A DNA stretch of 40,477 bases from Escherichia phage P694. Positions 1 to 40,477 of this stretch are shown here, piece by piece. The stretch lies in the sequence record NC_028863.1. One strand, written 5' to 3'. Both the position numbers and the translations under genes were made by a program. Positions within the stretch are counted from its first letter, which is position 1, and each line of letters opens with the position of its first letter. The notes beneath the pieces are model-generated. The model did no database searches. It was not told the origin of the DNA and saw only the letters and a list, made by a program, of their open reading frames with translations.

Positions 1-172
1 CCCTGAGTGGTATCCCCACAATGGTAGCTATCAAGAACTTACTGTAGGCTCCGGTCACGTATGTACTGGTATCGTTCTGAACACTGGTGGCGTGTGCTCT
101 GGTATGCAACACCGGGGTATGTGGATTGGGTATCACAACGGCGCGCAACGTCAGGTTGCCTCTATTGGATAA
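1..172 (+). CDS. 17: Tail fibre protein, 3' end only (exact duplicate of 40249..40420)
   Basis: Bases 1..229 are identical to 40249..40477; the reading frame continues from the gene 17 ORF and stops at TAA 170..172. Confidence 0.85.
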   Translation, partial: PEWYPHNGSYQELTVGSGHVCTGIVLNTGGVCSGMQHRGMWIGYHNGAQRQVASIG

Positions 173-229
173 GGAGACATTATTATGAAGATTTACAAAG
201 GATGGAAGTACACTGTGGTTACTGATAAG
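1..229. repeat. Terminal overlap of the window with itself (1..229 = 40249..40477), indicating a circularised or concatemer-derived assembly
   Basis: Exact 229-bp identity between the window start and end, read directly. Confidence 0.9.
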
Positions 230-562
230 GATACCGGAATCTCCACTTACGACATCTTTAATGAAGACGGTATCGACTGGTATAAGATGATGGTCGAACT
301 GGACGACCGAGACCTTAAGTGGGTCATCGGGGTTAAAGATGGCTTCGTCAATTGGGCTACCACTAAGTCGGTCAACGGGATGAACTCCCCAGCCGATGGT
401 GGCATATTGATTCTAACAGATGACTTCCCGTTCCCTGAGAACACTTTCGGTGTTCGATTTGATGGTGAGAAGTTTTATAAAGAAGAACCAGTGGTTCGAA
501 CCAAAGCAGACATCGAGGCAGACCTTCTAAGGCTCATGGCTGAGTTGAAATCCATAAGCTAA
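185..562 (+). CDS. Hypothetical 125-aa protein between tail fibre and holin; no T7 counterpart I recognise; candidate tail-fibre-associated or host-range accessory protein
   Basis: ATG at 185 preceded by AAGGAGA 171..177; clean ORF in a tightly packed operon; position immediately after gene 17. Confidence 0.6.
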   Translation: MKIYKGWKYTVVTDKDTGISTYDIFNEDGIDWYKMMVELDDRDLKWVIGVKDGFVNWATTKSVNGMNSPADGGILILTDDFPFPENTFGVRFDGEKFYKEEPVVRTKADIEADLLRLMAELKSIS

Positions 563-574
563 TAGGAGGTTATT

Positions 575-781
575 ATGTTGTCTTTAGACTTCAACAATGA
601 AGTTGTTAAGGCGGCTCCGATTGTAGGGACAGGGGTAGCCGATGGTGCTGCCCGACTGTTCTTCGGACTGTCACTTAACGAGTGGTTCTATGTAGCCGCA
701 ATTGCCTACACAGTGGCTCAAATTGGTGCCAAGGTAGTCGATGTGATTATCAAATGGAAGAAGGAGGGTAAAGATGTCTAA
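575..781 (+). CDS. 17.5: Holin (T7 gp17.5-like, class II)
   Basis: 68 aa starting MLSLDFNNE..., near-identical to my recollection of T7 gp17.5; RBS AGGAGG upstream. Confidence 0.9.
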   Translation: MLSLDFNNEVVKAAPIVGTGVADGAARLFFGLSLNEWFYVAAIAYTVAQIGAKVVDVIIKWKKEGKDV

Positions 782-1043
782 CGATAAGTCCTTAATTCAA
801 TTCCTTGAGATGCTGGACACTGAGATGGCTCAACGTATGCTGAAAGACCTTCAGGATGACGATAAGCGCACACCTCAACTGTACAACGCTATCGGGAAAC
901 TATTAGAGCGCCACAAGTTCCAAGTCTCCAAGTTACAGCCAGACCGTAACATCCTTGGTGGACTGGCAGATGGACTCGAAGAGTACCAGAACCTAGTGGG
1001 TGCTGATGGTCTCACTGAAGATGAGAAGTACACACTGAATTGA
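774..1043 (+). CDS. 18: Terminase small subunit (DNA maturation protein A)
   Basis: 89 aa, same length and high similarity to T7 gp18 as recalled; start overlaps the holin stop. Confidence 0.9.
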   Translation: MSNDKSLIQFLEMLDTEMAQRMLKDLQDDDKRTPQLYNAIGKLLERHKFQVSKLQPDRNILGGLADGLEEYQNLVGADGLTEDEKYTLN

Positions 1044-1046
1044 TAG

Positions 1047-1095
1047 AATAACTCAAGGCCACTACATCTAGTGGTCTTTATGATATTTTATCACA
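1047..1095 (+). promoter_or_regulatory. RNase III processing-site-like hairpin (R18.5-like)
   Basis: Motif aactcaagg-hairpin-ctttatgat shared with the other intergenic hairpins at 5081, 5619, 6216, 7985, 11695 and 18561. Confidence 0.5.
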
Positions 1096-1141
1096 ACTCA
1101 CGGCGACTGTGCGTGAAATCTGGAAATATGGGAGGGTAGTT

Positions 1142-1588
1142 ATGCTCAAGAATTTAAAGAGATACGCCATAATCGCTGCGTTTGCCTTGGGAATTACCCT
1201 TGCGTACAACCACGGCTATGACAAGGCTAACACTAAATGGGAACAGGAGGTGCACAATGAGTACGTTAAGAAAGTTGAGGCGACTGCGGATAAACAGGCT
1301 GCTCTCAATGAAGTCTCACGACAATACCAAGAAGACCTTGCGGCGCTGGAAGGCAGCACTGATAGGGTCATTAATGATTTGCGTAACGATGGTAAGCGGC
1401 TGCGCGTCAAACTATCAGCCACCTCACGAGAACTCCAAGCTAACGGTGGATGCCTCGTTGATGGTCGAGCCGAACTTGACGAAGAGTTTAGTAAGCGTCT
1501 TATCGGAGTAACTCAAAGAGGGGATGCGTGGATTCGTGCGCTCCAAGATACAATCAAAGAAATGCAAACTAAGAAGGAGGCTAAGTAA
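1142..1588 (+). CDS. 18.5: Rz-like i-spanin (T7 gp18.5-like)
   Basis: Internal ATG 1142 with GGGAGG RBS; N-terminal membrane anchor; similarity to T7 gp18.5 ([12 protein letters not shown]... motif). Confidence 0.85.
1257..1511 (+). CDS. 18.7: Rz1-like o-spanin lipoprotein, embedded in the +1 frame of gene 18.5
   Basis: ATG 1257 with GGAGG RBS; lipobox-like ...[10 protein letters not shown]; C-terminal SLMVEPNLT as in T7 gp18.7. Confidence 0.8.
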   Translation: MSTLRKLRRLRINRLLSMKSHDNTKKTLRRWKAALIGSLMICVTMVSGCASNYQPPHENSKLTVDASLMVEPNLTKSLVSVLSE

Positions 1589-3348
1589 TGTCACAATCCC
1601 AAGAAGCTAAGAATGCGTTAATCATTGCGCAACTTAAGGGTGATTTTGTTGCTTTCTTATTCGTCTTATGGAAGGCTCTGAACTTACCTAAACCAACCAA
1701 GTGTCAGATTGATATGGCACGTACACTCGCTAATGGTGACCACAAGAAGTTTATCCTTCAGGCGTTCCGTGGTATCGGCAAGTCCTTTATCACCTGTGCG
1801 TTCGTTGTGTGGGTCTTATGGCGTGATCCTCAACTTAAGGTGCTCATCGTGTCTGCCTCTAAGGAACGTGCTGACGCTAACTCCATCTTCATCAAGAACA
1901 TCATTGACCTGCTGCCATTCCTCGCTGAGTTAAAACCTCGACCGGGACAGCGTGACTCTGTGATTAGCTTCGACGTTGGCTTGGCGAAACCCGACCACTC
2001 ACCCTCTGTGAAGTCTGTGGGTATCACTGGTCAGTTAACTGGTAGCCGTGCTGACATCATCATTGCAGATGACGTTGAGGTTCCCGGCAATAGCTCTACG
2101 AGTTCGGCCCGTGAGAAGCTCTGGACGTTGGTAACTGAGTTTGCTGCGTTACTTAAGCCACTGCCTACCTCTCGTGTTATCTACCTTGGCACACCTCAAA
2201 CCGAGATGACGCTCTACAAGGAACTTGAGGATAACAAAGGGTACAGCACTGTAATCTGGCCTGCACAGTATCCACGTAATGACGCTGAGGCTCTCTACTA
2301 TGGGGACCGCTTGGCTCCGATGCTTAAGGCTGAATACGATGAAGGCTTTGAGTTACTTCGTGGTCAACCTACTGACCCTATTCGATTCGATATGGATGAC
2401 CTCCGTGAACGTGAACTCGAATATGGCAAAGCTGGCTACACGCTTCAGTTCATGCTTAACCCGAACCTTAGTGATGCCGAGAAGTACCCGCTACGACTCC
2501 GTGACGCTATCGTGTGCGCTGTGGACCCTGAACGTGCCCCATTGTCTTACCAGTGGTTGCCGAACCGTCAGAACCGCAATGAGGAACTCCCTAACGTTGG
2601 TCTGAAGGGTGATGACATCCATGCGTTCCATACGTGCTCTTCTCGTACCGCTGAGTATCAGTCTAAGATTCTGGTCATTGACCCAAGTGGTCGTGGTAAG
2701 GATGAGACCGGGTATGCAGTCCTGTACTCACTTAACGGTTATATCTACTTGATGGAAGTCGGTGGGTTCCGTGGTGGTTACGATGATGCTACCCTAGAGA
2801 AGCTCGCTAAGAAGGCCAAGCAGTGGAAGGTACAGACAGTCGTCCACGAGTCCAACTTCGGTGATGGTATGTTCGGTAAGATTTTCTCTCCGATTCTCCT
2901 GAAGCACCACAAGTGTGCCTTAGAGGAAATCCGTGCTAAAGGCATGAAGGAGGTGCGAATCTGCGATACTATCGAACCATTGATGGGTGCGCACAAGCTG
3001 GTCATTCGTGATGAGGTTATCCGTGAGGACTACCAGACTGCTCGTGACCTTGATGGGAAACATGATGTTCGCTACAGTGCGTTCTATCAGATGACCCGTA
3101 TGACCCGTGAGCGAGGCGCTGTGGCACACGATGACCGACTTGATGCTATCGCATTGGGTATCGAGTTCCTGCGTGAAGGGATGCTTGTGGACAGCCGTGT
3201 AGGTGAAGAAGAGATGACCCTTGAGTTCCTTGAACACCACATGGAGAAACAGACCATTGGTGGTGATGCTATCCATAGCTACGATGTTGGTGGCGTGGAC
3301 ATCTACTACGAGGACGATGGAGACTCTAGCTGCTTCATTGAGTGGTAA
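1588..3348 (+). CDS. 19: Terminase large subunit (DNA maturation protein B)
   Basis: 586 aa, same length as T7 gp19 with high similarity as recalled; ATG overlaps the 18.5 stop. Confidence 0.95.
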
Positions 3349-3435
3349 TAGATAAGTATGCGGGAAAGGTGCATAGGTAAGCACTTAGTACCGCTACGTT
3401 ACCGTTAAGTAACTTACTGATATACATGAAGAAAT

Positions 3436-3458
3436 TAATACGACTCACTATTGGGAAG
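3436..3458 (+). promoter_or_regulatory. Phage RNAP promoter (phiOR-like)
   Basis: TAATACGACTCACTATTGGGAAGG, one mismatch to the T7 consensus at -1. Confidence 0.8.
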
Positions 3459-3615
3459 GGCACCCTAAGACAACTTAAAGACACTTAAAGACTGCATATG
3501 CAAAGTGCATACTTAGTGACTAACTCTAAGAGACCCTTACAGTGAGGGATGATAGTAATAGTAATTACATCCCCACTATCAGTGTAACCATCAAGTATAA
3601 CAAGGAGGACGCTCT

Positions 3616-3771
3616 ATGCGCTTACTAACCGTGCTCAAGACACTGGCAACGCATCGAGTGACCTATAAATTTCTCGTTGTACTTGCTGCTTCCATTGGTC
3701 TCGCATCTAGTGCTGAACACATCGGTGAACTGGAGACTCTGCTTTGTTCTCTACTCACTTGTGTTCCTTAG
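3616..3771 (+). CDS. 19.5: gp19.5-like small protein
   Basis: 51 aa MRLLTVLKTLATHRVTYKFLVVL..., similar to T7 gp19.5 as recalled; AAGGAGG RBS. Confidence 0.75.
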   Translation: MRLLTVLKTLATHRVTYKFLVVLAASIGLASSAEHIGELETLLCSLLTCVP

Positions 3772-3859
3772 ACTGCTCATCGGCGCTTAATGCGCTCTTA
3801 GTGATTATGGTCGATATACATCTTCCCTATAATCACTGTAAGAAGTCAACTCTAAGAGT

Positions 3860-4300
3860 AACCCTTATGTACCCTCTATGGTCTACAGGGTCTCTTAGGG
3901 TCTCACCTTATGATAGAGCCTCTGTGGTTAACCTTATGAGAGACTTGATGTACCCTTTAAGAATCCTACAGAAAAATCTGAGTGGGTATCTCATAGTTCA
4001 TACACACCGAGTTCCCCCTATGGCCTCCTTCAGTCCCACCCAAAGAGTGCCACCCCTTATGATAACTTATGGTTTACTTAATGTCAATCCTTATGTGAGA
4101 CATTGGGTTAACTCTAGGTGTTACCACTAGATGTGGTGCTTAGAGTGACCTTATGACCACTATATGTAGTCCTCTCTGTGTCCCTATCTGTAATCACCTT
4201 ATGTTTCCTCTTAGAGTTAACACCTTATGTCACCTCTTATTAGCTACGCTAACCTTAATGTTACTCCTTATGGCTGCCTCTCCTTATGTTAACCTTCAGT
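3860..4300. repeat. Array of short dispersed CCTTATG-type repeats in the genome-end region
   Basis: At least 10 copies of (A/C)CCTTATG at irregular spacing (e.g. 3865, 3907, 3932, 4046, 4091, 4151, 4198, 4224, 4268, 4284); analogous to the CCTAAAG repeats at the T7 ends. Confidence 0.7.
3990..4200. repeat. Predicted location of the collapsed direct terminal repeat; physical left end near 3990 (approximate)
   Basis: TCTCATAGTTCATACACACCGAGTTCCCCCTATGG resembles the T7 left terminus TCTCACAGTGTACGGACC...TTCCCCCATAGGG; CTCTCTGTGTCCCTATCTGT (about 4175..4195) matches a T7 terminal-repeat segment. Confidence 0.35.
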
Positions 4301-4366
4301 CGGTGCCTTCAGTCTATAGACACCTATCGTTACCACTCTTAGACCAGCCTTAAAGACCATACAGCT

Positions 4367-4391
4367 AATGCGACTCACTATTGAGAATGGT
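4367..4391 (+). promoter_or_regulatory. Phage RNAP promoter variant (phiOL-like)
   Basis: TAATGCGACTCACTATTGAGAATGG; degenerate relative to the consensus seen elsewhere in the window. Confidence 0.5.
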
Positions 4392-4482
4392 TGTTTATAG
4401 TCTTATTACTATTCCCTTCCTTATAGGCTAACTTAAAGAGACTTAAAGAGACTCTGAGACTACTTAAAGTTTCAACTAGGGG

Positions 4483-4511
4483 TTGACTCTAAGAAACAGC
4501 TGTGAGACTAT
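4483..4511 (+). promoter_or_regulatory. Candidate host sigma70 early promoter (A1-like)
   Basis: TTGACT, 17-bp spacer, GACTAT; position upstream of the early genes as in T7. Confidence 0.45.
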
Positions 4512-4617
4512 AGCAACCGTTGAGAGACACAACGCTACCAACTACCAGACAAGACCGCGAGTTATCTGGTAATGCTGAAGAGTCTCAAGTAGTCATCAAC
4601 CAGACATAAGAAAGTGG

Positions 4618-4646
4618 TTGACTCAACGAAAGAAATAACGTAGTAT
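4618..4646 (+). promoter_or_regulatory. Candidate host sigma70 early promoter (A2-like)
   Basis: TTGACT, 17-bp spacer, TAGTAT. Confidence 0.55.
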
Positions 4647-4712
4647 AGCAGTCGTCAACAACTGGTCGCCCTATGAAACAACATGAGGTGTCACGGTGAC
4701 AAACAAAAGTAG

Positions 4713-4742
4713 TTGACAGGCAGTAAAGTTAAGATGTAAGAT
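4713..4742 (+). promoter_or_regulatory. Candidate host sigma70 early promoter (A3-like)
   Basis: TTGACA, 18-bp spacer, TAAGAT. Confidence 0.55.
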
Positions 4743-4860
4743 GTACGACATGCAGTAAGGGTGTAGGGATAGGAACCGAGAAACCTGCCCGTGACCCGCC
4801 AAGGATAAGGCACTAGCCGTGAGTCGAATTCGGTCACTCATCGCATAAAAGAATAACAGG

Positions 4861-4889
4861 TTGACAGTCTCCTTTAAAAACTGTAAGCT
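4861..4889 (+). promoter_or_regulatory. Candidate additional host sigma70 promoter
   Basis: TTGACA, 17-bp spacer, TAAGCT. Confidence 0.4.
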
Positions 4890-5080
4890 GTACCACATGC
4901 ACTACATAACGTTCTTGTGAGGTCACACACTGAAAGTGACTCGGTGCTAACAAACCTGCACTTAAAGTTCTTTAACAATTTGGTCGTGTAATTCCCTTAC
5001 TGCGGGACAGGTAGTCAAGAACTACGGGGATGACGTGAACGCACAAGCGTTTAACCAGTGATGACGCCGACTGATAGCGA

Positions 5081-5136
5081 TTAACTCAAGGGCGCACATT
5101 AAGTAACAACGTGTGCTCTTTATGATAATCACTAAC
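5081..5136 (+). promoter_or_regulatory. RNase III-like hairpin upstream of the SAM hydrolase gene
   Basis: aactcaagg + hairpin + ctttatgata motif. Confidence 0.5.
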
Positions 5137-5156
5137 ACACATAATGAGGCACTATC

Positions 5157-5615
5157 ATGATTTACACTAACGAACCTGCAAACGTATTCTATGTACTGGT
5201 ATCAGCGTTCCGCTCCAACCTCTGCGATGAAGTCAATATGAGCCGTCATCGTCACATGGTTAACTCACTGCGTAATGCACCACTTGAATACGGTAGCGTT
5301 GAGTCTACAAATTTGACTGGTTGTTATCGAGAGGTTATCGCAAGTGCACCAACTGAGGAACTGACCGTTCGTGTACGCTGTGCTAACAAAGCTCAAGCAA
5401 TAGCGGTTGCACGTCTGGCGTGTAACGAGTTCGAGCAAGATTGTGTATTGGTCTATAAGTCACAGACGCACACGGCTGGCTTAGTGTACGCTCAAGGTAT
5501 TGCTGGCTATAAAGCTGAACGTCTGCCGGGTAGCTTCCAAGAAGTGCCTAAAGGCGCACCGCTTCAAGGTTGCTTCACGATTGATGAGTTCGGTCGCCGC
5601 TGGCAAGTACAGTAA
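5157..5615 (+). CDS. S-adenosylmethionine hydrolase/lyase (T3 gene 0.3-type anti-restriction)
   Basis: 152 aa; very similar to phage T3 SAMase as I recall it (MI.T.EPA.VFYVLVSAFRSNLCDEVNMSRHRHMV ... GCFTIDEFGRRWQVQ). Confidence 0.85.
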   Translation: MIYTNEPANVFYVLVSAFRSNLCDEVNMSRHRHMVNSLRNAPLEYGSVESTNLTGCYREVIASAPTEELTVRVRCANKAQAIAVARLACNEFEQDCVLVYKSQTHTAGLVYAQGIAGYKAERLPGSFQEVPKGAPLQGCFTIDEFGRRWQVQ

Positions 5616-5618
5616 GCG

Positions 5619-5668
5619 ATAAACTCAAGGTCGCTCCACGCGAGTGGCCTTTATGATTATCACTTTAA
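5619..5668 (+). promoter_or_regulatory. RNase III-like hairpin (R0.3-like), near-identical copy 1
   Basis: 49 bp differing at about 3 positions from the copy at 6216..6265. Confidence 0.55.
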
Positions 5669-5697
5669 CCTATACACACACTATGAGGTAACACAAG

Positions 5698-6060
5698 ATG
5701 GCTATGTCTAACATGACTTATAACAACGTTTTCGATCACGCTTACGAAATGCTGAAAGAAAATATCCGTTATGATGACATCCGTGACACTGATGACCTGC
5801 ACGATGCAGTGTACATGGCTGCTGAAATCGCCGTTCCGCACTATTACAGTGACGTTTTCAGCGTAATGGCTAGCGAAGGCATTGACCTTGAGTTCGAGGA
5901 CTCTGGTCTGATGCCGGACACCAAGGACGTAATCCGTATCCTGCAAGCGCGTATCTATGAGCAATTAACGATTGACCTTTGGGAAGACGCTGAGGACTTA
6001 CTGAACGAGTATCTTGAGGAAGTCGAAGAGTCTGAAGAGTACGAGGAGGATGAAGAGTAA
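5698..6060 (+). CDS. ocr: Ocr, DNA-mimic anti-restriction protein (T7 gene 0.3-type)
   Basis: 120 aa, strongly acidic, near-identical to T7 Ocr as recalled ([37 protein letters not shown]...). Confidence 0.95.
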
Positions 6061-6215
6061 TGGCTAACAACACCACGCAATACGGTCTGACCGCTCAAAC
6101 TGTACTGTTTTATAGTGACATGGTGCGCTGTGGCTTTGATTGGTCGCTCGCAATGGACCACCTTAAGGAACTGTACGAAAACAACAAGGCAATAGCCTTG
6201 GAGTCTGCTGAGTAA
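6060..6215 (+). CDS. 0.4: gp0.4-like (T7 FtsZ inhibitor homologue)
   Basis: 51 aa, ...QYGLTAQTVLFYSDMVRCGF.WSLAM..LKELYENNKAIALESAE matches T7 gp0.4 as recalled; ATG overlaps the ocr stop. Below the ORF-track length cutoff. Confidence 0.8.
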   Translation: MANNTTQYGLTAQTVLFYSDMVRCGFDWSLAMDHLKELYENNKAIALESAE

Positions 6216-6260
6216 TAAACCCAAGGTCGCTCCTAGCGAGTGGCCTTTATGATTATCACT
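6216..6260 (+). promoter_or_regulatory. RNase III-like hairpin (R0.5-like), near-identical copy 2
   Basis: Direct repeat of 5621..5669. Confidence 0.55.
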
Positions 6261-6284
6261 TTAACATGCAATAGGACTAACACC

Positions 6285-6485
6285 ATGAGTAAACTTCTGG
6301 CAACATCTAAAATCAAAGGCCAACACACTGTAACACTGCGAGAGTATGATCACGGGGCAATGGGTAGCACCTACGTTGTGCGATACGGTAAACAAGTCAC
6401 ACATTGGGTAAACGAGGTTTTGGCACAGGAGGAGTATCAAGCCTGTATGATACACCAAGCAACATGTGCAGGCTGGAATGACTGA
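6285..6485 (+). CDS. Hypothetical early protein (gene 0.5 position)
   Basis: 66 aa from ATG 6285 with AGGA-like RBS; the upstream in-frame ATG 6240 lies inside the hairpin. Confidence 0.5.
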   Translation: MSKLLATSKIKGQHTVTLREYDHGAMGSTYVVRYGKQVTHWVNEVLAQEEYQACMIHQATCAGWND

Positions 6486-6518
6486 TGACGCTATTTGCAC
6501 TCTATGAGGTAACACCAC

Positions 6519-6716
6519 ATGTTATATACATTTGTTGCACTCGTTTACACTCTAATCGCGCTGTACTTCCTTCGAGACTTCCGCAATGGTCTCAAGGTAC
6601 ACAAGGCTAACTTCTCGCACCTGAAGTATGGCTTTCTACCACGATTCACAGCCCGTGAACGTAACGGGCGCTTTAAGGCTAACAAGGTAGGTATCTTCTA
6701 TGTTGCAACACACTGA
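6519..6716 (+). CDS. Hypothetical early protein with hydrophobic N-terminus (gene 0.6 position)
   Basis: 65 aa; GAGGT RBS; a +1-frame ORF 6700..6864 overlaps its 3' end. Confidence 0.5.
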   Translation: MLYTFVALVYTLIALYFLRDFRNGLKVHKANFSHLKYGFLPRFTARERNGRFKANKVGIFYVATH

Positions 6717-6864
6717 TAGTTTAACTAAGAAAGTTCTGTACACACTGGCATATGGTGCTACCAACAAGACTCTAATGCGATCATTGCACCTGAAGCGGCT
6801 ACCAGCCAGAAAGGTGGCAAAGGCACGTAAAGAAGCGCGTTTAATCCTCAATTCTCTCTCTTAA
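6700..6864 (+). CDS. Small basic ORF (54 aa) overlapping the end of the gene 0.6-like ORF; possible 0.6B-type extension or independent gene
   Basis: ATG 6700 (AAGGTAGG upstream) to TAA 6862..6864; basic tail KRLPARKVAKARKEARL. Confidence 0.3.
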   Translation: MLQHTDSLTKKVLYTLAYGATNKTLMRSLHLKRLPARKVAKARKEARLILNSLS

Positions 6865-6891
6865 AGTCTCAACTAAATAGGACACAATCTA

Positions 6892-7977
6892 ATGAACTAC
6901 ACCGACATTCAGGCACGTCTGGAAATCATCAAGTCTCTACCGCTTAGCGAACTGGACAAGCGCCAGCCTCTTTTGGTCGAACTGGCTGCTGACATCGTGA
7001 ACGGTGAAACGTGCGATGGTAACGCCACCGATGGCTCGAACGGCTTGGAGTATCAGGACTGGTGGCACACATTGGGTGCACTGATGTGTGATGCAGGTTT
7101 CCGCATGTTGGGTAATGGTCACTTTAGTGCGGCATACTCGCATGAACTGTTACCGGGTCGAGTCATCAAGGTTGGCTTTAAGAAAGAGGATTCAGGCGCT
7201 GCATACACTGCATTCTGTAGGATGCACCAAGGCCGAGCGGGTATCCCTAACGTCTATCACGTAGCACGTCATGCAGGTTGCTATACGGTCGTACTGGACC
7301 GCTTAAAAAGCTGTGACGACGATAATGATGACCATGGGGCATACGCTGACATCGCGCGTTGCTTTGTGGAGTCGGATTACTATGACTCAAGCGACTTTGC
7401 ACCGGGTGACTACGAGTTCATCGAGACATGCAAGATGATTCGTGAGTTCTTCAACGGTATTGCATCTTTCGACATGCACAGCGGGAACATTATGTTCGAC
7501 GATAACGATGTTCCGTACATCACTGACCCGGTGAGTTTCTCACATGACCGTGAACGTGAGGACGGTTTCCCTCTGGACCCGGAAGCACTGATTGCCGAGG
7601 TCGAGGCGATAGCTAACGAGCGCATCATTGAACGTTGTCGCAACCGCAAGGCCAAGCGTGACCCTAATGGAACCTTTCAGGTTAACCGCAAGGCCAACAT
7701 GAAACGCCGTAAGTGCAACCGTAAGTTACACGTCAAAGGCATGGCACAGTTTGTTAAAGGTCGCATCGAACGCAGGGCCATTGATAGAAACGAACGCCGT
7801 GCTGAGATGCTCATGGGGTCTGCATGGAATAACTTCTGGTTCCGCAATGGTCCCTCAGCGGCACGCAAGGTTGAACAAGTGAACGGCCTTAAGTGGCAAC
7901 TAGGGGACCGCCTCGCAATCCAAGCGGGTCTCCCTCTGAATATCGACAAGGTACTTGACGCTCAACTGATGGGCTGA
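6892..7977 (+). CDS. 0.7: Ser/Thr protein kinase, host shutoff (T7 gp0.7-like)
   Basis: 361 aa; conserved motifs GNGHFSAAYSH, VIKVGFKKEDSGAAYTAFCRM, FDMHSGNIMF as in T7 gp0.7. Confidence 0.9.
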   Translation: MNYTDIQARLEIIKSLPLSELDKRQPLLVELAADIVNGETCDGNATDGSNGLEYQDWWHTLGALMCDAGFRMLGNGHFSAAYSHELLPGRVIKVGFKKEDSGAAYTAFCRMHQGRAGIPNVYHVARHAGCYTVVLDRLKSCDDDNDDHGAYADIARCFVESDYYDSSDFAPGDYEFIETCKMIREFFNGIASFDMHSGNIMFDDNDVPYITDPVSFSHDREREDGFPLDPEALIAEVEAIANERIIERCRNRKAKRDPNGTFQVNRKANMKRRKCNRKLHVKGMAQFVKGRIERRAIDRNERRAEMLMGSAWNNFWFRNGPSAARKVEQVNGLKWQLGDRLAIQAGLPLNIDKVLDAQLMG

Positions 7978-7984
7978 TAAGGTG

Positions 7985-8028
7985 TATCTTCAAGGTCGGC
8001 ACTGACTGCTGGCCTTTATAGATAAACT
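7985..8028 (+). promoter_or_regulatory. RNase III-like hairpin (R1-like)
   Basis: caaggtcggc...ggcctttatagat motif between the kinase and RNAP genes. Confidence 0.5.
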
Positions 8029-8050
8029 TTCTTAACAACGTGAGGCAACA

Positions 8051-10702
8051 ATGACTAACGTAATCAACGCACCAAAGAACGACTTCTCTGACATCGCTAA
8101 CGCAATCATGCCATACAACATTCTGGCTGACCATTACGGTGCACAGCTTGCAGCTACACAGCTTGAGTTAGAACATGAAGCGCACACTGAAGGCGAGAAG
8201 CGTTTCCTTAAGGCAATGGAACGTCAAATCAAAGCGGGTGAGTTCGGTGATAACGCAGTGGCTAAACCGCTCCTGTCATCTCTCGCACCAAAGTTTATCG
8301 AGGCGTGGAACACTTGGTTCACCGAGGTGGAAGCGAAGCGTGGCAAGCGTCCAGTGGCCTACAATCTGGTACAGAAGGTTGCACCTGAAGCGGCTGCTTT
8401 CATCACACTGAAGGTCACGCTGGCTTGCTTGACGAAAGAAGAGTTTACCAACCTGCAATCGGTCGCCACTAAGATTGGTCGTAGCATTGAAGATGAGTTA
8501 CGTTTCGGACGCATTCGTGATGAAGAAGCGAAACACTTTAAGAATCACGTACAGGAGGCACTGAACAAGCGCGTTGGTATCGTCTACAAGAAAGCATTCA
8601 TGCAAGCCGTAGAAGGCAAGATGTTAGACGCTGGTCAACTGCAAACCAAGTGGACTACATGGACACCTGAAGAATCAATTCACGTTGGTGTGCGCATGTT
8701 GGAACTGCTCATCGGGTCTACTGGTCTCGTTGAGTTACACCGACCGTTTGCTGGTAACGTTGAGAAGGATGGCGAGTACATCCAGTTAACCGAACAATAC
8801 GTTGACCTGTTATCTAAACGTGCTGGTGCACTGGCTGCAATCGCTCCAATGTATCAACCTTGCGTGGTCCCTCCTAAGCCTTGGACGAGTCCGGTCGGTG
8901 GCGGCTATTGGGCTGCTGGTCGCAAGCCTCTCTCTCTGGTTCGAACTGGTTCCAAGAAGGGACTTGAGCGTTACAACGACGTGTACATGCCTGAAGTTTA
9001 CAAGGCGGTGAACATCGCACAGAATACTCCTTGGAAGATTAACAAGAAGGTTCTGGCAGTGGTCAATGAGATTGTGAACTGGAAGCATTGCCCGGTTGAC
9101 GATGTACCTGCTCTCGAACGTGGTGAACTGCCTGTCAAACCTGAAGACATCGACACGAACGAAGCGGCTCTGAAAGCGTGGAAGAAAGCGGCCTCCGCAA
9201 TCTATCGCAAAGAGAAGGCCCGTGTGTCTCGTCGCATGAGCATGGAGTTCATGTTAGGGCAAGCCAACAAGTTCGCACAGTTTAAAGCTATCTGGTTCCC
9301 GATGAACATGGACTGGCGCGGTCGTGTGTATGCTGTACCGATGTTCAACCCGCAAGGCAACGACATGACCAAGGGTCTGTTAACGCTCGCTAAAGGTAAA
9401 CCAATCGGTGTCGATGGGTACTACTGGCTGAAGATTCACGGTGCTAACACTGCTGGCGTGGACAAGGTGGACTTTGCAGAACGCATCAAGTTCATTGAGG
9501 ACAACCACGAGAACATCATGAGCGTTGCGGCTGACCCGATTGCTAACACTTGGTGGGCTGAACAAGACTCTCCGTTCTGCTTCCTCGCGTTCTGCTTCGA
9601 GTATGCTGGCGTTCAACACCACGGTATGAACTACAACTGCTCTCTGCCGCTGGCGTTCGATGGCTCTTGCTCTGGTATTCAGCACTTCTCTGCAATGCTT
9701 CGTGATGAAGTAGGTGGACGCGCTGTTAACCTGATGCCAAGCAAGGAAGTACAAGACATCTACCGCATCGTTGCCGAACGTGTGAACGAAATCCTGAATC
9801 AAGATGTTATCAACGGGACCGACAACGAAGTAGAGACAGTGACCAACAAGGACACAGGCGAAATCACTGAGAAGCTGAAGTTAGGCACGAAGGAACTGGC
9901 TGGTCAATGGCTGGCATACGGTGTAACTCGCAAGGAAACTAAGCGTTCGGTCATGACGTTGGCTTACGGTTCCAAAGAGTACGGCTTCCGTGACCAAGTT
10001 CTTGAGGACACCATTCAGCCAGCTATCGACGATGGCAATGGATTGATGTTCACTCAACCGAACCAAGCTGCTAGCTATATGGCTAAACTGATTTGGAACG
10101 CTGTAACGGTGACTGTGGTCGCAGCGGTTGAAGCGATGAACTGGTTGAAGTCTGCTGCTAAACTTCTGGCTGCTGAAGTCAAGGACAAGAAGACTAAAGA
10201 GGTTCTCCGCAAGCGCTGCGCGGTACATTGGGTAACACCTGATGGCTTCCCTGTGTGGCAGGAGTATCGCAAGGCAGTACAGACTCGTTTGAACCTGATG
10301 TTCTTGGGTCAGATTCGTTTGCAGCCTACTGTGAACACCAACAAGGATAGCGGAATTGACGCACGTAAGCAGGAGTCAGGCATCGCACCTAACTTTGTTC
10401 ACTCAATGGACGGCAGCCACCTGAGAATGACTGTAGTGCGCTCCAATGAGGTCTACGGTGTGGAATCCTTCGCACTGATTCATGACTCCTTTGGTACTAT
10501 CCCTGCTGATGCTGGCAACCTGTTTAAAGCAGTGCGTGAAACGATGGTCAACACTTACGAAGAGAACGATGTACTTGCAGACTTCTATGAACAGTTTGCG
10601 GACCAGTTGCACGAGTCACAGCTTGACAAGATGCCTGAGATGCCAGCTAAAGGCGCTCTCGACCTCCAAGAAATCCTGAAGTCAGACTTTGCGTTTGCCT
10701 AA
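8051..10702 (+). CDS. 1: Single-subunit DNA-directed RNA polymerase
   Basis: 883 aa, same length as T7 RNAP, near-identical over long stretches including the C-terminal ...FAFA. Confidence 0.98.
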   Translation: MTNVINAPKNDFSDIANAIMPYNILADHYGAQLAATQLELEHEAHTEGEKRFLKAMERQIKAGEFGDNAVAKPLLSSLAPKFIEAWNTWFTEVEAKRGKRPVAYNLVQKVAPEAAAFITLKVTLACLTKEEFTNLQSVATKIGRSIEDELRFGRIRDEEAKHFKNHVQEALNKRVGIVYKKAFMQAVEGKMLDAGQLQTKWTTWTPEESIHVGVRMLELLIGSTGLVELHRPFAGNVEKDGEYIQLTEQYVDLLSKRAGALAAIAPMYQPCVVPPKPWTSPVGGGYWAAGRKPLSLVRTGSKKGLERYNDVYMPEVYKAVNIAQNTPWKINKKVLAVVNEIVNWKHCPVDDVPALERGELPVKPEDIDTNEAALKAWKKAASAIYRKEKARVSRRMSMEFMLGQANKFAQFKAIWFPMNMDWRGRVYAVPMFNPQGNDMTKGLLTLAKGKPIGVDGYYWLKIHGANTAGVDKVDFAERIKFIEDNHENIMSVAADPIANTWWAEQDSPFCFLAFCFEYAGVQHHGMNYNCSLPLAFDGSCSGIQHFSAMLRDEVGGRAVNLMPSKEVQDIYRIVAERVNEILNQDVINGTDNEVETVTNKDTGEITEKLKLGTKELAGQWLAYGVTRKETKRSVMTLAYGSKEYGFRDQVLEDTIQPAIDDGNGLMFTQPNQAASYMAKLIWNAVTVTVVAAVEAMNWLKSAAKLLAAEVKDKKTKEVLRKRCAVHWVTPDGFPVWQEYRKAVQTRLNLMFLGQIRLQPTVNTNKDSGIDARKQESGIAPNFVHSMDGSHLRMTVVRSNEVYGVESFALIHDSFGTIPADAGNLFKAVRETMVNTYEENDVLADFYEQFADQLHESQLDKMPEMPAKGALDLQEILKSDFAFA

Positions 10703-10709
10703 CGGAATC

Positions 10710-10731
10710 TAATACGACTCACTATTGGGAG
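10710..10731 (+). promoter_or_regulatory. Phage RNAP promoter (phi1.1A-like); candidate primary replication origin region
   Basis: TAATACGACTCACTATTGGGAG followed by a GCCTTCGGGC hairpin and an AT-rich leader. Confidence 0.8.
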
Positions 10732-10792
10732 CCTTCGGGCTTCCTACACTTTAAGATAACTTTAAGTTCTAACTCTAAGAGGAAACAACATT

Positions 10793-10924
10793 ATGCGTAA
10801 CTTCGAAAAGATGACCAAAAGTTCCAACCGTAACGCTCATGACTTCGAGGCAACTAAGGGTCGCAAGTTTAATAAACCATTACGCACCCGTGCGCATAAA
10901 CGCTGCTGGAAGGAGGCACTCTAA
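10793..10924 (+). CDS. 1.1: gp1.1-like small basic protein, copy A (T7-like allele)
   Basis: 43 aa MRNFEKMTKSSNRNAHDFEATKGRK..., close to T7 gp1.1 as recalled; GAGGAAA RBS. Confidence 0.75.
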   Translation: MRNFEKMTKSSNRNAHDFEATKGRKFNKPLRTRAHKRCWKEAL

Positions 10925-11196
10925 TGGGACGCTTATACAGTGGTAACTTAATAGCATACAAAGACGCTATCGAACGACTTAAAGAAGACCATGATGCAAA
11001 TGTGGTCGTTGAGACTTATCGCTATGAGGACTTCGCACAGCGACGGATGGTCGCCGGAGAGACACTTCGAGTGGTCTTACGGAATGGCTTAATGCTGACC
11101 GCTAAGTGTTTCGAACAGGATGATGCAGACGTTCGCTGTAATGCACAGACTGAATGGCTCCGCAAGGTTCACAGTGATATGAAGCACTGGAAGTAA
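10924..11196 (+). CDS. 1.2: gp1.2-like protein, copy A (divergent allele); dGTPase-inhibitor family
   Basis: 90 aa; shares the N-terminal MGRLYSGNL.A.K and C-terminal ...KHWK with copy B but is divergent in the middle. Confidence 0.7.
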   Translation: MGRLYSGNLIAYKDAIERLKEDHDANVVVETYRYEDFAQRRMVAGETLRVVLRNGLMLTAKCFEQDDADVRCNAQTEWLRKVHSDMKHWK

Positions 11197-11216
11197 TACG
11201 ACTCACTATTGGGGAG
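11194..11216 (+). promoter_or_regulatory. Phage RNAP promoter (phi1.1B-like)
   Basis: TAATACGACTCACTATTGGGGAG followed by a leader near-identical to 10732..10792. Confidence 0.8.
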
Positions 11217-11266
11217 CCTATGGGCTTCCTACACTTTAAGTTCTAACTCTAAGAGGAAACAACATT

Positions 11267-11416
11267 ATGCGTACCAACTTTGAACCAACCACTAAGCGCA
11301 ACAACGTAATCAATGAACATGGTGCTGAATGGCAGGAACGTAAAGACCGCATGAAGAAACGTCACAAGACACAACGTGGCAACTCTGAGAAACGCAACTG
11401 GAAGGAGACAATCTAA
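11267..11416 (+). CDS. gp1.1-like small basic protein, copy B (divergent allele)
   Basis: 49 aa MRTNFEPTTKRNNVINEHGAEWQERKDRMKKRHK...; same leader and RBS as copy A. Confidence 0.65.
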   Translation: MRTNFEPTTKRNNVINEHGAEWQERKDRMKKRHKTQRGNSEKRNWKETI

Positions 11417-11673
11417 TGGGTCGCTTATACGGTGGGAATCTTAGCGCATTCAAGGCCGCTGCTGGTCGAATCTTTAAGCTGGACTTAGTTGTCACATGTG
11501 ATGAATGGTATGAAGCACATATTCGTCTTGAGTGTATCAGGCTGCGCATAGAGGACCGGGATGGTCGCCTTATCGACTCTACTATTTGTAGTCATCATGA
11601 CGAAGACGTTCTCTATAGCACTTGTACCAATTGGCTGAACCGTATGTATGACCAGTTGAAAGACTGGAAGTAA
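11416..11673 (+). CDS. 1.2: gp1.2, inhibitor of host dGTP triphosphohydrolase, copy B (T7-like allele)
   Basis: 85 aa, same length as T7 gp1.2 and very similar as recalled (...CIRLRIEDRDGRLID...HHDEDVLY..CT.WLN.MYDQLKDWK). Confidence 0.85.
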   Translation: MGRLYGGNLSAFKAAAGRIFKLDLVVTCDEWYEAHIRLECIRLRIEDRDGRLIDSTICSHHDEDVLYSTCTNWLNRMYDQLKDWK

Positions 11674-11694
11674 TACGACTCACTATTGCGAGAG
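11671..11694 (+). promoter_or_regulatory. Phage RNAP promoter (phi1.3-like)
   Basis: TAATACGACTCACTATTGCGAGAGG. Confidence 0.7.
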
Positions 11695-11741
11695 GTAAAC
11701 TCAAGGTCATCCGAAAGGTTGGCCTTTGTGATTAACTTTTG
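11695..11741 (+). promoter_or_regulatory. RNase III-like hairpin (R1.3-like)
   Basis: gtaaactcaaggtcatccgaaaggttggcctttgtgattaac. Confidence 0.5.
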
Positions 11742-11781
11742 TTTAAACATTAACCAATAACACACATATAGGAGTTCCACC

Positions 11782-12834
11782 ATGGAAATCACATTTAAGA
11801 CTTCGCCACATAAAGCTGTATCATTCGTTGAGTCTGCCGTTAATAAAGCCCTCGACAAAGCTGGCTACCTGATTGCTGACATTAAATATGATGGCGTTCG
11901 TGGTAACATTGTAGTTGACAATACGGCTGACTCTGCGTGGCTCTCTCGTGTCTCCAAAGAGATTCCTGCTCTGTCACATCTCAACGGGTACGACAAGCGC
12001 TGGGAGATGCTCCTGAAGGATGACCGCTGTATCTTCCCTGATGGATTCATGCTTGATGGTGAACTGATGGTCAAAGGCGTGGACTTTAACACAGGGTCTG
12101 GCTTACTGAGGACCAAGTGGCTCAAGCAGAAGAACTTCATGTACACTGATTGTTCTGAGTGGGGCAAGGACTGTAATGGAAAACCTTTTGAGCTAGACGT
12201 TAAGCGACTCAAGGTTGTTCTCTACGGTGTCATGCCGTTTGACTCTATGGTCTCCGGTGAGACCTACGAAGTGATGAACCTATTAATGCGTGAGCACGTT
12301 AAGGCTATGCTTCCTGTTCTGCGTGAGCACTTCCCTGAAATCGAATGGGACATCTCTGAGAGCTATGAAGTCTACGATATGGTAGAACTGAATGCCCTCT
12401 ATGAGAAAGCCCGTGCCGATGGTCATGAAGGTCTGGTAGTCAAAGACCCTCTGGGCTTCTACATGCGTGGCAAGAAGTCTGGCTACTGGAAGATGAAGCC
12501 TGAGTGTGAAGCTGATGGTGTCATCGTGGGACTCAACTGGGGTACTCCGGGTCTGGCTAATGAAGGTAAAGTGATTGGCTTCGAGGTTCTCCTTGAGTCC
12601 GGTCGCGTAGTCTCCGCTAACAATATCAGCCAAGCGTTGATGGATGAGTTCACCAATAACGTTTTTGATGCTACAAACATCCTAAATGTAAGAACTGAGA
12701 GTGATTGGGTTAACCCTTATCAGGGCTGGCAGTGCCAAGTGGCCTACATGGAACAAACTCCTGACGGTTCTCTGCGTCACCCATCGTTCGCTATGTTCCG
12801 TGGTGTCGAGTCAGACCCAACGGTCAAGATGTAA
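11782..12834 (+). CDS. 1.3: ATP-dependent DNA ligase
   Basis: 350 aa; adenylation motif KYDGVRG near residue 35; overall T7 ligase similarity as recalled. Confidence 0.92.
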   Translation: MEITFKTSPHKAVSFVESAVNKALDKAGYLIADIKYDGVRGNIVVDNTADSAWLSRVSKEIPALSHLNGYDKRWEMLLKDDRCIFPDGFMLDGELMVKGVDFNTGSGLLRTKWLKQKNFMYTDCSEWGKDCNGKPFELDVKRLKVVLYGVMPFDSMVSGETYEVMNLLMREHVKAMLPVLREHFPEIEWDISESYEVYDMVELNALYEKARADGHEGLVVKDPLGFYMRGKKSGYWKMKPECEADGVIVGLNWGTPGLANEGKVIGFEVLLESGRVVSANNISQALMDEFTNNVFDATNILNVRTESDWVNPYQGWQCQVAYMEQTPDGSLRHPSFAMFRGVESDPTVKM

Positions 12835-12844
12835 ACCAACAAAC

Positions 12845-12876
12845 GGTCAGTCCTTAACGGGGCTGGCCTTTTCGCG
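12845..12876 (+). terminator. Candidate intrinsic terminator (early terminator TE-like)
   Basis: GGTCAGTCC / GGGGCTGGCC stem (two G-U pairs) with TTAAC loop, followed by TTTTCGCGTTTC. Confidence 0.45.
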
Positions 12877-12880
12877 TTTC

Positions 12881-12901
12881 TATTAGACTCACTATGGAGG
12901 A
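12881..12901 (+). promoter_or_regulatory. Degenerate phage-promoter-like sequence
   Basis: TATTAGACTCACTATGGAGGA; shortened relative to the consensus. Confidence 0.35.
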
Positions 12902-12909
12902 ACGACCTC

Positions 12910-12990
12910 ATGCTATTTCTAATTGTTGCTATCATTGTTGCCACGTTTGCCCTCGTTATCATTGACGACAACTGCTGGCCTGATTGCTAA
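12910..12990 (+). CDS. Small hydrophobic peptide (26 aa; gene 1.4 position)
   Basis: MLFLIVAIIVATFALVIIDDNCWPDC; GGAGGA RBS 9 nt upstream. Confidence 0.4.
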   Translation: MLFLIVAIIVATFALVIIDDNCWPDC

Positions 12991-13010
12991 TACGACTCAC
13001 ATATGGAGGA
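12988..13010 (+). promoter_or_regulatory. Phage-promoter-like sequence overlapping the RBS of the next gene
   Basis: TAATACGACTCACATATGGAGGA. Confidence 0.45.
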
Positions 13011-13017
13011 CACAACT

Positions 13018-13242
13018 ATGTTAAGACTTCACTTCAACAAATCTAATGGCATATTCTCTGCTCGTGGCTCTGACCGTTCTACGGTGCTGGCCTCTGAGAA
13101 ACATGCAGTCATCCCTAAAGTGCTTGGTTCGATCATTGAGTTAGCACCCCGTGTTCACGCTGTGATTACGACTGGCTTATATAAAGAAGCGACCACTGGC
13201 TCCCGGCCTTTCATCCCGGGTTCTCGTCACGCGTTTCCCTAA
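13018..13242 (+). CDS. Hypothetical protein (gene 1.5/1.6 position)
   Basis: 74 aa from ATG 13018 with GGAGGA RBS at spacing 7; the upstream ATG 13003 has no RBS. Confidence 0.55.
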   Translation: MLRLHFNKSNGIFSARGSDRSTVLASEKHAVIPKVLGSIIELAPRVHAVITTGLYKEATTGSRPFIPGSRHAFP

Positions 13243-13281
13243 AGTCCGTCTGGTCATTGCACGTATCAAGGAGGTGCTCTA

Positions 13282-13791
13282 ATGTCACGTAACACAGGAA
13301 GATGTGATAGCACCACGTACTGTGAAGCATGTAATGGTGACGACCGCTATCCGCATGTTGGTAAGCCAATAGTTAACAAACCACAAGATAAAGAGGGTGT
13401 TCTAATGGGACTGTTAGATGGTGCAGCTTGGGAAAAAGAAAACCCGCCAGTACGAGCAACTGGGTGTATAGCTTGCTTAGAGAATGATGACCGCTACCCA
13501 CACACTTGCCCACAACATGTTGGTAAGCCAATAGTTAACAAACCACAAGATATAGAGGGTGTTCGGACTCCGAGCCACTATATGTTGTTTGATGACATTG
13601 AGGCTATCGAAGTGATTGCCCGGTCGATGACCCGCGAACAGTTCAAAGGGTACTGCTTAGGGAACATCCTTAAGTACCGCCTCCGTGCTGGTAAGAAATC
13701 CGAACTGGCATTCTTAGAGAAGGACATGGCGAAAGCTGGGTTCTACGGTGAACTGTACGAGAAACATAAGGACAAGTGCTATGATTATTAA
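13282..13791 (+). CDS. 1.7: gp1.7-like nucleotide kinase with an N-terminal in-frame duplication
   Basis: 169 aa; residues 42 onward (MGLLDGAAWEKENPP...CIACLENDDRYPHTC...) match the T7 gp1.7 N-terminus as recalled, and the C-terminus (...KGYCLGNILKYRLRAGKKSELA...) matches too; alternative start ATG 13405 also has an RBS. Confidence 0.8.
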   Translation: MSRNTGRCDSTTYCEACNGDDRYPHVGKPIVNKPQDKEGVLMGLLDGAAWEKENPPVRATGCIACLENDDRYPHTCPQHVGKPIVNKPQDIEGVRTPSHYMLFDDIEAIEVIARSMTREQFKGYCLGNILKYRLRAGKKSELAFLEKDMAKAGFYGELYEKHKDKCYDY

Positions 13792-13954
13792 GGTCGAGTA
13801 TGTGGGTGAAGATGATATGATGGCACTAGTTAAACGCCATGACATATTCTTTGCAGAGCGAACATGGGACGGTAAGTTCTATAAGATCATGAACAAGCAT
13901 GACGAAGAAGTATATCTTTCACGTAACGAGGTGATTGAATATGACGATGCTTAA
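13781..13954 (+). CDS. Hypothetical small protein (gene 1.8 position)
   Basis: 57 aa from ATG 13781 (AAGGA upstream), overlapping the gene 1.7 stop. Confidence 0.5.
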   Translation: MIIKVEYVGEDDMMALVKRHDIFFAERTWDGKFYKIMNKHDEEVYLSRNEVIEYDDA

Positions 13955-14045
13955 ACCTAGCGAATGGTGTGAGCGTATGTTTGAAAAGACAGGCAACACC
14001 GACTATCTTGAATTATACAATCAGTGGAAGGAGAGAGGACAATGA
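13941..14045 (+). CDS. Hypothetical small ORF (34 aa) bridging the gene 1.8-like ORF and gene 2
   Basis: ATG 13941 with GAGGTGA RBS; its stop overlaps the gene 2 ATG (ATGA). Confidence 0.3.
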
Positions 14046-14233
14046 GCAATTTAAACAAAGGGTCACTGGTCAACGGTGACAAGAAGTTCTTCGCAACGGT
14101 AGAAGGCCAAGGCCAATCGTTCGAAGTCCCTGTGTTCGCTGTGTCTCTTGAAGAGGCCAACGAGTTAGCTGAATGGCAATATGTCCCGGCTGGCTTCGCA
14201 GTGACACGCATCCGTCCAGACCGAAAGGTTTAA
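14042..14233 (+). CDS. 2: Inhibitor of host RNA polymerase (T7 gp2-like)
   Basis: 63 aa [22 protein letters not shown]...[18 protein letters not shown], close to T7 gp2 as recalled; strong RBS. Confidence 0.88.
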
Positions 14234-14254
14234 TAGGACTCACTATTGGGGAGA
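14231..14254 (+). promoter_or_regulatory. Phage RNAP promoter (phi2.5-like)
   Basis: TAATAGGACTCACTATTGGGGAGA followed by a GGGGAGAC...GTTTCCC 5' hairpin. Confidence 0.75.
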
Positions 14255-14302
14255 CACAACGTTTCCCATTTTAACTTGCAGAAACTTCAAAGGAGAATCA
14301 TT

Positions 14303-15007
14303 ATGGCATTCGCAAAACGTAAAGTATTCACTTCCGCTCGTGGTGTTGCTGAACCTTACTGCTATCTGGCTAAACCAGACTTCGGTAGTGGTGACTTCAA
14401 GAACGAACGTGGTGTCTACAAAGTATCACTGACTGTATCCAACGATGACCCTCGCTGTCAGAAAATGATTGACGAGATTGTCGAAGCCCATGAGACGGAC
14501 TATGCTGCTCGACTTGAAGAGTACGAAGCGAACCCGCCGAAAGTTGTCAAGGGTAAGAAACCGCTGAAGCCATATGTTGGCGACATGCCTTTCATGGATA
14601 ACGAAGATGGAACCACTACGTTCAACTTCAAGTGCTATGGCTCGTTCACTGACAAGAAGACTGGTGAGAACAAACCAATCGACTTGGCTATCGTGGACTC
14701 CAAAGGTAAGCGCATCCGTGGTGAGCGCCCAGCTATCTCTGGCGGCTCTGAACTGAAGATTAAATACACTCTGTTCCCTTACGGCTGGTCTGCTGTGGCG
14801 GGTGCATCCGTTAAGCTGCAACTGGATTCCGTGATGCTGATTAAGCTGGTCGAGTTCGGTGGTGGTGATGACGATTGGGGTGATGAAATCGAAGAAGATG
14901 GCTACGAAGCTGATGAAAGCCAGACCCGTCAACGTCCCCAAAATGATTCTGGTTGGAACGAAGAACCGGAAGATGAAGGCGACGAAGATGAAGATGGCGA
15001 CTTCTAA
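14303..15007 (+). CDS. 2.5: Single-stranded DNA-binding protein with acidic C-terminal tail
   Basis: 234 aa from ATG 14303 (AAAGGAGA RBS); acidic C-terminus ...EDEGDEDEDGDF as in T7 gp2.5. Confidence 0.92.
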   Translation: MAFAKRKVFTSARGVAEPYCYLAKPDFGSGDFKNERGVYKVSLTVSNDDPRCQKMIDEIVEAHETDYAARLEEYEANPPKVVKGKKPLKPYVGDMPFMDNEDGTTTFNFKCYGSFTDKKTGENKPIDLAIVDSKGKRIRGERPAISGGSELKIKYTLFPYGWSAVAGASVKLQLDSVMLIKLVEFGGGDDDWGDEIEEDGYEADESQTRQRPQNDSGWNEEPEDEGDEDEDGDF

Positions 15008-15453
15008 TGGCTAAGGGATATGCAGGTCGGGGCACTCGTGTGGGTGCCTTTCGCTCTGGCTTGGAGGACAAGGTAAGCAAACAGCTTGAGTCAAAGAACG
15101 TTAAGTTCGACTATGAGCGCTGGCGTGTACCATATGTTGTTCCTGCAAGCAACCATACCTATTGCCCGGACTTCCTGTTACCTAATGGCATCTTTGTGGA
15201 AACCAAAGGTCTGTGGGACAGTGAGGACCGCAAGAAACACTTGCTGATTCGTGAACAGTATCCTGAACTTGATGTTCGCATCGTGTTCTCTTCAAGCCGC
15301 TCCAAGCTGTACAAAGGGTCTCCGACCAGTTACGGTGAGTGGTGCGAGAAGCATGGCATTCTGTTTGCTGACAAGTTAATTCCAGTTGATTGGCTTAAAG
15401 AGCCTTCTAAGGATGTTCCATTCGATAAATTTAAAGAGGTGAAGAAGAAATGA
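15007..15453 (+). CDS. 3: Endonuclease I (Holliday junction resolvase)
   Basis: 148 aa; VGAFRSGLEDKVSKQLESK...PASNHTY.PDFLLPNGIFVETKG as in T7 gp3. Confidence 0.92.
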   Translation: MAKGYAGRGTRVGAFRSGLEDKVSKQLESKNVKFDYERWRVPYVVPASNHTYCPDFLLPNGIFVETKGLWDSEDRKKHLLIREQYPELDVRIVFSSSRSKLYKGSPTSYGEWCEKHGILFADKLIPVDWLKEPSKDVPFDKFKEVKKK

Positions 15454-15905
15454 GTAAGGTACAATTCAAACAACGCGCTGTGACAGAAGCAATCTTTGTC
15501 CACTGTAGCGCAACTAAGGCGACCATGAATGTTGGTCTGCGTGAAATCCGTCAGTGGCATAAAGAACAGGGCTGGCTTGATGTAGGCTACCACTTCATTA
15601 TTCGACGTGATGGTACAATCGAAGAAGGCCGTCCGGTCGGAGTCGTTGGGTCTCACGTTAAGGACTGGAACAGTAAGTCAGTCGGTGTGTGTCTCGTTGG
15701 TGGCATCGACGATAAGGGCAAGTACGAAGCTAACTTTACTCCAGCGCAGATGCACTCTCTTAAAGAGAAACTTGCAGACCTGCTGGACATGTATCCAGAT
15801 GCTGAAGTGAAAGCTCACCATGACGTTGCACCTAAAGCGTGTCCGTCTTTCAACTTGAGTCGCTGGCTGAAAACTGGCGAATTAGTAACTAGTGATTGGG
15901 GTTAA
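15450..15905 (+). CDS. 3.5: Lysozyme / N-acetylmuramoyl-L-alanine amidase (also RNAP inhibitor in T7)
   Basis: 151 aa; ...AIFVHCSATK...REIRQWHKEQGWLDVGYHFII.RDGT... as in T7 gp3.5. Confidence 0.93.
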   Translation: MSKVQFKQRAVTEAIFVHCSATKATMNVGLREIRQWHKEQGWLDVGYHFIIRRDGTIEEGRPVGVVGSHVKDWNSKSVGVCLVGGIDDKGKYEANFTPAQMHSLKEKLADLLDMYPDAEVKAHHDVAPKACPSFNLSRWLKTGELVTSDWG

Positions 15906-15909
15906 TACT

Positions 15910-16002
15910 ATGATGATTATTCACGAGATGGGTCTGTACGATTTGGTTTATCGCTTGGCCTTCATGCTGGCAATGGTCTACATTCTGACCCGAAAGGATT
16001 AA
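15910..16002 (+). CDS. Small hydrophobic peptide (30 aa)
   Basis: MMIIHEMGLYDLVYRLAFMLAMVYILTRKD; sits where T7 carries gene 3.8. Confidence 0.35.
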   Translation: MMIIHEMGLYDLVYRLAFMLAMVYILTRKD

Positions 16003-16022
16003 TAGAACTCACTATGGGAGGA
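16000..16022 (+). promoter_or_regulatory. Degenerate phage-promoter-like sequence
   Basis: TAATAGAACTCACTATGGGAGGA. Confidence 0.4.
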
Positions 16023-16072
16023 CCGAAAGGTTTCTCCCTTTGTTCGCTAAAATTGTATAAGGAGTAACCACT

Positions 16073-18028
<1,956 letters not shown>

Positions 18029-18036
<8 letters not shown>

Positions 18037-18241
18037 ATTCATCAACACTCTCGGTAAACTGGTAGTTAAAATGTACTTCCGTGAAGCTAAACGCCTGAAC
18101 GACAAGGCTCGCAAAGATGCTGCACAGGCACAACGCTTGGCTAAACAGGCACGTCTACTGTCTGAAGATGCAAGTGCTGGTGTAACGTCTGCTGCTAAGA
18201 TTGCAGCTAAAGCAACCGACCTCAACAAATTCTTTCTGTAA
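18029..18241 (+). CDS. 4.3: gp4.3-like protein
   Basis: 70 aa MFKFINTLGKLVVKMY.REAKRLNDKARKDA..., same length and similar to T7 gp4.3 as recalled. Confidence 0.75.
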
Positions 18242-18254
18242 GGAGTGACACATT

Positions 18255-18557
18255 ATGGCTATTAAATTCCCCGGCAACACAATCCGTCTGTCTGACACCA
18301 TCGACCAGTATGCTCGTCGAGTTCACATCAACGTTCGTAACGGCAAGGTAACTCTGGTCTACCGTTGGAAAGACCGTAAGTCCACCAAGGCGCACACACA
18401 GCGTGTAACTTTGGATGACACACAGACAGGTCGTCTGACGGCTTCCATTGCTGTAGCTGCTACTGTGGCTGTAGGTGAAGATAAGACTCGTGAACTCCTG
18501 CTGTCCAAAGTGGCTGGCGAAGAGGGCATGATTCTGGCTGCGAAGTCTGGAATCTAA
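18255..18557 (+). CDS. Hypothetical protein (gene 4.5 position)
   Basis: 100 aa; AAGGAG RBS. Confidence 0.6.
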   Translation: MAIKFPGNTIRLSDTIDQYARRVHINVRNGKVTLVYRWKDRKSTKAHTQRVTLDDTQTGRLTASIAVAATVAVGEDKTRELLLSKVAGEEGMILAAKSGI

Positions 18558-18560
18558 AGA

Positions 18561-18606
18561 GTTAAACTAAAGGTCATCTACGGGTGGCCTTAGTGATTAA
18601 CTTTTG
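18561..18606 (+). promoter_or_regulatory. RNase III-like hairpin (R4.7-like)
   Basis: gttaaactaaaggtcatctacgggtggccttagtgattaac. Confidence 0.5.
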
Positions 18607-18613
18607 TATGAAA

Positions 18614-18638
18614 TCTATTCAACTCACTAATGGGAGAA
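18614..18638 (+). promoter_or_regulatory. Phage RNAP promoter (phi4.7-like)
   Basis: TCTATTCAACTCACTAATGGGAGAA. Confidence 0.6.
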
Positions 18639-18645
18639 CAACACT

Positions 18646-19044
18646 ATGCGTAATCGTAATGTAATCGAAGCTGAAATCTCTAAGCTGCAAGCTGAACTGG
18701 CTGATGTAAAAGAGTATGAATGTGCTCGTGATTCTGCGGTACACATCCTGAAGAACTTAGGGTGGACTCGCTCTCGTGGTCAATGGGTGAAACCTGCCAA
18801 GGCAAACACCAAGCTGTTCGATAAGGACACCATGACCCACATTAAGGCAGGTGACTTCTGCGCATCAACTGAGACATCCTCTCTATGGTACGTGCGCACG
18901 GTCGCTGGCAACATCTGCTGGTGCTCACGAGTGTCCCGCATTGCTCCTAATGGAACCTTAGTGACCAGCAACAACGTTGGAATCAAAGCTGAGAACCTGA
19001 AGGTAATCAACGCGAAAGACTATATGGGATACACCCATCGTTAA
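18646..19044 (+). CDS. Hypothetical protein (gene 4.7 position)
   Basis: 132 aa ORF downstream of the phi4.7-like promoter. Confidence 0.6.
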   Translation: MRNRNVIEAEISKLQAELADVKEYECARDSAVHILKNLGWTRSRGQWVKPAKANTKLFDKDTMTHIKAGDFCASTETSSLWYVRTVAGNICWCSRVSRIAPNGTLVTSNNVGIKAENLKVINAKDYMGYTHR

Positions 19045-19063
19045 ACTTTAAGGAGTAAACACA

Positions 19064-21178
19064 ATGTTACTATCCGACATCGAAACAAACGGGTTGCTGC
19101 ACAACGTTAGTCAATTTCACTGTGCGGTGACTTACGACTACACAACTGACCAGTACATCCGTTATCGACCTGATGACTTTGGGGCATACATTGATGCTCT
19201 CGAAGCTGAGGTTGCTCGTGGTGGTCTCATTGTGTTCCATAATGGTCACAAGTATGACATCCCGGTAATTGAGTTGCTCGCCAAGAAACTGTTAGGCCGC
19301 GACGTTAAGTTCCCGAAAGAGAACGTACTAGATACCCTAGTGATGTCCCGCTTGATTTACTCTAACATCAAAGACACCGATGCTGGTCTGCTCCGTGCTG
19401 GCAAGCTGCCGGGTAAACGCTTTGGTTCCCACGCTCTGGAGGCTTGGGGTTATCGATTAGGTGAAATGAAGGGTGAGTACAAGGACGACTTCAAGGCTTC
19501 ACTGGCTGAGTCTGGTGAAGAATACGTTGATGGGATGGAGTGGTTGCTGTTCAACGAAGACATGATGGAATATAACGTTCAAGACGTTGTAGTCACCAAG
19601 GCTCTCTTCGAGAAACTTTGTAGCAACACATTCTATTTCCCTAACGAGACACCTGCTGGAAGCACAGAAGCAGAACGTTTCTGGAACGGTAGCCTTGAGG
19701 CTGTCAAACTGGAACACGATGCTGCATGGCTGTTAGCCAAGATGGAACGTAATGGTTTCCCTATTGACATCAAGTCCTTGGAGAATCTCTACGCAGAACT
19801 CGCTGGCAGACGTGGTGAGCTACTCGTAGAGTTAACCAATACGTTTGGCTCATGGTACTCCGCTAAGGGCGGTACTGAAGCATTCAGGCATCCTCGTACC
19901 GGAAAGCCGCTCACCAAGTATCCTCGTGTGAAGTACCCGAAACAGGGTGGCATCTTTAAGAAGCCTAAGAACAAGAAGCAACGTGAAGGCTTAGAACCGT
20001 GTGAGTTGGATACCCGCGATTACGTTGAGGGTGCTCCGTATACTCCGGTTGAGCACGTTGTGTTTAACCCTGCGAGCCGAGACCACATCACTCGTGTTCT
20101 TACCAAGGCTGGCTGGGTTCCCGTTGAGTTCACTCCTAGTGGTGCACCAAAGGTAGACGATGAGGTCTTAGAGCACGTTAAGGTTGATGACCCGGATGCA
20201 CAGCGTTGCATTGAGTTGATTAAAGAATACCTTATGATTCAGAAGCGTATCGGTCAGGTTGCTGAAGGTGATAACGGCTGGCTCCGAATGATTGGAGACG
20301 ATGGTCGTATTCACGGAAGCGTTAACCCGAACGGTGCGGTAACTGGACGTGCAACCCATAGTTTCCCTAACGTGGCACAGGTGCCTTCAATCCGTGCTGC
20401 TTATGGTGAACCTTGTCGTGCTGCTTTCGGTGCCGAGCATAACCTGAAAGACGGTAAGCCAGACCCTTGGATTCAAGTTGGTGTGGATGCGTCCGGCCTT
20501 GAGCTACGTTGCTTGGGCCACTTCATGTATCGTTATGATGAGGGTGAGTACGTTGAGACCATCCTAACGGGTGACATTCATACGAAGAACCAATTGGCTG
20601 CTGGTCTGCCGACTCGTGACAACGCTAAGACGTTTATCTATGGGTTCCTCTATGGTGCTGGTGCTGCGAAGATTGGACAGATTGTTGGTGGCACTGCCGA
20701 AGATGGTAAGCGACTCATCAAGAACTTCCTTGAGCAAACTCCGGCTATCGCTGCGTTACGTGAAGCAATCACAGGGACACTCGTCAAGGACTCCAAGTGG
20801 GTTGGTGGCGAACAGAAAGTAACTTGGAAGCGCCGTTGGGTTCGTGGCTTGGATGGTCGTAAAGTACACGTCCGTAGTCCTCACGCTGCGCTGAACACCT
20901 TGTTGCAGTCTGCTGGTGCTCTGATTTGTAAACTGTGGATTGTTAAGACAGAAGAGATGCTCCTTGAGATGGGCTACAAACACGGATGGGATGGTGACTT
21001 CTGCCTCATGGGATGGATTCATGATGAGCAACAGCTTGCTTGCCGTACAGAAGAGATTGCCAACGTTGTAATCGAAGTATCTCAACAGGCTATGCGTTGG
21101 GTAGGCGACCACTTTAACTTCCGGTGTCAGTTAGATACTGAAGGGAAGATGGGGCCGAATTGGGCTGTATGTCACTAA
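19064..21178 (+). CDS. 5: DNA polymerase (family A, with 3'-5' exonuclease domain)
   Basis: 704 aa, same length as T7 gp5; near-identical blocks (GGLIVFHNGHKYD, KLPGKRFGSHALEAWGY, NAKTFIYGFLYGAG). Confidence 0.98.
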   Translation: MLLSDIETNGLLHNVSQFHCAVTYDYTTDQYIRYRPDDFGAYIDALEAEVARGGLIVFHNGHKYDIPVIELLAKKLLGRDVKFPKENVLDTLVMSRLIYSNIKDTDAGLLRAGKLPGKRFGSHALEAWGYRLGEMKGEYKDDFKASLAESGEEYVDGMEWLLFNEDMMEYNVQDVVVTKALFEKLCSNTFYFPNETPAGSTEAERFWNGSLEAVKLEHDAAWLLAKMERNGFPIDIKSLENLYAELAGRRGELLVELTNTFGSWYSAKGGTEAFRHPRTGKPLTKYPRVKYPKQGGIFKKPKNKKQREGLEPCELDTRDYVEGAPYTPVEHVVFNPASRDHITRVLTKAGWVPVEFTPSGAPKVDDEVLEHVKVDDPDAQRCIELIKEYLMIQKRIGQVAEGDNGWLRMIGDDGRIHGSVNPNGAVTGRATHSFPNVAQVPSIRAAYGEPCRAAFGAEHNLKDGKPDPWIQVGVDASGLELRCLGHFMYRYDEGEYVETILTGDIHTKNQLAAGLPTRDNAKTFIYGFLYGAGAAKIGQIVGGTAEDGKRLIKNFLEQTPAIAALREAITGTLVKDSKWVGGEQKVTWKRRWVRGLDGRKVHVRSPHAALNTLLQSAGALICKLWIVKTEEMLLEMGYKHGWDGDFCLMGWIHDEQQLACRTEEIANVVIEVSQQAMRWVGDHFNFRCQLDTEGKMGPNWAVCH

Positions 21179-21197
21179 TTAACAGGAGAAATATATC

Positions 21198-21491
21198 ATG
21201 GCTATTACTAAACGTTTTAAAGTATCATTCGAAATGACCGTAAAGGTTGACTCTGAGACTGAAGATATGATTAAGGAACGCATCTTGGATTTGGCTCGCA
21301 GCGTTCGTGATGGTGAGTCCGTAAGTGCACAGGACAAAGAGTTACTCGTACAGGCTCTTACTCATGGTGCCGATGGTGTTGTTGCCTTTGCTGTTAAGCA
21401 GGGCATTCGTAATGAAATCCGTGAGATGGGCATTGAGCACCACGGAGAGGGCATTAAGTTTGCACCTGCAACTATTCGTGAGGTGAAGTAA
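21198..21491 (+). CDS. 5.5: gp5.5-like protein (H-NS-binding in T7)
   Basis: 97 aa at the T7 5.5 position with similar termini (MA.TKRFKV.F ... GIKF.PATIREV). Confidence 0.7.
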   Translation: MAITKRFKVSFEMTVKVDSETEDMIKERILDLARSVRDGESVSAQDKELLVQALTHGADGVVAFAVKQGIRNEIREMGIEHHGEGIKFAPATIREVK

Positions 21492-21700
21492 TGGGTGATT
21501 ATCTACGTGTACTGGCGGCTATTAAAAGCTGCCCTAAGACCTTTCAGTCGAACTATGTGCGCAACAATGCGTCACTGGTGGCTGAGGCTGCGAGTCGTGG
21601 TCATATCTCTTGCCTATCAGTCGATGGGCGTAATGCTGGCGCTTGGGAAGTAACAGGCGCTGGTGTCCGATTCCTGAAGAAGATGGGAGGTTGTGTATGA
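21491..21700 (+). CDS. 5.7: gp5.7-like protein (sigma-S RNAP inhibitor in T7)
   Basis: 69 aa ..YLRVLAAIKSCPKTFQSNYVRNNASLVAEAASRGHISCL..., near-identical to T7 gp5.7 as recalled. Confidence 0.88.
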   Translation: MGDYLRVLAAIKSCPKTFQSNYVRNNASLVAEAASRGHISCLSVDGRNAGAWEVTGAGVRFLKKMGGCV

Positions 21701-21876
21701 GTTTGCATACTGACAACGTACAGGTGACTCGTGAAGCGTGGAATGACATGCAAGCGTACATCCAGTCCCTTGAGAAAGACCAAGAGTTCCTGAACGCTCT
21801 GAGAGCCTGTGGTGTGGACAATTGGGATGGCTATTCAGATGCTATCGAAATGGTCTACGGGGAGGACGACTTATGA
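21697..21876 (+). CDS. 5.9: gp5.9-like acidic protein (RecBCD inhibitor in T7)
   Basis: 59 aa from ATG 21697 (GGGAGG RBS); acidic; motif W.D.Q.YI.SLE shared with T7 gp5.9. Confidence 0.65.
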   Translation: MSLHTDNVQVTREAWNDMQAYIQSLEKDQEFLNALRACGVDNWDGYSDAIEMVYGEDDL

Positions 21877-22787
21877 GCGCCATTACACTGAAGGAGTTCT
21901 ATGAGTTACGCCAAGGCAAATCTGACAAGGGTGTCTTGGTCATGGATGGTGACTGGCTGGTATTCCAAGCGATGGCAGCAAGTGAAGTCGAGACCGATTG
22001 GGGTGACGATGTGTGGACATTAGAGTGTGACCATGCGAAAGCGTGGAGTATCCTCGTGGATTCCATTAAGTCCTATGCGAGCCGTAAGAAGGCTTGGCGT
22101 GATGCACCTATCGTGTTGGCCTTCACTGACTCTGTGAACTGGCGTAAGGAACTAGTTGACCCAACCTATAAGGAGAACCGTAAGGCATCCCGTAAGCCTG
22201 TAGGCTACCGTGCGTTCGTCGAGCGTGTTCAAGCCTTTGAGGACTGGACATCTATCCTTGAGCCTCGCTTAGAGGGTGATGACGTAATGGGAATCATTGG
22301 GTCTGGTGCTAAACACTTTGGTTTCAAGAAGGCTGTGCTTGTCTCCTGTGATAAGGACTTTAAGACCATCCCTGATTGTGACTTCTTGTGGTGCACTACT
22401 GGTAACATCTTGACTCAAGACCAGACGACTGCTGACTACTGGCACATCTATCAGACCATTAAAGGTGACTTGACGGATGGCTATGGTGGCATTCCGGGCT
22501 GGGGTGAGACCACTGCTGAGTGGTTAGAGAACCCGTATGCCTTTGAACAGGTTGAGAAAACCTTTAAGTCTGGTGCCCGTAAGGGTCAGACAGTTCTCGA
22601 ATGGAAGAAGGTTGACATGGGAGACCGAACCTTGTGGGAAGCGATTGTGACCCTTGGTGCCAAAGCTGGGATGACCGAAGAGGAAATCATTAAGCAAGGT
22701 CAGATGGCTCGCATCCTTCGTTTCGAAGAGTACAACTTTATCGACAAGGAGATTTACCTATGGTCGCCGGAACAGTTGCGTTCGTAG
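21873..22787 (+). CDS. 6: 5'-3' exonuclease
   Basis: 304 aa from ATG 21873 (GGGAGG RBS); blocks VLVMDGDWLVFQAM, PIVLAFTDSVNWRKELVDP, KDFKTIPDCDFLWCTTGNILTQ as in T7 gp6. Confidence 0.95.
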   Translation: MSAITLKEFYELRQGKSDKGVLVMDGDWLVFQAMAASEVETDWGDDVWTLECDHAKAWSILVDSIKSYASRKKAWRDAPIVLAFTDSVNWRKELVDPTYKENRKASRKPVGYRAFVERVQAFEDWTSILEPRLEGDDVMGIIGSGAKHFGFKKAVLVSCDKDFKTIPDCDFLWCTTGNILTQDQTTADYWHIYQTIKGDLTDGYGGIPGWGETTAEWLENPYAFEQVEKTFKSGARKGQTVLEWKKVDMGDRTLWEAIVTLGAKAGMTEEEIIKQGQMARILRFEEYNFIDKEIYLWSPEQLRS

Positions 22788-22843
22788 CGTTCGCAATCGT
22801 AGCCTTCGCAATAGTGTGGGCTGCATTCATCACAACACTTTGA
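22760..22843 (+). CDS. Small hydrophobic peptide (27 aa; gene 6.3 position)
   Basis: MVAGTVAFVAFAIVAFAIVWAAFITTL; AAGGAG RBS at spacing 8; overlaps the gene 6 3' end in another frame. Confidence 0.45.
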   Translation: MVAGTVAFVAFAIVAFAIVWAAFITTL

Positions 22844-22877
22844 GTGTGTAACTCTAGGCATTCTTCTCTACGTGAAA

Positions 22878-22902
22878 TCAATACGACTCACTATTGGAGA
22901 GG
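22878..22902 (+). promoter_or_regulatory. Phage RNAP promoter (phi6.5-like)
   Basis: TCAATACGACTCACTATTGGAGAGG. Confidence 0.7.
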
Positions 22903-22954
22903 GGTGCCTATATGATACCTACTTTAAGTTCTAACTTTAAGGAGAACATTAATT

Positions 22955-23200
22955 ATGTTAACCCCTATCAAGAAGTACATGGAGAACCCACAAGATATTC
23001 CTAACGTTCCTCGGAGTGTCATGGAGTATCTACAGGTTCAGTATAATGCTGGATATGCTATTCAGTCTGGTCTTATCAATCGGTTGAAACAGGCTGGGTG
23101 GTCTGAAAGCTACATCGCTGGGTTCCTCGCGGGTCTCAACTATGCGTCTCAAACCTTAGACGACATGGAGGCAATCCGTAAGGAACAGGCAGAATCCTAA
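22955..23200 (+). CDS. Hypothetical protein (gene 6.5 position)
   Basis: 81 aa; AAGGAGA RBS. Confidence 0.65.
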   Translation: MLTPIKKYMENPQDIPNVPRSVMEYLQVQYNAGYAIQSGLINRLKQAGWSESYIAGFLAGLNYASQTLDDMEAIRKEQAES

Positions 23201-23219
23201 TCTAACAGGAGGTAATCTG

Positions 23220-23498
23220 ATGTGCTGGTCGCCTAAGATTAAAACGCCTAAAGTGGACACTAACAAAGTCCGAGCGGTAGACCCTGCACCACTCACTGAG
23301 GAACCGAAAGGCATCCTCTTTGGTGGCGATGATGATACCGATAAGGACACCGGAACCTCTTCTGAGGTGCCAACTGGTGGCAAGAAGTCCCTGAAGGTGA
23401 AACTGGATGACTCCGTTGAGAAGTCCAAGAAGGCTGATAATGCAGCCAAGAATAAAACTAAGTCTGGTATTCGTACCAGTGTCTTTAAGAAGAGATAA
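23220..23498 (+). CDS. 6.7: gp6.7-like virion protein
   Basis: 92 aa MCWSPKIKTPKVDTN.VRAVDPAPLT..., similar to T7 gp6.7 as recalled. Confidence 0.8.
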   Translation: MCWSPKIKTPKVDTNKVRAVDPAPLTEEPKGILFGGDDDTDKDTGTSSEVPTGGKKSLKVKLDDSVEKSKKADNAAKNKTKSGIRTSVFKKR

Positions 23499-23516
23499 TT
23501 AGGAGGAGTTCGGTAA

Positions 23517-23903
23517 ATGGTTACAGTACATAAGTGCACAGAACGCGCGGCTGCTATTGTCTGGACTGTGGCGCACTTAGGGTTGCCAGAAGGGTTCACT
23601 ACGTTAAGCGAGTATGCTGACTACGTGGATGAACTTATGGATGACGCTGGGTACGAAGAGTTCTACTTTAAGAATGCCAAGGGTTATCCTGTGGCTTATG
23701 TAGCTCTCTGTATCAGCAACGACATACACCATAAGGGTGACATATTGGATATAACCAATATAGTCATTAAGCCACGCTCAGGGTACGCACCTTGGGTCTG
23801 GCGCTGGGTGTTAGCTGAGGCGACTCGTAGAGGTTGCCAGTGGGTCTCCCGTTGTGCACATGAACACGATGGGTCAATTCGAAACGTATTCAAGAGGATA
23901 TAA
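23517..23903 (+). CDS. Hypothetical protein at the gene 7 position (Trp/Cys-rich)
   Basis: 128 aa; AGGAGGAG RBS; I cannot confirm similarity to T7 gp7 from memory. Confidence 0.6.
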   Translation: MVTVHKCTERAAAIVWTVAHLGLPEGFTTLSEYADYVDELMDDAGYEEFYFKNAKGYPVAYVALCISNDIHHKGDILDITNIVIKPRSGYAPWVWRWVLAEATRRGCQWVSRCAHEHDGSIRNVFKRI

Positions 23904-23905
23904 TC

Positions 23906-24256
23906 ATGGGTAAGAAAATCAAAAAGACTATCAAGAAAACTGTTAAGAAAGTCACTAAGCCAGTCAAGAAGGCTGTTAAGCAGGTCGGTAAAGCTGGTGA
24001 GGACATCGTTAAGGGGACTGTAGGCGCAGCCACTGGTCTGCTTGGAGGTGGACAGAAAGAGCCTGAAGTTGTGGTACAACAGGCAGCTCCAGTGGCTGCA
24101 CCCGCTCCTGCTGCACAGATTATTGAGCCACCGAGTAAAGATGATGTTGATACCGATGATGAGTCTCAAACTGAATCAGGCAAAAAGAAAGCTCGTGCTG
24201 GCGGTAAGAAATCACTGAGTGTCGCTCGCAGTTCTGGCAGTGGAATAAACATTTGA
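23906..24256 (+). CDS. 7.3: gp7.3-like tail/host-range virion protein
   Basis: 116 aa; Lys-rich N-terminus MGKKIKKTIKK...; C-terminal ...QTESGKKKARAGGKKSLSVARSSGSGINI as in T7 gp7.3. Confidence 0.82.
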   Translation: MGKKIKKTIKKTVKKVTKPVKKAVKQVGKAGEDIVKGTVGAATGLLGGGQKEPEVVVQQAAPVAAPAPAAQIIEPPSKDDVDTDDESQTESGKKKARAGGKKSLSVARSSGSGINI

Positions 24257-24270
24257 TAAGGAGGCACTAA

Positions 24271-25872
24271 ATGGCAAGCTCACAGAAACGTGAAGGCTTC
24301 GCTGAGAATGGTGCCAAGGCGGTGTATGACGCATTGAAGAACGACCGGAACTCCTATGAGACCCGTGCGGAAAACTGCGCGAAGTACACCATCCCCTCGT
24401 TGTTCCCGAAGGACTCCGATAACGCCTCTACTGACTACACGACTCCGTGGCAAGCAGTAGGTGCTCGTGGTCTGAACAACTTGGCCTCTAAGCTCATGCT
24501 TGCTCTGTTCCCCATGCAGACTTGGATGAAGCTGACCATCTCTGAGTTCGAAGCGAAACAATTGGTAGCACAACCTGCCGAACTAGCGAAGGTCGAAGAA
24601 GGTCTCTCTATGGTCGAGCGAATCTTGATGAACTACATCGAGTCCAACTCGTACCGTGTGACACTCTTTGAGACCCTCAAGCAGTTGGTCGTAGCTGGTA
24701 ACGCTCTGCTGTACATTCCTGAACCTGAAGGGACTTACAATCCCATGAAGTTATACCGACTGTCTTCTTATGTTGTCCAACGAGACGCATTCGGCACGGT
24801 ATTACAGATTGTGACCTTGGATAAGACTGCCTATGCAGCACTTCCAGAAGACGTAAGGAACTCTATGGACTCTGGTCAGGAACATAAGGGTGACGAGATG
24901 ATTGATGTGTACACTCACATTTATCTCGATGAGGAATCTGGAGAGTACCTGAAGTACGAAGAGATTGATGGCGTTGAAGTTGATGGCACAGATGCTTCTT
25001 ATCCGGTGGACGCTTGTCCGTATATCCCGGTTCGCATGGTGCGCATTGATGGAGAGTCATATGGTCGTTCGTACTGTGAGGAATACTTAGGTGACTTACG
25101 TTCACTTGAGAACCTTCAGGAAGCAATCGTCAAGATGTCCATGATTAGTGCAAAGGTTATCGGCTTGGTTAACCCGGCTGGTATCACACAGGTCCGTCGC
25201 TTAACGAAAGCACAGACAGGTGACTTTGTGTCTGGTCGTCCAGAAGACATCTCGTTCCTTCAGTTGGAAAAGGCCGCTGACTTCTCTGTAGCGAAAGCTG
25301 TAAGTGAACAGATTGAAGGCCGACTGTCCTATGCCTTTATGTTGAACTCTGCGGTACAGCGTACTGGTGAGCGTGTGACAGCCGAAGAGATTCGTTATGT
25401 TGCATCGGAACTGGAAGATACCCTTGGTGGTGTCTATTCGATTCTCTCACAGGAACTTCAGTTACCTATGGTTCGTGTCCTGCTGAAACAACTTCAAGCA
25501 ACCAATCAGATTCCTGAGTTACCGAAAGAGGCCGTTGAGCCTACTATCAGTACCGGGATGGAAGCATTGGGTCGTGGTCAAGACCTCGATAAGCTGGAGC
25601 GTTGTATCGCTGCGTGGTCTGCTCTTGCTCCTATGCAGAATGACCCGGACATCAACATTGCGACCATTAAGTTGCGCATTGCGAACGCTATCGGCATCGA
25701 CACTTCTGGTATCCTTAAGACACCTGAAGAGAAGCAACAGGAAATGGCTGAGGCCGCTCAAGGCACTGCTATGGAGAACGCTGCTGCGTCTGCTGGTGCT
25801 GGTGCTGGTGCTCTGGCTACTGCAAGCCCTGAGAACATGCAAGCTGCGGCTGAACAGGCTGGCATGATTTAA
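24271..25872 (+). CDS. 8: Portal (head-to-tail connector) protein
   Basis: 533 aa (T7 gp8 is 536); TAAGGAGG RBS; strong similarity as recalled. Confidence 0.95.
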   Translation: MASSQKREGFAENGAKAVYDALKNDRNSYETRAENCAKYTIPSLFPKDSDNASTDYTTPWQAVGARGLNNLASKLMLALFPMQTWMKLTISEFEAKQLVAQPAELAKVEEGLSMVERILMNYIESNSYRVTLFETLKQLVVAGNALLYIPEPEGTYNPMKLYRLSSYVVQRDAFGTVLQIVTLDKTAYAALPEDVRNSMDSGQEHKGDEMIDVYTHIYLDEESGEYLKYEEIDGVEVDGTDASYPVDACPYIPVRMVRIDGESYGRSYCEEYLGDLRSLENLQEAIVKMSMISAKVIGLVNPAGITQVRRLTKAQTGDFVSGRPEDISFLQLEKAADFSVAKAVSEQIEGRLSYAFMLNSAVQRTGERVTAEEIRYVASELEDTLGGVYSILSQELQLPMVRVLLKQLQATNQIPELPKEAVEPTISTGMEALGRGQDLDKLERCIAAWSALAPMQNDPDINIATIKLRIANAIGIDTSGILKTPEEKQQEMAEAAQGTAMENAAASAGAGAGALATASPENMQAAAEQAGMI

Positions 25873-25894
25873 TACGACTCACTAATGGGAGAGA
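25870..25894 (+). promoter_or_regulatory. Phage RNAP promoter (phi9-like)
   Basis: TAATACGACTCACTAATGGGAGAGA. Confidence 0.8.
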
Positions 25895-25945
25895 CAATAC
25901 GTCCTCCCTTTGAGTTCTAAACTTTATTATCAAAGGAGATACAAT

Positions 25946-26845
25946 ATGTCCGGTGAATCTAATGCTGATGTTTACGCATCTTTCGGTGTGAACTCTGCGG
26001 TTGTCGGTGGGTCTACTCCTACTGACCACGAACAGGCTATGCTTGAACTCGATGTTGCCGCCCGTGATGGTGATGATGCAATCGAGTTAGTCGGCAATGA
26101 TGACCCTTATGGTAATCCAGACCCGTTTGGTGAAGAAGACGAGAATCGTACTGAGATTCGTATCTCCACTGATGGTGAACCTGAAGTAACCGAAGAAGGT
26201 GAAATCGACTACGAAGAAGGCTCCGAAGAGTTTGAACCAGTTGGTGACGTTCCAGATGAACTGAACGAAGCCTCAAGTCAACTCGAAGAGCACGAAGCTG
26301 GTTTCGAAGAGATGGTCAATCAGGCGGCTGAACGTGGCCTGTCAGAAGAAACCATCGTGCGTATCCAACAGGAATACGGAGAGGACGGTCTGTCTGAAGA
26401 GTCTTACGAAGAGTTAGCCAAAGCTGGTTACTCCAAGTCGTTTGTTGACTCCTACATCCGTGGTCAGGAAGCACTGGTAGAACAGTATGTTCAGTCCGTT
26501 ATGGAGTATGCTGGCGGTGAAGCGCAGTTCCAAGCAATCTACAATCACCTCGAAGTGTCCAACCCGGATGCTGCTGAGTCTCTGATTAGTGCCTTGGAGA
26601 ACCGTGACCTTTCCACTGTGAAGGCTATCGTGAATCTCGCTGGTGCAAGCCGTGCGAAGACTTTCGGTAAACCTGCTGCCCGTAGTATCTCTAAACGTGC
26701 CGTACCTGCTGCACCTGTACGCACCAAACAGTCTGGCTTTGAGTCACAGGCTGAGATGATTGCTGCAATGTCCGACCCTCGCTATCGCCACGACAGTAAG
26801 TTCCGTGCGGAAGTTGAGCGCAAGATGATGTACAGTCAGTTCTAA
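25946..26845 (+). CDS. 9: Capsid assembly (scaffolding) protein
   Basis: 299 aa from ATG 25946 (AAAGGAGA RBS); MSGESNADVYASFGVNSAV... and acidic composition as in T7 gp9. Confidence 0.92.
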   Translation: MSGESNADVYASFGVNSAVVGGSTPTDHEQAMLELDVAARDGDDAIELVGNDDPYGNPDPFGEEDENRTEIRISTDGEPEVTEEGEIDYEEGSEEFEPVGDVPDELNEASSQLEEHEAGFEEMVNQAAERGLSEETIVRIQQEYGEDGLSEESYEELAKAGYSKSFVDSYIRGQEALVEQYVQSVMEYAGGEAQFQAIYNHLEVSNPDAAESLISALENRDLSTVKAIVNLAGASRAKTFGKPAARSISKRAVPAAPVRTKQSGFESQAEMIAAMSDPRYRHDSKFRAEVERKMMYSQF

Positions 26846-26847
26846 AT

Positions 26848-26872
26848 TAATACGACTCACTATTGGGAGAGA
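26848..26872 (+). promoter_or_regulatory. Phage RNAP promoter (phi10-like) with an extended structured leader
   Basis: TAATACGACTCACTATTGGGAGAGA; 146-nt leader to the gene 10 ATG. Confidence 0.85.
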
Positions 26873-27018
26873 CTTAGACCCTGCGATGTCTGCGCTCGTA
26901 GACCTATCCAGATGGGATGTATCTCCCTTTGAGTGATACACAATGAGAACCAACTCGTTTCAAGTAGTACCTCACACATTTAAAACTTTTATCATAAATC
27001 AACAGAAGGAGATTCAAC

Positions 27019-28062
27019 ATGGCTAACATGACTGGTGGACAACAGATTGGTAAGGATCAAGGTAAAGGCATGAGCGCTGGCGATAAACTGGCTCTGTTCC
27101 TGAAGGTCTTCGGTGGTGAAGTTCTGACTGCATTTACCCGTACCTCCGTAACTATGAACAAACACCTCGTGCGTTCTATTCAGTCCGGTAAGTCCGCGCA
27201 GTTCCCTGTGCTGGGTCGTACCAAAGCTGCTTATCTGCAACCGGGTGAGAACCTCGATGACAAACGTAAAGACATGAAGCACACTGAGAAGACCATTAAC
27301 ATTGATGGTTTGCTGACTGCTGACGTTCTGATTTACGACATCGAAGACGCAATGAACCACTATGACGTGCGCTCTGAGTATACTGCTCAGTTGGGCGAGT
27401 CTCTGGCTCTGGCTGCTGATGGCGCGGTACTGGCTGAAATGGCTAAACTGTGTAACCTCCCGGCTGCATCCAATGAGAACATCGCCGGTCTTGGTACTGC
27501 AAGTGTACTGGAAGTAGGCACTGCGGCTGACCTGCAAGGTGACCAAGTGAAGCTGGGTCAGGCAATCATTGCACAGTTGACTCTGGCTCGTGCTCGTCTG
27601 ACTAAGAACTACGTGCCGTCTGCTGACCGTACCTTCTACACCACTCCGGATAACTACTCCGCGATTCTGGCTGCTCTGATGCCTAACGCTGCCAACTATC
27701 AGGCGCTGATTGACCCGTCTACTGGTTCTATCCGCAACGTCATGGGCTTTGAAGTAATCGAAGTTCCTCACCTGACTGCTGGTGGTGCTGGTGATGACCG
27801 TCCAGAAGAAGGCACAAGCCCGTCTGGTCAGAAACACGCATTCCCTGTGACTGCTACGGGTGACACTAAGGTTGCTCTGGATACCGTTGTTGGTCTGTTC
27901 TGCCACCGCTCTGCCGTTGGTACTGTGAAGCTGAAAGACATGGCGCTGGAACGTGCTCGTCGTGCTAACTATCAGGCTGACCAGATTATCGCTAAGTACG
28001 CTATGGGTCACGGTGGTCTGCGTCCAGAAGCAGTAGGTGCACTGGTTTTCAAAAAGGCTTAA
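27019..28062 (+). CDS. 10A: Major capsid protein (10A)
   Basis: 347 aa; MA.MTGGQQ.G..QGKG N-terminus and near-identity to T7 gp10A across the protein; AAGGAGA RBS. Confidence 0.98.
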   Translation: MANMTGGQQIGKDQGKGMSAGDKLALFLKVFGGEVLTAFTRTSVTMNKHLVRSIQSGKSAQFPVLGRTKAAYLQPGENLDDKRKDMKHTEKTINIDGLLTADVLIYDIEDAMNHYDVRSEYTAQLGESLALAADGAVLAEMAKLCNLPAASNENIAGLGTASVLEVGTAADLQGDQVKLGQAIIAQLTLARARLTKNYVPSADRTFYTTPDNYSAILAALMPNAANYQALIDPSTGSIRNVMGFEVIEVPHLTAGGAGDDRPEEGTSPSGQKHAFPVTATGDTKVALDTVVGLFCHRSAVGTVKLKDMALERARRANYQADQIIAKYAMGHGGLRPEAVGALVFKKA

Positions 28063-28187
28063 CTTCTCGCAAACTCGTAGGGGACAATGAGTCCCTTACT
28101 GAAGTTGAGCAAGAGCTAACGCCACAGCAGAAAGCTGCTCGTACCCGTGCTGCTAACAAGGCGGCAAAACTAGCTGCTGAACAGTAA
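27019..28187 (+). CDS. 10B: Minor capsid protein (10B) by programmed -1 frameshift near 28044..28050
   Basis: GGTTTTC at 28044..28050; the -1 frame stays open for 45 codons (QKGLTSRKLVGDNESLTEVEQELTPQQKAARTRAANKAAKLAAEQ) to TAA 28185..28187, resembling the T7 10B tail as recalled. Confidence 0.6.
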
Positions 28188-28198
28188 TAACTATATGA

Positions 28199-28239
28199 AA
28201 CCCCTTGGGTGCCTTCGCGGGTGCTTGAGGGGTTTTTTT
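28199..28239 (+). terminator. Intrinsic terminator for phage RNAP (T-phi-like)
   Basis: AACCCCTTGGGTGCCTTCGCGGGTGCTTGAGGGGTTTTTTT: GC-rich hairpin plus a 7-T run, close to the T7 T-phi sequence. Confidence 0.85.
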
Positions 28240-28258
28240 CAACTCACTAATGGGAGGA
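28234..28258 (+). promoter_or_regulatory. Truncated phage-promoter-like core immediately after the terminator (phi11-like)
   Basis: TTTTTTCAACTCACTAATGGGAGGA keeps the -9..+6 core but lacks the upstream TAATACG. Confidence 0.4.
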
Positions 28259-28267
28259 CATTTAACC

Positions 28268-28858
28268 ATGCGCTCATATGAAACAACGCTTGAGACAGGC
28301 GAAGAGTTGTCTGCTGTCAACGACATCTTGGCCTCTATCGGTGAACCTCCAGTATCAACCCTTGAGGGTGATGCCAACGCAGACGTAGCGAACGCTCGAC
28401 GTATCCTCAATAAGATTAACCGTCAGATTCAGTCCAAAGGCTGGACGTTCAACATTGAGGAAGGTCAACAGCTGCTACCTGATGTGTTCAACGGATTGAT
28501 TCCCTACATGTCTGACTACTTGGCTGTGTTCTCGGATGGCGGTGCCACTGCCTATGTAAACCGTGGTGGCTACGTCTATGACAGAACCAACGCTACCGAT
28601 GTGTTTAAGGCTCCAATCACTGTGACCATCATCCGACTGCGAGAGTTCTACGAGATGCCTGAATGCTTCCGCTACTGGATTGTCACCAAGGCTGCTCGAC
28701 AGTTTAACAACCGATTCTTTGGTGCTCCTGAGATTGACGCTGTGTTGTCCGAAGAGGAACAAGAAGCGAAGATGCAGTGTGCCGAGTACGAACTGGACTT
28801 CGGTAACTTCAACATGCTTGATGGCGATGCCTTCACTGGTGGTCTGCTGTCTCGCTAA
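28268..28858 (+). CDS. 11: Tail tubular protein A
   Basis: 196 aa from ATG 28268; near-identical to T7 gp11 over ...[52 protein letters not shown]... Confidence 0.95.
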
Positions 28859-28877
28859 TAACTTAAGGAGGTCTCTA

Positions 28878-31256
28878 ATGGCTCTTATTTCACAATCCGT
28901 CAAGAACCTGAAAGGCGGTATCAGTCAACAACCAGACATCTTAAGGTTCCCCGAACAGGGTGCCGAACAGATTAACGGCTGGTCGTCTGAAACTGAAGGT
29001 CTCCAGAAGAGGCCACCTTTTGTATTCATCAAGACCCTTAGCGATGCTGGTGGTCTAGGGGCGAACCCTCTCGTTCACTTGATTAACCGAGATGAGCGTG
29101 AGCGTTACTATGTGGTGTTCACTGGTGGTACTATCCGCGTGTTCGACCTTGATGGTAAGGAGTATACAGTTACTGGTGATATGACCTACGTTGGTACTCC
29201 AAATCCACGAGATGACCTCCGTATGGTTACTGTAGCAGACTATACGTTCATCGTTAACCGGAATTGGACCGTTTCTGCTAACACCATTCCAGTATACCCC
29301 CTGAACCCCAAGGGCGACTGCTTGATTAACATCCGTGGTGGTCAGTATGGGAGAACCTTCCAGATTGGCATTAATGGCGGCGTACACGCATCACTTACTA
29401 TTGCGGATGGTAGCGCCCCCGAACATGTAAACCAGACCGACGCTCAATGGATTGCTGAACAACTAGCCACTAAACTGAGAGAGAGCCTATCGCAGTATGG
29501 GTGGGCAATCGACGTTGGACAGGGCTACATTCACATCAAGAGCACTGGAGGTAATCAGGTAGATACAGTAATGTCTAAGGACGGCTACGGAAACCAACTA
29601 ATGAACGCTGTGGTACATACTGCACAGTCATTCTCTAAGTTACCACTTGAGGCTCCCAATGGGTACACTGTGCAAATCGTTGGGGACACCTCTAAGACCT
29701 CTGATGCGTTCTATGTTCAGTACGATGCAGGACGCAAGGTCTGGAAGGAAGTCGTAGGGTGGAACGTACAGTCTGGTATCCATCGACCATCAATGCCACA
29801 TGCGCTGATTCGTAAGCCGGATGGGTCGTTCTCTCTTGAGGTTCTTCATTGGGAGGACCGTAAGTGTGGTGACATGGATACTAACCCCGACCCTTCACTG
29901 GTAGGGCAGACAATCAACGATGTGTTCTTCTTCAGGAACCGCTTAGGCTTCATTGCTGGTGAGAACATTGTGATGTCTCGTACCTCGAAGTATTTCAACT
30001 TGTTCCCAGCCTCTGTAGCAAACCTGTCAGATGATGACCCAATTGACGTGGCTGTCTCTCACAACCGAATCTCACTTCTGAAGTACGCGGTCCCGTTCTC
30101 CGAAGAGTTACTCCTATGGTCAGACCAAGCACAGTTCGTGTTGTCCGCTCAAGGTATCCTCTCACCGAAGACTGTAGAGCTAAACCTCACTACCGAGTTC
30201 GATGTGTCAGACCGAGCGAGACCTTATGGGATTGGGCGCGGTGTCTACTTTGCGTCACCTCGTGCCTCTTATACGTCACTAAACCGCTATTATGCGGTAC
30301 AGGATGTTAGCTCAGTGAAGTCTGCTGAGGATATGAGTGCACACGTTCCTAGCTACATTCCGAATGGTGTATTCTCTATTCGTGGGTCAGGAACTGAGAA
30401 CTTCGTGTCCGTTCTATCTGCTAACGCTCCGAGCAAGGTGTTCATATACAAGTTCCTGTACCTCAACGAAGAGATCGCACAACAGTCGTGGTCTCATTGG
30501 GAACTTGGGGATAACGTTAAGGTTAGGGCATGTGACTCTATCGGGTCAACTATGTACCTTCTTCTGGAGAATGCCTCACAAATCTGGCTGGCTAAGGCTA
30601 TGTTCACCAAAGACTCTGTGGACTTCTCGGACGAACCTTACCGTATCTATCTGGACAACAAGACACAATATGTAATACCTGCTGGTGCTTATAATGATGA
30701 CACATACAAGACACGGGTACATCTGTGGGATGTGTACAAAATGGGATTCCAGAAGGGAAACATTTCTATCGTTGAGATGGATGGTAGGGTTGAGACATTT
30801 GAAGAGCCACCTGAAGGTTGGTATGTTAGTCCTGAACTGTATCTAAATGGGAACAAGGAGGGTGCTAGAATATTCATAGGGTTCAATATTAACTTCCGAT
30901 ACGTATTCTCTAAATTCCTCATCAAGAAGGCCGCTGACGATGGGTCTACAGCAACCGAGGACATAGGCCGATTGCAGCTTCGACGTGCGTGGCTAAACTA
31001 TGAGAACTCTGGTGCATTCGATATTGAGGTTGAGAACACATCAAGGCTGTTCAGATACAATATGGCAGGTGCACGGCTAGGCTCAAACGCTCTTAGAGTT
31101 GGGGCACTAAACCTAGGCACAGGTCAATTCAGGTTCCCGGTATCAGGCAACGCACAGTTGAACATTGTCCGTATCATCTCTGACCACACTACGCCACTTA
31201 ACGTGATTGGTTGTGGCTGGGAAGGTAACTACCTGCGTCGTTCTTCTGGTATCTAA
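28878..31256 (+). CDS. 12: Tail tubular protein B
   Basis: 792 aa from ATG 28878 (TAAGGAGG RBS); MALISQSVKNLKGGISQQPDILR... and C-terminal ...GCGWEGNYLRRSSGI as in T7 gp12. Confidence 0.95.
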   Translation: MALISQSVKNLKGGISQQPDILRFPEQGAEQINGWSSETEGLQKRPPFVFIKTLSDAGGLGANPLVHLINRDERERYYVVFTGGTIRVFDLDGKEYTVTGDMTYVGTPNPRDDLRMVTVADYTFIVNRNWTVSANTIPVYPLNPKGDCLINIRGGQYGRTFQIGINGGVHASLTIADGSAPEHVNQTDAQWIAEQLATKLRESLSQYGWAIDVGQGYIHIKSTGGNQVDTVMSKDGYGNQLMNAVVHTAQSFSKLPLEAPNGYTVQIVGDTSKTSDAFYVQYDAGRKVWKEVVGWNVQSGIHRPSMPHALIRKPDGSFSLEVLHWEDRKCGDMDTNPDPSLVGQTINDVFFFRNRLGFIAGENIVMSRTSKYFNLFPASVANLSDDDPIDVAVSHNRISLLKYAVPFSEELLLWSDQAQFVLSAQGILSPKTVELNLTTEFDVSDRARPYGIGRGVYFASPRASYTSLNRYYAVQDVSSVKSAEDMSAHVPSYIPNGVFSIRGSGTENFVSVLSANAPSKVFIYKFLYLNEEIAQQSWSHWELGDNVKVRACDSIGSTMYLLLENASQIWLAKAMFTKDSVDFSDEPYRIYLDNKTQYVIPAGAYNDDTYKTRVHLWDVYKMGFQKGNISIVEMDGRVETFEEPPEGWYVSPELYLNGNKEGARIFIGFNINFRYVFSKFLIKKAADDGSTATEDIGRLQLRRAWLNYENSGAFDIEVENTSRLFRYNMAGARLGSNALRVGALNLGTGQFRFPVSGNAQLNIVRIISDHTTPLNVIGCGWEGNYLRRSSGI

Positions 31257-31284
31257 TCATAAACACCCCGACTCATTTAGTGAA

Positions 31285-31308
31285 CAATACGACTCACTAT
31301 TGGGAAGG
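31285..31308 (+). promoter_or_regulatory. Phage RNAP promoter (phi13-like)
   Basis: CAATACGACTCACTATTGGGAAGG. Confidence 0.8.
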
Positions 31309-31336
31309 GGTTTATACTATAGGAGAGAGAAACTCT

Positions 31337-31750
31337 ATGTTAATAATCAGACCTACTAAAGAATCAGACTTCGAGAGATTCACACCGTCACCTGAAGACA
31401 TCGCTGAGGCAAAAGCCTATGGCATTGAACCTTCGTTTCCACCAGCCTCTGAGTGCGTCACTATGTCTCTTCATGGGATGCCAGTGGCAATTGGAGGGAA
31501 CCGTGGAGACCAAGTGTGGTTCGTTACGTCTGCCCGTGTGTGGAAACTGAGTATGAAGACACGAAGAGAGTTCCGCAAGCTCATTCTAGAGTACCGCGAT
31601 ACGATGCTCAAACAGTATCCAATAATCTGGAACTATGTCTGGATAGGCAATAAGTCCCACATTAGGTTCTTGAAGTCTATCGGTGCGGTATTCCACAATG
31701 AGTTTACTGGTGACAGTAATCAATTCCAACTATTCACAATAGGAGGTTAA
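31337..31750 (+). CDS. 13: Internal virion protein A (gp13-like)
   Basis: 137 aa from ATG 31337; M.IIRPTK.SDFE.FTPS.ED.AEAKA.GIEP...WNYVW.GNKSHIRFLKSIGAVFH as in T7 gp13. Confidence 0.88.
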   Translation: MLIIRPTKESDFERFTPSPEDIAEAKAYGIEPSFPPASECVTMSLHGMPVAIGGNRGDQVWFVTSARVWKLSMKTRREFRKLILEYRDTMLKQYPIIWNYVWIGNKSHIRFLKSIGAVFHNEFTGDSNQFQLFTIGG

Positions 31751-31752
31751 CT

Positions 31753-32358
31753 ATGTGCTGGATGGCTGCAATCCCTATCGCTATGCAAGGTGCGTCTATG
31801 GTTATGGGCGGTATGCAGGGTGAACAGGCAAAGGCCGCACAGATTGACCAAGGTCGTCGACAAAGTTGGCAGATGGTAAAGGAGATGAACTATAACGAAG
31901 CTAACCTTAAGTTAGAATCTCGTGACCTCATCGACTCAACTGTCCAAGAGATGACCCAAGCGAGTATGAACCGTGTGAGAAACATGGGGACTATCCGTGC
32001 GGCAATCGGTGAAGGGATGCTTGAAGGTAACTCTATGGAACGTGTAGCTCGCGTTACCGAGGGTGACTTCCTTCGAGAGTCTCAAGGTCTCACTGAGAAC
32101 TATCAACGTGACTACAGTGTCATCTTAGGGAAGCGTATTGCCAACCGAGAGAACACAGTGAGTCAAATCAATGAAATCAACAAGTCTGAACCTAAGCTGA
32201 AAGGCAAGCTGGAACAAATCATTGACCCATTGGGTTTGGGCATGGGTAAGCTAGCTGGCATCGCAACTGCTGGTGGACTCTTAGAGGGCAAGCTGGCGAA
32301 GAAGGCTACCGATAAGGTTAAGGCTTCAGATGCTAAGTCTACCGGACAAAGTAAATAA
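31753..32358 (+). CDS. 14: Internal virion protein B (gp14-like)
   Basis: 201 aa; N-terminal MCW.AAIPIA... and central RAAIGE.MLEG.SM.R..RVTEG.F.RE motif as in T7 gp14. Confidence 0.85.
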   Translation: MCWMAAIPIAMQGASMVMGGMQGEQAKAAQIDQGRRQSWQMVKEMNYNEANLKLESRDLIDSTVQEMTQASMNRVRNMGTIRAAIGEGMLEGNSMERVARVTEGDFLRESQGLTENYQRDYSVILGKRIANRENTVSQINEINKSEPKLKGKLEQIIDPLGLGMGKLAGIATAGGLLEGKLAKKATDKVKASDAKSTGQSK

Positions 32359-32372
32359 AGGAGGTACAGTTT

Positions 32373-34652
32373 ATGAGTAAGTTAGCTCAAGCATTGGGTA
32401 GCATGAATGCTCCGTCTACTAGTCGTCTGCGTGGCACTGGTCGTGTGGAAGTGAAGGCTTCAACCGTCTATGAAGACCCTAAGTATGCCGAGAAGTCTAA
32501 GCTGATTGGCACTGTAGGTAAACTTGCTGAGATGGGTGCGGATGCTTACATGAAGTATGACCAGCACCAGAAGGATAAAGCAGATGAACGCTCTAACGAG
32601 ATTATTCGTAAGCTGACTCCTGAGCAACGTCGAGAGGCCATTAAGAATGGGACACTGTTATATCAGGATGACCCATATGCGATGGAAGCACTTAAGATTA
32701 AGACTGGTCGTAACGCTGCGTATCTTGTAGATGACGAAGTGGCACAGAAGGTGAAGAACGGTGAGTTCCGTACTCGTCAAGAGTTGGAAGAGTTCCGTCA
32801 CAGCCGACTGCAAGAAGCCGCTAAGAACTATGCGGAACAATTCGGTATCGACGAGACTGATGAGCACTATCAGAAAGGTTTCAACTCCGACATCACTGAA
32901 CGTAACATCGCCCTCTATGGTGCTCACGATAACTTCCTGAGTGACCAAGCTAAGAAGGGTGCTGTCATCAACAGTCGCGTAGAGTTGAACTCTGTGTTGA
33001 ACGACCCGGAAACCCTACGTTCTCCGTATGCTGGTGAGTTCTTTGAGAACTACTTCAGTGCTGGCTTGACGACTGGTAGTATCCCTAGTGATGACCAAGC
33101 GTTCACCATGATTAGCCAAGGTCTGTCTGACGTGGTTAACCGTGAAGGTGGTGGTCAGTTCTTACAACAGATTGAGAACCGCAAGGTCAAACTCCATGGC
33201 AAGGAGACTACCTTCAAGGAACTGATGGGTGCCGAACAGTGGAATAACTTGATGGTTAAGGCTCAACATAATGAGTTCCAGTTGAGTGCCAAGAAGACCG
33301 AGGCGTTCCAACTTAATGTGAACTCTGCGTTGAACCAAGAGAACGTGAACACTGGCTGGGAACAGTTGCAATCCATCAAGGCTGAACTGGACACACTGCA
33401 ACCGGGCGAAGAGATGACACCTGAACGTCAGGCGTTAATCAATGCACAGACGCAGATGCAGGACAGGATGAAGCGGGAGACCGCTGAGTTAGCCAAGCAG
33501 ATGGACAAGCAACAGAAGTCGATGAACAAGATGAACGTCATTGATGCACAGTTCCAGAAGCGACTCAATGGTCAGTATGTGTCTACTGCGTATGGCGATA
33601 TGCCAACAAATGAGAACACTGGTGAGTTCACTCATAGTGATATGGTCAATTATGCTAACAAGAAGCTGGCTGACATCGACGCTATGGGTATTCCTGATGC
33701 ACAGAAGGACCGCATGAAGCTCGACTACCTCAAGGCTGACTCCGATAAGGGTGCTTTCCGTACTGCGGTTGGTGAACTGATTGGTGATGCTGAGAAGGAG
33801 TGGACGTCCGCTGTGATTAACGGGAAGATGCCTGAAGATGGTGGAGTGGCACTTAATGCTCTTCGTCGTGTTCGTAATGCTGACCCTGAGTTGTTCGCTG
33901 CGCTGTATCCTGATAAGGCCGAGATGTTCCTCACTATGGACATGATGGACAACCAAGGGATTGACCCACAAATCCTGCTGGATGCAGATAAGGCTCGACA
34001 GTCTCTGACCAAAGAGATGCAGTACGAGGACGATAAGGCTTGGGCTTCTCTCATGAACAACTCTGAGTCTCCTGAGATTAAGTACATGCCGTCCCCTCTC
34101 CAGAATGGTGCTCGTAAGATTTACGACTCCGTTAAGTACCGCACAGGTAATCCCAACGCGGCAATGCAACAGGTCGATAAGTATCTCAAAGAGAACACTA
34201 CGACTCTCACAGGTGATGACGTTGATGGTGATACCATTGGTGTCTTAACGAGAAACTCCCTGCGTGTGACCGATGACCCTGACTCTTGGAAACAAGGTAA
34301 GGACATTATCGACACAGCCGCTAAGAAACTCGCTGAGACGAACCCTTGGGTGACTAACAAGCAACTCACTGTGTTCGAGCGTGGTGACTCTATCTACCTG
34401 ATGGACACTACCGGACAGGTAAACATTCGGTACGACAAGCAGTTGCTCTCGAAGATGTATCAAGAGAACCAAGCGAAGCTGGACGAGGAAGCCCGTAACA
34501 AGGCACTCAAAGATGCCAACAAGCGAACCCTACATACACGAGCTATGAACCGCAAGCGTGAACGTGAAGCTAAGAAGCCTAAACGCTCTGGCAGCATGTA
34601 CGATAGTGTGAGTGGCAAAGGTATTCTGGATACGCTAACTGGTAAAGACTAA
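32373..34652 (+). CDS. 15: Internal virion protein C (gp15-like)
   Basis: 759 aa (T7 gp15 is 747); position and RBS AAAGGAGG. Confidence 0.85.
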   Translation: MSKLAQALGSMNAPSTSRLRGTGRVEVKASTVYEDPKYAEKSKLIGTVGKLAEMGADAYMKYDQHQKDKADERSNEIIRKLTPEQRREAIKNGTLLYQDDPYAMEALKIKTGRNAAYLVDDEVAQKVKNGEFRTRQELEEFRHSRLQEAAKNYAEQFGIDETDEHYQKGFNSDITERNIALYGAHDNFLSDQAKKGAVINSRVELNSVLNDPETLRSPYAGEFFENYFSAGLTTGSIPSDDQAFTMISQGLSDVVNREGGGQFLQQIENRKVKLHGKETTFKELMGAEQWNNLMVKAQHNEFQLSAKKTEAFQLNVNSALNQENVNTGWEQLQSIKAELDTLQPGEEMTPERQALINAQTQMQDRMKRETAELAKQMDKQQKSMNKMNVIDAQFQKRLNGQYVSTAYGDMPTNENTGEFTHSDMVNYANKKLADIDAMGIPDAQKDRMKLDYLKADSDKGAFRTAVGELIGDAEKEWTSAVINGKMPEDGGVALNALRRVRNADPELFAALYPDKAEMFLTMDMMDNQGIDPQILLDADKARQSLTKEMQYEDDKAWASLMNNSESPEIKYMPSPLQNGARKIYDSVKYRTGNPNAAMQQVDKYLKENTTTLTGDDVDGDTIGVLTRNSLRVTDDPDSWKQGKDIIDTAAKKLAETNPWVTNKQLTVFERGDSIYLMDTTGQVNIRYDKQLLSKMYQENQAKLDEEARNKALKDANKRTLHTRAMNRKREREAKKPKRSGSMYDSVSGKGILDTLTGKD

Positions 34653-34675
34653 CAGACCACGATAGGAGGTTCCAA

Positions 34676-37600
34676 GTGGATAAGTATAACCCGAACGAAC
34701 CGCATGAATATGATGCGTTATTTCAACAAGCTGCTGACACACATGGAGTCTCCTATGGCCTTCTTCGGAAGGTCGGTTGGGTAGAGTCCCGCTTTAAGCC
34801 TACGGCTCAATCACCAACAGGACCGAGAGGTGTCATGCAGTTCACTAAGGCAACTGGTCAGGCTTATGGTCTCCAGAACGATGAAGATTTTAATGACCCG
34901 GCTAAGTCCATTGATGCAGGTGCTCGTTACCTTGCAGACCTCGTTAAGAAGTATAATGGTGATGAACTTAAAGCTGCCCTAGCGTACAACCAAGGTGAAG
35001 GACGTAATGGTAAGCCTCAACTGGAAGCCTACGATTCTGGTAACTTTGCAAACATTGGGGACGAAGGTCGTAACTATCTGCGTTCACTTCTGGATGTCGC
35101 TAAGTCTCCTAAGAGTGGAGACATTGAGTCATTCGGCGGTATCACCCCAAAGGCTAAAGGGATTCCGTTTGATGCTGCGATGAGTGGTATCGGGAAGAAA
35201 GGAAAGGTAACAACAGAACTCCCTGAGTCTCACGAAATGTCCTTTCAAGGTAAAGAACAGGCCGCTCCCAATCAGCCGTTCGGTAAAGACTATTGGGAAG
35301 CAAAAGGAACAACTCTTGACGAAGCCAATGAGCGTTCAACCTTCTTCGGATTCGGTAGTGCTGCTGAAGCAGAACTCTCCAACTCAACCTTGGGTGTTGC
35401 CTTCCGTGCTGGTAAGCGCGACAATGGTTTTGATGTGCTCACTGACGTACTTCAACCGACACGGTTTAATAGCCACATATGGTCGCCTGAAGAACTGGAG
35501 AAGATTCGGACTGAAGTAAAGAACCCTGCGTACATGAACGTTGTACTTGGTGGTTCCGCTGAGAACCTTGACGAGCTAATCAAAATGGCTAACGAGAACT
35601 TCGAGGCTGATGCTAAGGCTGCTGATGCTGGACTTGGTGCCAAGCTGTCTGCTGGCCTGATTGGTGCTGGTGTGGACCCGTTGACCTACGTCCCACTCGC
35701 AGGGAGTACAGCCAAGGGATTCAAACTGGTGAACAAGGCATTGATGGTGGGTGCTCAAGCTGGTGCACTTAACGTTGCCTCTGAGGGTCTGCGTACATCC
35801 GTTGCTGGTGGTAATGCTCACTATGCTGAAGCTGCCCTTGCTGGGATGTTACTGGCTGGTGGACTGACTGCTGTGGCAGATGGTGTTGCCGCTGGTCTCC
35901 GTAAGTCTGGTGCTGAACAGATTGAGAACCCCTTTGCTGCTGCACAGATGCGCTTTGAGGCTCGTGAGACTGCACGTAACACTGGTGGTTATGATGCAAG
36001 CCGTATGCCTCCTAGTGAAGACCGAGTGTTCTCACAGCACAACGGCGTTGAGTATTCACCTCTTGAGACCGAACCGGGTGCCGTAGTGTTGCGTGATGGT
36101 TCTATTATCAGTGACACCAACTTAGCTAACCCGATGACAGCCAGAGAGTTCGCCGAGGTAGACCCTGAACGTGCTGCTTGGGGATTGCCTATGCGTGGTC
36201 TGAGTGAAATCGGTCTGAGAACTCTACGTTCTGAACATGCTGAAATCCGTGGTCTCGCTAAGGACTTAGTGCGTTCACCTACAGGGATGGAGTCTGGCTC
36301 ACATGGTAAGTTCGGTGCTACCGCATCTGACATCAAAGAGCGACTGCACAGTACCAACCAGCGAACCTACAATGACCTCTATGGTGCAATGAAGGAAGCA
36401 ATGGCTGACCCCGAGTGGTCTGTGGGTATGTTCAAGAGTGGTGCTCAAGGTGCCCGTCAAGAAATCTATCGTCGTGCTGCTGTGGCTATCGAGCGTCCTG
36501 AACTTCAGGCTAACTTGACCAAGGCAGAGCGTAAGGTGATGGACATCATGAAGGAACACTTTGACCTCAAGCGGGAGATGATGGAGAACCCGTCGATGTT
36601 CGGTAACAAGGCCAACTCTATCTTCCCTAACAGTCGTCACAAAGGGACTTACGTTCCTCATGTGTACTCACGGGAAGCCAAGCAGTTGTACTCACAGGCT
36701 CTTGGTGGCTCTGATGGTTTACAGGAAGCAATCGCTGCAAGCTGGATGACCTCTTATCGTTCACGTCCAGAAGTTAAGGCTCGTGTAGATGAGCACTTAG
36801 CGGAGACCTTGGGCATCGACACGAAGGCTGTAACCGAAGAGATGGTGATGAAACATGCCAGCGACAAGGCTTATGGTATTGCGAAGACAGATGAGTTCAA
36901 CTCTTCAAGTGTCATTGACGATAACATTGAGGGTCTCGTTGGTATTGAGAACAACTCATTCCTTGAAGCCCGTAACCTATTCGATTCTGACATGCCAGTC
37001 ACCCTACCTAATGGACAGCCATTCTCTGTGAACGACCTCCGTGACTTCGATATGAAGCATGTGATGCCAGCATATGACCGCCGCGTTGATGGTGACATTG
37101 CTATCATGGGTGGCACAGGGAAGACCACTGCTGAACTGAAGGATTCCATTATGGCTCTCGATAAGAAGTCAGAAGGGAAGGGCACGATGAAAGGTGAAGT
37201 GGAAGCACTTAAGGATACCGTTAAGATTCTCACTGGTCGTGCTCGACGTAATCAGGATACTGTAGGTGACACTATGGTCCGTGCCCTGTCCGATATGTCC
37301 TTCTTTACGAAGAACGCATATATGGGCTTGCAGAACCTAACCGAAATCTCCGGTATGTTGGCGAAGGGTAACATTCGTGCGATGCTTCATGGTATTCCGG
37401 TACTGCGTGACTTAGCGTTCCGCAACAAGCCAGTCTCCGGTAGTGAACTCAAAGAACTCCACTCTATGGTGTTCGGTAAAGAGTTCGACCAGTTAATCCG
37501 ACCGACTCGTCAAGACATCATTCAGCGACTCCGTGAGTCAACTGATACACCTGATGTTGCAGCAAAGGTTGTCGGTTCTATTAAGCACACAACTCAAGAG

Positions 37601-38623
37601 TTAGCTGCCCGTTCCCCACTGACCAAGTTCCTCAACGGTACATCAAACTACCTTCTGGACATGGCTCGACAGGGTGTGATGGGTGATGTGGTCACTCACG
37701 CTATTACAGGCAAAGGTGCCAACAAGTGGATTAAAGGTGACATGCTGAAGTCTGCGAGTATCTCTAAGGAACAGTGGGAAGGCATTCAGTCTCTCATCCG
37801 GGAGAACGTGACTCGTGGTGAAGACGGTAAGTTCACCTTCAAGGACAAGCGTAAGCTGGCTAACGACCCTCGTGCTATGGACTTATGGCGTTTAGCTGAT
37901 AAGGTTGCTGATGAGACGATGCTCCGACCTCATAAGGTTTCCTTACAGGATTCCCATGCGTTTGGTGCTACCGCTAAGTTAGTCCTTCAGTTTAAGTCGT
38001 TTGTCATCAAGTCGATGAACTCTAAGTTTATCCGCTCTGGCAACGAAGCCTTTAAGAATCATCGTGCTATGGACATGGCGCTGACCTATGCTATCTCTGG
38101 TGGTCTTGCTGGTTCCTACTACGTGGCACAGGCTCACTTGAAAGCTGCTGGTCTTCCTAAAGAGCAACAGAAGGATTACTTGAAGAAAGCTCTGGACCCT
38201 AAGATGATTGCCTACGCTGCGGCCTCCCGAAGTTCACACCTTGGGTCTCCGTTGAGTATCGCCAACTTCGCTATGGGTGCTGCCGGTTACGACCAAGGTC
38301 TTATGGTCCGCTCTACGATTCTACCTAAAGGTGATGACAAGCGTGAGCGCAATAAGGCAGTAACTTCTCGTGACATGGGTGATTCCATTATGGGCGCTAT
38401 TGGTGAACAGGTTCCTGCTCTTGGGTTCGCTGGTGCCACTCTTGCTGCTGGTCGAAATGCTTATGGTGTCCTTACGGCTCCTAACAAAGTGACCGAGCGT
38501 GAGATGATGACTGGCTTGATGAATGCCCACCGAGAGATGATTCCTAACGACCCAATCTCTCAGCAGATGCTCATTAAGTTCTATGAGGCCAACGGTGTTC
38601 ACATTAAGGCTGACAAGAAGTAA
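34676..38623 (+). CDS. 16: Internal virion protein D with N-terminal lytic transglycosylase domain (gp16-like); GTG start
   Basis: 1315 aa; starts at GTG 34676 preceded by GGAGG; transglycosylase motif ...WVESRF.PTA.S.TGP.G.MQFTKAT...ALAYNQGEG. Confidence 0.93.
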   Translation: MDKYNPNEPHEYDALFQQAADTHGVSYGLLRKVGWVESRFKPTAQSPTGPRGVMQFTKATGQAYGLQNDEDFNDPAKSIDAGARYLADLVKKYNGDELKAALAYNQGEGRNGKPQLEAYDSGNFANIGDEGRNYLRSLLDVAKSPKSGDIESFGGITPKAKGIPFDAAMSGIGKKGKVTTELPESHEMSFQGKEQAAPNQPFGKDYWEAKGTTLDEANERSTFFGFGSAAEAELSNSTLGVAFRAGKRDNGFDVLTDVLQPTRFNSHIWSPEELEKIRTEVKNPAYMNVVLGGSAENLDELIKMANENFEADAKAADAGLGAKLSAGLIGAGVDPLTYVPLAGSTAKGFKLVNKALMVGAQAGALNVASEGLRTSVAGGNAHYAEAALAGMLLAGGLTAVADGVAAGLRKSGAEQIENPFAAAQMRFEARETARNTGGYDASRMPPSEDRVFSQHNGVEYSPLETEPGAVVLRDGSIISDTNLANPMTAREFAEVDPERAAWGLPMRGLSEIGLRTLRSEHAEIRGLAKDLVRSPTGMESGSHGKFGATASDIKERLHSTNQRTYNDLYGAMKEAMADPEWSVGMFKSGAQGARQEIYRRAAVAIERPELQANLTKAERKVMDIMKEHFDLKREMMENPSMFGNKANSIFPNSRHKGTYVPHVYSREAKQLYSQALGGSDGLQEAIAASWMTSYRSRPEVKARVDEHLAETLGIDTKAVTEEMVMKHASDKAYGIAKTDEFNSSSVIDDNIEGLVGIENNSFLEARNLFDSDMPVTLPNGQPFSVNDLRDFDMKHVMPAYDRRVDGDIAIMGGTGKTTAELKDSIMALDKKSEGKGTMKGEVEALKDTVKILTGRARRNQDTVGDTMVRALSDMSFFTKNAYMGLQNLTEISGMLAKGNIRAMLHGIPVLRDLAFRNKPVSGSELKELHSMVFGKEFDQLIRPTRQDIIQRLRESTDTPDVAAKVVGSIKHTTQELAARSPLTKFLNGTSNYLLDMARQGVMGDVVTHAITGKGANKWIKGDMLKSASISKEQWEGIQSLIRENVTRGEDGKFTFKDKRKLANDPRAMDLWRLADKVADETMLRPHKVSLQDSHAFGATAKLVLQFKSFVIKSMNSKFIRSGNEAFKNHRAMDMALTYAISGGLAGSYYVAQAHLKAAGLPKEQQKDYLKKALDPKMIAYAAASRSSHLGSPLSIANFAMGAAGYDQGLMVRSTILPKGDDKRERNKAVTSRDMGDSIMGAIGEQVPALGFAGATLAAGRNAYGVLTAPNKVTEREMMTGLMNAHREMIPNDPISQQMLIKFYEANGVHIKADKK

Positions 38624-38624
38624 A

Positions 38625-38648
38625 CAATACGACTCACTATTGGGAAGG
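38625..38648 (+). promoter_or_regulatory. Phage RNAP promoter (phi17-like)
   Basis: CAATACGACTCACTATTGGGAAGG followed by a GGGAAGGCT...AGCTTCCC hairpin. Confidence 0.8.
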
Positions 38649-38692
38649 CTAACACAGCTTCCCTTTATTATACCCAACTAAGGAGGTACATT

Positions 38693-40420
38693 ATGGCTCT
38701 TAAAATTCGTACCGTAATGACTTACCCGCTGAATGGCTCTACTGTGGACTTCGGTATCACGTTTGAGTATCTAGCGCGTAAGTTCGTTTCGGTGACTCTT
38801 ATTGGTAAAGACCGCAAAGAGTTGGTCTTGAATCAGGACTTCCGGTTTACCACTAAGACTCAAATCACAACCACTCGTGCGTGGAGTCCATCTGATGGAT
38901 ACACCATGATTGAGATTCGTCGTTACACCTCCGTTACCGACCGTCTGGTGGACTTTGCTGATGGTTCTATCCTCCGTGCTTATGACCTGAACATTGCTCA
39001 AATCCAGACACTTCACGTTGCTGAAGAGGCTCGTGATTTAACAGCGGATACGATTGGCGTTAACAACGATGGGAACCTAGATGCGCGTGGTCGCCGCATT
39101 GTGAACCTAGCGAATGCTGTAGAGGATGGTGATGCTATCAATCTTGGTCAGGTAAAGGGCTGGAATGAATCAGCATGGAACTCTAAGAATGAAGCGGCAA
39201 CATCTGCCAACTGGTCTGCTCGCTGGGCGCAAGGTGAAGGTGTCATCGCTGATGGTCGCTACTCTTCCCGCCAATACAACGAATGGGCGATGGCTATTCA
39301 GAAGGATGTAGAGCGTATGCGTGGCCTTGTGGCTGCTGACGCTAAGTGGGCAGATGAGTCTGTCAACAAGGCAAAGAACTCCGAGAACGCTGCTGCCGCG
39401 TCTGCTACTGCTGCTTCTGGTGATGCTCGCTGGGCTAACGAATCGGCACAGAAGGCAAAGACATCTGAGACCAACGCGAAGGCTTCCGAAGAAAGGGCAA
39501 TCCTTGAGGCGAACAAGCTGGAGAACAACAATGCACTAGCGGCCTCTATCCGTGGAATCACTGGTAACGACGTTAAGTGGAAGGGTTCTCACCAGTTTAC
39601 TAACGGTGTCTCTATTGTTCGTGCTGACAACTTAGAGCACGTTTGGCGGCAGGGCTTATGGGCTGAAGGTAATGCGCTTCACTCCGACTTTGTTACCGAG
39701 CTTCCGGGTGGAGAGTTTGGTTCTGGTGCTTTCACTCATATGCACTTCGTATATCCAGTATCAGGGGTTCCTACTCTTGACATGTACCCACACACAACGT
39801 TCAACTCCAAGGTCGTAACAAAGTCGATGATTGATTCACAGGCTAACTTCTCTGGTGCGCACTCTGACCAGTACAACGACTATGCCCCACTGTGGCAACA
39901 GGTTCGTGCTTCGAGTGGTAATGAGTTCTTCCCGTTAATCAAACAGCGTTCCTATCAGGCTGGGGCTGATGCTCGCTCTTGGACTATGGGTATTCTATTG
40001 GATAACAACAGAATCGCGCAGTGGAACCTACTGACGACTAACGAGGGAGGTGTTGCAAATGCGTCCTATACGTGGACTCGTGATGGGGACTTTAATGCTC
40101 CTCGTCAGGTAGTCTCTGGCTCTTTCAGAACACATGGTGGTAGTGTATTAGGTGGCGATGGTAACATCACAGGCAGTGCATTCGGGCCTCAGAACAACAT
40201 TGCGGATTGGATTCGTGCCAACTTCCCCGGTGACATCTGGCTCGCCAACCCTGAGTGGTATCCCCACAATGGTAGCTATCAAGAACTTACTGTAGGCTCC
40301 GGTCACGTATGTACTGGTATCGTTCTGAACACTGGTGGCGTGTGCTCTGGTATGCAACACCGGGGTATGTGGATTGGGTATCACAACGGCGCGCAACGTC
40401 AGGTTGCCTCTATTGGATAA
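38693..40420 (+). CDS. 17: Tail fibre protein with conserved N-terminal tail-attachment domain and divergent C-terminal receptor-binding region
   Basis: 575 aa; residues 1 to about 150 closely match T7 gp17 (FEYLARKFV.VTLIG.DRK, RLVDFADGSILRAYDLN.AQIQT.HVAEEARDLT.DTIGVNNDG.LDARGRRIVNLANAV); the C-terminal half does not match T7 as I recall it. Confidence 0.93.
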   Translation: MALKIRTVMTYPLNGSTVDFGITFEYLARKFVSVTLIGKDRKELVLNQDFRFTTKTQITTTRAWSPSDGYTMIEIRRYTSVTDRLVDFADGSILRAYDLNIAQIQTLHVAEEARDLTADTIGVNNDGNLDARGRRIVNLANAVEDGDAINLGQVKGWNESAWNSKNEAATSANWSARWAQGEGVIADGRYSSRQYNEWAMAIQKDVERMRGLVAADAKWADESVNKAKNSENAAAASATAASGDARWANESAQKAKTSETNAKASEERAILEANKLENNNALAASIRGITGNDVKWKGSHQFTNGVSIVRADNLEHVWRQGLWAEGNALHSDFVTELPGGEFGSGAFTHMHFVYPVSGVPTLDMYPHTTFNSKVVTKSMIDSQANFSGAHSDQYNDYAPLWQQVRASSGNEFFPLIKQRSYQAGADARSWTMGILLDNNRIAQWNLLTTNEGGVANASYTWTRDGDFNAPRQVVSGSFRTHGGSVLGGDGNITGSAFGPQNNIADWIRANFPGDIWLANPEWYPHNGSYQELTVGSGHVCTGIVLNTGGVCSGMQHRGMWIGYHNGAQRQVASIG

Positions 40421-40432
40421 GGAGACATTATT

Positions 40433-40477
40433 ATGAAGATTTACAAAGGATGGAAGTACACTGTGGTTACTGATAAG
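40433..40477 (+). CDS. 5' end of the 125-aa post-fibre ORF (duplicate of 185..229; truncated by the window end)
   Basis: Identical to 185..229. Confidence 0.6.
   Translation, partial: MKIYKGWKYTVVTDK

Follow-up and report, generated by a model that had tools for sequence, protein, structure and literature searches.

The 229-bp end-to-end identity in the Escherichia phage P694 genome record: very probably an assembly overlap, with a terminal repeat predicted elsewhere

The duplicated contig ends and their gene content

The sequence record of Escherichia phage P694 (NC_028863.1) was analyzed as a single stretch of 40,477 nt, referred to here as the window, and carries the same 229 bp at its two ends. 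The genes and features at and around this duplication are listed below.

1..229 (+), left copy of the self-overlap, an exact match to 40249..40477, content from translations
2..172 (+), 3' end of gene 17, 56 codons and the stop, from translation (the last 172 nt of gene 17 are 1..172)
173..184 (+), 12-nt spacer with a GGAG ribosome-binding site, between gene 17 and the post-fibre ORF
185..229 (+), first 15 codons (45 nt) of the post-fibre ORF, MKIYKGWKYTVVTDK, from translation
185..562 (+), post-fibre ORF, 125 aa, candidate tail-fibre assembly protein (weak match to phrog_136, E 2.9e-6)
575..781 (+), gene 17.5, holin (PHROG and Pfam matches)
774..1043 (+), gene 18, terminase small subunit (PHROG and Pfam matches)
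1109..1588 (+), gene 18.5, Rz spanin (PHROG and Pfam matches)
1588..3348 (+), gene 19, terminase large subunit (PHROG and Pfam matches)
3616..3771 (+), homologue of gene 19.5 (51 aa), the final gene ahead of the right end (phrog_2193, E 5.9e-24)
38693..40420 (+), gene 17, tail fibre, 575 aa (PF03906, E 3.9e-56; PHROG tail fibre families)
40249..40477 (+), right, redundant copy of the self-overlap, an exact match to 1..229

Direct comparison of the contig ends showed that 1..229 and 40249..40477 agree at all 229 bases, as a sequence-only reading of the window had stated. The pair was also listed by a repeat finder run over the whole window, which returned two copies, no third, and a start-to-start spacing of 40,248 bp, the unit length given in the same reading. 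A random match of 229 bp has a probability of about 4^-229, and a chance origin is impossible. The identity extends to both ends of the window, so that the contig boundaries, and not sequence divergence, determine its length.

The overlap, which starts with CCCTGAGTGG and ends with TACTGATAAG, is mostly coding. It is not the intergenic stretch between gene 19.5 and the early promoters, and lies instead in gene 17 and the next ORF, about 3.8 kb upstream of gene 19.5, with window position 1 (= 40249) falling on the third base of gene 17 codon 519. Neither the left-end motif TCTCA[C/T]AG nor the repeat-end motif CTCTGTGTC[C/T]CT (see later) was found within 1..229. A T7-type terminal repeat has identical sequence at both ends, and the 229-bp copies show this for the contig only.

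Gene 17 and the post-fibre ORF are each intact once in the window as written. The earlier expectation that gene 17 would be split and the post-fibre ORF duplicated therefore held only for the duplicated edge fragments, which are the 3' piece of gene 17 (1..172) and the 5' piece of the post-fibre ORF (40433..40477); gene 17 itself is whole at 38693..40420, and a split arises only if the sequence is trimmed to 1..40248 without rotation. Left uncorrected, the record leads to a gene-17 fragment and a truncated post-fibre ORF being called at its edges, and to genome length and ends being misreported.

Residues 1-301 of gp17 are T7 gp17-like, and PDB 7boz matches these residues only; the C-terminal ~275 residues (39596..40420) gave no Pfam family or PDB match by sequence, and the exact gp17 protein had no match in the contig index. 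The post-fibre ORF had no Pfam match, and an exact 51-mer from it had none in viral_contigs. Its homologues were found in 63 phage records, a few of them annotated as tail fiber assembly protein, and in most of the listed ~39-kb T7-like records they sit at about 33-38 kb, in the gene-17 neighbourhood. The hosts of these ~39-kb T7-like phages are mostly Klebsiella, Escherichia, Erwinia, Pantoea and Serratia.

Relatives, gene order and the join between the contig ends

In a megablast search of 50,697 phage records, the best relatives were T7/T3-like phages belonging to the genus Berlinvirus, with nasanit, P483, D226, pO103, FE44 and BA14 as the closest records. Identity to the best relatives was 91-93%, and coverage was 82-85% over the first 25 kb and up to 100% over the last 15 kb. 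The window has this nucleotide identity over 82-100% of the query, an RNA polymerase of 883 aa and the T7 gene order, and the comparison supports its reading as a complete Berlinvirus (Studiervirinae, Autographiviridae) genome in an arbitrary circular permutation. The same comparison suggests a distinct Berlinvirus species; the product of identity and coverage for the best relatives is about 0.78-0.92 by segment, which is not a whole-genome intergenomic similarity, the measure to which the species threshold (>=95%) applies.

All T7 core genes from 0.3 to 19.5 were found, one copy each. The early and middle genes include the SAMase (0.3), an ocr-like gene, the kinase (0.7), RNA polymerase, ligase, endonuclease and amidase; genes 13-16 were assigned from ORF position and homology to annotated contigs; and the late order is tail fibre (17), holin (17.5), terminase small subunit (18), Rz (18.5), terminase large subunit (19) and 19.5. 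The terminase is of the T7 type (PF22530), gp19.5 is annotated at the homologous position in BA14, Kvp1 and FE44, and the repeat finder detected 14 copies of a phage-polymerase promoter (core TAATACGACTCACTATTGGGAG) across the window. The 40,248-bp unit is collinear with complete relatives of 38.4-40.8 kb, with no gene missing or duplicated. In the alignment with D226, 25001..40248 is covered at 100%, 3800..25000 is covered, and so is the join.

Several other repeats and gene differences were observed. A gene for a T3-type SAM hydrolase (5157..5615) precedes one for an ocr-like anti-restriction protein (5698..6060), and 51-nt direct repeats (5619..5669 and 6215..6265, 94% identical) bracket the ocr cassette. 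Both genes are present in P151, vB_ShiP-A7 and AV103, while pO103, P483 and D226 have the SAMase only, and gain or loss of the ocr cassette by recombination between the 51-nt repeats is consistent with these observations. A 49-nt direct repeat (13354..13402 and 13516..13564, 98% identical, 162 nt apart) lies inside an ORF at 13282..13791, the C-terminal half of which matches PHROG families with a nucleotide kinase annotation; the repeat encodes two copies of a motif, HVGKPIVNKPQD(K/I)EGV, with DDRYPH preceding each copy. A 41-nt exact direct repeat (10759..10799 and 11233..11273) comprises a leader, ribosome-binding site and ATG, and its copies sit downstream of two phage promoters (10698.. 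and 11182..) that are 484 nt apart, an arrangement that we take to resemble the duplicated phi1.1A/phi1.1B of T7. HNH homing-endonuclease ORFs (130-149 aa, PF13392) are found in close metagenome relatives between genes 19 and 19.5 (contigs L008, L009, L013 and L016) and between 18 and 18.5 (L012), and are absent from both positions in the window.

The continuity of the sequence from 40248 to 1 was examined with a 2,300-nt query built across this join. A single match in the interior of the record of Escherichia phage vB_Eco_D226 (MN080711.1, 3263..5564) covers the query in one piece at 83.8% identity, and the D226 annotation over the match reads tail fibre, hypothetical protein, gp17.5 and packaging protein A. 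The exact 125-aa post-fibre protein is encoded on at least 23 contigs from public assemblies. In all ten of the metagenome contigs that were fetched, gene 17 lies directly upstream of the 125-aa ORF and the holin directly downstream; nine extend upstream to gene 16 and eight downstream to the terminase small subunit. The position of the post-fibre ORF directly after gene 17 is accordingly confirmed in D226 and in metagenome contigs with the identical protein.

In these ten contigs, which come from different samples, the alignment runs through 40477 and on from 1, and there is a single 229-nt stretch, the same query bases being aligned to both window copies, which means that the sequence occurs once per genome and is flanked as a circle predicts. 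Biological contiguity of the join is thus supported by comparison with independent sequences. The exact identity in the window runs to both contig ends, the stretch occurs as a single copy with the same flanks in independent sequences, and it closes a collinear unit, as expected of a self-overlap. That contigs run across the join is not sufficient to distinguish an overlap artefact from a true repeat of the virion ends, because assemblies also pass through a genuine repeat (one metagenome contig, L008, passes through the terminal-repeat region described below with a single copy); the two are told apart by coding content, by the boundary motifs and by position in the genome.

In most Berlinvirus relatives, the match is limited to about 27-29% of the junction query, a sign that the fibre tip and the post-fibre ORF may differ or be missing there. 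The tail fibre is a mosaic, and its tip and the post-fibre ORF together look like an exchanged module of receptor-binding tip and chaperone.

The predicted terminal repeat and physical ends

The region between gene 19 and the first early genes contains the following features.

3436..3458 (+), phage-RNAP promoter TAATACGACTCACTATTGGGAAG, phiOR counterpart (member of the 14-copy promoter family; BA14 phiOR is at the homologous place)
3863..4288 (+), cluster of CCTTATG heptamers, flanking and inside the predicted repeat (10 of the 18 sites in the window, all on the + strand)
3989..4185 (+), predicted direct terminal repeat, 197 bp, boundaries +/-2 nt (alignments to BA14, Kvp1, FE44, vB_ShiP-A7 and T7)
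4366..4388 (+), phage-RNAP promoter TAATGCGACTCACTATTGAGAAT, phiOL counterpart (member of the 14-copy promoter family)

The annotated terminal repeats of BA14 (194 bp), Kvp1 (194 bp) and FE44 (193 bp) were verified to be identical at both ends of their records; those of vB_ShiP-A7 and T7 are 177 bp and 160 bp. All five start with TCTCA[T/C]AG, aligned to window 3989, and end with CTCTGTGTC[C/T]CT, aligned to window 4174..4185. Each boundary motif occurs once in the window, at these positions. The left end aligns at 3989 with TCTCATAGTT (context GAGTGGGTA|TCTCATAGTTCATAC, the bar marking the boundary), and the repeat end at 4185 with CTCTGTGTCCCT (context CCTCTCTGTGTCCCT|ATCTGTAA). Several records of relatives start at the equivalent of window 3989 and finish at that of 4185. 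For two relatives the ends were determined experimentally: by primer walking on phage DNA for Kvp1 (39,472 bp, 194-bp direct terminal repeats; PMC2579914), and by run-off sequencing of restriction fragments for vB_ShiP-A7 (40,058 bp, 177-bp repeats; PMC8427288).

The sequence and boundaries of the relatives' terminal repeat are kept in the window at 92-95% identity, and 3989..4185 combines homology to phages with determined ends, matching boundaries and matching flanks. The sequence-only reading had placed the true ends within 3772..4366, and homology bears this out, the repeat mapping inside this interval, which is non-coding and spans exactly from the gene 19.5 stop to phiOL. The phiOL counterpart starts 378 nt from the predicted left end, compared with 353-375 for phiOL in BA14 and 405 in T7. 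CCTTATG occurs 18 times in the window against 3.7 expected, a count matched in 0 of 100 shuffles. Its cluster around the predicted repeat corresponds to the arrays of short repeats that surround the repeat of T7.

The 197-bp segment is present once in the window, as expected if two virion copies collapsed in the assembly. From these alignments we infer that the virion DNA of P694 has its left end at 3989 and carries 3989..4185 once more at its right end; its predicted length is 40,248 + 197 = 40,445 bp, and its first and last bases are predicted to be TCTCATAG and GTGTCCCT. In this predicted frame, window position 1 becomes coordinate 36,261. The placement of the physical ends for P694 is a prediction by homology only.

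Within the predicted repeat, on the - strand at 4059..4087, is a leftward sigma-70-like site, TTGACA-17-TATCAT (11/12), of a kind for which the overall scan gave no enrichment against shuffles; in T7, the leftward host promoter A0 is at 224, just outside the repeat. Two mechanically called ORFs, 3744..4130 (128 aa) and 4153..4353 (66 aa), cross the region, and a similar ORF of 'unknown product' that reaches into the repeat is annotated in BA14 and FE44. The two calls in the window are probably spurious, in non-coding, repeat-rich DNA.

The ends of metagenome contigs were considered as markers of physical termini and rejected: L008 passes through the repeat, while L013 and L016 break off within it, at window ~4046 and ~4018, respectively. 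For the predicted left end, an exact 35-mer had no match in viral_contigs or metagenome_contigs, and neither this search nor those with the 51-mer and the gp17 protein found the source contig or an identical assembly. With a degenerate left-end pattern, the matches in viral_contigs were all to known isolates (A7, FE44, 285P, BSP161 and one more), and there was no match in metagenome_contigs.

Origin of the overlap and comparison with known phages

The contig represents a closed cycle that contains the terminal repeat once and was opened arbitrarily inside gene 17, and its 229-bp identity is very probably the assembly overlap of a circularized T7-like genome and not a viral repeat. This was also the interpretation offered by the first reading, and it gains support from the T7-like identity of the phage, the contiguous join and the presence of a terminal repeat homologue elsewhere. 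The proposed course of events begins with linear virion DNA that would carry a short, T7-like direct terminal repeat. Its two repeat copies, or concatemer junctions with one copy between units, would yield indistinguishable reads, and the assembly graph would for that reason close into a 40,248-bp cycle with one repeat copy; presumably, either virion-end copies or concatemer junctions were merged in this way. The assembler would then have broken this cycle at an arbitrary place, which fell within the 3' end of gene 17, and emitted it with a residual overlap, leaving the same 229 bases at both ends. The number 229 is odd, as required of a de Bruijn k; to our knowledge, none of the common assemblers uses it as a default k. 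Such circular-opening artefacts are routine in Berlinvirus, since related GenBank records begin at many permutation points (the equivalents of window 563, 575, 1145, 2275, 3989 and 4014), and D226 has a self-overlap of its own, of 115 bp.

The alternatives concern what the duplicated ends would represent. Were the 229 bp a genuine virion terminal repeat, packaging cleavage would have been relocated to the boundary between gene 17 and the post-fibre ORF, and 3989..4185 would be an internal relic; if true, P694 would be a Berlinvirus with a relocated cleavage site that has kept the ancestral repeat internally. The copies do stand at both ends of the sequence as given, and their length is inside the range of 148-428 bp reported for T7-like terminal repeats (PMC2579914). 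However, the 229 bp are mostly coding and carry neither conserved terminal motif, while a well-conserved homologue of the full repeat, with its motifs, phiOR and phiOL counterparts and heptamer array, lies 3.8 kb away at 3989..4185. The entering end of such a genome would, moreover, carry the holin and terminase genes in place of the early promoters and genes 0.3-1. Entry of the T7 type depends on those promoters and genes being at the entering end, and a genuine repeat at this position is considered extremely improbable. Phages with headful (pac-type) packaging, in which virion DNA is circularly permuted and terminally redundant without fixed ends, likewise assemble into circles with arbitrary overlaps, but this mode can be given very little credence for P694: its terminase is of the T7 type, the terminal repeat and boundaries of fixed-end relatives are kept, and fixed ends have been determined experimentally in close relatives (PMC2579914, PMC8427288).

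A false closure, in which the contig would be no single complete genome but a chimera between related strains that co-occur and have the 229 bp in common, has a possible source in metagenomes, where many variants of 93-99% similarity co-occur. Against it, D226 and ten independent contigs show the same join and gene order, and the unit is collinear with complete relatives, with nothing missing or duplicated, so this explanation is also very unlikely; a strain chimera would, in any case, still be a correctly closed genome map.

With the assembly-overlap explanation preferred, a correct map is obtained by trimming 40249..40477, rotating the sequence to start at 3989 and appending a second copy of 3989..4185, which gives the predicted virion length. 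Completeness tools flag end-to-end contig repeats as 'DTR'. Such a repeat on a viral contig proves closure of a circular assembly and is silent on the position and length of the physical repeat. The 229-bp feature is useful for annotation and without biological novelty, in what is otherwise an ordinary complete genome.

Among the relatives, vB_Eco_D226 is the closest across the join, with the same fibre C-terminus and a post-fibre ORF of 93.6% aa identity. Its record likewise represents a circular assembly, which overlaps itself exactly and has the terminal repeat only once, internally, but the overlap is 115 bp long and corresponds to window ~3800..3914, between 19.5 and the repeat, reflecting a different opening point. 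Because the start of the D226 record equals its end over 115 bp and the single repeat is internal, this deposited 'complete genome' is an untrimmed, arbitrarily opened circular assembly.

Kluyvera phage Kvp1 (Berlinvirus), which is absent from the records that the search with the post-fibre ORF matched, has a repeat homologous to window 3989..4185 with shared boundary motifs, and the order 19, 19.5, repeat, 0.3 SAMase is the same as in the window. Its record differs in beginning at the physical left end and including the repeat twice, whereas the window holds one copy and is opened in gene 17. In Shigella phage vB_ShiP-A7 (Berlinvirus), the left end (TCTCATAGTT) falls on window 3989 in the alignment and the right boundary (TCTCTGTGTCTCT(A)) on window 4185 (+/-2), and the SAMase and ocr-like gene pair is also present; however, the interior of its repeat is diverged and shorter, and the record was deposited as the reverse complement. 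The likeness extends to Escherichia phage T7 (39,937 bp), whose 160-bp repeat starts with TCTCACAG and has the identical 12-mer CTCTGTGTCCCT as its last bases, up to position 160; ATCTGT comes next in both T7 and the window, with phiOL and the host early promoters coming after the repeat. Conservation with T7 is limited to the repeat ends, and its short repeats are of the CCTAAAG type, whereas those of the window are CCTTATG.

Follow-up and report, generated by a model that had tools for sequence, protein, structure and literature searches.

The window, a stretch of 40,477 nucleotides analysed here over its whole length, is, as judged from its sequence, a T7-like member of the genus Berlinvirus, belonging to the group of BA14, Kvp1, Berlin and PP74. 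Its DNA shares 91-93% identity with P483, nasanit and D226, and the genome is circularly permuted. The terminal repeat is located at about 3989-4185. The features considered are the RNA polymerase gene, the terminator T-phi and copies of a 23-base motif, the starts of which are given in register with T7 position -17.

3436..3458, plus strand: phiOR, TAATACGACTCACTATTGGGAAG (-17 to +6), matrix score 40.3
4366..4388, plus strand: phiOL, TAATGCGACTCACTATTGAGAAT, weak or replication-associated type, score 25.3
8051..10702, plus strand: gene 1, single-subunit phage RNA polymerase of 883 residues (open reading frame and homology)
10710..10732, plus strand: phi1.05, TAATACGACTCACTATTGGGAGC, score 37.6, orthologue of BA14 and Kvp1 phi1.05
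11194..11216, plus strand: phi1.1, TAATACGACTCACTATTGGGGAG, score 39.2
11671..11693, plus strand: phi1.3, TAATACGACTCACTATTGCGAGA, score 36.1, orthologue of BA14 and Kvp1 phi1.3
12880..12902, plus strand: phi1.5, CTATTAGACTCACTATGGAGGAA, weak, G at -1, score 10.8 (lowest)
12988..13010, plus strand: phi1.6, TAATACGACTCACATATGGAGGA, degenerate at -4/-3, score 21.2
14231..14253, plus strand: phi2.5, TAATAGGACTCACTATTGGGGAG, score 36.1, orthologue of BA14 and Kvp1 phi2.5
16000..16022, plus strand: phi3.8/4A, TAATAGAACTCACTATGGGAGGA, A at -11, G at -1, score 21.0
17963..17985, plus strand: phi4.3, CAATACAACTCACTAATGGGACA, score 25.5, 23/23 with PP74 and 285P
18615..18637, plus strand: phi4.7, CTATTCAACTCACTAATGGGAGA, score 19.0, 23/23 with annotated BA14 phi4.7
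22879..22901, plus strand: phi6.5, CAATACGACTCACTATTGGAGAG, score 35.2, 23/23 with PP74, orthologue of BA14 phi6.5
25870..25892, plus strand: phi9, TAATACGACTCACTAATGGGAGA, score 35.8, 23/23 with BA14 and Kvp1 phi9
26848..26870, plus strand: phi10, TAATACGACTCACTATTGGGAGA, one mismatch to the T7 consensus
28199..28239, plus strand: T-phi terminator, hairpin and T-run 3' of gene 10, AACCCCTTGGGTGCCTTCGCGGGTGCTTGAGGGGTTTTTTT, read directly
28235..28257, plus strand: phi11, TTTTTCAACTCACTAATGGGAGG, score 15.7
31285..31307, plus strand: phi13, CAATACGACTCACTATTGGGAAG, score 39.3, 23/23 with BA14, PP74, 285P and Kvp1
38625..38647, plus strand: phi17, CAATACGACTCACTATTGGGAAG, score 39.3, 23/23 with BA14, PP74, 285P and Kvp1

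The T7 23-mer, searched with up to 3 mismatches, has 5 matches in the window as against 0 expected from shuffled sequence, and GACTCACT occurs 13 times (2.45 expected), 12 of these on the plus strand. A matrix derived from the 10 best sites, with 30 dinucleotide shuffles scanned on both strands as control, retrieves exactly 17 sites, 17/17 on the plus strand, with scores of 10.8-40.3; the shuffle maximum is 10.5, barely below the score of phi1.5, and the top minus-strand match in the window scores 7.8. These are the same 17 promoter-like sites that a first-pass annotation had listed, eleven of its coordinates being exact and six (4367, 12881, 17962, 18614, 22878 and 28234) off by one.

No variation occurs among the sites at -10 to -5 or at +1, the latter being G in 17/17. 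At -1, 15 sites have T, two (phi1.5 and phi3.8/4A) have G and 0/17 have A, so that the proposed replacement of A by T at this position holds but for the two sites with G. Four sites have A at -11, and +4 to +6 read AAG, AGA, GAG or AGC. The literal strings of the first-pass annotation understate the variation at +4 to +6, at -11 and in phi1.6, which reads CACATATGG; GACTCACT, which it had placed at -12 to -5, actually spans -11 to -4, and -12 to -5 is CGACTCAC.

All sites fall between genes or span a stop codon, in a gene order like that of T7 and T3. phiOR, located between gene 19 (end 3348) and gene 19.5 (3616), is identical at 23/23 positions to the annotated phiOR of BA14, and phiOL, directly right of the terminal repeat, is an orthologue of the annotated BA14 phiOL (21/23). 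phi1.05 starts 8 nt past the gene 1 stop, and phi1.1, which extends across the stop codon that ends the first copy of gene 1.2, is retained at 19/23 despite flanks unrelated to those of BA14, PP74 and 285P. phi1.3, upstream of the ligase gene (11782-12834), has an unusual C at +2 in common with its BA14 and Kvp1 counterparts, as has phi2.5, spanning the gene 2 stop codon, a G at -12. phi1.5 matches the annotated BA14 phi1.5 at 23/23 and is orthologous to the annotated Kvp1 phi1.5, whose upstream bases differ; phi1.6 matches the annotated BA14 phi1.6 at 22/23. The orthologues of phi3.8/4A are Kvp1 phi4A and, in BA14, the 'phi' site at 10827, with the downstream 60 nt conserved at 59-60/60. phi4.3 has an annotated counterpart in BA14, and the upstream part CTATTC of phi4.7 is identical in T7 phi4.7. 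phi9 spans the gene 8 stop codon and phi17 starts 2 nt past the gene 16 stop. phi10, which differs from T7 phi10 solely at -1, is identical (23/23) in BA14, PP74, 285P and Kvp1 and is followed by 60 nt unrelated among them (14-36/60).

Several promoters are retained in this way amid unrelated flanks. Against BA14, PP74 and 285P the 23-mers are 93.8% conserved, the 60 nt upstream 78.4% and the 60 nt downstream 82.8%, in a comparison anchored on the promoters and hence slightly biased in their favour. Seven predicted transcripts begin with a stable hairpin, its 5' arm running from +1 or +2 as at T7 phi10, which supports the assigned start site. These hairpins are predicted from +1 at phi1.05 (-12.4 kcal/mol), phi1.1 (-12.6), phi3.8/4A, phi4.3 (-9.8), phi9 (-12.2) and phi17 (-9.5), and also at phi2.5 (-10.3). 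The sites correspond one-to-one with the 16 annotated promoters of BA14 and with the Kvp1 set, the latter including phi11. For the weakest sites the case rests on orthology together with database annotation, which was itself made computationally.

The RNA polymerase of the window is 98% identical to BA14 gp1, 94% to PP74, 76% to T7 and 75% to T3. The suggestion that its C-terminal region is near-identical to that of T7 does not hold, residues 700-883 being only 84.8% identical, and the specificity loop agrees at 26/32 positions. The base-contacting residues R746, N748, R756 and Q758 are nevertheless all conserved, and residues 748, 756 and 758 have been reported to dominate specificity among T7-like polymerases (PMC11880802). 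The intercalating hairpin carries the changes Q232P, G238E, Q239K and T243Y. PP74 RNA polymerase has been shown to be active, in cell-free and in purified in vitro reactions, on the exact 22-mer TAATACGACTCACTATTGGGAA, which is contained in phiOR (PMC11475235).

Berlinviruses BA14 (EU734171), Kvp1 (FJ194439; Lingohr et al. 2008, PMC2579914), Berlin and PP74 share the consensus TAATACGACTCACTATTGGGAGA or ...CACTAATGGGAGA with T at -1, their polymerases are 94-98% identical to that of the window, and their promoters agree in number, order and gene context, many sites at 23/23. Relative to BA14, a few sites have T and A exchanged at -2 or other bases at +4 to +6, and phi1.05 drives a second gene 1.1/1.2 cassette that replaces gene 1.05 of the relatives. 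The 17 motif copies therefore very probably (about 0.93) constitute the full middle and late promoter set of the gene 1 polymerase in a Berlinvirus. The claim that they serve the phage polymerase is upheld by orthology, conservation, position and strand, and the published in vitro activity. The 23-base repeat is the ordinary Berlinvirus promoter set, a feature already known, since the promoters of BA14 and Kvp1 have been annotated in GenBank since 2008; T in place of A at -1 is likewise a known genus-level hallmark and nothing new.

By analogy with established T7 knowledge, the gene 1 polymerase would bind duplex promoter DNA from -17 to -5, its AT-rich recognition loop reading about -17 to -13 in the minor groove and R746, N748, R756 and Q758 of the specificity loop reading about -11 to -7 in the major groove. 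Next, the AT-rich TATT or TAAT at -4 to -1 would be melted by the intercalating hairpin, and RNA would start with GTP at the G directly after the T at -1. As this T falls in the melted initiation region, outside the region read by the specificity loop, the recognition class would stay T7-like. On the T7 model, the consensus copies phi10, phi9, phi13, phi17, phi6.5, phiOR, phi1.05 and phi1.1 are expected to be strong, and phiOL, phi1.5, phi1.6, phi3.8/4A, phi4.3, phi4.7 and phi11, which carry A at -11, depart from the consensus in their upstream part or have G at -1, to be weak promoters of class-II type. Several weak promoters overlap Shine-Dalgarno sequences.

The likeness to T7 (Teseptimavirus) extends to phi10, in which all bases from -17 to -2 and from +1 to +6 agree, to the polymerase contact residues, to 5' transcript hairpins and to the division between consensus late promoters and degenerate early or middle ones overlapping Shine-Dalgarno sequences, even though the polymerases are just 76% identical. 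T7 has phi1.1A/B and phi4c and is without phi1.05 and phi11; its class III comprises six identical 23-mers, whereas the late promoters of the window vary at -17, -2 and +4 to +6. A is at -1 in 16/17 T7 promoters and in 0/17 here. The consensus does depart from T7 as had been proposed, but T7 phi2.5 itself carries T at -1, reading CACTATT followed by AGGGAA and starting with A. T3 (Teetrevirus) shares a promoter map with phi1.05, phi1.1 and phi11 after T-phi and the CTCACTA core, but its ACCCT at -12 to -8 and the N748D of its polymerase make it another specificity class, and its -1 base is A or C.

The T at -1, a position barely read by the polymerase on this view, was probably fixed once in the lineage ancestral to both Berlinvirus and Helsettvirus and spread to all promoters by homogenisation or recombination without functional meaning. 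The position is within the melted region, in which nothing beyond AT-richness is believed to count, and T3 uses A or C there. With T7 polymerase the RNA/DNA ratio is 73.3 for TAATACGACTCACTATTGG as against 169 +/- 19 for the wild type, so that about 43% of its activity is retained with T at -1 (PMC5937735 supplement). Helsettvirus fPS-59 has TATTG in 11/11 annotated promoters with a GACTCACT or AACTCACT core, which suggests inheritance by a wider clade. Its polymerase is 82% identical, A at -11 is commoner there and GAGA often follows +1. Neutrality leaves unexplained that about 100 sites include no reversion to A while -2 and +4 to +6 vary.

A co-evolved specificity, in which T at -1 acts as a further recognition determinant in this genus, needed by the Berlinvirus polymerase, and the T7 promoter is rejected, perhaps owing to the changes in the intercalating hairpin, is rather unlikely; if true, promoter and polymerase would form a pair functionally orthogonal to T7 despite identity from -17 to -2. 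In the promoters of five Berlinvirus genomes, and in those of 13 Berlinvirus-like contigs from IMG/VR, -1 is occupied by T or G and never by A. The base at -2, in contrast, is readily exchanged between T and A from one orthologue to the next, and hairpin residues 232, 238, 239 and 243 are fixed to states other than those of T7 and T3 in 6/6 polymerases of the group with T at -1. The missing A could, however, reflect shared ancestry of genomes about 90% identical, and the 79 columns fixed in this group are scattered over the whole polymerase, as phylogeny alone predicts. The accessible part of PMC11475235 reports no quantifiable expression by PP74 polymerase from non-cognate promoters and states that output was lost upon 'even a single nucleotide change', which would conflict with neutrality if -1 is meant. 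That text leaves the variant unnamed; the promoters it lists include neither the T7 promoter nor any other one base from the PP74 22-mer, and the assay is a coupled reticulocyte-lysate reporter. The T7 promoter does differ from the 22-mer at a single base, the link to T7 being drawn by inference. The activity of T7 polymerase with T at -1 and T7 phi2.5 also speak against a strict requirement, and some T7-type contigs combine TATAG promoters with one TATTG, which shows that enzymes of this class are not strict about -1.

The four copies earlier called shortened or degenerate are indeed weaker members and are the orthologues of phiOL, phi1.5, phi1.6 and phi3.8/4A. It is improbable that some of phi1.5, phi1.6, phi11 and phiOL are non-working, as decayed relics or as sequences kept for another role such as overlapped ribosome-binding sites, replication priming or packaging. 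Such a reading draws on their low scores (10.8-25) and on the GGAGGA or GGGAGG at +1 to +6 of phi1.5, phi1.6 and phi11, 8-10 nt before ATG, a Shine-Dalgarno sequence from which the conservation there could stem. T7 phiOL and phiOR, tied to replication and concatemer processing and not to gene expression, count for it as well. The conserved stretch nevertheless reaches well 5' of the Shine-Dalgarno sequence, the degenerate sites are identical at 20-23/23 across genomes, and three of the four retain ACTCACTA unaltered, phi1.6 having ACTCACAT. The homologous phi1.5, phi1.6, phi4.3 and phi4.7 of T7, with the same overlap, are mapped, active promoters.

phi11 takes its bases -17 to -13 from the T-run of T-phi, a terminator homologous to the annotated one of BA14 (23119-23156), and its +1 to +6 also form the Shine-Dalgarno sequence of gene 11. 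It is present, as in Kvp1 and in PP74 (at 22382), whereas at the corresponding site of BA14 phi11 is absent and the Shine-Dalgarno sequence alone is left, a point for the non-promoter reading that also indicates that phi11 is dispensable; it may be very weak. Its location and core are those of the annotated phi11 of Kvp1 (CTAATAGACTCACTAATGGGAGG) and of T3, and what had been taken for a truncated core after T-phi is this promoter, untruncated.

Judged by sequence comparison, the 17 copies of the 23-base promoter motif (-17 to +6) in the genome of Escherichia phage P694 form the ordinary, genus-typical promoter set for the RNA polymerase (RNAP) encoded by gene 1, a set that has already been described. 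The feature is known from database annotation and from the literature, T at -1 occurring clade-wide in annotated promoters and promoter logos of phage Kvp1 having been published. The sites are the following.

Promoter sites of the gene 1 RNAP
3436, plus strand, phiOR
4366, plus strand, phiOL
10710, plus strand, phi1.05
11194, plus strand, phi1.1
11671, plus strand, phi1.3
12880, plus strand, phi1.5
12988, plus strand, phi1.6
14231, plus strand, phi2.5
16000, plus strand, phi3.8/4A
17963, plus strand, phi4.3
18615, plus strand, phi4.7
22879, plus strand, phi6.5
25870, plus strand, phi9
26848, plus strand, phi10
28235, plus strand, phi11
31285, plus strand, phi13
38625, plus strand, phi17

Megablast of both halves of the window against a phage collection gave best matches that cover 82-96% of the query at 91-93% identity. 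They include Escherichia phages nasanit, P483, D226 and pO103, BA14, 285P, Erwinia phage FE44 and Yersinia phage PYPS50, all within or adjoining the genus Berlinvirus (Studiervirinae). The window is a linear T7-like genome, circularly permuted and with one copy of the terminal repeat. BA14 aligns to 3480-4185 with its final 700 nt and to 3989-4413 with its initial 400 nt, which places the concatemer junction or terminal repeat at about 3989-4185. The genes are arranged in T7/T3 order.

Genes of the window
1588-3348, plus strand, gene 19
5157-5615, plus strand, gene 0.3, T3-type, SAM hydrolase family (PHROGs label 'SAM-dependent methyltransferase')
5698-6060, plus strand, T7-type Ocr-like gene
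6892-7977, plus strand, gene 0.7
8051-10702, plus strand, gene 1 (RNAP, 883 aa)
11782-12834, plus strand, ligase
16128-17882, plus strand, gene 4
19064-21178, plus strand, gene 5
24271-25872, plus strand, gene 8
27019-28062, plus strand, gene 10
34676-38623, plus strand, gene 16
38693-40420, plus strand, gene 17

Two unlike anti-restriction genes, the T3-type gene 0.3 and the Ocr-like gene, are adjacent in this genome; BA14 and Kvp1 annotate the T3-type 0.3 only and PP74 the Ocr-like gene only. A small ORF directly after gene 17 (185-562) has a match (E = 3e-6) in phrog_136, a family of tail-fibre assembly proteins, and is similar to gene 17.2 annotated in Kvp1. The regions 10710-11193 and 11194-11670 are tandem diverged cassettes, each with its own promoter and 5' hairpin together with gene 1.1 and the dGTPase inhibitor gene 1.2. 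Their identity to each other is 72% at the DNA level and 34-44% at the protein level. The cassette at 10710-11193 occupies the gene 1.05 place of BA14, Kvp1 and P483; its counterpart in phages P1338, pO103 and A7 matches it at 96-97% identity.

A search with the T7 23-mer at up to 3 mismatches returned 5 matches in the window and none in 100 shuffles, and GACTCACT, expected 2.45 times, occurs in 13 copies, of which 12 are on the plus strand. Chance or minus-strand sites were rejected; the sole minus-strand GACTCACT (32157) is without promoter context. A weight matrix made from the ten best copies was scanned over both strands, with 30 dinucleotide-preserving shuffles as control. It recovers 17 sites on the plus strand only, with scores of 10.8-40.3, while the shuffle maximum over both strands is 10.5 and the best minus-strand score 7.8, so that no minus-strand site stands above shuffle level. 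The scan, which the first-pass annotation had proposed, returns exactly the 17 places noted there; all are real, with 4367, 12881, 17962, 18614, 22878 and 28234 being one base off the T7 -17 register.

Column counts over the 17 sites show ACTCAC invariant at -10 to -5 and G at +1 in every site. T rather than A at -1 had been noted earlier, and this position is indeed T in 15 sites, G in 2 and never A or C. Position -2 is T in 12 and A in 5, and -11 is G in 13 and A in 4. The GACTCACT block, previously placed at -12 to -5, actually spans -11 to -4. An alternative register, with the start at T or shifted by 1 nt, was rejected on two grounds: CTCACTA and the G-run are as far apart as in T7, and the predicted 5' hairpins start at that G.

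The sites have the features of Studiervirinae RNAP promoters, namely an element of about 23 bp (-17 to +6) that has CTCACTA as its core (-9 to -3) and starts transcripts at G, and 17 copies compare with about 10-17 repeats expected per genome. The same core is common to 40 annotated promoters of Kvp1, T3 and the Helsettvirus fPS-59. All 17 are co-directional with the genes; each occupies an intergenic gap or straddles a stop codon, at the boundaries of genes 19/19.5, 1/1.1, 1.2/1.3, 1.3/1.5, 2/2.5, 3.5/4, 4/4.3, 4.5/4.7, 6/6.5, 8/9, 9/10, 10/11, 12/13 and 16/17, and gene 1 of the same genome encodes the cognate single-subunit RNAP. They are of the Berlinvirus type, with CGACTCAC at -12 to -5 and T at -1 (TATT or TAAT followed by GGGA), and the same -11/-1 pattern is found in BA14, PP74, 285P and Kvp1. 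The strict T7 (Teseptimavirus) consensus, with A at -1 (TATA before GGGAGA), is seen in none of the 17 sites, whereas 16 of the 17 T7 promoters have A at this position.

The BA14 record (EU734171) annotates 16 promoters: phiOL, phi1.05, phi1.1, phi1.3, phi1.5, phi1.6, phi2.5, an unnamed site before gene 4, phi4.3, phi4.7, phi6.5, phi9, phi10, phi13, phi17 and phiOR. Like the window sites they bear the TATTGGGA or TAATGGGA signature. For each of the 16 the window has a match with the same genes around it, and the 17th site corresponds to phi11 of Kvp1. This positional orthology with promoters annotated in BA14 and Kvp1 bears out the reading of the sites as phage-RNAP promoters with T at -1. For annotation the set is of small consequence; site labels can be transferred from these two phages to give a transcription map of the phage. 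Matrix scans beyond the window covered BA14, PP74, 285P and T7, Berlin and P483 being left out, and for Kvp1, T3 and fPS-59 the comparison used annotated promoters alone. With the window matrix, BA14, PP74 and 285P yield 16 sites apiece, and T7 yields its full set of 17 known promoters.

T at -1 is ordinary for the Berlinvirus clade. All annotated promoters of Kvp1 have T or G at this position, and the 2008 Kvp1 paper presents promoter logos with Kvp1 and Berlin of one promoter type (PMC2579914). Helsettvirus fPS-59 has TATTG in all 11 annotated promoters, T3 promoters have A or C at -1, and phi2.5 of T7 itself reads CACTATT followed by AGGGAA, that is, T at -1. An exact search of IMG/VR with the 19-mer ATACGACTCACTATTGGGA gave 44 stretches spread over 17 contigs, with lengths of 38-41 kb for 15 of them; 13 contigs are Berlinvirus-like with only T or G at -1, 2 are T7-like and 2 mixed. 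The T7-like contigs (2974585177 and 2974599467) carry mostly TATAG or TAAAG and one TATTGGGA promoter (TATTG) each, and contigs 2595698912 and 3300034358 have TATTG mixed with TAAAG. These mixed and T7-type contigs indicate that -1 is variable inside the T7 recognition class.

Among the RNAPs compared here, that of the window is closest to those of BA14 and Kvp1. About 80 phage records hold an RNAP with 95% or more identity.

Identity of the window RNAP to related enzymes
BA14, 98%
Kvp1, 98%
Berlin, 97%
PP74, 94%
fPS-59, 82%
T7, 76%
T3, 75%

The C-terminal region had been taken as near-identical to that of T7 RNAP, a description that does not hold at 84.8% identity over residues 700-883 and 76% overall; the N-terminal domain (1-325) is 63.6% identical. 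In the specificity loop (739-770) 26 of the 32 positions match T7, the differences being K740R, P742A, I743V, F755I, I761V and E768G. The loop reads ...QTRLNLMFLGQIRLQPT... and retains R746, N748, R756 and Q758 of T7, unlike T3 RNAP, which has K746 and D748. Residues 748, 756 and 758, along with five promoter positions further upstream, were found to dominate the specificity of T7-like RNAPs in a 2025 covariation study (PMC11880802). The four unchanged residues therefore assign the window RNAP to the T7 recognition class, in keeping with the unaltered -17 to -2 region.

By analogy with T7, the RNAP would bind the duplex from -17 to -5 through its AT-rich recognition loop together with its specificity loop, the inserted intercalating hairpin would melt the TATT/TAAT segment, and transcription would start with GTP at the G following the -1 T. 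Consensus sites are expected to be strong late promoters, and weak promoters of class-II type are expected where -11 is A, -1 is G or the upstream part departs from the consensus.

A stronger proposal is that T at -1 is a true recognition determinant, with Berlinvirus RNAPs strongly rejecting the T7 promoter, one base apart, and T7 RNAP retaining about 40% activity on a Berlinvirus promoter. We regard this as doubtful. In the template notation TAATACGACTCACTAT[N]GGGAGA, N is promoter position -1. T7 RNAP on TAATACGACTCACTATTGG gave an RNA/DNA value of 73.3 against 169 +/- 19 for wild type (about 43%), and this variant ranked 7821 of 7847 in a barcoded library of 7,847 T7 promoter variants (PMC5937735 supplement). 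Such one-way single-nucleotide orthogonality would have its basis in a part of the RNAP other than the specificity loop, the diverged intercalating hairpin (Q232P, G238E, Q239K, T243Y) being a possible seat. Strong discrimination at -1 would be compatible with the absence of A there across about 100 Berlinvirus sites, where -2 switches between T and A in orthologous promoters, and with hairpin residues 232, 238, 239 and 243 being fixed unlike T7 and T3 in 6 of 6 RNAPs of the -1T group. However, the genomes compared are close relatives, and 79 residue columns spread over the RNAP show the same -1T-group pattern, as phylogeny alone would give. A literature search on how the template base at -1 is contacted in structures was unproductive. 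PMC11475235 hints at such discrimination by PP74 RNAP, reporting that non-cognate promoters gave no measurable expression, with output abolished by 'even a single nucleotide change'. No promoter listed there is one base from that of PP74, the T7 promoter (a single-base difference) being absent from the list; the accessible text leaves the single-nucleotide variant unnamed and the supplement is without a list of non-cognate promoters. If the polymerase does read -1, the cross-reactivity between T7-like systems would be set by a single base that lies beyond the classical recognition region. Work is under way on Berlinvirus RNAP/promoter pairs as a means of in vitro mRNA synthesis; to these the window adds a 94-98% identical enzyme and 17 natural promoter variants of predicted graded strength, of modest practical value.

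Conservation is higher in the promoters than in their surroundings, with identities to BA14, PP74 and 285P of 93.8% for the 23-mers against 78.4% for the 60 nt upstream and 82.8% for the 60 nt downstream; anchoring on the promoters tilts these values a little in their favour. In the same comparison the promoter is kept at phi1.1, phi4.3, phi3.8/4A and phi10 where one or both flanks are unrelated. The 22-mer TAATACGACTCACTATTGGGAA, predicted as a promoter of the Berlinvirus Pectobacterium phage PP74, is present verbatim in the window at 3436. According to PMC11475235, PP74 RNAP transcribes from it in a cell-free screen, in which it exceeded T7 RNAP, and as purified enzyme. A stable 5' hairpin (-9.5 to -12.6 kcal/mol) is predicted in seven transcripts (phi1.05, 1.1, 2.5, 3.8/4A, 4.3, 9 and 17), its 5' arm starting at the predicted +1 or +2 as in the phi10 transcript of T7. 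The activity of PP74 RNAP on the identical 22-mer and the hairpins at +1 lend indirect support to probable initiation by the phage RNAP at +1 of the predicted promoters. A consensus match by itself is no proof of use by the resident polymerase, as a perfect match to the T7 promoter consensus, annotated ahead of gene 17 in the record of T3 (32757-32779), is unused by T3 RNAP.

The promoters at 11194, 16000, 17963 and 26848 are located exactly at mosaic boundaries (60-nt flanks against BA14, PP74 and 285P), a position that fits a possible role of promoters as recombination joints between gene modules.

Four copies earlier described as shortened or degenerate are present and are better identified as the orthologues of phiOL, phi1.5, phi1.6 and phi3.8/4A. 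The site at 28235, which had been read as a truncated core, directly follows the hairpin and T-run of T-phi, the terminator after gene 10 (28199-28239), 10 nt ahead of the start codon of gene 11, and the T-run forms its AT-rich upstream part. Kvp1 annotates phi11 in the same place (CTAATAGACTCACTAATGGGAGG), as does T3, and the site is also present in PP74; a remnant was rejected on this orthology. In BA14 phi11 is absent (23150-23185 of its record) and the gene 11 ribosome-binding site alone remains. The site is polymorphic in the genus, and its orthology together with its absence from BA14 identifies the 'truncated core' as a known, dispensable promoter. At phi1.5, phi1.6 and phi11 the predicted transcript starts within the Shine-Dalgarno sequence of the next gene, an overlap shared with phi1.5, 1.6, 4.3 and 4.7 of T7. 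In-frame ATGs inside promoters (CACTAATGGGA, CATATGGAGG) occur at 28250, 13003 and 17978 and extend the mechanical ORF calls of genes 11, 1.6 and 4.3 upstream into the promoter; homology with BA14 suggests the real starts at about 28268, 13018 and 18029.

Follow-up and report, generated by a model that had tools for sequence, protein, structure and literature searches.

Terminal repeats of roughly 150-250 bp are a feature of the T7 group, and the exact repeats computed from deposited records measure 160 bp in T7, 231 bp in T3 and 194 bp in both the Escherichia phage BA14 (EU734171) and the Kluyvera phage Kvp1 (FJ194439), two members of the genus Berlinvirus. All four genomes display AAAAATCTGA[A/G]TG..TA immediately before the right-hand copy of the repeat, followed by TCTCA, the first bases of the genome, and in all four the repeat ends in GTGTCCCT and is succeeded by ATCTGT. 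In the Kvp1 record, both boundaries are shifted to the right by one base (start CTCATAG, end GTGTCCC). An intermediate in the processing of T7 concatemers was reportedly described by Chung, Nardone and Hinkle (in J Mol Biol, 1990), with a hairpin end at an inverted repeat located to the left of the junction; the same authors are said to have proposed that this hairpin end primes duplication of the repeat. Transcription is also involved at such junctions. RNA polymerase pausing at the junction has a role in packaging (PMC3276506; bioRxiv 10.1101/2021.01.11.426313), and the paused polymerase is said to interact with gp18 and gp19 and thereby to start maturation (PMC3276506). The class II core that provokes the pause, ATCTGTT, is strictly conserved and preceded by A, C or T (bioRxiv 10.1101/2021.01.11.426313; 10.64898/2026.02.12.705533), and all seven of its bases are reported to be strictly required for pausing or termination by T7 RNA polymerase (same two sources).

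The DNA analysed here (the window, 40,477 nucleotides in all) is a circularised assembly opened at an arbitrary point, with a unit genome of 40,248 bp. Among GenBank phages, megablast searches with positions 3300-5000 and 5000-29000 matched only T7-group podoviruses, namely Berlinvirus and its neighbours, and the nearest whole-genome records (pO103, Shigella phage A7, P483, PZJ0206 and D226) share about 92% identity over about 90% of the 24 kb compared. Judging from these matches, the phage is a Berlinvirus-like member of the Studiervirinae within the T7 group. Positions 3772-4365 very probably (a probability of about 0.92) represent its concatemer junction, with a 197-bp terminal repeat at 3989-4185; in the circular assembly, the shared repeat would join the right end of one genome unit to the left end of the following one. 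The junction has the textbook architecture of the T7 group, including conserved synteny, a left cut motif, a right cut motif and flanking heptamers on one strand, and each of its features recurs in BA14 and Kvp1.

The surrounding genes and promoters follow the T7 order: gene 19, phiOR, gene 19.5, junction, phiOL and host-type early promoters. Gene 19 (1588-3348, plus strand) is a 586-aa open reading frame whose megablast-matched features are annotated 'terminase large subunit' or 'DNA packaging protein B', and by analogy its product is taken to be the enzyme that cuts at the junction. A phiOR-like phage RNA polymerase promoter, TAATACGACTCACTATTGGGAAG, lies on the plus strand at 3436-3458. It is one of eight matches to the phage promoter consensus with at most three mismatches (none expected by chance), and it occupies the same relative place, between genes 19 and 19.5, as the annotated phiOR of BA14 and the annotated promoter of Kvp1. 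Transcription from this promoter would run rightward through the junction. Gene 19.5 (3616-3771, plus strand), the last gene of the genome, encodes 51 amino acids, matches phrog_2193 over its full length (E 6e-24) and is annotated in the same position in BA14 and Kvp1, which share the gene order. On the far side of the junction, the phiOL-like promoter TAATGCGACTCACTATTGAGAAT (4366-4388, plus strand) is a 23-mer with four mismatches to the consensus, weaker than the match at 3436-3458, and aligns with the phiOL annotated in BA14 at 353-375. The T7 junction occupies the same genome position and is likewise flanked by phiOR and phiOL. T7 also has a leftward A0-type promoter, for which the window offers a candidate inside the repeat: a sigma-70-like sequence on the minus strand (4087-4059, TTGACA-17-TATCAT) that agrees with 11 of 12 consensus positions and is predicted from this consensus match. 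It resembles the 'A0 (leftward)' promoter, which is annotated inside the repeat in the T3 record and at nt 224, just right of the 160-bp repeat, in the T7 record. Between 3300 and 5200, no intrinsic terminator is predicted, including after gene 19.5, and a permissive E-value search of the same segment against Rfam gave no match.

The boundaries of the repeat were set by alignment to T7, T3, BA14 and Kvp1, whose ends are either annotated or coincide with the ends of the deposited linear record. On the left, the window reads AAAAATCTGAGTGGGTA|TCTCATAGTT at 3972-3998. The cut motif itself, AAAAATCTGAGTGGGTA|TCTCA (3972-3993, plus strand), corresponds to the conserved left-end cut sequence AAAATCTGARTGNNTA|TCTCA and would place the cut at 3988|3989, and virion DNA would then begin with TCTCATAG at 3989, after AAAAATCTGAGTGGGTA. 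This motif is identical in BA14 (where the boundary reads …TCTGAGTGGGTA|TCTCATAGTTCATACA, as here) and near-identical in Kvp1, T7 and T3; in T7, TCTCA also opens the left end and is preceded by AAAAATCTGAGTG, and the left end TCTCATAGTTCA is common to T3 and the present phage. A segment resembling the T7 left terminus had been predicted from about 3990, and TCTCATAGTT does start at 3989, in the form found in T3 and BA14, where T7 has TCTCACAGTG. On the right, the window reads CTCTCTGTGTCCCT|ATCTGTAATC at 4172-4195, identical to BA14 across the cut (…CTCTCTGTGTCCCT|ATCTGTAAT). The inferred cut at 4185|4186 can be written CTCTCTGTGTCCCT|ATCTGTA or CTCTGTGTCCCT|ATCTGT and is close in sequence to those of T7 and T3. 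Here the repeat ends in GTGTCCCT, and the right-end cut sequence ...GTGTCCCT|ATCTGT... found at 4178-4191 is also that of T3. The 20-mer CTCTCTGTGTCCCTATCTGT at 4172-4191 is identical to T7 at 20 of 20 nucleotides and coincides with the T7 repeat-like block anticipated near 4180.

Delimited in this way, the direct terminal repeat (3989-4185, plus strand) shares 185 of its 197 positions with Kvp1, 175 with BA14, about 61% with T7 and about 63% with T3. It occurs once in the window, and because a single copy stands in a circularised contig the repeat is considered to be collapsed; its length and single occurrence in a circular assembly fit a T7-group repeat. The differences from BA14 and Kvp1 include this collapse by assembly, a repeat of 197 rather than 194 bp, and a 21-nt and other small indels. 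The repeat is longer than that of T7 and shorter than that of T3. Deposited records of relatives point independently to the same two positions. In the megablast comparison, the BA14 record, in which the terminal repeat and a 'concatemeric junction' are annotated, begins at window position 3989, and the records of FE44, Kvp1, LPST144 and PYPS50, among others, end at 4184-4186. An exact-pattern scan of IMG/VR found the left-cut motif in 33 contigs, and about two-thirds of these loci stop some 130-235 bp beyond TCTCA, at a distance of roughly one repeat length. The original prediction, that the genome ends and one copy of an approximately 200-bp direct repeat lie in this stretch, thus agrees with the BA14 start, the ends of other records, the boundary motifs and the similarity found on alignment to the T7 ends; physical ends at these positions are therefore supported by homology.

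The repeat separates two unique non-coding segments, and all three parts contain the heptamer CCTTATG. The right-end segment (3772-3988, plus strand), counterpart of the T7 'SRL', carries a hairpin-capable inverted repeat and three copies of the heptamer (3863, 3906 and 3932); three exact copies lie within the repeat (4055, 4089 and 4149); and the left-end segment (4186-4365, plus strand), counterpart of the T7 'SRR', holds four (4197, 4223, 4266 and 4282) in addition to two copies of CCTTCAG. The array of at least ten short repeats that had been noticed thus amounts to exactly ten perfect copies, all on the plus strand, which are dispersed at intervals of 16-123 bp and are not arranged head to tail: Tandem Repeats Finder reported no CCTTATG array, its only result being ACTTAAAGAG repeated 2.3 times at 4431-4453. 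The enrichment is marked. The remaining ~40 kb contain only eight further copies, both strands included; when the whole window was shuffled, the copy number averaged 3.7 and never exceeded 8, against the 18 observed. According to the shuffle mean, about 0.05 copies would be expected in a stretch of this size, against ten seen on one strand. When one mismatch is allowed, the region has 12 occurrences on the plus strand and none on the minus strand, or 20 per kb as against 2.1 per kb elsewhere.

Equivalent arrays are found when the commonest 7-mer is counted in the reconstructed junctions of other phages. CCTAAAG occurs 13 times in T7 and nine times in T3, CCTTATG nine times in BA14 and seven times in Kvp1, CTATCAG 11 times in the Pectobacterium phage Jarilo (L017) and CCTTTGG seven times in the locus L021. 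A heptamer array on one strand around the repeat is therefore a trait of the whole group with a lineage-specific unit, and CCTTATG is the counterpart in this lineage of the CCTAAAG arrays that flank the repeat in T7 and T3. The number of heptamer-type repeats varies between close relatives, as described for the fPS phages of Yersinia (PMC5923468). Such variation also shows in the right-hand heptamer region of the present junction, where an indel at about 4238-4258 makes the window ~21 nt longer than BA14 and Kvp1. As to function, one guess is that the heptamers act as repeated contact sites of low specificity for the packaging machinery.

Directly after the right cut, the window carries ATCTGTA (4186-4192, plus strand), which matches the T7 class II core at six of seven positions. 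In its full context the sequence is T-ATCTGTA and departs by its last base, A, from the strict form, ATCTGTT preceded by A, C or T. The same variant is found throughout the genus: BA14 annotates CTATCTGT as 'concatemeric junction', and six of six other Berlinvirus junctions (BA14, Kvp1, D226 and the IMG/VR loci L018, L037 and L042) read ATCTGTAA. In contrast, all 12 T7-like, T3-like and Jarilo junctions read ATCTGTT. Fixation of the variant in Berlinvirus suggests a functional signal that may be tuned to the polymerase of this genus. The polymerase of this phage may or may not pause here, because the T7 enzyme reportedly needs every base of the core and the last one differs.

By analogy with T7 and T3, replication of the phage would generate head-to-tail concatemers in which successive genomes are joined through the repeat. 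RNA polymerase arriving from phiOR or from late promoters further upstream would pause at ATCTGT just past the repeat and would help to recruit the gp18/gp19 terminase-prohead complex. Terminase would then cut at the two conserved sites, 3988|3989 and 4185|4186, and the repeat would have to be duplicated so that neither of the neighbouring genomes is lost. One route proposed for this duplication is a snap-back hairpin that primes copying, for which the candidate in the present phage would be the inverted repeat at 3800-3837.

This inverted repeat, AGTGATTAT-(20 nt)-ATAATCACT, has arms at 3800-3808 and 3829-3837 that are complementary at nine of nine positions. It begins 29 nt past the gene 19.5 stop, extends imperfectly to 3796-3843 and is centred ~170 bp left of the start of the terminal repeat. 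A hairpin-capable element with a loop of ~27 nt had been announced at about 3800-3845; the arms are indeed present, and the loop measures 20 nt. No other perfect inverted repeat with arms of at least 9 bp and a loop of 3-40 nt exists in the 40,248-bp unit genome. The element thus provides what the T7 hairpin intermediate calls for, an inverted repeat able to snap back within the unique right-end segment. T7 itself has a positional counterpart at nt ~39568-39608, an inverted repeat that could form an imperfect hairpin and lies ~170-210 bp to the left of its terminal repeat. In T7 and T3, which has the T7 form at the same place, it is a two-tier stem, AGGGAT...ATCCCT around GGTATGAT/ATCACACC; the arms read GGGAT..ATCCC in T7 and GTGAT..ATCAC here. 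The hairpin with its 20-nt loop is common to BA14 and Kvp1, as are the CCTTATG heptamers and the ATCTGTA variant.

Other lineages have their own versions. To the left of the repeat, Jarilo carries CCTTAAGGGA/TCCCTTAAGG, which encloses a further stem of 8 bp, Yersinia phage AP10 carries CTTTAAGTG/CACTTAAAG, Pectobacterium phage DU_PP_II carries CCTTAAGGTC/GACCTTAAGG, and the loci L028 and L035 carry TAAGGGT/ACCCTTA; the loops are somewhat longer in AP10 and Jarilo. These counterparts are unrelated in sequence and share one location, between 130 and 230 bp to the left of where the repeat starts; for the 9-10-bp arms of Jarilo, AP10 and DU_PP_II, the distance is 130-200 bp. They were compared by position within each lineage and without a covariance model, because the cross-genus MAFFT alignment left the hairpin arms out of register. 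Since only ~0.02 perfect 9-bp inverted repeats with a loop of at most 40 nt are expected per 150 nt, the presence of perfect arms of 9-10 bp at the same place in four lineages is not due to chance. A second, imperfect inverted repeat, ACTCTAAGAG...CTCTTAGGGT (3849-3901), is complementary at nine of ten positions around a 33-nt loop that contains one CCTTATG, and relatives keep its arms with a differing loop. Taken alone it is weak evidence, because chance often produces 7-bp arms separated by long loops.

Somewhat short of even odds, the element at 3800-3837 may act not as an extruded or snap-back DNA hairpin but as a palindromic site recognized in duplex DNA by a dimeric protein (for instance a pac-type recognition site for the terminase small subunit) or as an RNA stem-loop that protects or processes the 3′ end of the gene 19.5 transcript. 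Variation within Berlinvirus bears on this choice. Nine of 12 homologous IMG/VR loci share the TTAT/ATAA of the window arms, and the other three, together with the GenBank record of D226, carry AGTGATAAT/ATTATCACT (TAAT/ATTA). The change is double-sided, with no sequence among the 12 loci and D226 altered on one side only, and this compensatory change may reflect one single evolutionary event. It preserves palindromic symmetry and would be kept equally by a dimeric protein binding the palindrome in duplex DNA. Within Berlinvirus, the 20-nt loop hardly varies and is conserved no less strongly than the arms, which points to some recognition of sequence in addition to pairing. The predicted stability is unremarkable as well: the DNA hairpin is estimated at -7.4 kcal/mol, a value equalled or exceeded in 17% of 72 random 150-nt pieces of the same genome, and stability was therefore dropped as support for a hairpin. 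Folding z-scores of the selected segments range from -1.5 to -6.3 (-4.1 for the window hairpin) and are inflated because the segments were selected as best local folds. An RNA role would suit the location of the element, 29 nt downstream of gene 19.5 and transcribed from phiOR, but the stem is not followed by a T-run and is thus not an intrinsic terminator, and it matches no Rfam family. Moreover, across genera the sequence changes wholly while an inverted repeat stays at the same distance, a persistence for which structure, or a binding protein evolving alongside, would account more readily than a fixed sequence motif. A hairpin-priming role for 3800-3837 is given even odds or a little less. 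The end of the D226 record at the first base of the inverted repeat was also considered as a physical end and rejected, since it corresponds to ~110 bp of overlapping assembly ends.

As originally proposed, about 600 bp (594 bp, 3772-4365) without a conserved reading frame separate the gene 19.5 stop (3771) from the phiOL-like promoter, and the open frames called by program at 3744-4130 and 4153-4353 are not conserved; a coding reading of both was rejected. It is very improbable that the first of these (128 aa) is a real gene. Its residues 1-66 match phrog_24929 (E 2e-41), and BA14 annotates a 105-aa CDS of 'unknown product' in the same place, but the similarity does not extend beyond residue 66 of 128, is accounted for by conserved DNA that is read in one and the same frame, and concerns an ORF that the annotators of Kvp1 left uncalled. 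Among 12 close relatives, the frame that crosses the hairpin stays open for 34 to 133 codons and stops at differing points, 22-319 nt past the start of the hairpin loop, and the alignment of the window with BA14 and Kvp1 contains indels of 1 and 2 nt. Since close relatives interrupt the frame at differing points, phrog_24929 probably consists of spurious calls made across conserved junction DNA.

The window also begins and ends with 229 identical bases (1-229 = 40249-40477). That these contig ends are the true genome ends, the 229-bp direct repeat being biological and 3772-4365 merely an internal intergenic region, is highly improbable. The length of this exact repeat would suit the T7 group, where terminal repeats range from 160 to 242 bp, but it lacks any conserved T7-group end motif, and the annotated ends of relatives map to window positions 3989 and 4185. 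It also covers the 3′-terminal part of one ORF (575 aa, judged gp17 (tail fibre)-like by its N-terminus and its place in the genome) and the first part of the next (125 aa). The contig-end repeat is an assembly artefact. Virion DNA inferred from the homologous boundaries would instead start at 3989 and end at 4185, with a length of 40,248 + 197 = 40,445 bp.

The main value of this analysis is practical, in that it sets the probable true start (3989), end (4185) and length (40,445 bp) of the linear genome. Completeness tools based on terminal repeats would mistake the 229-bp contig-end repeat for the biological one, and phrog_24929 is flagged as an ORF family of probably spurious calls. Two comparative points bear on the duplication of terminal repeats in T7-type phages: the heptamer and the hairpin keep their position but differ in sequence from lineage to lineage, and in Berlinvirus the pause core of the T7 polymerase is changed by one base. 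As a tentative and rather unlikely extension, the inverted repeat may be an element divergent in sequence and conserved in structure (a snap-back primer or nick site) that co-evolves with the packaging proteins in the T7-like, T3-like, Berlinvirus, Jarilo, AP10 and DU_PP_II lineages, and the shift of the pause signal from ATCTGTT to ATCTGTA may accompany a change in the class II specificity of the polymerase. If both hold, natural covariation across the subfamily would allow a direct approach to the way in which the repeat is duplicated during T7-type packaging, a mechanism still unsettled.

The junction signal at 4186-4192, immediately to the right of the terminal repeat (3989-4185), reads ATCTGTA, as against ATCTGTT for the class II core of T7. 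The ATCTGTA form is present in all six of the other Berlinvirus junctions examined, whereas the final T is found in each of the 12 T7-like, T3-like and Jarilo junctions examined. The terminal repeat itself contains a strong sigma-70-like promoter on the minus strand (4059-4087; TTGACA-17-TATCAT, 11/12 consensus positions), directed leftward; this predicted element resembles the promoters that the T7 and T3 records label ‘A0 (leftward)’.

The interval between the first hairpin (3800-3837) and the terminal repeat holds another inverted repeat, this one imperfect (ACTCTAAGAG...CTCTTAGGGT, 3849-3901), with a loop of 33 nt. Taken on its own it is statistically weak. Its arms are retained in relatives with a different loop, and 7-bp inverted repeats are located at a similar distance in T7 (AGGTATA/TATACCT) and in T3 (CCCTGTA/TACAGGG).

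Length variation is typical of the heptamer region located to the right of the terminal repeat. In the MAFFT alignment, this region carries a 21-nt indel (4238-4258) that leaves BA14 and Kvp1 ∼21 nt shorter than the window. Measured from start to start, the CCTTATG heptamers flanking the terminal repeat (3863-4288) lie at spacings of 43 and 26 on the left and 26, 43 and 16 on the right, a mirror-like arrangement (43-26 / 26-43) that may be a coincidence. A short way downstream of the phiOL-like promoter, ACTTAAAGAG is repeated 2.3 times in tandem and followed by a third ACTTAAAG (4431-4469), resembling the ACTTAAAGAG motifs that follow phiOL in T7.

A mechanically called ORF of 128 aa (3744-4130) extends across the junction; its residues 1-66 match phrog_24929 (E 2e-41), and a similar CDS is annotated in BA14. 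Since its reading frame is not kept in close relatives, phrog_24929 probably consists of spurious ORF calls over conserved non-coding DNA.

The GenBank record of Escherichia phage vB_Eco_D226 (MN080711.1; loci L048 and L049) starts precisely where the hairpin inverted repeat starts, and ∼110 bp are redundant between its two ends; a circular assembly seems to have been submitted untrimmed, under the label of a linear ‘complete genome’. The two ends of the window share an exact direct repeat of 229 bp (1-229 and 40249-40477), which covers the 3′ terminus of an ORF of 575 aa, judged to be gp17-like, together with the beginning of the ORF that follows. An ORF of 125 aa (185-562) separates the gp17-like ORF from the presumed holin gene (575-781); T7 itself is not known to have a gene at the equivalent position. 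The 229-bp repeat is an overlap from circular assembly and not the biological terminal repeat, and completeness tools that rely on direct terminal repeats would misread it.

Follow-up and report, generated by a model that had tools for sequence, protein, structure and literature searches.

Four TTGAC(T/A) elements stand in tandem in the early region of Escherichia phage P694 (NC_028863.1; the window, as we call the whole stretch of DNA that was analysed, comprises 40,477 nucleotides). The locus raises the questions of whether these elements belong to early promoters for the host RNA polymerase, like A1–A3 of phage T7, whether all four of them work, and why several close relatives possess only three.

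Genome layout and the early operon

The window holds the genome of a T7-like phage (genus Berlinvirus) in circularly permuted form. A 24-kb stretch of it is approximately 92% identical to phages pO103, D226, P483 and 285P, with approximately 92% of the stretch aligned. The first 440–465 bases of BA14 and of pO103 match the window from position 3989 onward, which places the physical left end of the linear DNA at around 3989. The four promoter sites, designated P1 to P4, sit between the phage-RNA-polymerase promoter phiOL and the genes for S-adenosylmethionine lyase (SAM lyase, or 'SAMase') and Ocr. phiOL (TAATGCGACTCACTATTGAGAAT; plus strand, 4366–4388, predicted +1 at 4383) is located just 5' of the host-promoter array, the same position that phiOL has in T7 and T3. 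The phage-promoter core, CGACTCACTAT, occurs 12 times in the window with no more than one mismatch (0.8 copies expected), always on the plus strand, and the copy at 4371–4381 is the counterpart of BA14 phiOL (annotated at 353–375).

The first gene of the early operon (plus strand, 5157–5615) encodes a gene 0.3-type SAM lyase (PF23780, E = 1.3e-40), the protein being 97% identical to that of P483, and the second (plus strand, 5698–6060) encodes the anti-restriction DNA mimic Ocr (PF08684, E = 6.3e-61). The anti-restriction genes that the earlier note on this DNA had placed downstream of the array are thus both present, and P1 lies 674 bp upstream of the lyase ATG (5157), close to the 670 bp given there. 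The early region has a visible mosaic structure, with an Ocr block that is 92–94% identical to Teseptimavirus phages. An ORF of 361 amino acids (6892–7977), with no Pfam match, occupies the position of the protein kinase gene 0.7 of relatives, and one of 883 amino acids (8051–10702) matches their DNA-directed RNA polymerase; all early ORFs through the RNA polymerase gene (the region up to 10702) are on the plus strand. After the ligase gene (11782–12834) there is a TE-type intrinsic terminator (plus strand, 12845–12880; z = -4.1), composed of a 10-bp GC-rich stem and then UUUUCGCGUUUC, where transcription by the host polymerase is predicted to end; in T7, too, TE follows gene 1.3. All four promoters are predicted to feed this single early operon of around 8 kb that ends at TE.

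Structure of the four promoter sites

The elements reported in the earlier note at 4483, 4618, 4713 and 4861, in the same orientation and with 17- or 18-nt spacers, are exact in coordinates and spacing. All four sites are on the plus strand. P1 (A1-type, 4483–4519) comprises the -35 hexamer TTGACT (4483–4488), a 17-nt spacer and the -10 hexamer GACTAT (4506–4511), which is preceded by an extended TGn motif (4503–4505), and its predicted +1 is G4519. P2 (4618–4654) has TTGACT (4618–4623), a 17-nt spacer and TAGTAT (4641–4646), with a predicted +1 at G4654. P3 (A2-type, 4713–4750) has TTGACA (4713–4718), an 18-nt spacer, TAAGAT (4737–4742) and the discriminator GTACGAC, with a predicted +1 at A4750. 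P4 (A3-type, 4861–4897) has TTGACA (4861–4866), a 17-nt spacer, TAAGCT (4884–4889) and the discriminator GTACCAC, with a predicted +1 at A4897. P3 and P4 share the 17-nt core TGTAAG(A/C)TGTAC(G/C)ACATGCA.

Compared with the consensus TTGACA/TATAAT separated by 17 ± 1 nt, the four sites match at five or six of the six -35 positions and at three or four of the six -10 positions, and all four -10 hexamers have A as their second and T as their sixth base; P1 retains A at -11 and T at -7. The region from -59 to -38 of P4 is 68% A+T, the highest value among the four sites, and an A-rich, UP-like stretch (4838–4859) lies upstream of this promoter. The starts were predicted from homology, that of P1 being taken from the annotated start in T7, 7 nt past the -10 hexamer; they fall 531, 666, 762 and 909 bp from the left end for P1, P2, P3 and P4, respectively. 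The whole array is rightward, is flanked by phiOL on its left and the first early gene on its right, and lies within the first 1 kb or so of the genome.

Homology to annotated promoters

The Berlinvirus BA14 (EU734171 / NC_011040) carries, in addition to phiOL, four features annotated as 'host RNAP promoter' at 460–496, 595–631, 685–722 and 834–870. They correspond one to one to P1–P4, follow phiOL in the same order and share every -35 and -10 hexamer with the window. Sequence divergence in this region is approximately 9%; the sites are spaced by 135, 90 and 149 bp in BA14 and by 135, 95 and 148 bp in the window. The BA14 annotation may itself be predictive, and we found no experimental mapping of 5' ends or initiation for the early promoters of BA14 or any other Berlinvirus in the literature searched.

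The likeness to T7 and T3 extends beyond the hexamers. P1 is homologous to T7 A1 including the transcribed start (GAGAGACACAACGC in the window, GAGAGGGACACGGCG in T7). The -10 hexamer and discriminator of P3, TAAGATGTAC(C/G)ACAT, match those of T3 A2 (TAAGATGTACCACATAACGTT), which is the closest match to P3. P4 is homologous to A3 of T7 and T3, with the -10 hexamer and discriminator T(A/C)(A/C)G(C/A)TGTACCACATG; the annotated +1 of T7 is the A of ATG, and the start-site context of T7 A3, GTACCACATG, is common to P4. For P2 the likeness beyond the hexamers is weak, consisting of only TCGTCAAC in common with the T3 A1 leader. The earlier note's analogy with T7 A1–A3 is therefore supported by the BA14 annotation and by homology to T7 A1, T3 A2 and A3 of both phages.

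In hexamers and spacers, position, homology beyond the hexamers, conservation of the hexamers (see below) and an operon with TE, the array has the sequence-level properties of class I promoters, and P1–P4 are very probably the class I (early) sigma70 promoters of this T7-group phage.

Conservation and promoter number

Conservation was assessed from an alignment of 10 Berlinviruses and from scans of 30 related loci. Across the 10 Berlinviruses the spacers are variable, whereas the only variable position of the -35 hexamers is position 6 in P1, which is T or A. Both hexamers of P3 are invariant in all 10 phages. The -10 hexamer of P1 is GACTAT in eight of them and TCTAAT or TTTAAT in the other two (S523 and BP12A), and that of P2 is TAGTAT in nine and TAAGCT in P483. 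The replacements at these swapped -10 hexamers are themselves promoter-like, which is the pattern expected under selection for promoter function.

P1, P2 and P3 are found in every Berlinvirus examined, and P4 alone occurs in some of them but not in others. It is present in the window, BA14, D226, P483, 285P and pO103, and absent in Kvp1, FE44, S523, BP12A, LPST144, PYPS50 and ErnstBeyeler, which have three promoters each. The interval missing from the three-promoter phages has both of its ends inside the core shared by P3 and P4, so that these phages carry a single junction promoter, in which the -35 and -10 hexamers of P3 are joined to the leader that follows P4 (GTACGACAT followed directly by AACGTT, or GTACCAC followed directly by GACATAACG). 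T3 A2 is also the closest match to this junction promoter. As the comparison shows, the three-promoter relatives lost, or never gained, exactly the interval between the P3 and P4 cores, and recombination between the promoters' own cores takes their number from three to four or back.

Four promoters also occur outside the genus Berlinvirus, for example in the Teseptimavirus UFV01. Serratia phage UFV01 and Escherichia phages pO103, P483, 285P, D226 and nasanit all have four matrix hits (see below) in the same layout, and none of these promoters is annotated in their records. In pO103 and UFV01 the first two promoters are replaced by T3-A1-like or T7-A2-like alleles. Among the public Berlinvirus records, promoters are annotated as four in BA14, three in Berlin and one in Kvp1, and most records have none. 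The Kvp1 genome paper reported just one host promoter (PMC2579914). However, the matrix scan and the alignment identify three promoters in the Kvp1 sequence, and the biological conclusion drawn in that paper from "only a single promoter" is unsupported by the sequence.

The conserved island that carries P4

Between P3 and P4 there is an island of 97 bp (plus strand, 4764–4860) that comprises the leader of the P3 transcript and the upstream region of P4. Together with P4 it forms a block of around 133 bp (4764–4896) that is 94–100% identical in four genera, namely Berlinvirus, Teseptimavirus, Kayfunavirus and Przondovirus. Positions 4764–4860 are 94–99% identical in the other genera and 100% identical in the closest Berlinvirus-type metagenome contig; the corresponding values for the -35 hexamer, spacer and -10 hexamer of P4 are 86–94% and 100%. 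Identity drops sharply at both edges, the sequences just upstream and downstream being only 40–62% identical. The island was found in 43 phage records, all of them at least 93% identical, and it separates the last two promoters in UFV01, pO103, P483, 285P and D226; nasanit has a diverged spacer here. It is absent from T7, T3 and the three-promoter Berlinviruses, and in Kvp1, FE44, S523 and BP12A it is missing together with P4. In each genus the island is placed exactly where an A2/A3-type promoter has its start site, and it terminates in a GTACCAC of its own; in its Teseptimavirus carriers the -10 hexamer of P4 is TAAGAT.

The simplest reading of this island is that recombination through the promoter cores has exchanged it as a unit of spacer plus promoter, which fits the visibly mosaic early region exemplified by the Ocr block. 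It is possible, though doubtful, that the block of around 133 bp is instead a promoter-carrying cassette that spread among the four genera via the core TGTAC(C/G)AC and has stayed near-invariant through a function of its own, such as that of a regulatory leader RNA or of a host-factor docking region that stimulates early transcription or the entry of DNA. P4 and the 97-bp island would then be a self-contained element, and its function, residing in a leader RNA made from P3 or in a host-factor region activating P4, would explain the near-identity; we consider this rather unlikely as well. Such a function would account for near-identity across 43 records and four genera that gives way to 40–60% beyond both edges, and for a divergence that is about equal within and between genera. 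It would also suit the diverged island of nasanit, in which the first half is kept and one compensatory change, G4766/C4790 to C/G, occurs in a predicted hairpin (4766–4790). However, the variable sites of the island show no covariation apart from this change, the RNA folds no better than shuffled sequences (z = -1.0 and +0.35 on the two strands), and an Rfam search of positions 3700–6300 at E ≤ 1 gave no match. A scan of IMG/VR for diverged copies yielded eight true copies and seven chance 17-mer hits, and a metagenome scan yielded five near-identical copies; neither added covariation information. Recent horizontal exchange via the repeated promoter cores suffices in an early region with an Ocr block so close to that of Teseptimavirus, and many successful relatives, including T7, T3 and Kvp1, do without the island.

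Other origins and contents of the island were also considered and rejected. Neither a search of 5,426 E. coli genomes nor one of the GTDB species genomes found a match that would indicate a host origin or an antisense target. Two minus-strand ORFs (4671–4898 and 4691–4837) that run across P3–P4 were discarded as genes, being deleted in the three-promoter relatives and interrupted in BA14 by a 1-nt indel, which counts against coding in the island. In the nasanit record the equivalent minus-strand ORFs carry the label 'hypothetical protein'. A nine-codon ORF (4820–4849) keeps its start (GTG or ATG) across genera and loses its stop in EG1, and was left as unsupported.

Promoter scores and chance occurrence

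Promoter scoring, proposed as a check in the earlier note, was done with a strict consensus scan and with a hexamer/spacer matrix. The strict scan passes only P2 and P3; P1 and P4 fail, each having a -10 match of 3/6. The matrix is approximate, being built from frequencies in published E. coli promoter compilations, and ranks P1, P2, P3 and P4 28th, 6th, 5th and 7th, respectively, among around 81,000 positions on both strands. As a positive control it finds the annotated A1–A3 promoters of T7 and of T3 and the leftward A0 promoters. The four sites score 9.85–11.96, compared with 11.2–12.5 for T7 A1–A3 with the same matrix. P1 has the lowest score (9.85), and P4 (11.5) is level with P2 and P3.

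It could be supposed that only a subset of the sites is functional in vivo, for example that P2 and P3 work and that P1, P4 or both are weak or silent relics. The failure of P1 (GACTAT) and P4 (TAAGCT) in the strict scan, the low matrix score of P1 and the natural dispensability of P4 in the seven three-promoter phages would agree with this, but we think it quite improbable. P1 keeps A at -11, T at -7 and the extended TGn motif, and it is the homologue of T7 A1, whose own -10 hexamer, GATACT, is poor. P4 has a perfect -35 hexamer, the optimal 17-nt spacer and the A-rich upstream stretch, has TAAGAT as its -10 hexamer in the Teseptimavirus carriers of the island, and is the most conserved of the four promoters across genera. 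The earlier note had supposed that the fourth promoter has a weaker -10 hexamer and may be minor. This part of its account did not hold, since the -10 match of P4 equals that of P1, its score is that of P2 and P3, and it is 86–94% conserved; as judged from these features, P4 is not evidently minor.

Sequence statistics by themselves are modest (P of around 0.01), and homology is the decisive evidence. The strict scan found 11 sigma70-like sites in positions 1–12000, against 13.8 expected in shuffled sequences, and such sites are enriched neither in the region nor in the genome overall. TTGACW occurs 15 times on the plus strand of the whole window, with four of the 15 within 400 bp (P of around 0.005 under random placement). 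At least four distinct same-strand matrix hits that scored no lower than the weakest site and lay within 420 bp were obtained in 10 of 1000 dinucleotide shuffles, a soft figure because the threshold was set after the sites had been seen. That the four sites are functionless chance combinations of TTGACW with a loose -10 hexamer, as the equal frequency of loose sigma70-like matches in shuffled and real sequence might suggest, is effectively refuted by the comparative data, namely the clustering of the sites on one strand, their exact homology in position and sequence to annotated promoters of BA14, T7 and T3, and the conservation of their hexamers while spacers and flanks change.

The transcribed leader

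The transcripts of all four promoters would contain an RNA hairpin (plus strand, 4921–4941) with a 6-bp stem and the invariant loop ACACUGAAA, which was found in 33 loci, including T7 and T3. In an alignment of 17 distinct sequences from several genera, 86% of the cells pair, compared with 24–40% when the partner is slid, and four of the six pairs have changed on both sides (21 cells). The hairpin is not the minimum-energy fold in the window sequence alone; its support is covariation only.

Around 25 nt 3' of the hairpin there is an rrn-type boxA-like element, GTTCTTTAACAA (plus strand, 4967–4978). This leader element resembles the E. coli rrn boxA consensus, UGCUCUUUAACAA. It agrees with GCUCUUUAACAA at 11 of 12 positions, and the elements of T7, T3, BA14 and most relatives do so at all 12; the element of the window is one base off the canonical GCTCTTTAACAA of BA14, T7 and T3. 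In these phages boxA has the same relative position (813 in T7, 781 in T3 and 939 in BA14). A hairpin upstream of boxA gives the window the boxB-boxA layout of the rrn type, and antitermination of this kind is known from rrn and from lambda. The combination of boxA and hairpin suggests, by this analogy, that the host polymerase may be made termination-resistant for the early unit of around 8 kb. We found no discussion of the T7 boxA in the literature searched.

Further downstream, before the first gene, a putative RNase III processing hairpin of the R0.3 type (plus strand, 5079–5130; z = -4.2) folds as the same interrupted hairpin as the annotated R0.3 of T3. A second RNase III-type hairpin (plus strand, 5616–5662; z = -4.0), located before the Ocr gene, is also R0.3-like.

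Proposed course of early transcription and DNA entry

Our preferred reading, in which P1–P4 are all class I promoters, leads to the following scheme. The leading 0.9 kb or so of the linear genome, from the left end at around 3989, would enter the cell as in T7. The sigma70 RNA polymerase of E. coli would then bind the tandem promoters and start at 4519, 4654, 4750 and 4897. Rightward transcription would pass through the common leader with its covarying hairpin, boxA (where elongation probably becomes termination-resistant) and RNase III site, and would continue through the genes for SAM lyase, Ocr, protein kinase, phage RNA polymerase and ligase to TE at around 12845–12880. As in T7, this transcription would both express the anti-restriction and takeover genes and pull the next 8 kb or so of DNA into the cell. 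Initiation itself, the relative strengths of P1–P4, the role of boxA and transcription-driven DNA entry are what we infer here by analogy.

In T7, gp16 clamps the genome at approximately 850 bp until E. coli RNA polymerase binds the promoters and translocates the DNA by transcription (PMC8954989). With predicted starts 531–909 bp from the left end, the T7 entry mechanism is plausible here. The predicted start of P4, at 909 bp, is slightly beyond the 850 bp or so that T7 brings in without transcription, so that firing of an upstream promoter might be needed before P4 becomes accessible.

Comparison with known systems

Early promoters set the speed at which anti-restriction and takeover genes are expressed, and in T7 they also govern genome entry, so that their correct annotation matters for engineering and host-range work. 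The four sites described here are already known, in that the same four are annotated in BA14, and their biology is that of textbook T7. Two points go slightly further than the textbook. P4 is gained or lost through recombination, a small but clean case of a regulatory element changing in copy number within phage mosaicism, and the island in which it lies is nearly invariant.

BA14 has the same promoter array as the window, but no Ocr gene follows its SAM lyase gene, and around 55 bp of leader corresponding to positions 4985–5060 of the window are missing. T3 (NC_003298) has A1, A2 and A3 in the same layout, with SAM lyase as its first gene, but it has three promoters only and lacks both the island and Ocr. 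In T7 (NC_001604), A1, A2 and A3 start at 498, 626 and 750, in tandem and rightward between phiOL and gene 0.3, and the last promoter is followed, as in the window, by a leader with the hairpin, boxA and R0.3. However, T7 has three promoters rather than four, lacks the island at 4764–4860 and has Ocr alone as its first gene.

Host-type promoters of the left end

Scanning both strands of the whole window with an approximate sigma70 hexamer/spacer matrix yielded 29 distinct sigma70-like matches, compared with 34.4 ± 5.9 in dinucleotide shuffles; such matches are thus, if anything, rarer than in shuffled sequence, and the promoter cluster at the left end is conspicuous against this non-enriched background. 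The top match of the window (11/12, matrix rank 1) is a leftward site at 4087–4059 on the minus strand (TTGACA, 17 nt, TATCAT), which lies within the terminal repeat around 99 bp from the left end, and is the counterpart of the promoter that the T7 and T3 records label 'A0 (leftward)'. BA14, Kvp1, pO103, LPST144, FE44 and SH3 all keep a site of this type at a distance of 96–102 bp from the end, in each case without annotation.

The genome paper on Kluyvera phage Kvp1 reports a single host promoter and regards this as a major point of contrast with T3 and T7 (PMC2579914), and the GenBank record likewise carries one host promoter. The Kvp1 sequence itself contains three promoters at around 450–780, homologous to P1 and P2 (–35 elements starting at 4483 and 4618 in P694) and to the junction promoter of P3/P4 type (P3 and P4 of P694 have their –35 elements at 4713 and 4861), respectively.

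Away from the left end, a further sigma70-like site (7955–7983; TTGACG, 17 nt, TAAGGT, with TG upstream; matrix rank 14) was recognized just upstream of the phage RNA polymerase gene (8051), a position resembling that of the T7 minor promoter C.

A near-invariant island upstream of P4

The noncoding island together with P4 (4764–4896) shows 94–100% identity across 43 phage records belonging to four genera, with flanks that are just 40–60% identical. This near-invariant segment is bounded by a repeated promoter core, TGTAC(C/G)AC, and is missing in T7, T3 and the three-promoter Berlinviruses. Its near-invariance may reflect a function of its own, or mere horizontal exchange.

Two minus-strand ORFs (75 and 48 amino acids, within 4671–4898) overlap P3, the island and P4, and their equivalents are called hypothetical proteins in the record of phage nasanit (L029, 923–1574). 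We rejected them as genes: they are deleted in the three-promoter relatives and frameshifted in BA14, and are therefore very probably annotation artefacts.

Mosaic early region and leader RNA elements

A T3-type SAM lyase gene and a T7-type Ocr gene are arranged in tandem at 5157–6060, and both genes are also present in phage A7. A stretch at around 5615–6500 that takes in the Ocr gene shows 92–94% identity to the Teseptimavirus phages HZ2R8, EG1 and CICC 80001 and is missing from most Berlinviruses, which makes the early region, as judged from these comparisons, a mosaic. The SAM lyase gene is flanked by two RNase III-type processing hairpins (5079–5130, z = –4.2; 5616–5662, z = –4.0), both shaped like the annotated R0.3 site of T3.

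The P1–P2 interval as a whole is better conserved among Berlinviruses than the stretch upstream of P1. Alignment and predicted folding revealed a hairpin, UACCAGA...UCUGGUA, at 4543–4571 in the leader of P1 transcripts, with two compensatory double changes (U-A to C-G and C-G to U-A) that separate the window/Kvp1 type from the BA14/D226/P483/285P type in the Berlinvirus alignment. Farther along, a covarying hairpin at 4921–4941, whose loop ACACUGAAA is invariant, is followed downstream by an rrn-type boxA (GTTCTTTAACAA) at 4967–4978. The covarying hairpin and boxA suggest that the early unit may be subject to Nus-dependent antitermination, and the same pair is common to the window, T7 (boxA at 813), T3 (boxA at 781) and 30 other loci.

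Follow-up and report, generated by a model that had tools for sequence, protein, structure and literature searches.

The early region of Escherichia phage P694 carries a T3-type S-adenosylmethionine (SAM) lyase gene and a T7-type ocr gene in series, each preceded by an RNase III-like hairpin. The stretch of DNA analyzed here (the window; 40,477 nt, NC_028863.1) comprises all or nearly all of the genome of a T7-group podovirus (Studiervirinae), in permuted orientation, with its early region at about 4.6-9 kb. When window positions 1-25000 and 6300-20000 were used as megablast queries, Berlinvirus-type phages, including P483, nasanit, pO103, PZJ0206, and 285P, matched with 82-93% coverage and ~92% identity. 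The order of features in the window is promoter candidates, an R0.3-type site, the SAM lyase (SAMase) gene, an RNase III-type site, ocr, 0.4, an R0.5-type site, 0.5, 0.6, and 0.7, and the SAMase gene, ocr, the gp0.4 homologue, and the hairpins are all on the plus strand. The initial annotation had placed open reading frames at 5157..5615 and 5698..6060, followed by a gp0.4 homologue, and all three were recovered as described, at 5157-5615 (152 aa), 5698-6060 (120 aa), and 6060-6215 (51 aa, the gp0.4 homologue). The minus-strand open reading frames in the cassette region are short and overlapping.

Upstream of the first hairpin, two sigma-70-like early promoter candidates were present on the plus strand at 4618-4646 and 4713-4742, with 9/12 and 10/12 consensus positions, respectively. 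Since the promoter and terminator consensus scan returned counts no higher than those in shuffles, we assigned these promoters by synteny only, as their position corresponds to that of the A1-A3 promoters annotated upstream of R0.3 in T7 and T3. They would be expected to drive an early transcript carrying both cassettes.

The product of the first gene (5157..5615, plus strand) is a T3-type SAM lyase, the gene 0.3 product of T3, as judged from Pfam and PDB matches and from individual residues. It matched the S-AdoMet_lyase family PF23780 (E 1.3e-40; 138.8 bits, cutoff 28; positions 1-132 of the 133 in the profile), phrog_2226 (E 4e-52), and the solved T3 SAMase structures 7OCK/8BB1 (E 7e-89, residues 1-152 on 1-152), and its similarity to T3 SAMase is significant over the full length, with 88% amino acid identity. 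The protein had been proposed to be a T3-type SAM hydrolase; the T3-type homology held, but the T3 enzyme family is a lyase rather than a hydrolase (PMC7877911). Glu68, Gln94, and Asp95, at which mutants of T3 SAMase have reduced or abolished catalysis, are all present, and so are Thr4, Gln103, Thr104, and His105, which are reported to be strictly conserved for contact with MetK (bioRxiv 10.1101/2023.02.27.530186; PMC7877911). Gly55 and Tyr57, the presumed equivalents of Svi3-3 Gly56 and Tyr58, are present as well. The gene had a dN/dS of 0.04-0.13 relative to its relatives, and its product is predicted to cleave SAM, yielding MTA and homoserine lactone, and to bind and inhibit MetK.

The second gene is preceded by a leader at 5670..5697 (plus strand) that contains a directly readable GAGGT Shine-Dalgarno sequence in its ribosome-binding site (…CTATGAGGTAACACAAG ATG). 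This leader is 100% identical to the leaders in Yep_9 and P151 and is absent from P483. The 120-residue product of 5698..6060 (plus strand) is Ocr, the DNA-mimic anti-restriction protein encoded by gene 0.3 of T7, just as the initial annotation had it: the protein matched PF08684 (E 6e-61; 203.6 bits, cutoff 25; all 101 profile positions, 1-101) and, over its full length, the T7 Ocr structure 1S7Z (E 9e-68, residues 1-120 on 1-117). It shares 94% identity with T7 Ocr, has three extra residues inserted in its acidic C-terminal tail, and contains 36 Asp and Glu residues versus 6 Lys and Arg residues. No copy of this exact protein sequence was found in public assemblies. The ocr gene had a dN/dS of 0.05-0.14 relative to its relatives, and the window's Ocr would be predicted to bind and inhibit type I restriction-modification (R-M) systems or BREX PglX. 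The ATG start codon of the gp0.4 homologue (6060..6215, plus strand, 51 aa) overlaps the ocr stop codon. This protein matched phrog_7202 (E 1.6e-33), is 98% identical to its counterparts in Yep_9 and HZ2R8, and shares 84% amino acid identity with T7 gp0.4, which has the same length and the same position directly after ocr. FtsZ inhibition is the function reported for T7 gp0.4.

Three hairpins, all situated between open reading frames on the plus strand, delimit these genes. H1, an R0.3-type RNase III site, lies at 5073..5138, just upstream of the SAMase start (64.3 bits, E 3e-14; -17.1 kcal/mol, z -4.3). H2, an additional RNase III-type site, separates the SAMase gene from ocr at 5612..5669 (75.9 bits, E 3e-17; -19 kcal/mol), and H3, an R0.5-type site, closes the ocr-0.4 cassette at 6208..6265 (63.9 bits, E 4e-14; -16.7 kcal/mol). 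The three share a fold in which an internal loop separates a lower stem from a 10-bp upper stem, with energies of -16.7 to -19 kcal/mol and z-scores of -3.5 to -4.3, and no shuffle folded as well. This shape is the same as that of the annotated T3 R0.3 and R0.5 stem-loops and of the T7 hairpin after gene 0.4, to which H3 is 95% identical. The annotated T3 stem-loops also align to the window hairpins, with R0.3 aligning to H1. The counterpart of H1 that precedes SAMase is 96% identical to it in P483 and 100% identical in P151. H1 had been described as a third hairpin related to the other two, and our repeat search agreed, recovering it as a diverged third copy in two pieces (5076-5095 and 5110-5133) with a loop 8 nt longer.

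When positions 4300-7000 were compared with Rfam at E≤1, no family matched, so that T7-type RNase III sites are not curated there, and we built a covariance model from 12 hairpins of T7, T3, P483, A7, and AV103, including the annotated T3 R0.3 and R0.5 but no window sequences. The bit scores given above come from this model, which scored H1-H3 at 64-76 bits (E 1e-14 to 1e-17) and detected eight sites in the window, all on the plus strand. The five sites beyond H1-H3 are at 1040, 7977, 11688, 18555, and 22840, and the one at 7977 directly follows the kinase gene, where T3 annotates R1. Double changes that preserve pairing were present in 6 of the 19 pairs across the 12 sites; because the 12 sequences are closely related, these compensatory changes are moderate evidence for conserved structure. 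Given their fold, alignment, and model matches, H1-H3 belong with the other T7-type RNase III sites distributed along the genome, and each would be predicted to be cut by RNase III. The proposal that each anti-restriction gene lies behind its own RNase III-like hairpin thus agrees with all three lines of evidence, which point to the T7-group type. For the hairpin before ocr, the RNase III type was borne out, but it is not T7's own R0.3; rather, it is an R0.5-type hairpin fused to the ocr leader.

The ocr-0.4 cassette is enclosed in a repeat-bounded unit (5619..6265, plus strand). Its 51-nt direct repeats at 5619-5669 and 6215-6265 are identical at 48 of 51 positions (94%), lie 596 nt apart from start to start, and contain the near-identical pair first noted at 5621..5669 and 6217..6265. 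Allowing up to 3 mismatches, the 51-mer occurs only in these two copies in the window, and no such repeat match was obtained in 100 dinucleotide-preserving shuffles of the window. H2 and H3 are each 92-95% identical to T7 R0.5. The two near-identical hairpins are orthologues of this conserved site, and their similarity to each other is therefore no proof of a recent duplication. That the hairpin had recently been duplicated in tandem was set aside as an unnecessary assumption, because each copy resembles T7 R0.5 (92-95%) as closely as it resembles the other copy (94%).

Pairwise blastn comparisons with relatives located the junctions of the cassette. Two stretches of the window, 4600-5669 and 6211-6713, are matched by the SAMase-only phage P483, whose one hairpin after SAMase (L006 3115-3169) can be aligned to either of the repeats, such that the window equals P483 plus 596 nt, consisting of ocr-0.4 and one hairpin copy. 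T7 matches window positions 5685-6263 (ocr, 0.4, and R0.5) and does not match H2 through its own R0.3, while Yep_9, a Teseptimavirus ocr phage, matches continuously from 5645 to 6499. Since the P483 homology ends at 5669 and the Yep_9 homology begins at 5645, the crossover zone is 5645-5669 (~25 nt), which lies within the conserved CCTTTATGAT…CACT 3' arm of H2. H2 is chimeric: its 5' flank, which is the 3' end of the SAMase gene, and its stem are those of a post-SAMase R0.5, while its 3' side runs into a Teseptimavirus ocr leader. Segment identities are likewise mosaic: the SAMase segment shows 94-97% identity to Berlinviruses, and the gp0.4 segment shows 97-99% identity to Yep_9 and HZ2R8. 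On the right-hand side, both parental types match 6211-6499. The middle hairpin of phage A7 is a mirror-image chimera, in which the 5' part resembles T7 R0.5 and the 3' side carries a SAMase leader. In all seven of the other SAMase- and Ocr-encoding phages examined, the two genes lie in separate modules bounded by model-detected hairpins.

We consider it highly probable that the window is a Berlinvirus-like T7-group phage in which two anti-restriction cassettes were joined in series by recombination at their hairpins. The parents would have been a SAMase-carrying Berlinvirus and a Teseptimavirus-like phage carrying ocr-0.4, with the crossover occurring in the conserved 3' arm of paralogous hairpins, such that R0.5 after SAMase paired with R0.3 before ocr. 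A single unequal crossover during a mixed infection would be the simplest such history, and it would have left both the chimeric middle hairpin and the 51-nt direct repeat around ocr-0.4. The same repeats could also delete the ocr-0.4 cassette precisely. The suggestion that the hairpin repeats may mediate gain or loss of the cassette is supported by the difference from P483 and by the chimeric junction hairpins. Since homology breakpoints are expected beside conserved islands such as the hairpins, that the two co-locate is no proof in itself of a crossover inside the hairpins; the chimeric hairpins are the stronger evidence. By parsimony only, since most close backbone relatives found by megablast carry SAMase alone, the cassette would have been gained in the window's lineage rather than lost in its relatives.

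Since SAMase and Ocr are 88-94% identical to characterized proteins, we infer their functions and outline how the locus would work. Going by T7 and T3 biology, host RNA polymerase would transcribe this region during DNA entry, and RNase III would cut at the three hairpins, separating a SAMase mRNA from a single mRNA for ocr and 0.4, both of which would end in a 3' hairpin. Both proteins would then be made from the first transcript entering the cell, as separately processed mRNAs. By homology, the lyase would destroy SAM and bind MetK, starving SAM-dependent type I R-M and BREX systems, while Ocr, as a DNA mimic, would directly titrate the DNA-binding components of type I R-M and BREX. One phage would thereby combine two kinds of block, one catalytic and the other stoichiometric. 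SAMase and Ocr have each been reported to defeat type I R-M and BREX (10.1101/2023.02.27.530186; PMC12707154). More speculatively, the pair may afford faster or broader protection, and SAM-requiring systems that Ocr does not bind could still be hit by the lyase. Some abortive systems, such as PARIS, sense Ocr, and we speculate that SAMase might act as a back-up against these.

How often the two genes occur together was estimated with a tblastn search using a fused SAMase and Ocr query. Among 1019 phage records with either gene, 15 (~1.5%) carried both adjacent to each other, with adjacency requiring that the match cover at least 80% of the fused query. The true number may be higher, as diverged Ocr homologues and widely spaced genes would escape detection. 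At least 10 named phages carry the pair among the matches listed, which cover 14 of the 15 records: P151, A7, AV103, Ebrios, IME15, avDM11-UST, KFSA9, PZL-Ah1, RPN15, and IME278. The tandem phages are filed under at least four genera (Berlinvirus, Teseptimavirus, Teetrevirus, and Kayfunavirus). Using the two proteins as separate queries against IMG/VR, we retrieved 43 loci, among which the tandem was present only in the isolates A7 and IME15 and in no metagenomic example. Thus, the tandem is unusual, as first proposed, in the sense of being rare, but it is not new, since these named phages already carry it and several of their records annotate both genes. The pairing is rare and already deposited, and the window adds a further case to an arrangement that is uncommon but known. 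Reviews and collection papers have described the gene 0.3 locus of T7-group phages as encoding either Ocr or SAMase (e.g. PMC8594841), and the A7 paper lists both genes without comment (PMC8427288). Our searches, which covered literature outside subscription papers, found no explicit discussion of their co-occurrence, although this is weak evidence.

This rarity bears on whether the tandem is a short-lived intermediate, in which one gene is dispensable and is lost through the repeats and the pair has no combined function. Such a transitional redundancy would fit the low frequency of the arrangement (15/1019 matching records), the resemblance of SAMase-only relatives to precise repeat-mediated deletions of ocr-0.4, and the fact that type I R-M and BREX are targets of both proteins. 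However, the SAMase and ocr open reading frames are intact in both the window and P151, and comparison of the two genomes, at dS of 0.11-0.23, yielded a dN/dS of 0.13 for SAMase and of 0.14 for both Ocr and gp0.4. Purifying selection has therefore acted on both genes since these genomes diverged, which argues against a decaying intermediate. The pairing is also found in several genera, in either gene order and with more than one type of hairpin, suggesting that it has been retained repeatedly. On balance, we regard a transitional state as unlikely.

It is more improbable still that the hairpins are convergent or conserved processing signals only and that the cassette arrived by some other route, such as illegitimate recombination. 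The hairpins are conserved across the subfamily for processing, so that their similarity needs no history of recombination, and the right-hand breakpoint region (6211-6499) is matched by both parental types. Yet the left junction falls within a 25-nt zone inside a hairpin 3' arm, A7 carries the mirror-image chimera, and the difference between P483 and the window amounts to one cassette and exactly one repeat unit, all of which argue for exchange at the hairpins. Finally, that assembly mis-joined two co-occurring T7-group phages at a common ~55-nt hairpin, with no real genome carrying both genes, is barely credible: while the junctions fall exactly in a repeat common to both phage types, where assemblers can mis-join, and the exact window Ocr is not on record elsewhere, we rejected this explanation because the layout is common to independent isolates, with the independently sequenced P151 having an identical, collinear layout (93.4% identity over 4905-6709), AV103, RPN15, and A7 being further isolates with both genes, and the divergence between the window and P151 being synonymous-dominated in both genes, as in a real, evolving lineage.

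If the cassettes were indeed joined at their hairpins, the RNase III hairpins of Studiervirinae could more generally double as recombination joints through unequal paralogous crossovers, and carriage of both SAM lyase and Ocr could be a form of bet-hedging favored by selection, in which a catalytic inhibitor accompanies a stoichiometric one and backs it up where Ocr is sensed; we find the arguments for and against this wider proposal evenly matched. Were it true, hairpin crossovers such as R0.5 with R0.3 would stack, swap, reorder, or delete early anti-defense cassettes, and the model would account for the occurrence of the two gene orders, for the chimeric hairpins, and for the additional hairpin-bounded modules in other relatives. 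Our searches outside subscription papers found no literature discussion of RNase III sites as recombination points, which is again weak evidence. The result is incremental rather than surprising, and its main added value is the clear evidence for hairpin-located cassette exchange, with the chimeric hairpins suggesting a concrete mechanism by which strictly lytic phages could exchange counter-defense cassettes. Such exchange would be relevant to phage engineering and host-range prediction. Phages with both genes are also natural material for asking whether the two functions are redundant, additive, or complementary against type I/III R-M, BREX, and Ocr-sensing abortive systems.

Among known phages, P151 (PP083182, Berlinvirus) shares the window's order of hairpin, SAMase, hairpin, ocr, 0.4, and hairpin at 94.9% identity over 5000-6300. 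It differs from the window by ~5-7% nucleotide divergence and by a "0.5 region" that is 87% identical, and its intact SAMase open reading frame is unannotated in its record. Shigella phage vB_ShiP-A7 (MK685668, Berlinvirus) encodes both proteins at 96% amino acid identity each to those of the window, both annotated and flanked by RNase III-type hairpins, but its order is hairpin-ocr-hairpin-SAMase-hairpin, it lacks gp0.4, and its Ocr has 114 residues. AV103 (Escherichia, Teseptimavirus) and vB_SAg-RPN15 (Salmonella, Teetrevirus) have the window's order of SAMase, hairpin, ocr, a small open reading frame in the 0.4 position, and hairpin. In contrast with the window, their hairpins are T3-type, and their Ocr and SAMase proteins are only 53-73% and 86-87% identical, respectively, to those of the window; the joins in these two phages are therefore likely to be independent or much older. 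Ebrios, IME15, and IME278 have an extra small open reading frame between SAMase and ocr.

The two classical loci each resemble one half of the window. The T3 0.3 locus (R0.3, SAMase, R0.5) encodes an 88% identical SAMase whose stop codon likewise lies inside the downstream hairpin but, unlike the window, has no ocr or 0.4, with R0.5 leading directly to gene 0.6. The T7 0.3-0.4 locus (R0.3, ocr, 0.4, R0.5) shares Ocr (94%), gp0.4 (84%), the overlapping stop and start codons, and the downstream hairpin (95%) with the window, whereas the T7 R0.3 hairpin (GGGTATCGCAAGGTGCCC stem) is absent from the window, where an R0.5-type hairpin precedes ocr instead. The neighborhood of ocr has already been described as an accessory region, and co-localized anti-defense genes have been described generally. 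Like such anti-defense islands, the window has two counter-defense genes co-located in a variable early region; it differs from them in that its module borders are RNA-processing hairpins and in that both of its genes, going by homology, would target the same defenses by different mechanisms.

An intact SAMase ORF of 152 aa, 96.7% identical to the window SAMase, lies at 2660-3118 of the P151 locus (Escherichia phage P151), although the GenBank record of this phage lists Ocr alone and leaves the SAMase ORF unannotated. Censuses based on annotation will therefore undercount the SAMase-Ocr tandem. Immediately to the right of the cassette, the "0.5 region" of the window (6266-6499) is 94-95% identical to P483, which carries only the SAMase, and to the ocr-only phage HZ2R8 (L008). 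Since P151 is the closest match to the window across the cassette proper, yet reaches only 87% identity at 6266-6499, the comparison suggests that further recombination occurred around the "0.5 region" after SAMase and ocr were joined.

Shigella phage A7, in which ocr precedes the SAMase, lacks gp0.4 and encodes an Ocr of only 114 aa (L002 1380-1470, compared with window 6017-6225). At its shortened ocr, the junction reads GTCGAAGAGTCTG followed directly by CTGAGTGATAG, a sequence consistent with loss of the segment between two GAGTCTG microhomologies, the first close to the ocr 3' end and the second close to the 0.4 3' end. Downstream of R0.5, one or two additional hairpin-bounded modules occur in several ocr-only phages, with hairpins at 997, 1581, 1937 and 2230 in the EG1-like L017 and at 1453, 2037 and 2356 in HZ2R8 (L008 and L010); L016, L019 and L024 are further examples. 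Thus, hairpin-delimited early cassettes differ in number between relatives. Judging from a 31-nt repeat in the window (5670-5700 and 6491-6521, 81% identical, …CTATGAGGTAACAC…ATG), whose copies sit before ocr and before the ORF at 6519-6716, early cassettes also have translation-initiation leaders in common.

In the group comprising Ebrios, IME15 and Aeromonas phages, the Ocr-like gene is longer (about 175 aa; L052 1670-2194 in Ebrios, L041 about 1670-2190 in IME15), has only 44-54% identity to the window Ocr, and is separated from the SAMase gene by a small ORF. Met28 of the window SAMase ORF (position 5238) is conserved, and T3 has an in-frame internal start, gene 0.3B, annotated at the equivalent position; a second, shorter product from the window ORF is possible.

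The covariance model built from 12 hairpins of other phages predicted five more RNase III-type hairpins in the window, each on the coding (+) strand and with E between 1e-8 and 1e-3, at 1040-1096, 7977-8033, 11688-11744, 18555-18609 and 22840-22928. The hairpin at 7977-8033 lies directly 3' of the kinase gene, in the position that R1 has in T3.

What the first reader, a model, noticed from the sequence alone, without database searches (positions are those of the whole stretch)
10710..11673. Tandem mosaic duplication of the promoter-gene 1.1-gene 1.2 module
Two consecutive units, each with a phage promoter, a near-identical leader ending in AAGTTCTAACTCTAAGAGGAAACAACATT-ATG, a small basic 1.1-like ORF and a 1.2-like ORF. 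Unit 1 has a T7-like 1.1 and a divergent 1.2; unit 2 has a divergent 1.1 and a T7-like 1.2. T7 gp1.2 inhibits host dGTPase, so two divergent alleles may target different host dGTPases, or one may have a new function. The pattern suggests recombination between two parental phages with both alleles retained.
Basis: partly seen in the sequence, partly recalled or inferred. Interest (0 to 1): 0.65.

Follow-up and report, generated by a model that had tools for sequence, protein, structure and literature searches.

The report
Two allelic gp1.1–gp1.2 cassettes in tandem
A T7-like coliphage (it matches Escherichia phage P694) carries, head to tail, both natural versions of a small operon whose second gene blocks the host enzyme that destroys dGTP; the two versions were joined by recombination inside a phage promoter, a rare but real arrangement built from known parts.

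Summary
There are two consecutive units, each with a phage promoter, a 5' hairpin, a leader, gene 1.1 and a translationally coupled gene 1.2.

It is not a duplication that later diverged. The two units are pre-existing alleles. Unit 1 is a T7-type gp1.1 plus a T3-type 90-aa gp1.2. Unit 2 is a T3-type gp1.1 plus a T7-type 85-aa gp1.2. Each unit occurs alone, with proteins 98-100% identical, at the same locus in other Berlinvirus-like phages.

The junction lies inside the 18-nt promoter core shared by phi1.1 and phi1.3, as expected from unequal homologous recombination between two phages.

Misassembly is very unlikely. An independent contig from another sequencing run (L030), about 93% identical, has the same architecture and the same junction.

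Double-1.2 genomes are rare. Among 491 phage records with a gp1.2 match, the fused-query ranking showed only EG1 as a clear two-allele carrier, and EG1 has a different junction.

Both gp1.2 copies belong to PF10922 and keep the N-terminal MGRLY(S/G)GNL segment that T7 gp1.2 inserts into the Dgt active site. Both are probably dGTPase inhibitors. The literature says the T3-type allele overcomes F/PifA exclusion and the T7-type allele triggers it. Whether keeping both is adaptive is inferred, not shown.

Verdict: a real feature, a new variant of a known kind, of moderate interest.

The parts
8051..10702 (+). Gene 1, T7-type RNA polymerase (883 aa). This is the upstream context.
   Evidence: ORF. 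Neighbouring genes in related contigs carry PF00940/PF14700.
10710..10732 (+). Phage promoter phi1.1 of unit 1 (TAATACGACTCACTATTGGGAGC).
   Evidence: The same position is annotated as promoter phi1.1 in Yepe2 and ETEP21B.
10727..10744 (+). 5' hairpin at +1 of the unit 1 transcript (GGGAGCC-UUCG-GGCUUCC).
   Evidence: a 7-bp stem forms in both the MFE and the centroid structure.
10759..10799 (+). Leader with the ribosome-binding site AAGAGG and the start of gene 1.1. It is 100% identical to 11233-11273.
   Evidence: repeat family D3.
10793..10924 (+). Gene 1.1-I: a T7-type gp1.1 of 43 aa, small and basic.
   Evidence: PF08200, E 1.6e-13. 74% identical to T7 gp1.1. The identical protein sits in single-unit contigs.
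10924..11196 (+). Gene 1.2-B: a T3/Berlinvirus-type gp1.2 of 90 aa. It is translationally coupled to gene 1.1 (TAATG overlap).
   Evidence: PF10922 at 44.6 bits. 54% identical to T3 gp1.2. AF2 model with pLDDT 88, matching 7u66_G at TM 0.84/0.89. The identical protein occurs in 16 contigs, and all 10 shown are single-unit.
11180..11211 (+). Left copy of the direct repeat flanking unit 2 (TGAAGCACTGGAAGTAATACGACTCACTATTG). It contains the recombination junction.
   Evidence: family D2 (94% to 11657-11688)..
11194..11216 (+). Hybrid phage promoter of unit 2. Its upstream context matches phi1.3 and its downstream context matches phi1.1.
   Evidence: promoter-context table.
11212..11229 (+). 5' hairpin of the unit 2 transcript (GGGAGCC-UAUG-GGCUUCC).
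11233..11273 (+). Leader and ribosome-binding site of unit 2. It lacks one ACTTTAAGATA repeat that unit 1 and L030 have.
11267..11416 (+). Gene 1.1-II: a T3-type gp1.1 of 49 aa.
   Evidence: PF08200, E 6.1e-12. Alignment A4.
11416..11673 (+). Gene 1.2-A: a T7-type gp1.2 of 85 aa, translationally coupled to gene 1.1.
   Evidence: PF10922 at 137 bits. PDB 2mdp/7u65, E 6e-38. Identical to AJF40498.1 of Escherichia phage P694.
11657..11688 (+). Right copy of the direct repeat flanking unit 2.
   Evidence: family D2.
11671..11693 (+). Promoter phi1.3, followed by an R1.3-like hairpin region and the ligase gene.
   Evidence: T3 and Yepe2 annotate the equivalent promoter.
10898..10968 (+). Conserved 1.1/1.2 boundary block (TGGAAGGAG..TAATGGG.CGCTTATAC), 79% identical to 11390-11460. 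It is a second recombination linker.
   Evidence: family D1. EG1's junction uses this block.
11782..12834 (+). Gene 1.3, DNA ligase. This is the downstream context.
   Evidence: PF01068/PF17879 in related contigs.

Best explanation
The locus holds two allelic versions of the early/middle 1.1-1.2 operon of T7-like phages, joined head to tail.

Origin (shown from sequence comparison):
- One parent had gene 1 - phi1.1 - leader - T7-type 1.1 - T3-type 1.2 - phi1.3 - ligase.
- The other parent had gene 1 - phi1.1 - leader - T3-type 1.1 - T7-type 1.2 - phi1.3 - ligase.
- Unequal homologous recombination paired the phi1.3 promoter of the first parent with the phi1.1 promoter of the second. The crossover fell within the shared TAATACGACTCACTATTG core.
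- The product carries both cassettes. The second is flanked by a 24-32 nt direct repeat.
- The arrangement is heritable. A second, roughly 7% diverged phage contig has the same junction.

Expression (inferred from intact signals):
- Each unit keeps its own phage promoter, 5' hairpin, Shine-Dalgarno site and TAATG translational coupling.
- No terminator lies between the units, so all four proteins should be made.

Function (inferred):
- Both gp1.2 proteins have the gp1.2 fold and the conserved N-terminal segment that T7 gp1.2 inserts into the active site of host dGTPase (Dgt).
- Both therefore most likely protect the dGTP pool.
- They differ on the rest of the surface, including the secondary Dgt contacts.
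- Carrying both probably widens the range of host dGTPase or defence backgrounds the phage tolerates.
- One specific option comes from the literature. The T3-type copy may supply the 'overcomes F/PifA exclusion' activity, and the T7-type copy may be the potent Dgt inhibitor.
For: Anatomy.

Family membership:
- PF08200 twice and PF10922 twice; the PHROG family for 'dGTPase inhibitor; target for F exclusion'.
- PDB matches 2mdp/7u65 at E 4e-9 for copy B and 6e-38 for copy A.
- AF2 model of copy B has pLDDT 88, and its best fold match is 7u66_G at TM 0.84/0.89 and rmsd 1.9 A.

Allele typing: 1.2-B is 54% identical to T3 gp1.2 and 35% to T7; 1.2-A is 67% identical to T7. gp1.1 types are.

Each unit occurs alone elsewhere:
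- L019 and L024 carry 1.1-I and 1.2-B at 100% protein identity, followed directly by ligase; L018 and L022 carry 1.1-I at 98% with 1.2-B at 100%.
- L043-L046, P151, WW1 and Yepe2 carry 1.1-II plus 1.2-A.

Breakpoint:
- X-type contigs are colinear with the window up to 11211 and then resume at 11660. The overlap is the repeat CTGGAAGTAATACGACTCACTATTG.
- The promoter-context table shows a phi1.3-type left flank and a phi1.1-type right flank at 11194.

Independent second instance:
- L030 (Logan SRR11859173) is colinear with window 10792-12090 at 92.7% identity, and all four ORFs are intact.
- It shares the same junction and the rare TATG hairpin loop.
- The shared core is only 18 nt, shorter than common assembly k-mers (my inference). 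The window's gp1.2-A equals that of the cultured isolate P694, whose record is 40,477 bp long, the same as the window.

Constraint and conservation:
- Both allele classes evolve under purifying selection: median dN/dS is 0.13 for B and 0.21 for A.
- The N-terminal segment MGRLYSGNL is present in 45 of 50 copies, across both classes.
- The residues contacting the Dgt active site are the N-terminal amine, R3, L4, Y5, S6 and G7 (PMC9478638).

Recurrence: EG1 independently combined a T7-type and a T3-type 1.2 through a different junction.

T3/T7 phenotypic difference on F/PifA.
Against: - No expression or activity data exist for either copy.
- In the window, copy A carries S6G, and S6 hydrogen-bonds Dgt N133 in the T7 complex. 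In L030, copy B carries R3L, which changes the key active-site arginine. One copy per genome may therefore be relaxing rather than both being maintained.
- Only 3-11 substitutions per gene separate the two tandem genomes, so selection within the tandem lineage cannot be measured.
- The arrangement is rare: two related genomes plus EG1, against hundreds of single-copy genomes. That would also fit a neutral or mildly deleterious recombination product.
- Both alleles occur in phages of E. coli, so a simple 'one allele per host species Dgt' model is not supported.
- No near-identical (>99%) parental genomes were found; the best flanks are about 95% identical.
Confidence: 0.7

Rival explanations
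1. Neutral or transient recombination by-product. The tandem is real, but the second gp1.2 is redundant. It persists only because it arose recently, and it will be lost by recombination between the flanking repeats. It gives no functional gain.
For: - It is rare among more than 490 gp1.2-bearing phage records and about 90 contigs.
- One copy in each tandem genome has a substitution in the otherwise conserved N-terminal segment: S6G in the window's copy A and R3L in L030's copy B.
- Window versus L030 shows 0 synonymous and 3 non-synonymous changes in copy A.
- Direct repeats of 24-41 nt flank the units. From my own knowledge, such repeats are deletion-prone in T7.
Against: - All four ORFs and all their expression signals are intact in two genomes that differ by about 7% and have since been re-assorted in their flanks: the ligase and the unit 1 leader differ.
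- The window's 1.2-B protein is identical to the copy in single-unit phages.
- EG1 independently acquired the same pair of alleles.
Confidence: 0.3
2. Trigger-plus-protector pair. The T7-type copy inhibits Dgt but is sensed by abortive-infection systems (PifA, possibly ApeA). The T3-type copy acts mainly to neutralise that exclusion, so the pair gives Dgt inhibition without the exclusion penalty. This is a specific sub-case of the best explanation.
For: - T3 gene 1.2 is annotated 'necessary to overcome F plasmid-mediated exclusion; dGTPase inhibitor'.
- T7 gp1.2 or gp10 elicits F exclusion, and T3 gp1.2 prevents it (PMC3276506, citing Schmitt & Molineux 1991).
- In the BASEL collection, PifA resistance tracks the Berlinvirus-type gp1.2 clade. 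1.2-B is 80% identical to JeanTinguely's resistant allele.
- T7 gp1.2 also appears to trigger ApeA (preprint PMC11482910).
Against: - 1.2-A is only 67% identical to T7 gp1.2, and it is unknown whether it triggers PifA.
- BASEL notes that PifA sensitivity is more complex than two alleles of one locus.
- Many Berlinviruses carry 1.2-A alone, so that allele is viable without a protector.
- 1.2-B is only 54% identical to T3 gp1.2.
Confidence: 0.2
3. Assembly artefact. Two co-existing strains with different 1.1-1.2 alleles were concatenated through the repeated promoter.
For: The units are bounded by repeated promoter and leader sequence. Both single-unit types circulate in the same kinds of samples. 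Some contigs break near these repeats (L025, L036, L037).
Against: - An independent assembly from another run (L030), 92.7% identical, reads through both junctions with the same join.
- The sequence common to the phi1.1 and phi1.3 contexts is only 18 nt, so junction-spanning k-mers must exist in the reads (my inference).
- The window matches a cultured isolate genome, P694.
Confidence: 0.03
4. Classical in-genome tandem duplication followed by divergence of the two copies (paralogues born in this lineage).
For: The order is head to tail and the leaders are near-identical.
Against: - The coding parts are only about 32% identical at protein level, yet each is 98-100% identical to alleles found alone in other phages.
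- The two classes correspond to the old T7/T3 split.
Confidence: 0.02
5. The selected feature is the extra promoter and AT-rich leader, not the proteins. It could raise transcription of downstream class II genes or act as a second replication origin, since the primary origins of T7 and T3 lie at the promoters just downstream of gene 1.
For: - T3 annotates its primary origin next to the promoter after gene 1.
- T7 itself has two tandem promoters here, phi1.1A and phi1.1B.
- No terminator separates the units.
Against: There is no direct evidence. The ORFs are maintained intact. EG1 gained a second 1.2 without gaining a promoter.
Confidence: 0.05

Closest known systems
Bacteriophage T7 genes 1.1-1.2 (phi1.1A/B - 1.1 - 1.2 - phi1.3); gp1.2 is the inhibitor of E. 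coli dGTPase (PDB 2MDP, 7U65-7U67)
   Same: - Same genomic position, between gene 1 and the ligase.
- Same promoter type, and the same small basic gp1.1 followed by gp1.2.
- 1.1-I is 74% and 1.2-A is 67% identical to the T7 proteins.
- The N-terminal active-site segment is conserved.
   Different: T7 has a single 1.1-1.2 pair. Here a second pair of the other allele type is inserted upstream, and 1.2-A carries S6G.
Bacteriophage T3 genes 1.1-1.2; gp1.2 is annotated as a dGTPase inhibitor needed to overcome F exclusion
   Same: 1.1-II and 1.2-B are of the T3 type: 90 aa, the same 5-residue insertion, and 54% identity for gp1.2.
   Different: In the window the T3-type 1.2 is paired with a T7-type 1.1 and the T3-type 1.1 with a T7-type 1.2. 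The window has no gene 1.05. Whether 1.2-B shares T3 gp1.2's anti-exclusion activity has not been tested.
Escherichia phage EG1 (Teseptimavirus, MG488277): 1.1 - 1.2(T7-type, 88 aa) - 1.2(T3-type, 90 aa)
   Same: It is the only clear two-allele case found in the phage collection, with both a T7-type and a T3-type gp1.2. Its T3-type copy is 93% identical to the window's 1.2-B.
   Different: - The order is reversed (A then B).
- There is no second promoter, leader or 1.1 gene.
- The join used TGGAAG microhomology between the end of 1.2 (..DWK) and the end of 1.1 (..WKEAL), adding EAL to the first gp1.2.
- It is therefore an independent event.
Single-unit Berlinvirus relatives (RN5i1, pO103, 285P, BA14, P483, P151, WW1, Yepe2, Logan contigs)
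   Same: The backbone is 90-95% identical, and the promoters, leaders and allele sequences are the same.
   Different: They carry one cassette only, in any of the combinations I+B, II+B or II+A. Many have gene 1.05 (185-189 aa, PF25755) between gene 1 and gene 1.1, which the window lacks.
Modular exchange at conserved boundary sequences in phage genomes (modular theory of phage evolution; from my own knowledge)
   Same: Allelic cassettes are bounded by short conserved blocks: promoter plus leader, the 1.1/1.2 junction, and the 3' end plus promoter. All four 1.1 x 1.2 combinations exist in nature.
   Different: Here the exchange was unequal, so both alleles were kept instead of one being swapped for the other.

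Membership tests
gp1.2 dGTPase inhibitor (Pfam PF10922, T7-like_gp12) | Full-length match to the family profile above the gathering score | tested here: met
   1.2-B scores 44.6 bits and 1.2-A scores 137.4 bits, against a cut-off of 22; both hit phrog_2949, at E 4e-35 and 4e-36.
gp1.2 dGTPase inhibitor (Pfam PF10922, T7-like_gp12) | alpha-beta3-alpha fold of T7 gp1.2 (2MDP / 7U66 chain G) | tested here: met
   The 1.2-B model has pLDDT 88.2 and the element order H-E-E-E-H. Its top Foldseek hit is 7u66_G, TM 0.84/0.89, rmsd 1.9 A. 1.2-A was tested by sequence only: 2mdp at E 6e-38 over residues 1-85. Caveat: the alignment used for the 1.2-B model was mostly T7-type sequences.
gp1.2 dGTPase inhibitor (Pfam PF10922, T7-like_gp12) | N-terminal active-site segment (free N-terminus, R3, L4, Y5, S6, G7) that displaces dGTP phosphates and blocks H126 of Dgt (PMC9478638) | tested here: met
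   1.2-B is MGRLYSGNL, so all residues are present. 1.2-A is MGRLYGGNL, so R3, L4, Y5 and G7 are present and S6 is replaced by G.
gp1.2 dGTPase inhibitor (Pfam PF10922, T7-like_gp12) | Secondary Dgt contacts of T7 gp1.2 (A10, F12, K13, Y28, V65) | tested here: inconclusive
   K13 and V65 are kept in both copies. Position 12 is F in A and Y in B. A10 is S in A and I in B. Y28 is C in A and a non-aromatic residue in B. These contacts may differ between host Dgt variants.
gp1.2 dGTPase inhibitor (Pfam PF10922, T7-like_gp12) | Biochemical inhibition of host dGTPase, and requirement for growth on optA1 hosts | not testable with these tools
   This needs a purified-protein assay or plating. It is known for T7 gp1.2 (PMC9478638) and is annotated for T3 gp1.2.
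gp1.2 dGTPase inhibitor (Pfam PF10922, T7-like_gp12) | Synteny: immediately downstream of gene 1.1 and coupled to it, upstream of phi1.3 and the ligase | tested here: met
   Both copies follow a 1.1 gene with a TAATG overlap. Copy A is followed by phi1.3 and the ligase. Copy B is followed by the hybrid promoter.
gp1.1 (Pfam PF08200, Phage_1_1) | Profile match above the gathering score; a small basic protein directly after the phi1.1 promoter and leader | tested here: met
   51.3 and 46.2 bits, against a cut-off of 21. The function of this family is unknown.
T7-group phage promoter | 23-bp consensus TAATACGACTCACTATNGGGAGA-like, on the + strand, recurring through the genome | tested here: met
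   12 sites, all on the + strand, against 0.02 expected. The equivalent sites are annotated as promoters in Yepe2, ETEP21B, T3 and T7. Activity was not tested.
Recent in situ tandem duplication (paralogues) | The copies are each other's closest relatives | tested here: not met
   The copies are 32% identical to each other but 98-100% identical to alleles in other phages.
Unequal homologous recombination product between two allelic parents | Both parental single-unit forms exist; the junction lies in sequence shared by the two non-allelic sites; the insert is flanked by the resulting direct repeat | tested here: met
   X-type parents are L018, L019, L024 and L031-L035. Y-type parents are L043-L046. 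The junction lies in the 18-nt promoter core. The flanking repeat is family D2. No parents more than 99% identical were found.

The most novel reading that the evidence does not exclude
The two gp1.2 alleles form a trigger/protector pair. The T7-type copy inhibits Dgt but is sensed by abortive-infection proteins such as PifA (and possibly ApeA). The T3-type copy dominantly neutralises that sensing. The tandem would then be a phage-encoded 'counter-defence plus anti-sensor' module, assembled twice independently (the P694 lineage and EG1). A further speculation is that the conserved boundary blocks make the tandem a reservoir from which repeat-mediated deletion can produce either single-unit type or a hybrid cassette.
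Probability: 0.15. Interest if true: 0.6.

Novelty: new variant of a known kind. Interest (0 to 1): 0.38.

Why it matters
gp1.2 is a model phage counter-defence protein: it inhibits the SAMHD1-like host dGTPase. It is also a known trigger of abortive infection (F/PifA).

The T7-type and T3-type alleles have been treated as alternatives that decide PifA sensitivity. A natural phage that carries and presumably expresses both gives a ready-made system for three questions:
1. Do the alleles have distinct targets?
2. Is the T3-type activity dominant?
3. How do short promoter and gene-boundary homologies drive cassette shuffling in T7-like phages?

For phage therapy engineering, it suggests that stacking the two alleles is tolerated in nature.

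All components are known families, the genome is already public, and mosaic recombination in this group is well known. The finding is therefore incremental rather than surprising.

Tried and rejected
- Rfam scan of 10500-12000 at E<=1 gave no match, so no known structured RNA explains the leaders.
- The terminator and sigma-70 scan found nothing above the shuffled background between the units.
- An exact junction pattern searched in IMG/VR gave 0 hits.
- IMG/VR protein-guided scans returned mostly the same isolate genomes. Only EG1 had two copies.
- The JGI metagenome scan gave 3 loci, all single-unit.
- I tried to list every phage record with two tblastn places. EG1 (GenBank plus RefSeq) explains 2 of the 4 extra places. 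The fused-query search ranked only EG1 as a true A+B carrier. The 2-3 remaining extra places could not be listed and may be alignment-splitting artefacts.
- dN/dS inside the tandem lineage has too few substitutions to interpret.
- The primary papers on F exclusion (PMC207293, PMC344857) and the P694 description (Chen et al. 2016, Gene) are not held. Accession KP090454, guessed from memory, is not in the collection. I could therefore not check whether the authors noted the double cassette.
- I considered host-species-specific Dgt adaptation and down-weighted it, because both alleles occur in E. coli phages.
- I considered in situ duplication and rejected it (see the membership test).
Full report
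**1. What is there**

The window is a T7-like phage genome. Gene 1 (RNA polymerase, 883 aa) ends at 10702, and the DNA ligase gene starts at 11782. Two units lie between them.
- Unit 1: promoter core TAATACGACTCACTAT at 10710; a 5' hairpin GGGAGCC-UUCG-GGCUUCC; a leader; a 43-aa ORF (10793-10924); and a 90-aa ORF (10924-11196).
- Unit 2: promoter at 11194; hairpin GGGAGCC-UAUG-GGCUUCC; leader; a 49-aa ORF (11267-11416); and an 85-aa ORF (11416-11673).
- A third promoter at 11671 precedes the ligase.

In each unit the second ORF overlaps the stop codon of the first (TAATG) and is preceded by GGAAGGAG. The promoter motif occurs 12 times in the window, always on the + strand, against 0.02 expected by chance. 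Both small ORFs are PF08200 (gp1.1) and both larger ones are PF10922 (gp1.2), all above Pfam's thresholds.

**2. The two units are different alleles, not diverged copies**

Within the window the two gp1.2 are 32% identical, and the two gp1.1 about 32%. The non-coding and boundary blocks are far more alike:
- a 41-nt stretch of the leader is 100% identical;
- the promoter/hairpin block is 93% identical;
- a 71-nt block across the 1.1/1.2 boundary is 79% identical;
- the last 32 nt of gene 1.2 plus the promoter are 94% identical.

Alignment with T7 and T3 sorts the proteins by type.
- 1.1-I is T7-type (74% identical to T7 gp1.1), and 1.1-II groups with T3 gp1.1.
- 1.2-A is T7-type (67% to T7 gp1.2; PDB 2mdp at E 6e-38).
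- 1.2-B is T3-type (90 aa, 54% to T3 gp1.2, 35% to T7).

So unit 1 is T7-type 1.1 plus T3-type 1.2, and unit 2 is T3-type 1.1 plus T7-type 1.2.

**3. Each unit exists alone elsewhere**

- The exact 1.2-B protein occurs in 16 public contigs. All 10 examined have one unit followed directly by ligase. Four of these carry the 43-aa 1.1-I. Contigs with the exact 1.1-I show the same picture. These are the 'X-type' parents.
- Relatives of unit 2 occur alone in P151, WW1 and Yepe2. They also occur alone in contigs L043-L046, whose layout is gene 1 - promoter/leader - 1.1-II - 1.2-A - phi1.3 - ligase. These are the 'Y-type' parents.
- Across the subfamily all four 1.1 x 1.2 combinations exist (T7: I+A; L019: I+B; Yepe2: II+A; T3 and RN5i1: II+B). 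The 1.1/1.2 boundary is therefore itself a frequent crossover point.

**4. How the tandem arose**

X-type contigs are colinear with the window up to 11211 and then resume at 11660. The two alignments overlap in CTGGAAGTAATACGACTCACTATTG. A table of every promoter context shows how the promoter at 11194 is built. Its left flank is the flank that precedes phi1.3 in X-type phages (..aagcactggaag). Its right flank is the one that follows phi1.1 (gggagcct.tgggcttcc..).

The crossover therefore lies within the 18-nt core TAATACGACTCACTATTG shared by phi1.1 and phi1.3. This is the signature of unequal homologous recombination between two co-infecting phages. It leaves unit 2 flanked by a 24-32 nt direct repeat (family D2). 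I did not find parents more than 99% identical; the best flanks are about 95% identical.

**5. It is not an assembly artefact**

The window's 1.1-II protein occurs on a 1,317-nt contig from an unrelated run (L030, Logan SRR11859173).
- Its gene order is 1.1-I, 1.2-B, promoter, leader, 1.1-II, 1.2-A, ligase.
- It is colinear with window 10792-12090 at 92.7% identity, with the same junction and the same rare UAUG hairpin loop.
- Its ligase and its unit 1 leader are of different types from the window's.

This looks like one ancestral event followed by divergence and further mosaic exchange. Because the shared core is only 18 nt, junction-spanning k-mers must exist in the reads (my inference).

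The window's 1.2-A sequence equals AJF40498.1/YP_009204335.1 of Escherichia phage P694. That record is 40,477 bp long, the same length as the window. The window is therefore almost certainly this cultured isolate, which seems to be absent from the searchable phage collection. Its nearest records there are nasanit and P483, at about 92-93% identity.

**6. How common is it?**

- Of 493 phage records with a gp1.2 match, a fused A+B query ranks only EG1 as carrying both types.
- Among 24 IMG/VR loci, only EG1 has two copies.
- The 3 JGI metagenome loci are all single-unit.

EG1 is an independent event: 1.1 - 1.2(T7-type, 88 aa) - 1.2(T3-type), with no second promoter or 1.1 gene. Its join used TGGAAG microhomology between the end of 1.2 (..DWK) and the end of a 1.1 gene (..WKEAL), which leaves 'EAL' appended to the first gp1.2. 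The combination of a T7-type and a T3-type gp1.2 has thus arisen at least twice.

**7. What the proteins probably do**

The Dgt-gp1.2 cryo-EM work (PMC9478638) describes how T7 gp1.2 works.
- It inserts its N-terminus into the dGTPase active site.
- The N-terminal amine and R3 bind the nucleotide phosphates, and L4 holds H126.
- Y5, S6 and G7 pack on monomer A, with secondary contacts from A10, F12, K13, Y28 and V65.

The motif MGRLYSGNL is present in 45 of 50 copies collected here, in both allele classes. 1.2-B has it intact, and 1.2-A has S6G.

An AF2 model of 1.2-B (pLDDT 88) has the alpha-beta3-alpha fold. It best matches T7 gp1.2 in the Dgt complex (7u66_G, TM 0.84/0.89). The alignment behind that model was dominated by T7-type sequences, which is a caveat.

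Both allele classes are under purifying selection overall, with median dN/dS of 0.13 and 0.21. I infer that both copies are dGTPase inhibitors that differ in their secondary surfaces.

The literature adds a known phenotypic split.
- T3 gene 1.2 is 'necessary to overcome F plasmid-mediated exclusion' (T3 record).
- T7 gp1.2 or gp10 elicits PifA-dependent exclusion, and T3 gp1.2 prevents it (PMC3276506).
- In the BASEL collection, PifA resistance tracks the Berlinvirus-type clade, to which 1.2-B belongs (80% identical to JeanTinguely's allele).
- A preprint reports that T7 gp1.2 also triggers ApeA.

Both alleles occur in phages of E. coli. A 'one allele per host species' model is therefore less attractive than selection by defence systems within a host species.

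**8. Caveats on function**

- Nothing here shows expression or activity.
- In each tandem genome one copy carries a change in the conserved N-terminal segment: the window's 1.2-A has S6G, and L030's 1.2-B has R3L, the key arginine. This could reflect relaxed constraint on a redundant copy or the beginning of specialisation. With two genomes it is only an anecdote.
- The repeats flanking the units should make deletion easy in a recombination-proficient phage (my own knowledge of T7 deletion studies).
- Persistence in two diverged genomes hints at retention by selection but does not prove it.
- I give the neutral-by-product rival about 0.3.

**9. Comparison with the known, and verdict**

All parts belong to known families (T7-group promoters, PF08200, PF10922), and mosaic exchange at this locus is known. 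What is unusual is that both allelic cassettes were kept through a promoter-mediated unequal crossover.

The genome is already public, and its proteins are annotated as dGTPase inhibitors. I found no paper that discusses the double cassette, though the original description could not be read.

I rate it a new variant of a known kind. The anatomy is real and clearly explained, and the functional question is easy to test. A specialist would not find it very surprising.

Noticed in passing
window 11416-11442, and L030 142-168: Each of the two tandem genomes has one gp1.2 copy with a substitution in the otherwise conserved N-terminal segment MGRLYSGNL. The window's 1.2-A has S6G, and L030's 1.2-B has R3L, the arginine that enters the Dgt active site in the T7 complex. 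This may be relaxed constraint on a redundant copy or a sequencing error.
   Followed up: partly
window 11240-11241, compared with window 10748-10758 and L030 462-472: The unit 2 leader of the window lacks an 11-nt ACTTTAAGATA. That stretch is present in unit 1, in L030's unit 2 and in the single-unit relatives that lack gene 1.05. It looks like a slippage deletion between the two ACTTTAAG repeats.
   Followed up: partly
L007 (Escherichia phage EG1, MG488277) 1235-1773: EG1 carries two gp1.2 genes fused end to start. The first ends ..DWKEAL, because the join re-used the last codons of a gene 1.1 (TGGAAGGAGGCACTCTAATGGG). This is an independent route to carrying both the T7-type and the T3-type gp1.2.
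   Followed up: yes
window 10703-10792; L004 743-1300, L002 745-1314, L001 744-1016: The window has no gene 1.05. Many Berlinvirus relatives carry a 185-189 aa gene 1.05 (PF25755) between gene 1 and gene 1.1, driven by the same promoter and leader. In P151 the 1.05 ORF is only 90 aa, and a separate 40-aa ORF matches the usual C-terminus, so it is probably disrupted.
   Followed up: no
L029 676-933: This contig has the window's exact 1.1-II but an 85-aa gp1.2 that is very different from 1.2-A (dN 0.39). Similarity to the window returns only near the 3' end of the gene. It is a further 85-aa allele, and another sign that the 1.1/1.2 boundary block is a crossover point.
   Followed up: partly
window 1-3700 and 38693-40420: The record is circularly permuted relative to the T7 convention. 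A 586-aa ORF at 1588-3348, probably the terminase large subunit (by position), comes first, and the early region follows after about 3436. A 575-aa ORF at 38693-40420, probably the tail fibre (by position), closes the window. The true genome ends and terminal repeats were not located.
   Followed up: no
window 10710-10792 and 11194-11266; L041 (T3) 483-559: T3's primary replication origin is annotated just after the promoter downstream of gene 1, and T7 has two tandem promoters (phi1.1A and phi1.1B) at the equivalent position. The duplicated promoter plus AT-rich leader in the window could therefore also duplicate an origin-like element. This was not tested.
   Followed up: no
L036 and L037 (3' contig ends), L025 (5' contig end): Several short-read contigs break at or near the promoter or boundary repeats around this locus. 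This is consistent with mixed allele populations in those samples.
   Followed up: no

Follow-up and report, generated by a model that had tools for sequence, protein, structure and literature searches.

Gene 1.7 of Escherichia phage P694 opens with an in-frame repeat, which raises the question of whether the gene duplicated part of its own start or acquired a second N terminus from elsewhere, and of how many proteins it might encode. The window analyzed here is the whole sequence record (NC_028863.1; 40,477 nt), which is a complete linear genome with an exact 229-nt direct terminal repeat at 1-229 and 40249-40477. P694 is a T7-like Berlinvirus, with ~92% identity to the genomes of the Berlinviruses P483, nasanit, and A7. 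The gene order ligase (1.3)/1.6/1.7/1.8/2/2.5 is conserved with T7 and its relatives, as seen from open reading frames (ORFs), Pfam matches, and annotation. With ≤4 mismatches allowed, the phage promoter consensus has no match between 11672 and 14232, so that genes 1.3 to 2 are on shared transcripts.

The 169-aa product of gene 1.7 is identical to YP_009204338.1, annotated as "nucleotide kinase" in Escherichia phage P694. A previous reading of the region, made from the sequence only, had proposed that it is a homologue of the gp1.7 nucleotide kinase. This is upheld by a DUF3310 match of 77.1 bits, against a Pfam gathering cut-off of 24, and by a match to PHROG 2585 ("nucleotide kinase"; E = 1.9e-60). 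As for the DNA that follows, the 57-aa ORF at 13781-13954 corresponds to PHROG 38524 and is ~98% identical in A7 and pO103, while matching none of the other loci compared (the 57-aa gene of L030, which lies at the same position, was outside this comparison). A separate 34-aa ORF (13941-14045) corresponds to the short DUF8272 "gene 1.8" of the relatives. The 13781-14045 block is thus another mosaic segment.

The repeat and its surroundings

The sequence-only reading had described a 46-bp segment repeated 162 bp downstream with one mismatch. The repeat is real and slightly longer, with two copies of 49 nt (R1 and R2 in the table) that are spaced by 162 nt (i.e., 54 codons) and lie in the same frame. 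The single mismatch, A13391 vs. T13553, sets an AAA codon (Lys37) against ATA (Ile91). A search allowing up to three mismatches finds these two copies only, where none is expected from 100 dinucleotide-preserving shuffles, and the 37-nt exact core ranks third in length among the exact direct repeats of the genome, behind the 229-nt terminal repeat and a 41-mer. The related flank noted in that reading is an 18-nt, 83% identical repeat coding for DDRYPH, offset by 147 nt and not by 162 nt. At protein level the block does occur twice, residues 11-40 aligning with residues 59-94 (positions 18-53 of the 55-aa module-2 query that was used) with 24 of 36 positions identical and six gap positions.

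Features of gene 1.7 and its neighborhood in P694 (window positions)
Feature	Position	Strand	Description
DNA ligase (1.3)	11782-12834
Gene 1.6	13003-13242		BC10 family
J1, gene 1.6/1.7 junction	13268..13284	+	AAGGAGGTGCTCTAATG: SD, ancestral 1.6 stop TAA, ATG 13282
Element in J1	13271		AAGGAGGTGCTCTAATG; true SD/start
Cassette	13273..13395	+	123 nt (41 codons); without counterpart in single-module alleles
Gene 1.7	13282-13791	+	From the ORF list; 169 aa, 19.2 kDa
First start	ATG 13282		SD -17.0 kcal/mol; top 0.1% of 954 ATGs in the genome
S-type N-terminal module	13282..13404	+	Codons 1-41; MSRNTGRCDSTTYCEACNGDDRYPHVGKPIVNKPQDKEGVL
DDRYPH-coding motif	13338..13355 (copy 1), 13485-13502 (copy 2)	+	18 nt, 83% identical
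R1, first 49-nt copy	13354..13402	+	Encodes HVGKPIVNKPQDKEGV
J2, joint	13390..13407	+	AAAGAGGGTGTTCTAATG: K-E-G-V-L coding sequence = SD-like element before ATG 13405
Element in J2	13393		AAAGAGGGTGTTCTAATG; joint
Internal start	ATG 13405		SD -10.7 kcal/mol; top 4% of 954 ATGs; GAGG 8 nt upstream, in frame
Internal ORF	13405..13791	+	Complete L-type gp1.7; 128 aa, 14.7 kDa
L-type N-terminal module	13405..13515	+	MGLLDGAAWEKENPPVRATGCIACLENDDRYPHTCPQ; aligns with the gp1.7 N termini of T7, Kvp1, and FE44
R2, second 49-nt copy	13516..13564	+	Encodes HVGKPIVNKPQDIEGV; 100% identical to L013
Element at R2 end	13555-13564		Module/core boundary; third copy of GAGGGTGTTC; element ATAGAGGGTGTTCGG
DUF3310 (PF11753) kinase core	13561..13746	+	Residues 94-155; Pfam E = 1.1e-21
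Gene 1.8 position	13781-13954		Followed by gene 2 and gene 2.5

Other exact direct repeats are located at 10759/11233 (41 nt), 11186/11663 (26 nt), and 5640/6236 (30 nt). The 41-nt and 26-nt repeats accompany three phage promoters (10711, 11195, and 11672; consensus AATACGACTCACTATTGGGA), which are ~480 nt apart. This suggests that a promoter-plus-flank unit has been triplicated upstream of the ligase gene. A promoter inside the 123-nt cassette was ruled out by the same lack of consensus matches between 11672 and 14232.

Upstream of gene 1.7, P694 departs from its relatives at 13215-13220 in gene 1.6, where it reads CATCCCGGGTTC and where A7, pO103, Kvp1, FE44, BP12A, and all metagenomic relatives read CATTCC-GGTTC. 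The extra G, at 13218-13220, together with a T-to-C change, generates a CCCGGG site. It also frameshifts gene 1.6, which stops at 13242 and encodes 79 aa. The frameshift is absent from all the relatives compared, in which gene 1.6 encodes 86-92 aa and its stop overlaps the ATG of gene 1.7. Either a real mutation or a sequencing error could lie behind it; being next to gene 1.7, the frameshift casts some doubt on the local sequence quality. If the frameshift is real, translational coupling from gene 1.6 to gene 1.7 is lost in P694. For annotation, the 169-aa product is probably real, and the adjoining gene 1.6 appears frameshifted.

Two alternative N-terminal modules and the joint between them

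The N terminus of gp1.7 exists as alternative alleles, S-type and L-type, each found ahead of a conserved core. S-type proteins begin with MSR....CDS.TYCEACNGDDR(F/Y)PHVGKPIVNKPQDIEGV, followed by the core, and L-type proteins with MGLLDG...CIACLE.DDRYPHTC..., again followed by the core. P694 has one of each. Its S-type module shows 82.5% amino acid and 86% nucleotide identity to the N terminus of BP12A gp1.7 (by tblastn and blastn, respectively), 80% amino acid identity to ESh2, and, over part of its length, ~76% to Kayfunavirus gp1.7 (e.g., that of LM33_P1), while L009 and L010 share the DNA of the 5' part of the cassette at 100% identity. In the S-type gp1.7 of the Salmonella phage BP12A (YP_009303660.1, 114 aa), the Shigella phage ESh2, and the Kayfunavirus LM33_P1, the N terminus corresponds to P694 codons 1-40, and the gene starts at the same SD junction. 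In those phages the module directly precedes the core, whereas in P694 it is followed by Leu-Met and then by a second complete N-terminal module. From Met42 onwards (residues 42-169), the P694 protein is built like P0123 and P0125, two stand-alone proteins of 127 aa, with 98-100% DNA identity. Segment by segment, identity to L013, which encodes P0125, is 98.2% for the L-module, 100% for R2, and 99.1% for the core.

The likeness of the second half to T7 had been noted from the sequence only, and alignment to T7 gp1.7 (NP_041967.1, 196 aa; DUF3310/PF11753) bears this out. The T7 gene occupies the same position, between gene 1.6 (BC10) and 1.8/2, and the two proteins share 80% identity over aligned columns, with a near-identical core running from PSHYML to the C terminus. 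When T7 and five Berlinvirus proteins are aligned, most of the columns from PSHYML onwards do not vary. Starting from Met42 (13405), the L-module of P694 opens like the T7 protein, with MGLLDG...CIACLE.DDRYPHTC. T7 differs in that its single module is followed by a long middle region (a second Cys cluster and ITLGEIRAMDPRK), which P694 lacks, and P694 differs in having an extra S-type module in front.

The boundaries of this extra module are well defined. When aligned with A7, pO103, Kvp1, and FE44, P694 shows a 123-nt insertion right at the junction of the 1.6 stop and the 1.7 start, between ...ATCAAGGA and GGTGTTCTAATGG; because the junction is repeated, its exact placement can be shifted within it. 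Three backgrounds show this clean insertion: in P694 compared with L013, whose stand-alone gene has an ordinary junction (AAGGAGGTGTTCTAATG) and no cassette, in L020 compared with the single-module L031, and in L012. In the last of these, the cassette is 97.8% identical to that of P694, and gene 1.6 is ~61% identical to that of P694 and 97% to that of ESh2. A GAGG(G)TG(C/T)TC element occurs three times in the gene region (see table). In all relatives, the gp1.7 start has the sequence and position of J1, and GAGGGTGTTC, coding for E-G-V where module and core meet, is similar to the SD/start sequence GGAGGTGTTCTAATG.

The first 41 codons, which the sequence-only reading had regarded as an added and partially duplicated extension, are indeed an in-frame addition relative to T7, Kvp1, and FE44. 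They are not a partial duplicate of the downstream copy, since their 5' two-thirds, 13285-13353, share only the 18-nt DDRYPH motif with it. The extension is instead the upstream module of the tandem alleles L009/L010 (100%) and is ~85% identical to the gp1.7 N terminus of BP12A and ESh2; hence, a fusion. To judge from these sequences, gene 1.7 of P694 is two alternative N-terminal alleles joined together, not an intragenic duplication, and the 49-nt repeat is present because the downstream allele of P694 is an L/S hybrid with the same HVGKPIVNKPQDIEGV linker. Apparent full-length tblastn matches to Kvp1 and BP12A are spurious, as they extend through two stop codons upstream of the ATG, and the relatives have no hidden upstream ORF.

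Distribution and origin of the tandem alleles

The tandem form is rare. Among 50,697 GenBank phage records, a collection from which P694 itself is missing, none covers the region and none spans the joint. The joint pattern gave 0 matches in IMG/VR and no match in Escherichia coli genomes, while three matches in JGI metagenomes and one in GTDB genomes show no gp1.7 homology and are due to chance. A 15-billion-protein collection contains the tandem form in three of its 90%-identity clusters. Seven of the 132 homologues that were fetched are distinct tandem proteins, found on ~27 contigs from at least five studies: P694 (169 aa), P0001, P0122, P0124, and P0127 (162 aa each), P0002 (158 aa), and P0007 (199 aa). 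All seven share the protein joint ...PQDKEGV(L/I)M... and the DNA joint ...GATAA(A/G)GAGGGTGTT(C/A)T(A/G)ATG, and their ORFs are open. The arrangement is therefore not confined to P694, its joint being common to six other protein variants in which the cassette occupies the same position. In these, the downstream gene is Kvp1-type or pO103-type, and the upstream module of P0002 is of the MSGCIAC type. P694 is the only tandem allele with a second HVGKPIVNKPQDIEGV linker, so the 49-nt repeat is found only there, and its exact combination (cassette plus 127-type allele) is present in one record only. Of the two caveats attached to the sequence-only reading, the phage-record searches speak against the arrangement being standard in related phages, and the independent assemblies against the tandem architecture being an assembly artefact. 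Having been assembled independently many times, the tandem architecture is a real, rare, and horizontally spreading allele.

This diversity extends well beyond the tandem forms. Across the 132 homologues, the region preceding the PSHYML core spans 25-158 aa; it is pieced together from short modules as a mosaic, and its alternative starts are numerous. At least six modules are recognizable among P0001-P0132, with starts that include MGLLDG, MGCIAC, MSGCIAC, MVCMAC, MSRN, MTYCDS, MSVNH, and MTEREQ. The N-terminal region of gp1.7 is a striking module-shuffling hot spot in an otherwise conserved small protein.

The anatomy of the gene, its donors, and the clean boundaries of the cassette in three backgrounds are direct observations. 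How they came about is most probably (with a probability of roughly 0.8) that gene 1.7 of P694 is a composite allele, in which short-homology recombination put an S-type cassette ahead of a complete L-type gene. Phages with different alleles would have co-infected the same host, and an out-of-register crossover would have taken place between the E-G-V coding sequence GAGGGTGTTC at the module/core boundary of one and the SD/start sequence GGAGGTGTTCTAATG of the other. The outcome would be an S-type module in frame before a complete gene, with an SD plus ATG recreated at the joint. Ordinary homologous recombination may then have carried the cassette into other backgrounds. We infer this mechanism from the sequence of the joint. 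It agrees with the behavior of T7, in which Studier and colleagues as well as Pierce and Masker reportedly described recombination and deletion at short direct repeats; the 9-12-nt homology at the joint and the 12-nt and 49-nt direct repeats in P694 are substrates of the kind known to drive T7 rearrangements. Deletion between R1 and R2 would produce an in-frame 115-aa S-type gene, similar to P0003, and a J1 x J2 deletion would bring back the L-type gene of 128 aa. The P694 allele thus looks like an intermediate that can be resolved to either single allele.

Two other origins were weighed against the composite allele. A simple tandem duplication in place, followed by divergence of the 5' part of the first copy, would explain why the 49-nt repeat is near-perfect, in frame, and preceded by a weaker DDRYPH repeat, but it is highly improbable. 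Instead of similarity along the whole unit, the units share the 49 nt and the 18-nt DDRYPH motif and are unrelated elsewhere. The remaining 72 nt of the first unit match the S-type N terminus of other phages, its 5' part being 100% identical to their upstream module and ~85% identical to the start of BP12A gp1.7, and a single mismatch in 49 nt, which indicates a recent event, is incompatible with such divergence in the adjacent 72 nt. Moreover, tandem alleles without the long repeat exist (the 162-aa forms), and the S-type genes of Kayfunavirus argue against the idea that S-type singles derive from P694-like tandems. The other possibility is an assembly chimera, in which reads from a tandem-162-type and a 127-type phage in a mixed lysate were mis-joined at the L-module or at the 49-nt repeat. 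The exact 169-aa protein does come from a single contig, no more than 113 nt of L-module separate the repeats, and the gene 1.6 frameshift, unseen in relatives, makes local errors possible. Nevertheless, we regard a chimera as very unlikely, because the cassette plus L-module was independently assembled in L009-L012 and L020-L029, and the L-module plus R2 plus core in L013. Only the combination is unique, for which one ordinary homologous exchange suffices; the identities of the individual segments fit a mosaic of natural alleles, and the genome closes with clean 229-nt terminal repeats.

As a composite allele, gene 1.7 of P694 is a sequence-resolved example of a phage gene gaining an N-terminal module, probably through an out-of-register exchange between an RBS-like coding sequence and a real RBS. 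Such a fusion stacks two alternative N termini in frame, and a working internal start would come with it automatically. The P694 tandem gene is a rare natural variant of a well-known and non-essential gene, and its importance is modest.

Translation starts, products, and function

The sequence-only reading had assigned a strong RBS to the first ATG and had noted that the internal ATG at 13405 has an RBS as well. Both are confirmed by the computed SD energies (see table), which rank the first among the very best in the genome and the second as moderate. At J2, the energy depends on the codon that carries the repeat mismatch: it is -9.3 kcal/mol with ATA (A13391 reverted to T), -10.7 kcal/mol with AAA, and -13.3 kcal/mol with AAG, the last being found in L029, where a synonymous AAA to AAG change yields TAAGGAGGG. 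That the changes at the joint go toward stronger SD complementarity suggests that internal initiation may have been retained. Alternatively, the shared Lys codon could reflect common descent instead of selection for an internal SD, and the AAG of L029 could come from ectopic conversion by J1. The other tandem alleles have an intact gene 1.6, the stop of which overlaps the first gene 1.7 ATG; this points to probable translational coupling there.

With a very strong first SD and a moderate internal SD, two isoforms are plausible, with predicted lengths of 169 aa (19.2 kDa) and 128 aa (14.7 kDa). Ribosomes would start at the canonical strong SD to make the longer form and probably also at the retained internal SD to make the shorter one. 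The kinase core is intact by DUF3310, PHROG 2585, and alignment, and by homology it would be a T7-type dTMP/dGMP kinase. Since both products would include it, both should be active dTMP/dGMP kinases like T7 gp1.7. In-frame internal initiation is found in T7 itself, in the gene 4A/4B primase-helicase. As in 4A/4B, an internal SD and in-frame ATG could yield a nested shorter protein in P694; the difference is that in P694 the internal start came along with a gene fusion and did not evolve within a single gene.

T7 gene 1.7 also has an in-frame internal Met42, with AAAGGAG ahead of it at a spacing of 8 nt. Purified T7 gp1.7 reportedly consists of two molecular-weight forms, both of them active (Tran et al., J Biol Chem 2012). 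The computed mass of T7 gp1.7 is 22,184 Da for the full-length protein and 17,711 Da from Met42; the former agrees with the size reported for the large form, and the latter is not an exact match to that of the small form. T7 gene 1.7 corresponds to 467-1057 of L019, and one natural homologue, P0117, starts exactly at the position of the T7 Met42. Both the AAAGGAG-preceded Met42 and the P0117 start fit the two sizes reported for T7 gp1.7.

Against two isoforms stands the possibility that there is a single functional product: either nothing starts at the internal ATG and the 41 codons are a translated leader without a role, or function resides in the 128-aa protein only, the long form being unstable. 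We find this doubtful, though it deserves some weight. The N-terminal region appears dispensable in nature, as seen from A7 (97 aa) and P0107 (98 aa), which have no Cys module at all, and from the P0117 start at the T7 Met42 position. The internal SD falls far short of the first in strength, and the upstream module is under relaxed constraint. The tandem alleles have pN/pS values of 0.68 (S-module), 0.90 (L-module), and 0.28 (core), with small counts that include only seven sites in the S-module; within that limit, polymorphism of the upstream module is relaxed and gives no sign that the extra module is useful. Conversely, gp1.7 canonically starts at the first SD/ATG, which is extremely strong, the ORF has stayed open in all seven distinct tandem DNA sequences, the changes at the joint move toward the SD consensus, and T7 gp1.7 reportedly has two active forms (Tran et al.).

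As for the structure of the product, AlphaFold2 gives a three-helix core with pLDDT 70-79, residues 1-100 with pLDDT 40-62, and a mean of 57.5; the model is confident for the core only and uninformative as to the modules. The isolated modules have no Pfam match at E values up to 10, a PDB sequence search found no relative, and PADLOC found nothing. The spacings C-x5-C-x2-C-x7-H and C-x2-C-x8-H-x-C, which might be those of metal ligands, are visible in the modules but prove nothing about zinc, and the N-terminal Cys/His modules show neither a Pfam match nor a confident fold that would identify a zinc knuckle or ribbon.

The dTMP/dGMP kinase activity is known for T7 gp1.7 only, as cited in a recent paper according to which T7 gp1.7 activates the defence protein Avs5 (PMC11897194). 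Gene 1.7 is non-essential in T7 (PMC9712115). One could imagine that the cassette, lying between two copies of the SD junction, is a portable module that is exchanged and stacked, and that an arms race with host sensors such as Avs5 drives N-terminal hypervariability. This is speculative, and we think it improbable. If true, dual initiation would lead to mixed oligomers with two N termini and altered recognition by the sensor, and the P694 allele would be a captured intermediate in allele switching, resolvable by deletion. In any case, the natural alleles (with no module, S, L, S+L, or longer N termini ahead of a near-identical core) constitute a panel for finding out which part of gp1.7 Avs5 senses.

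One further protein deserves mention. The metagenomic P0045 (125 aa), which begins MGLLDGDAWEKDYNHSHTCNKGGVPMVCMACLENDDRYPHTC..., contains GGVPM, which is similar to the ..GGVLM that results from translating the SD junction in the frame of gene 1.7. P0045 appears to be another, independent kind of N-terminal fusion at the SD junction, made via the AAAGGAG within the ...CNKG codons.
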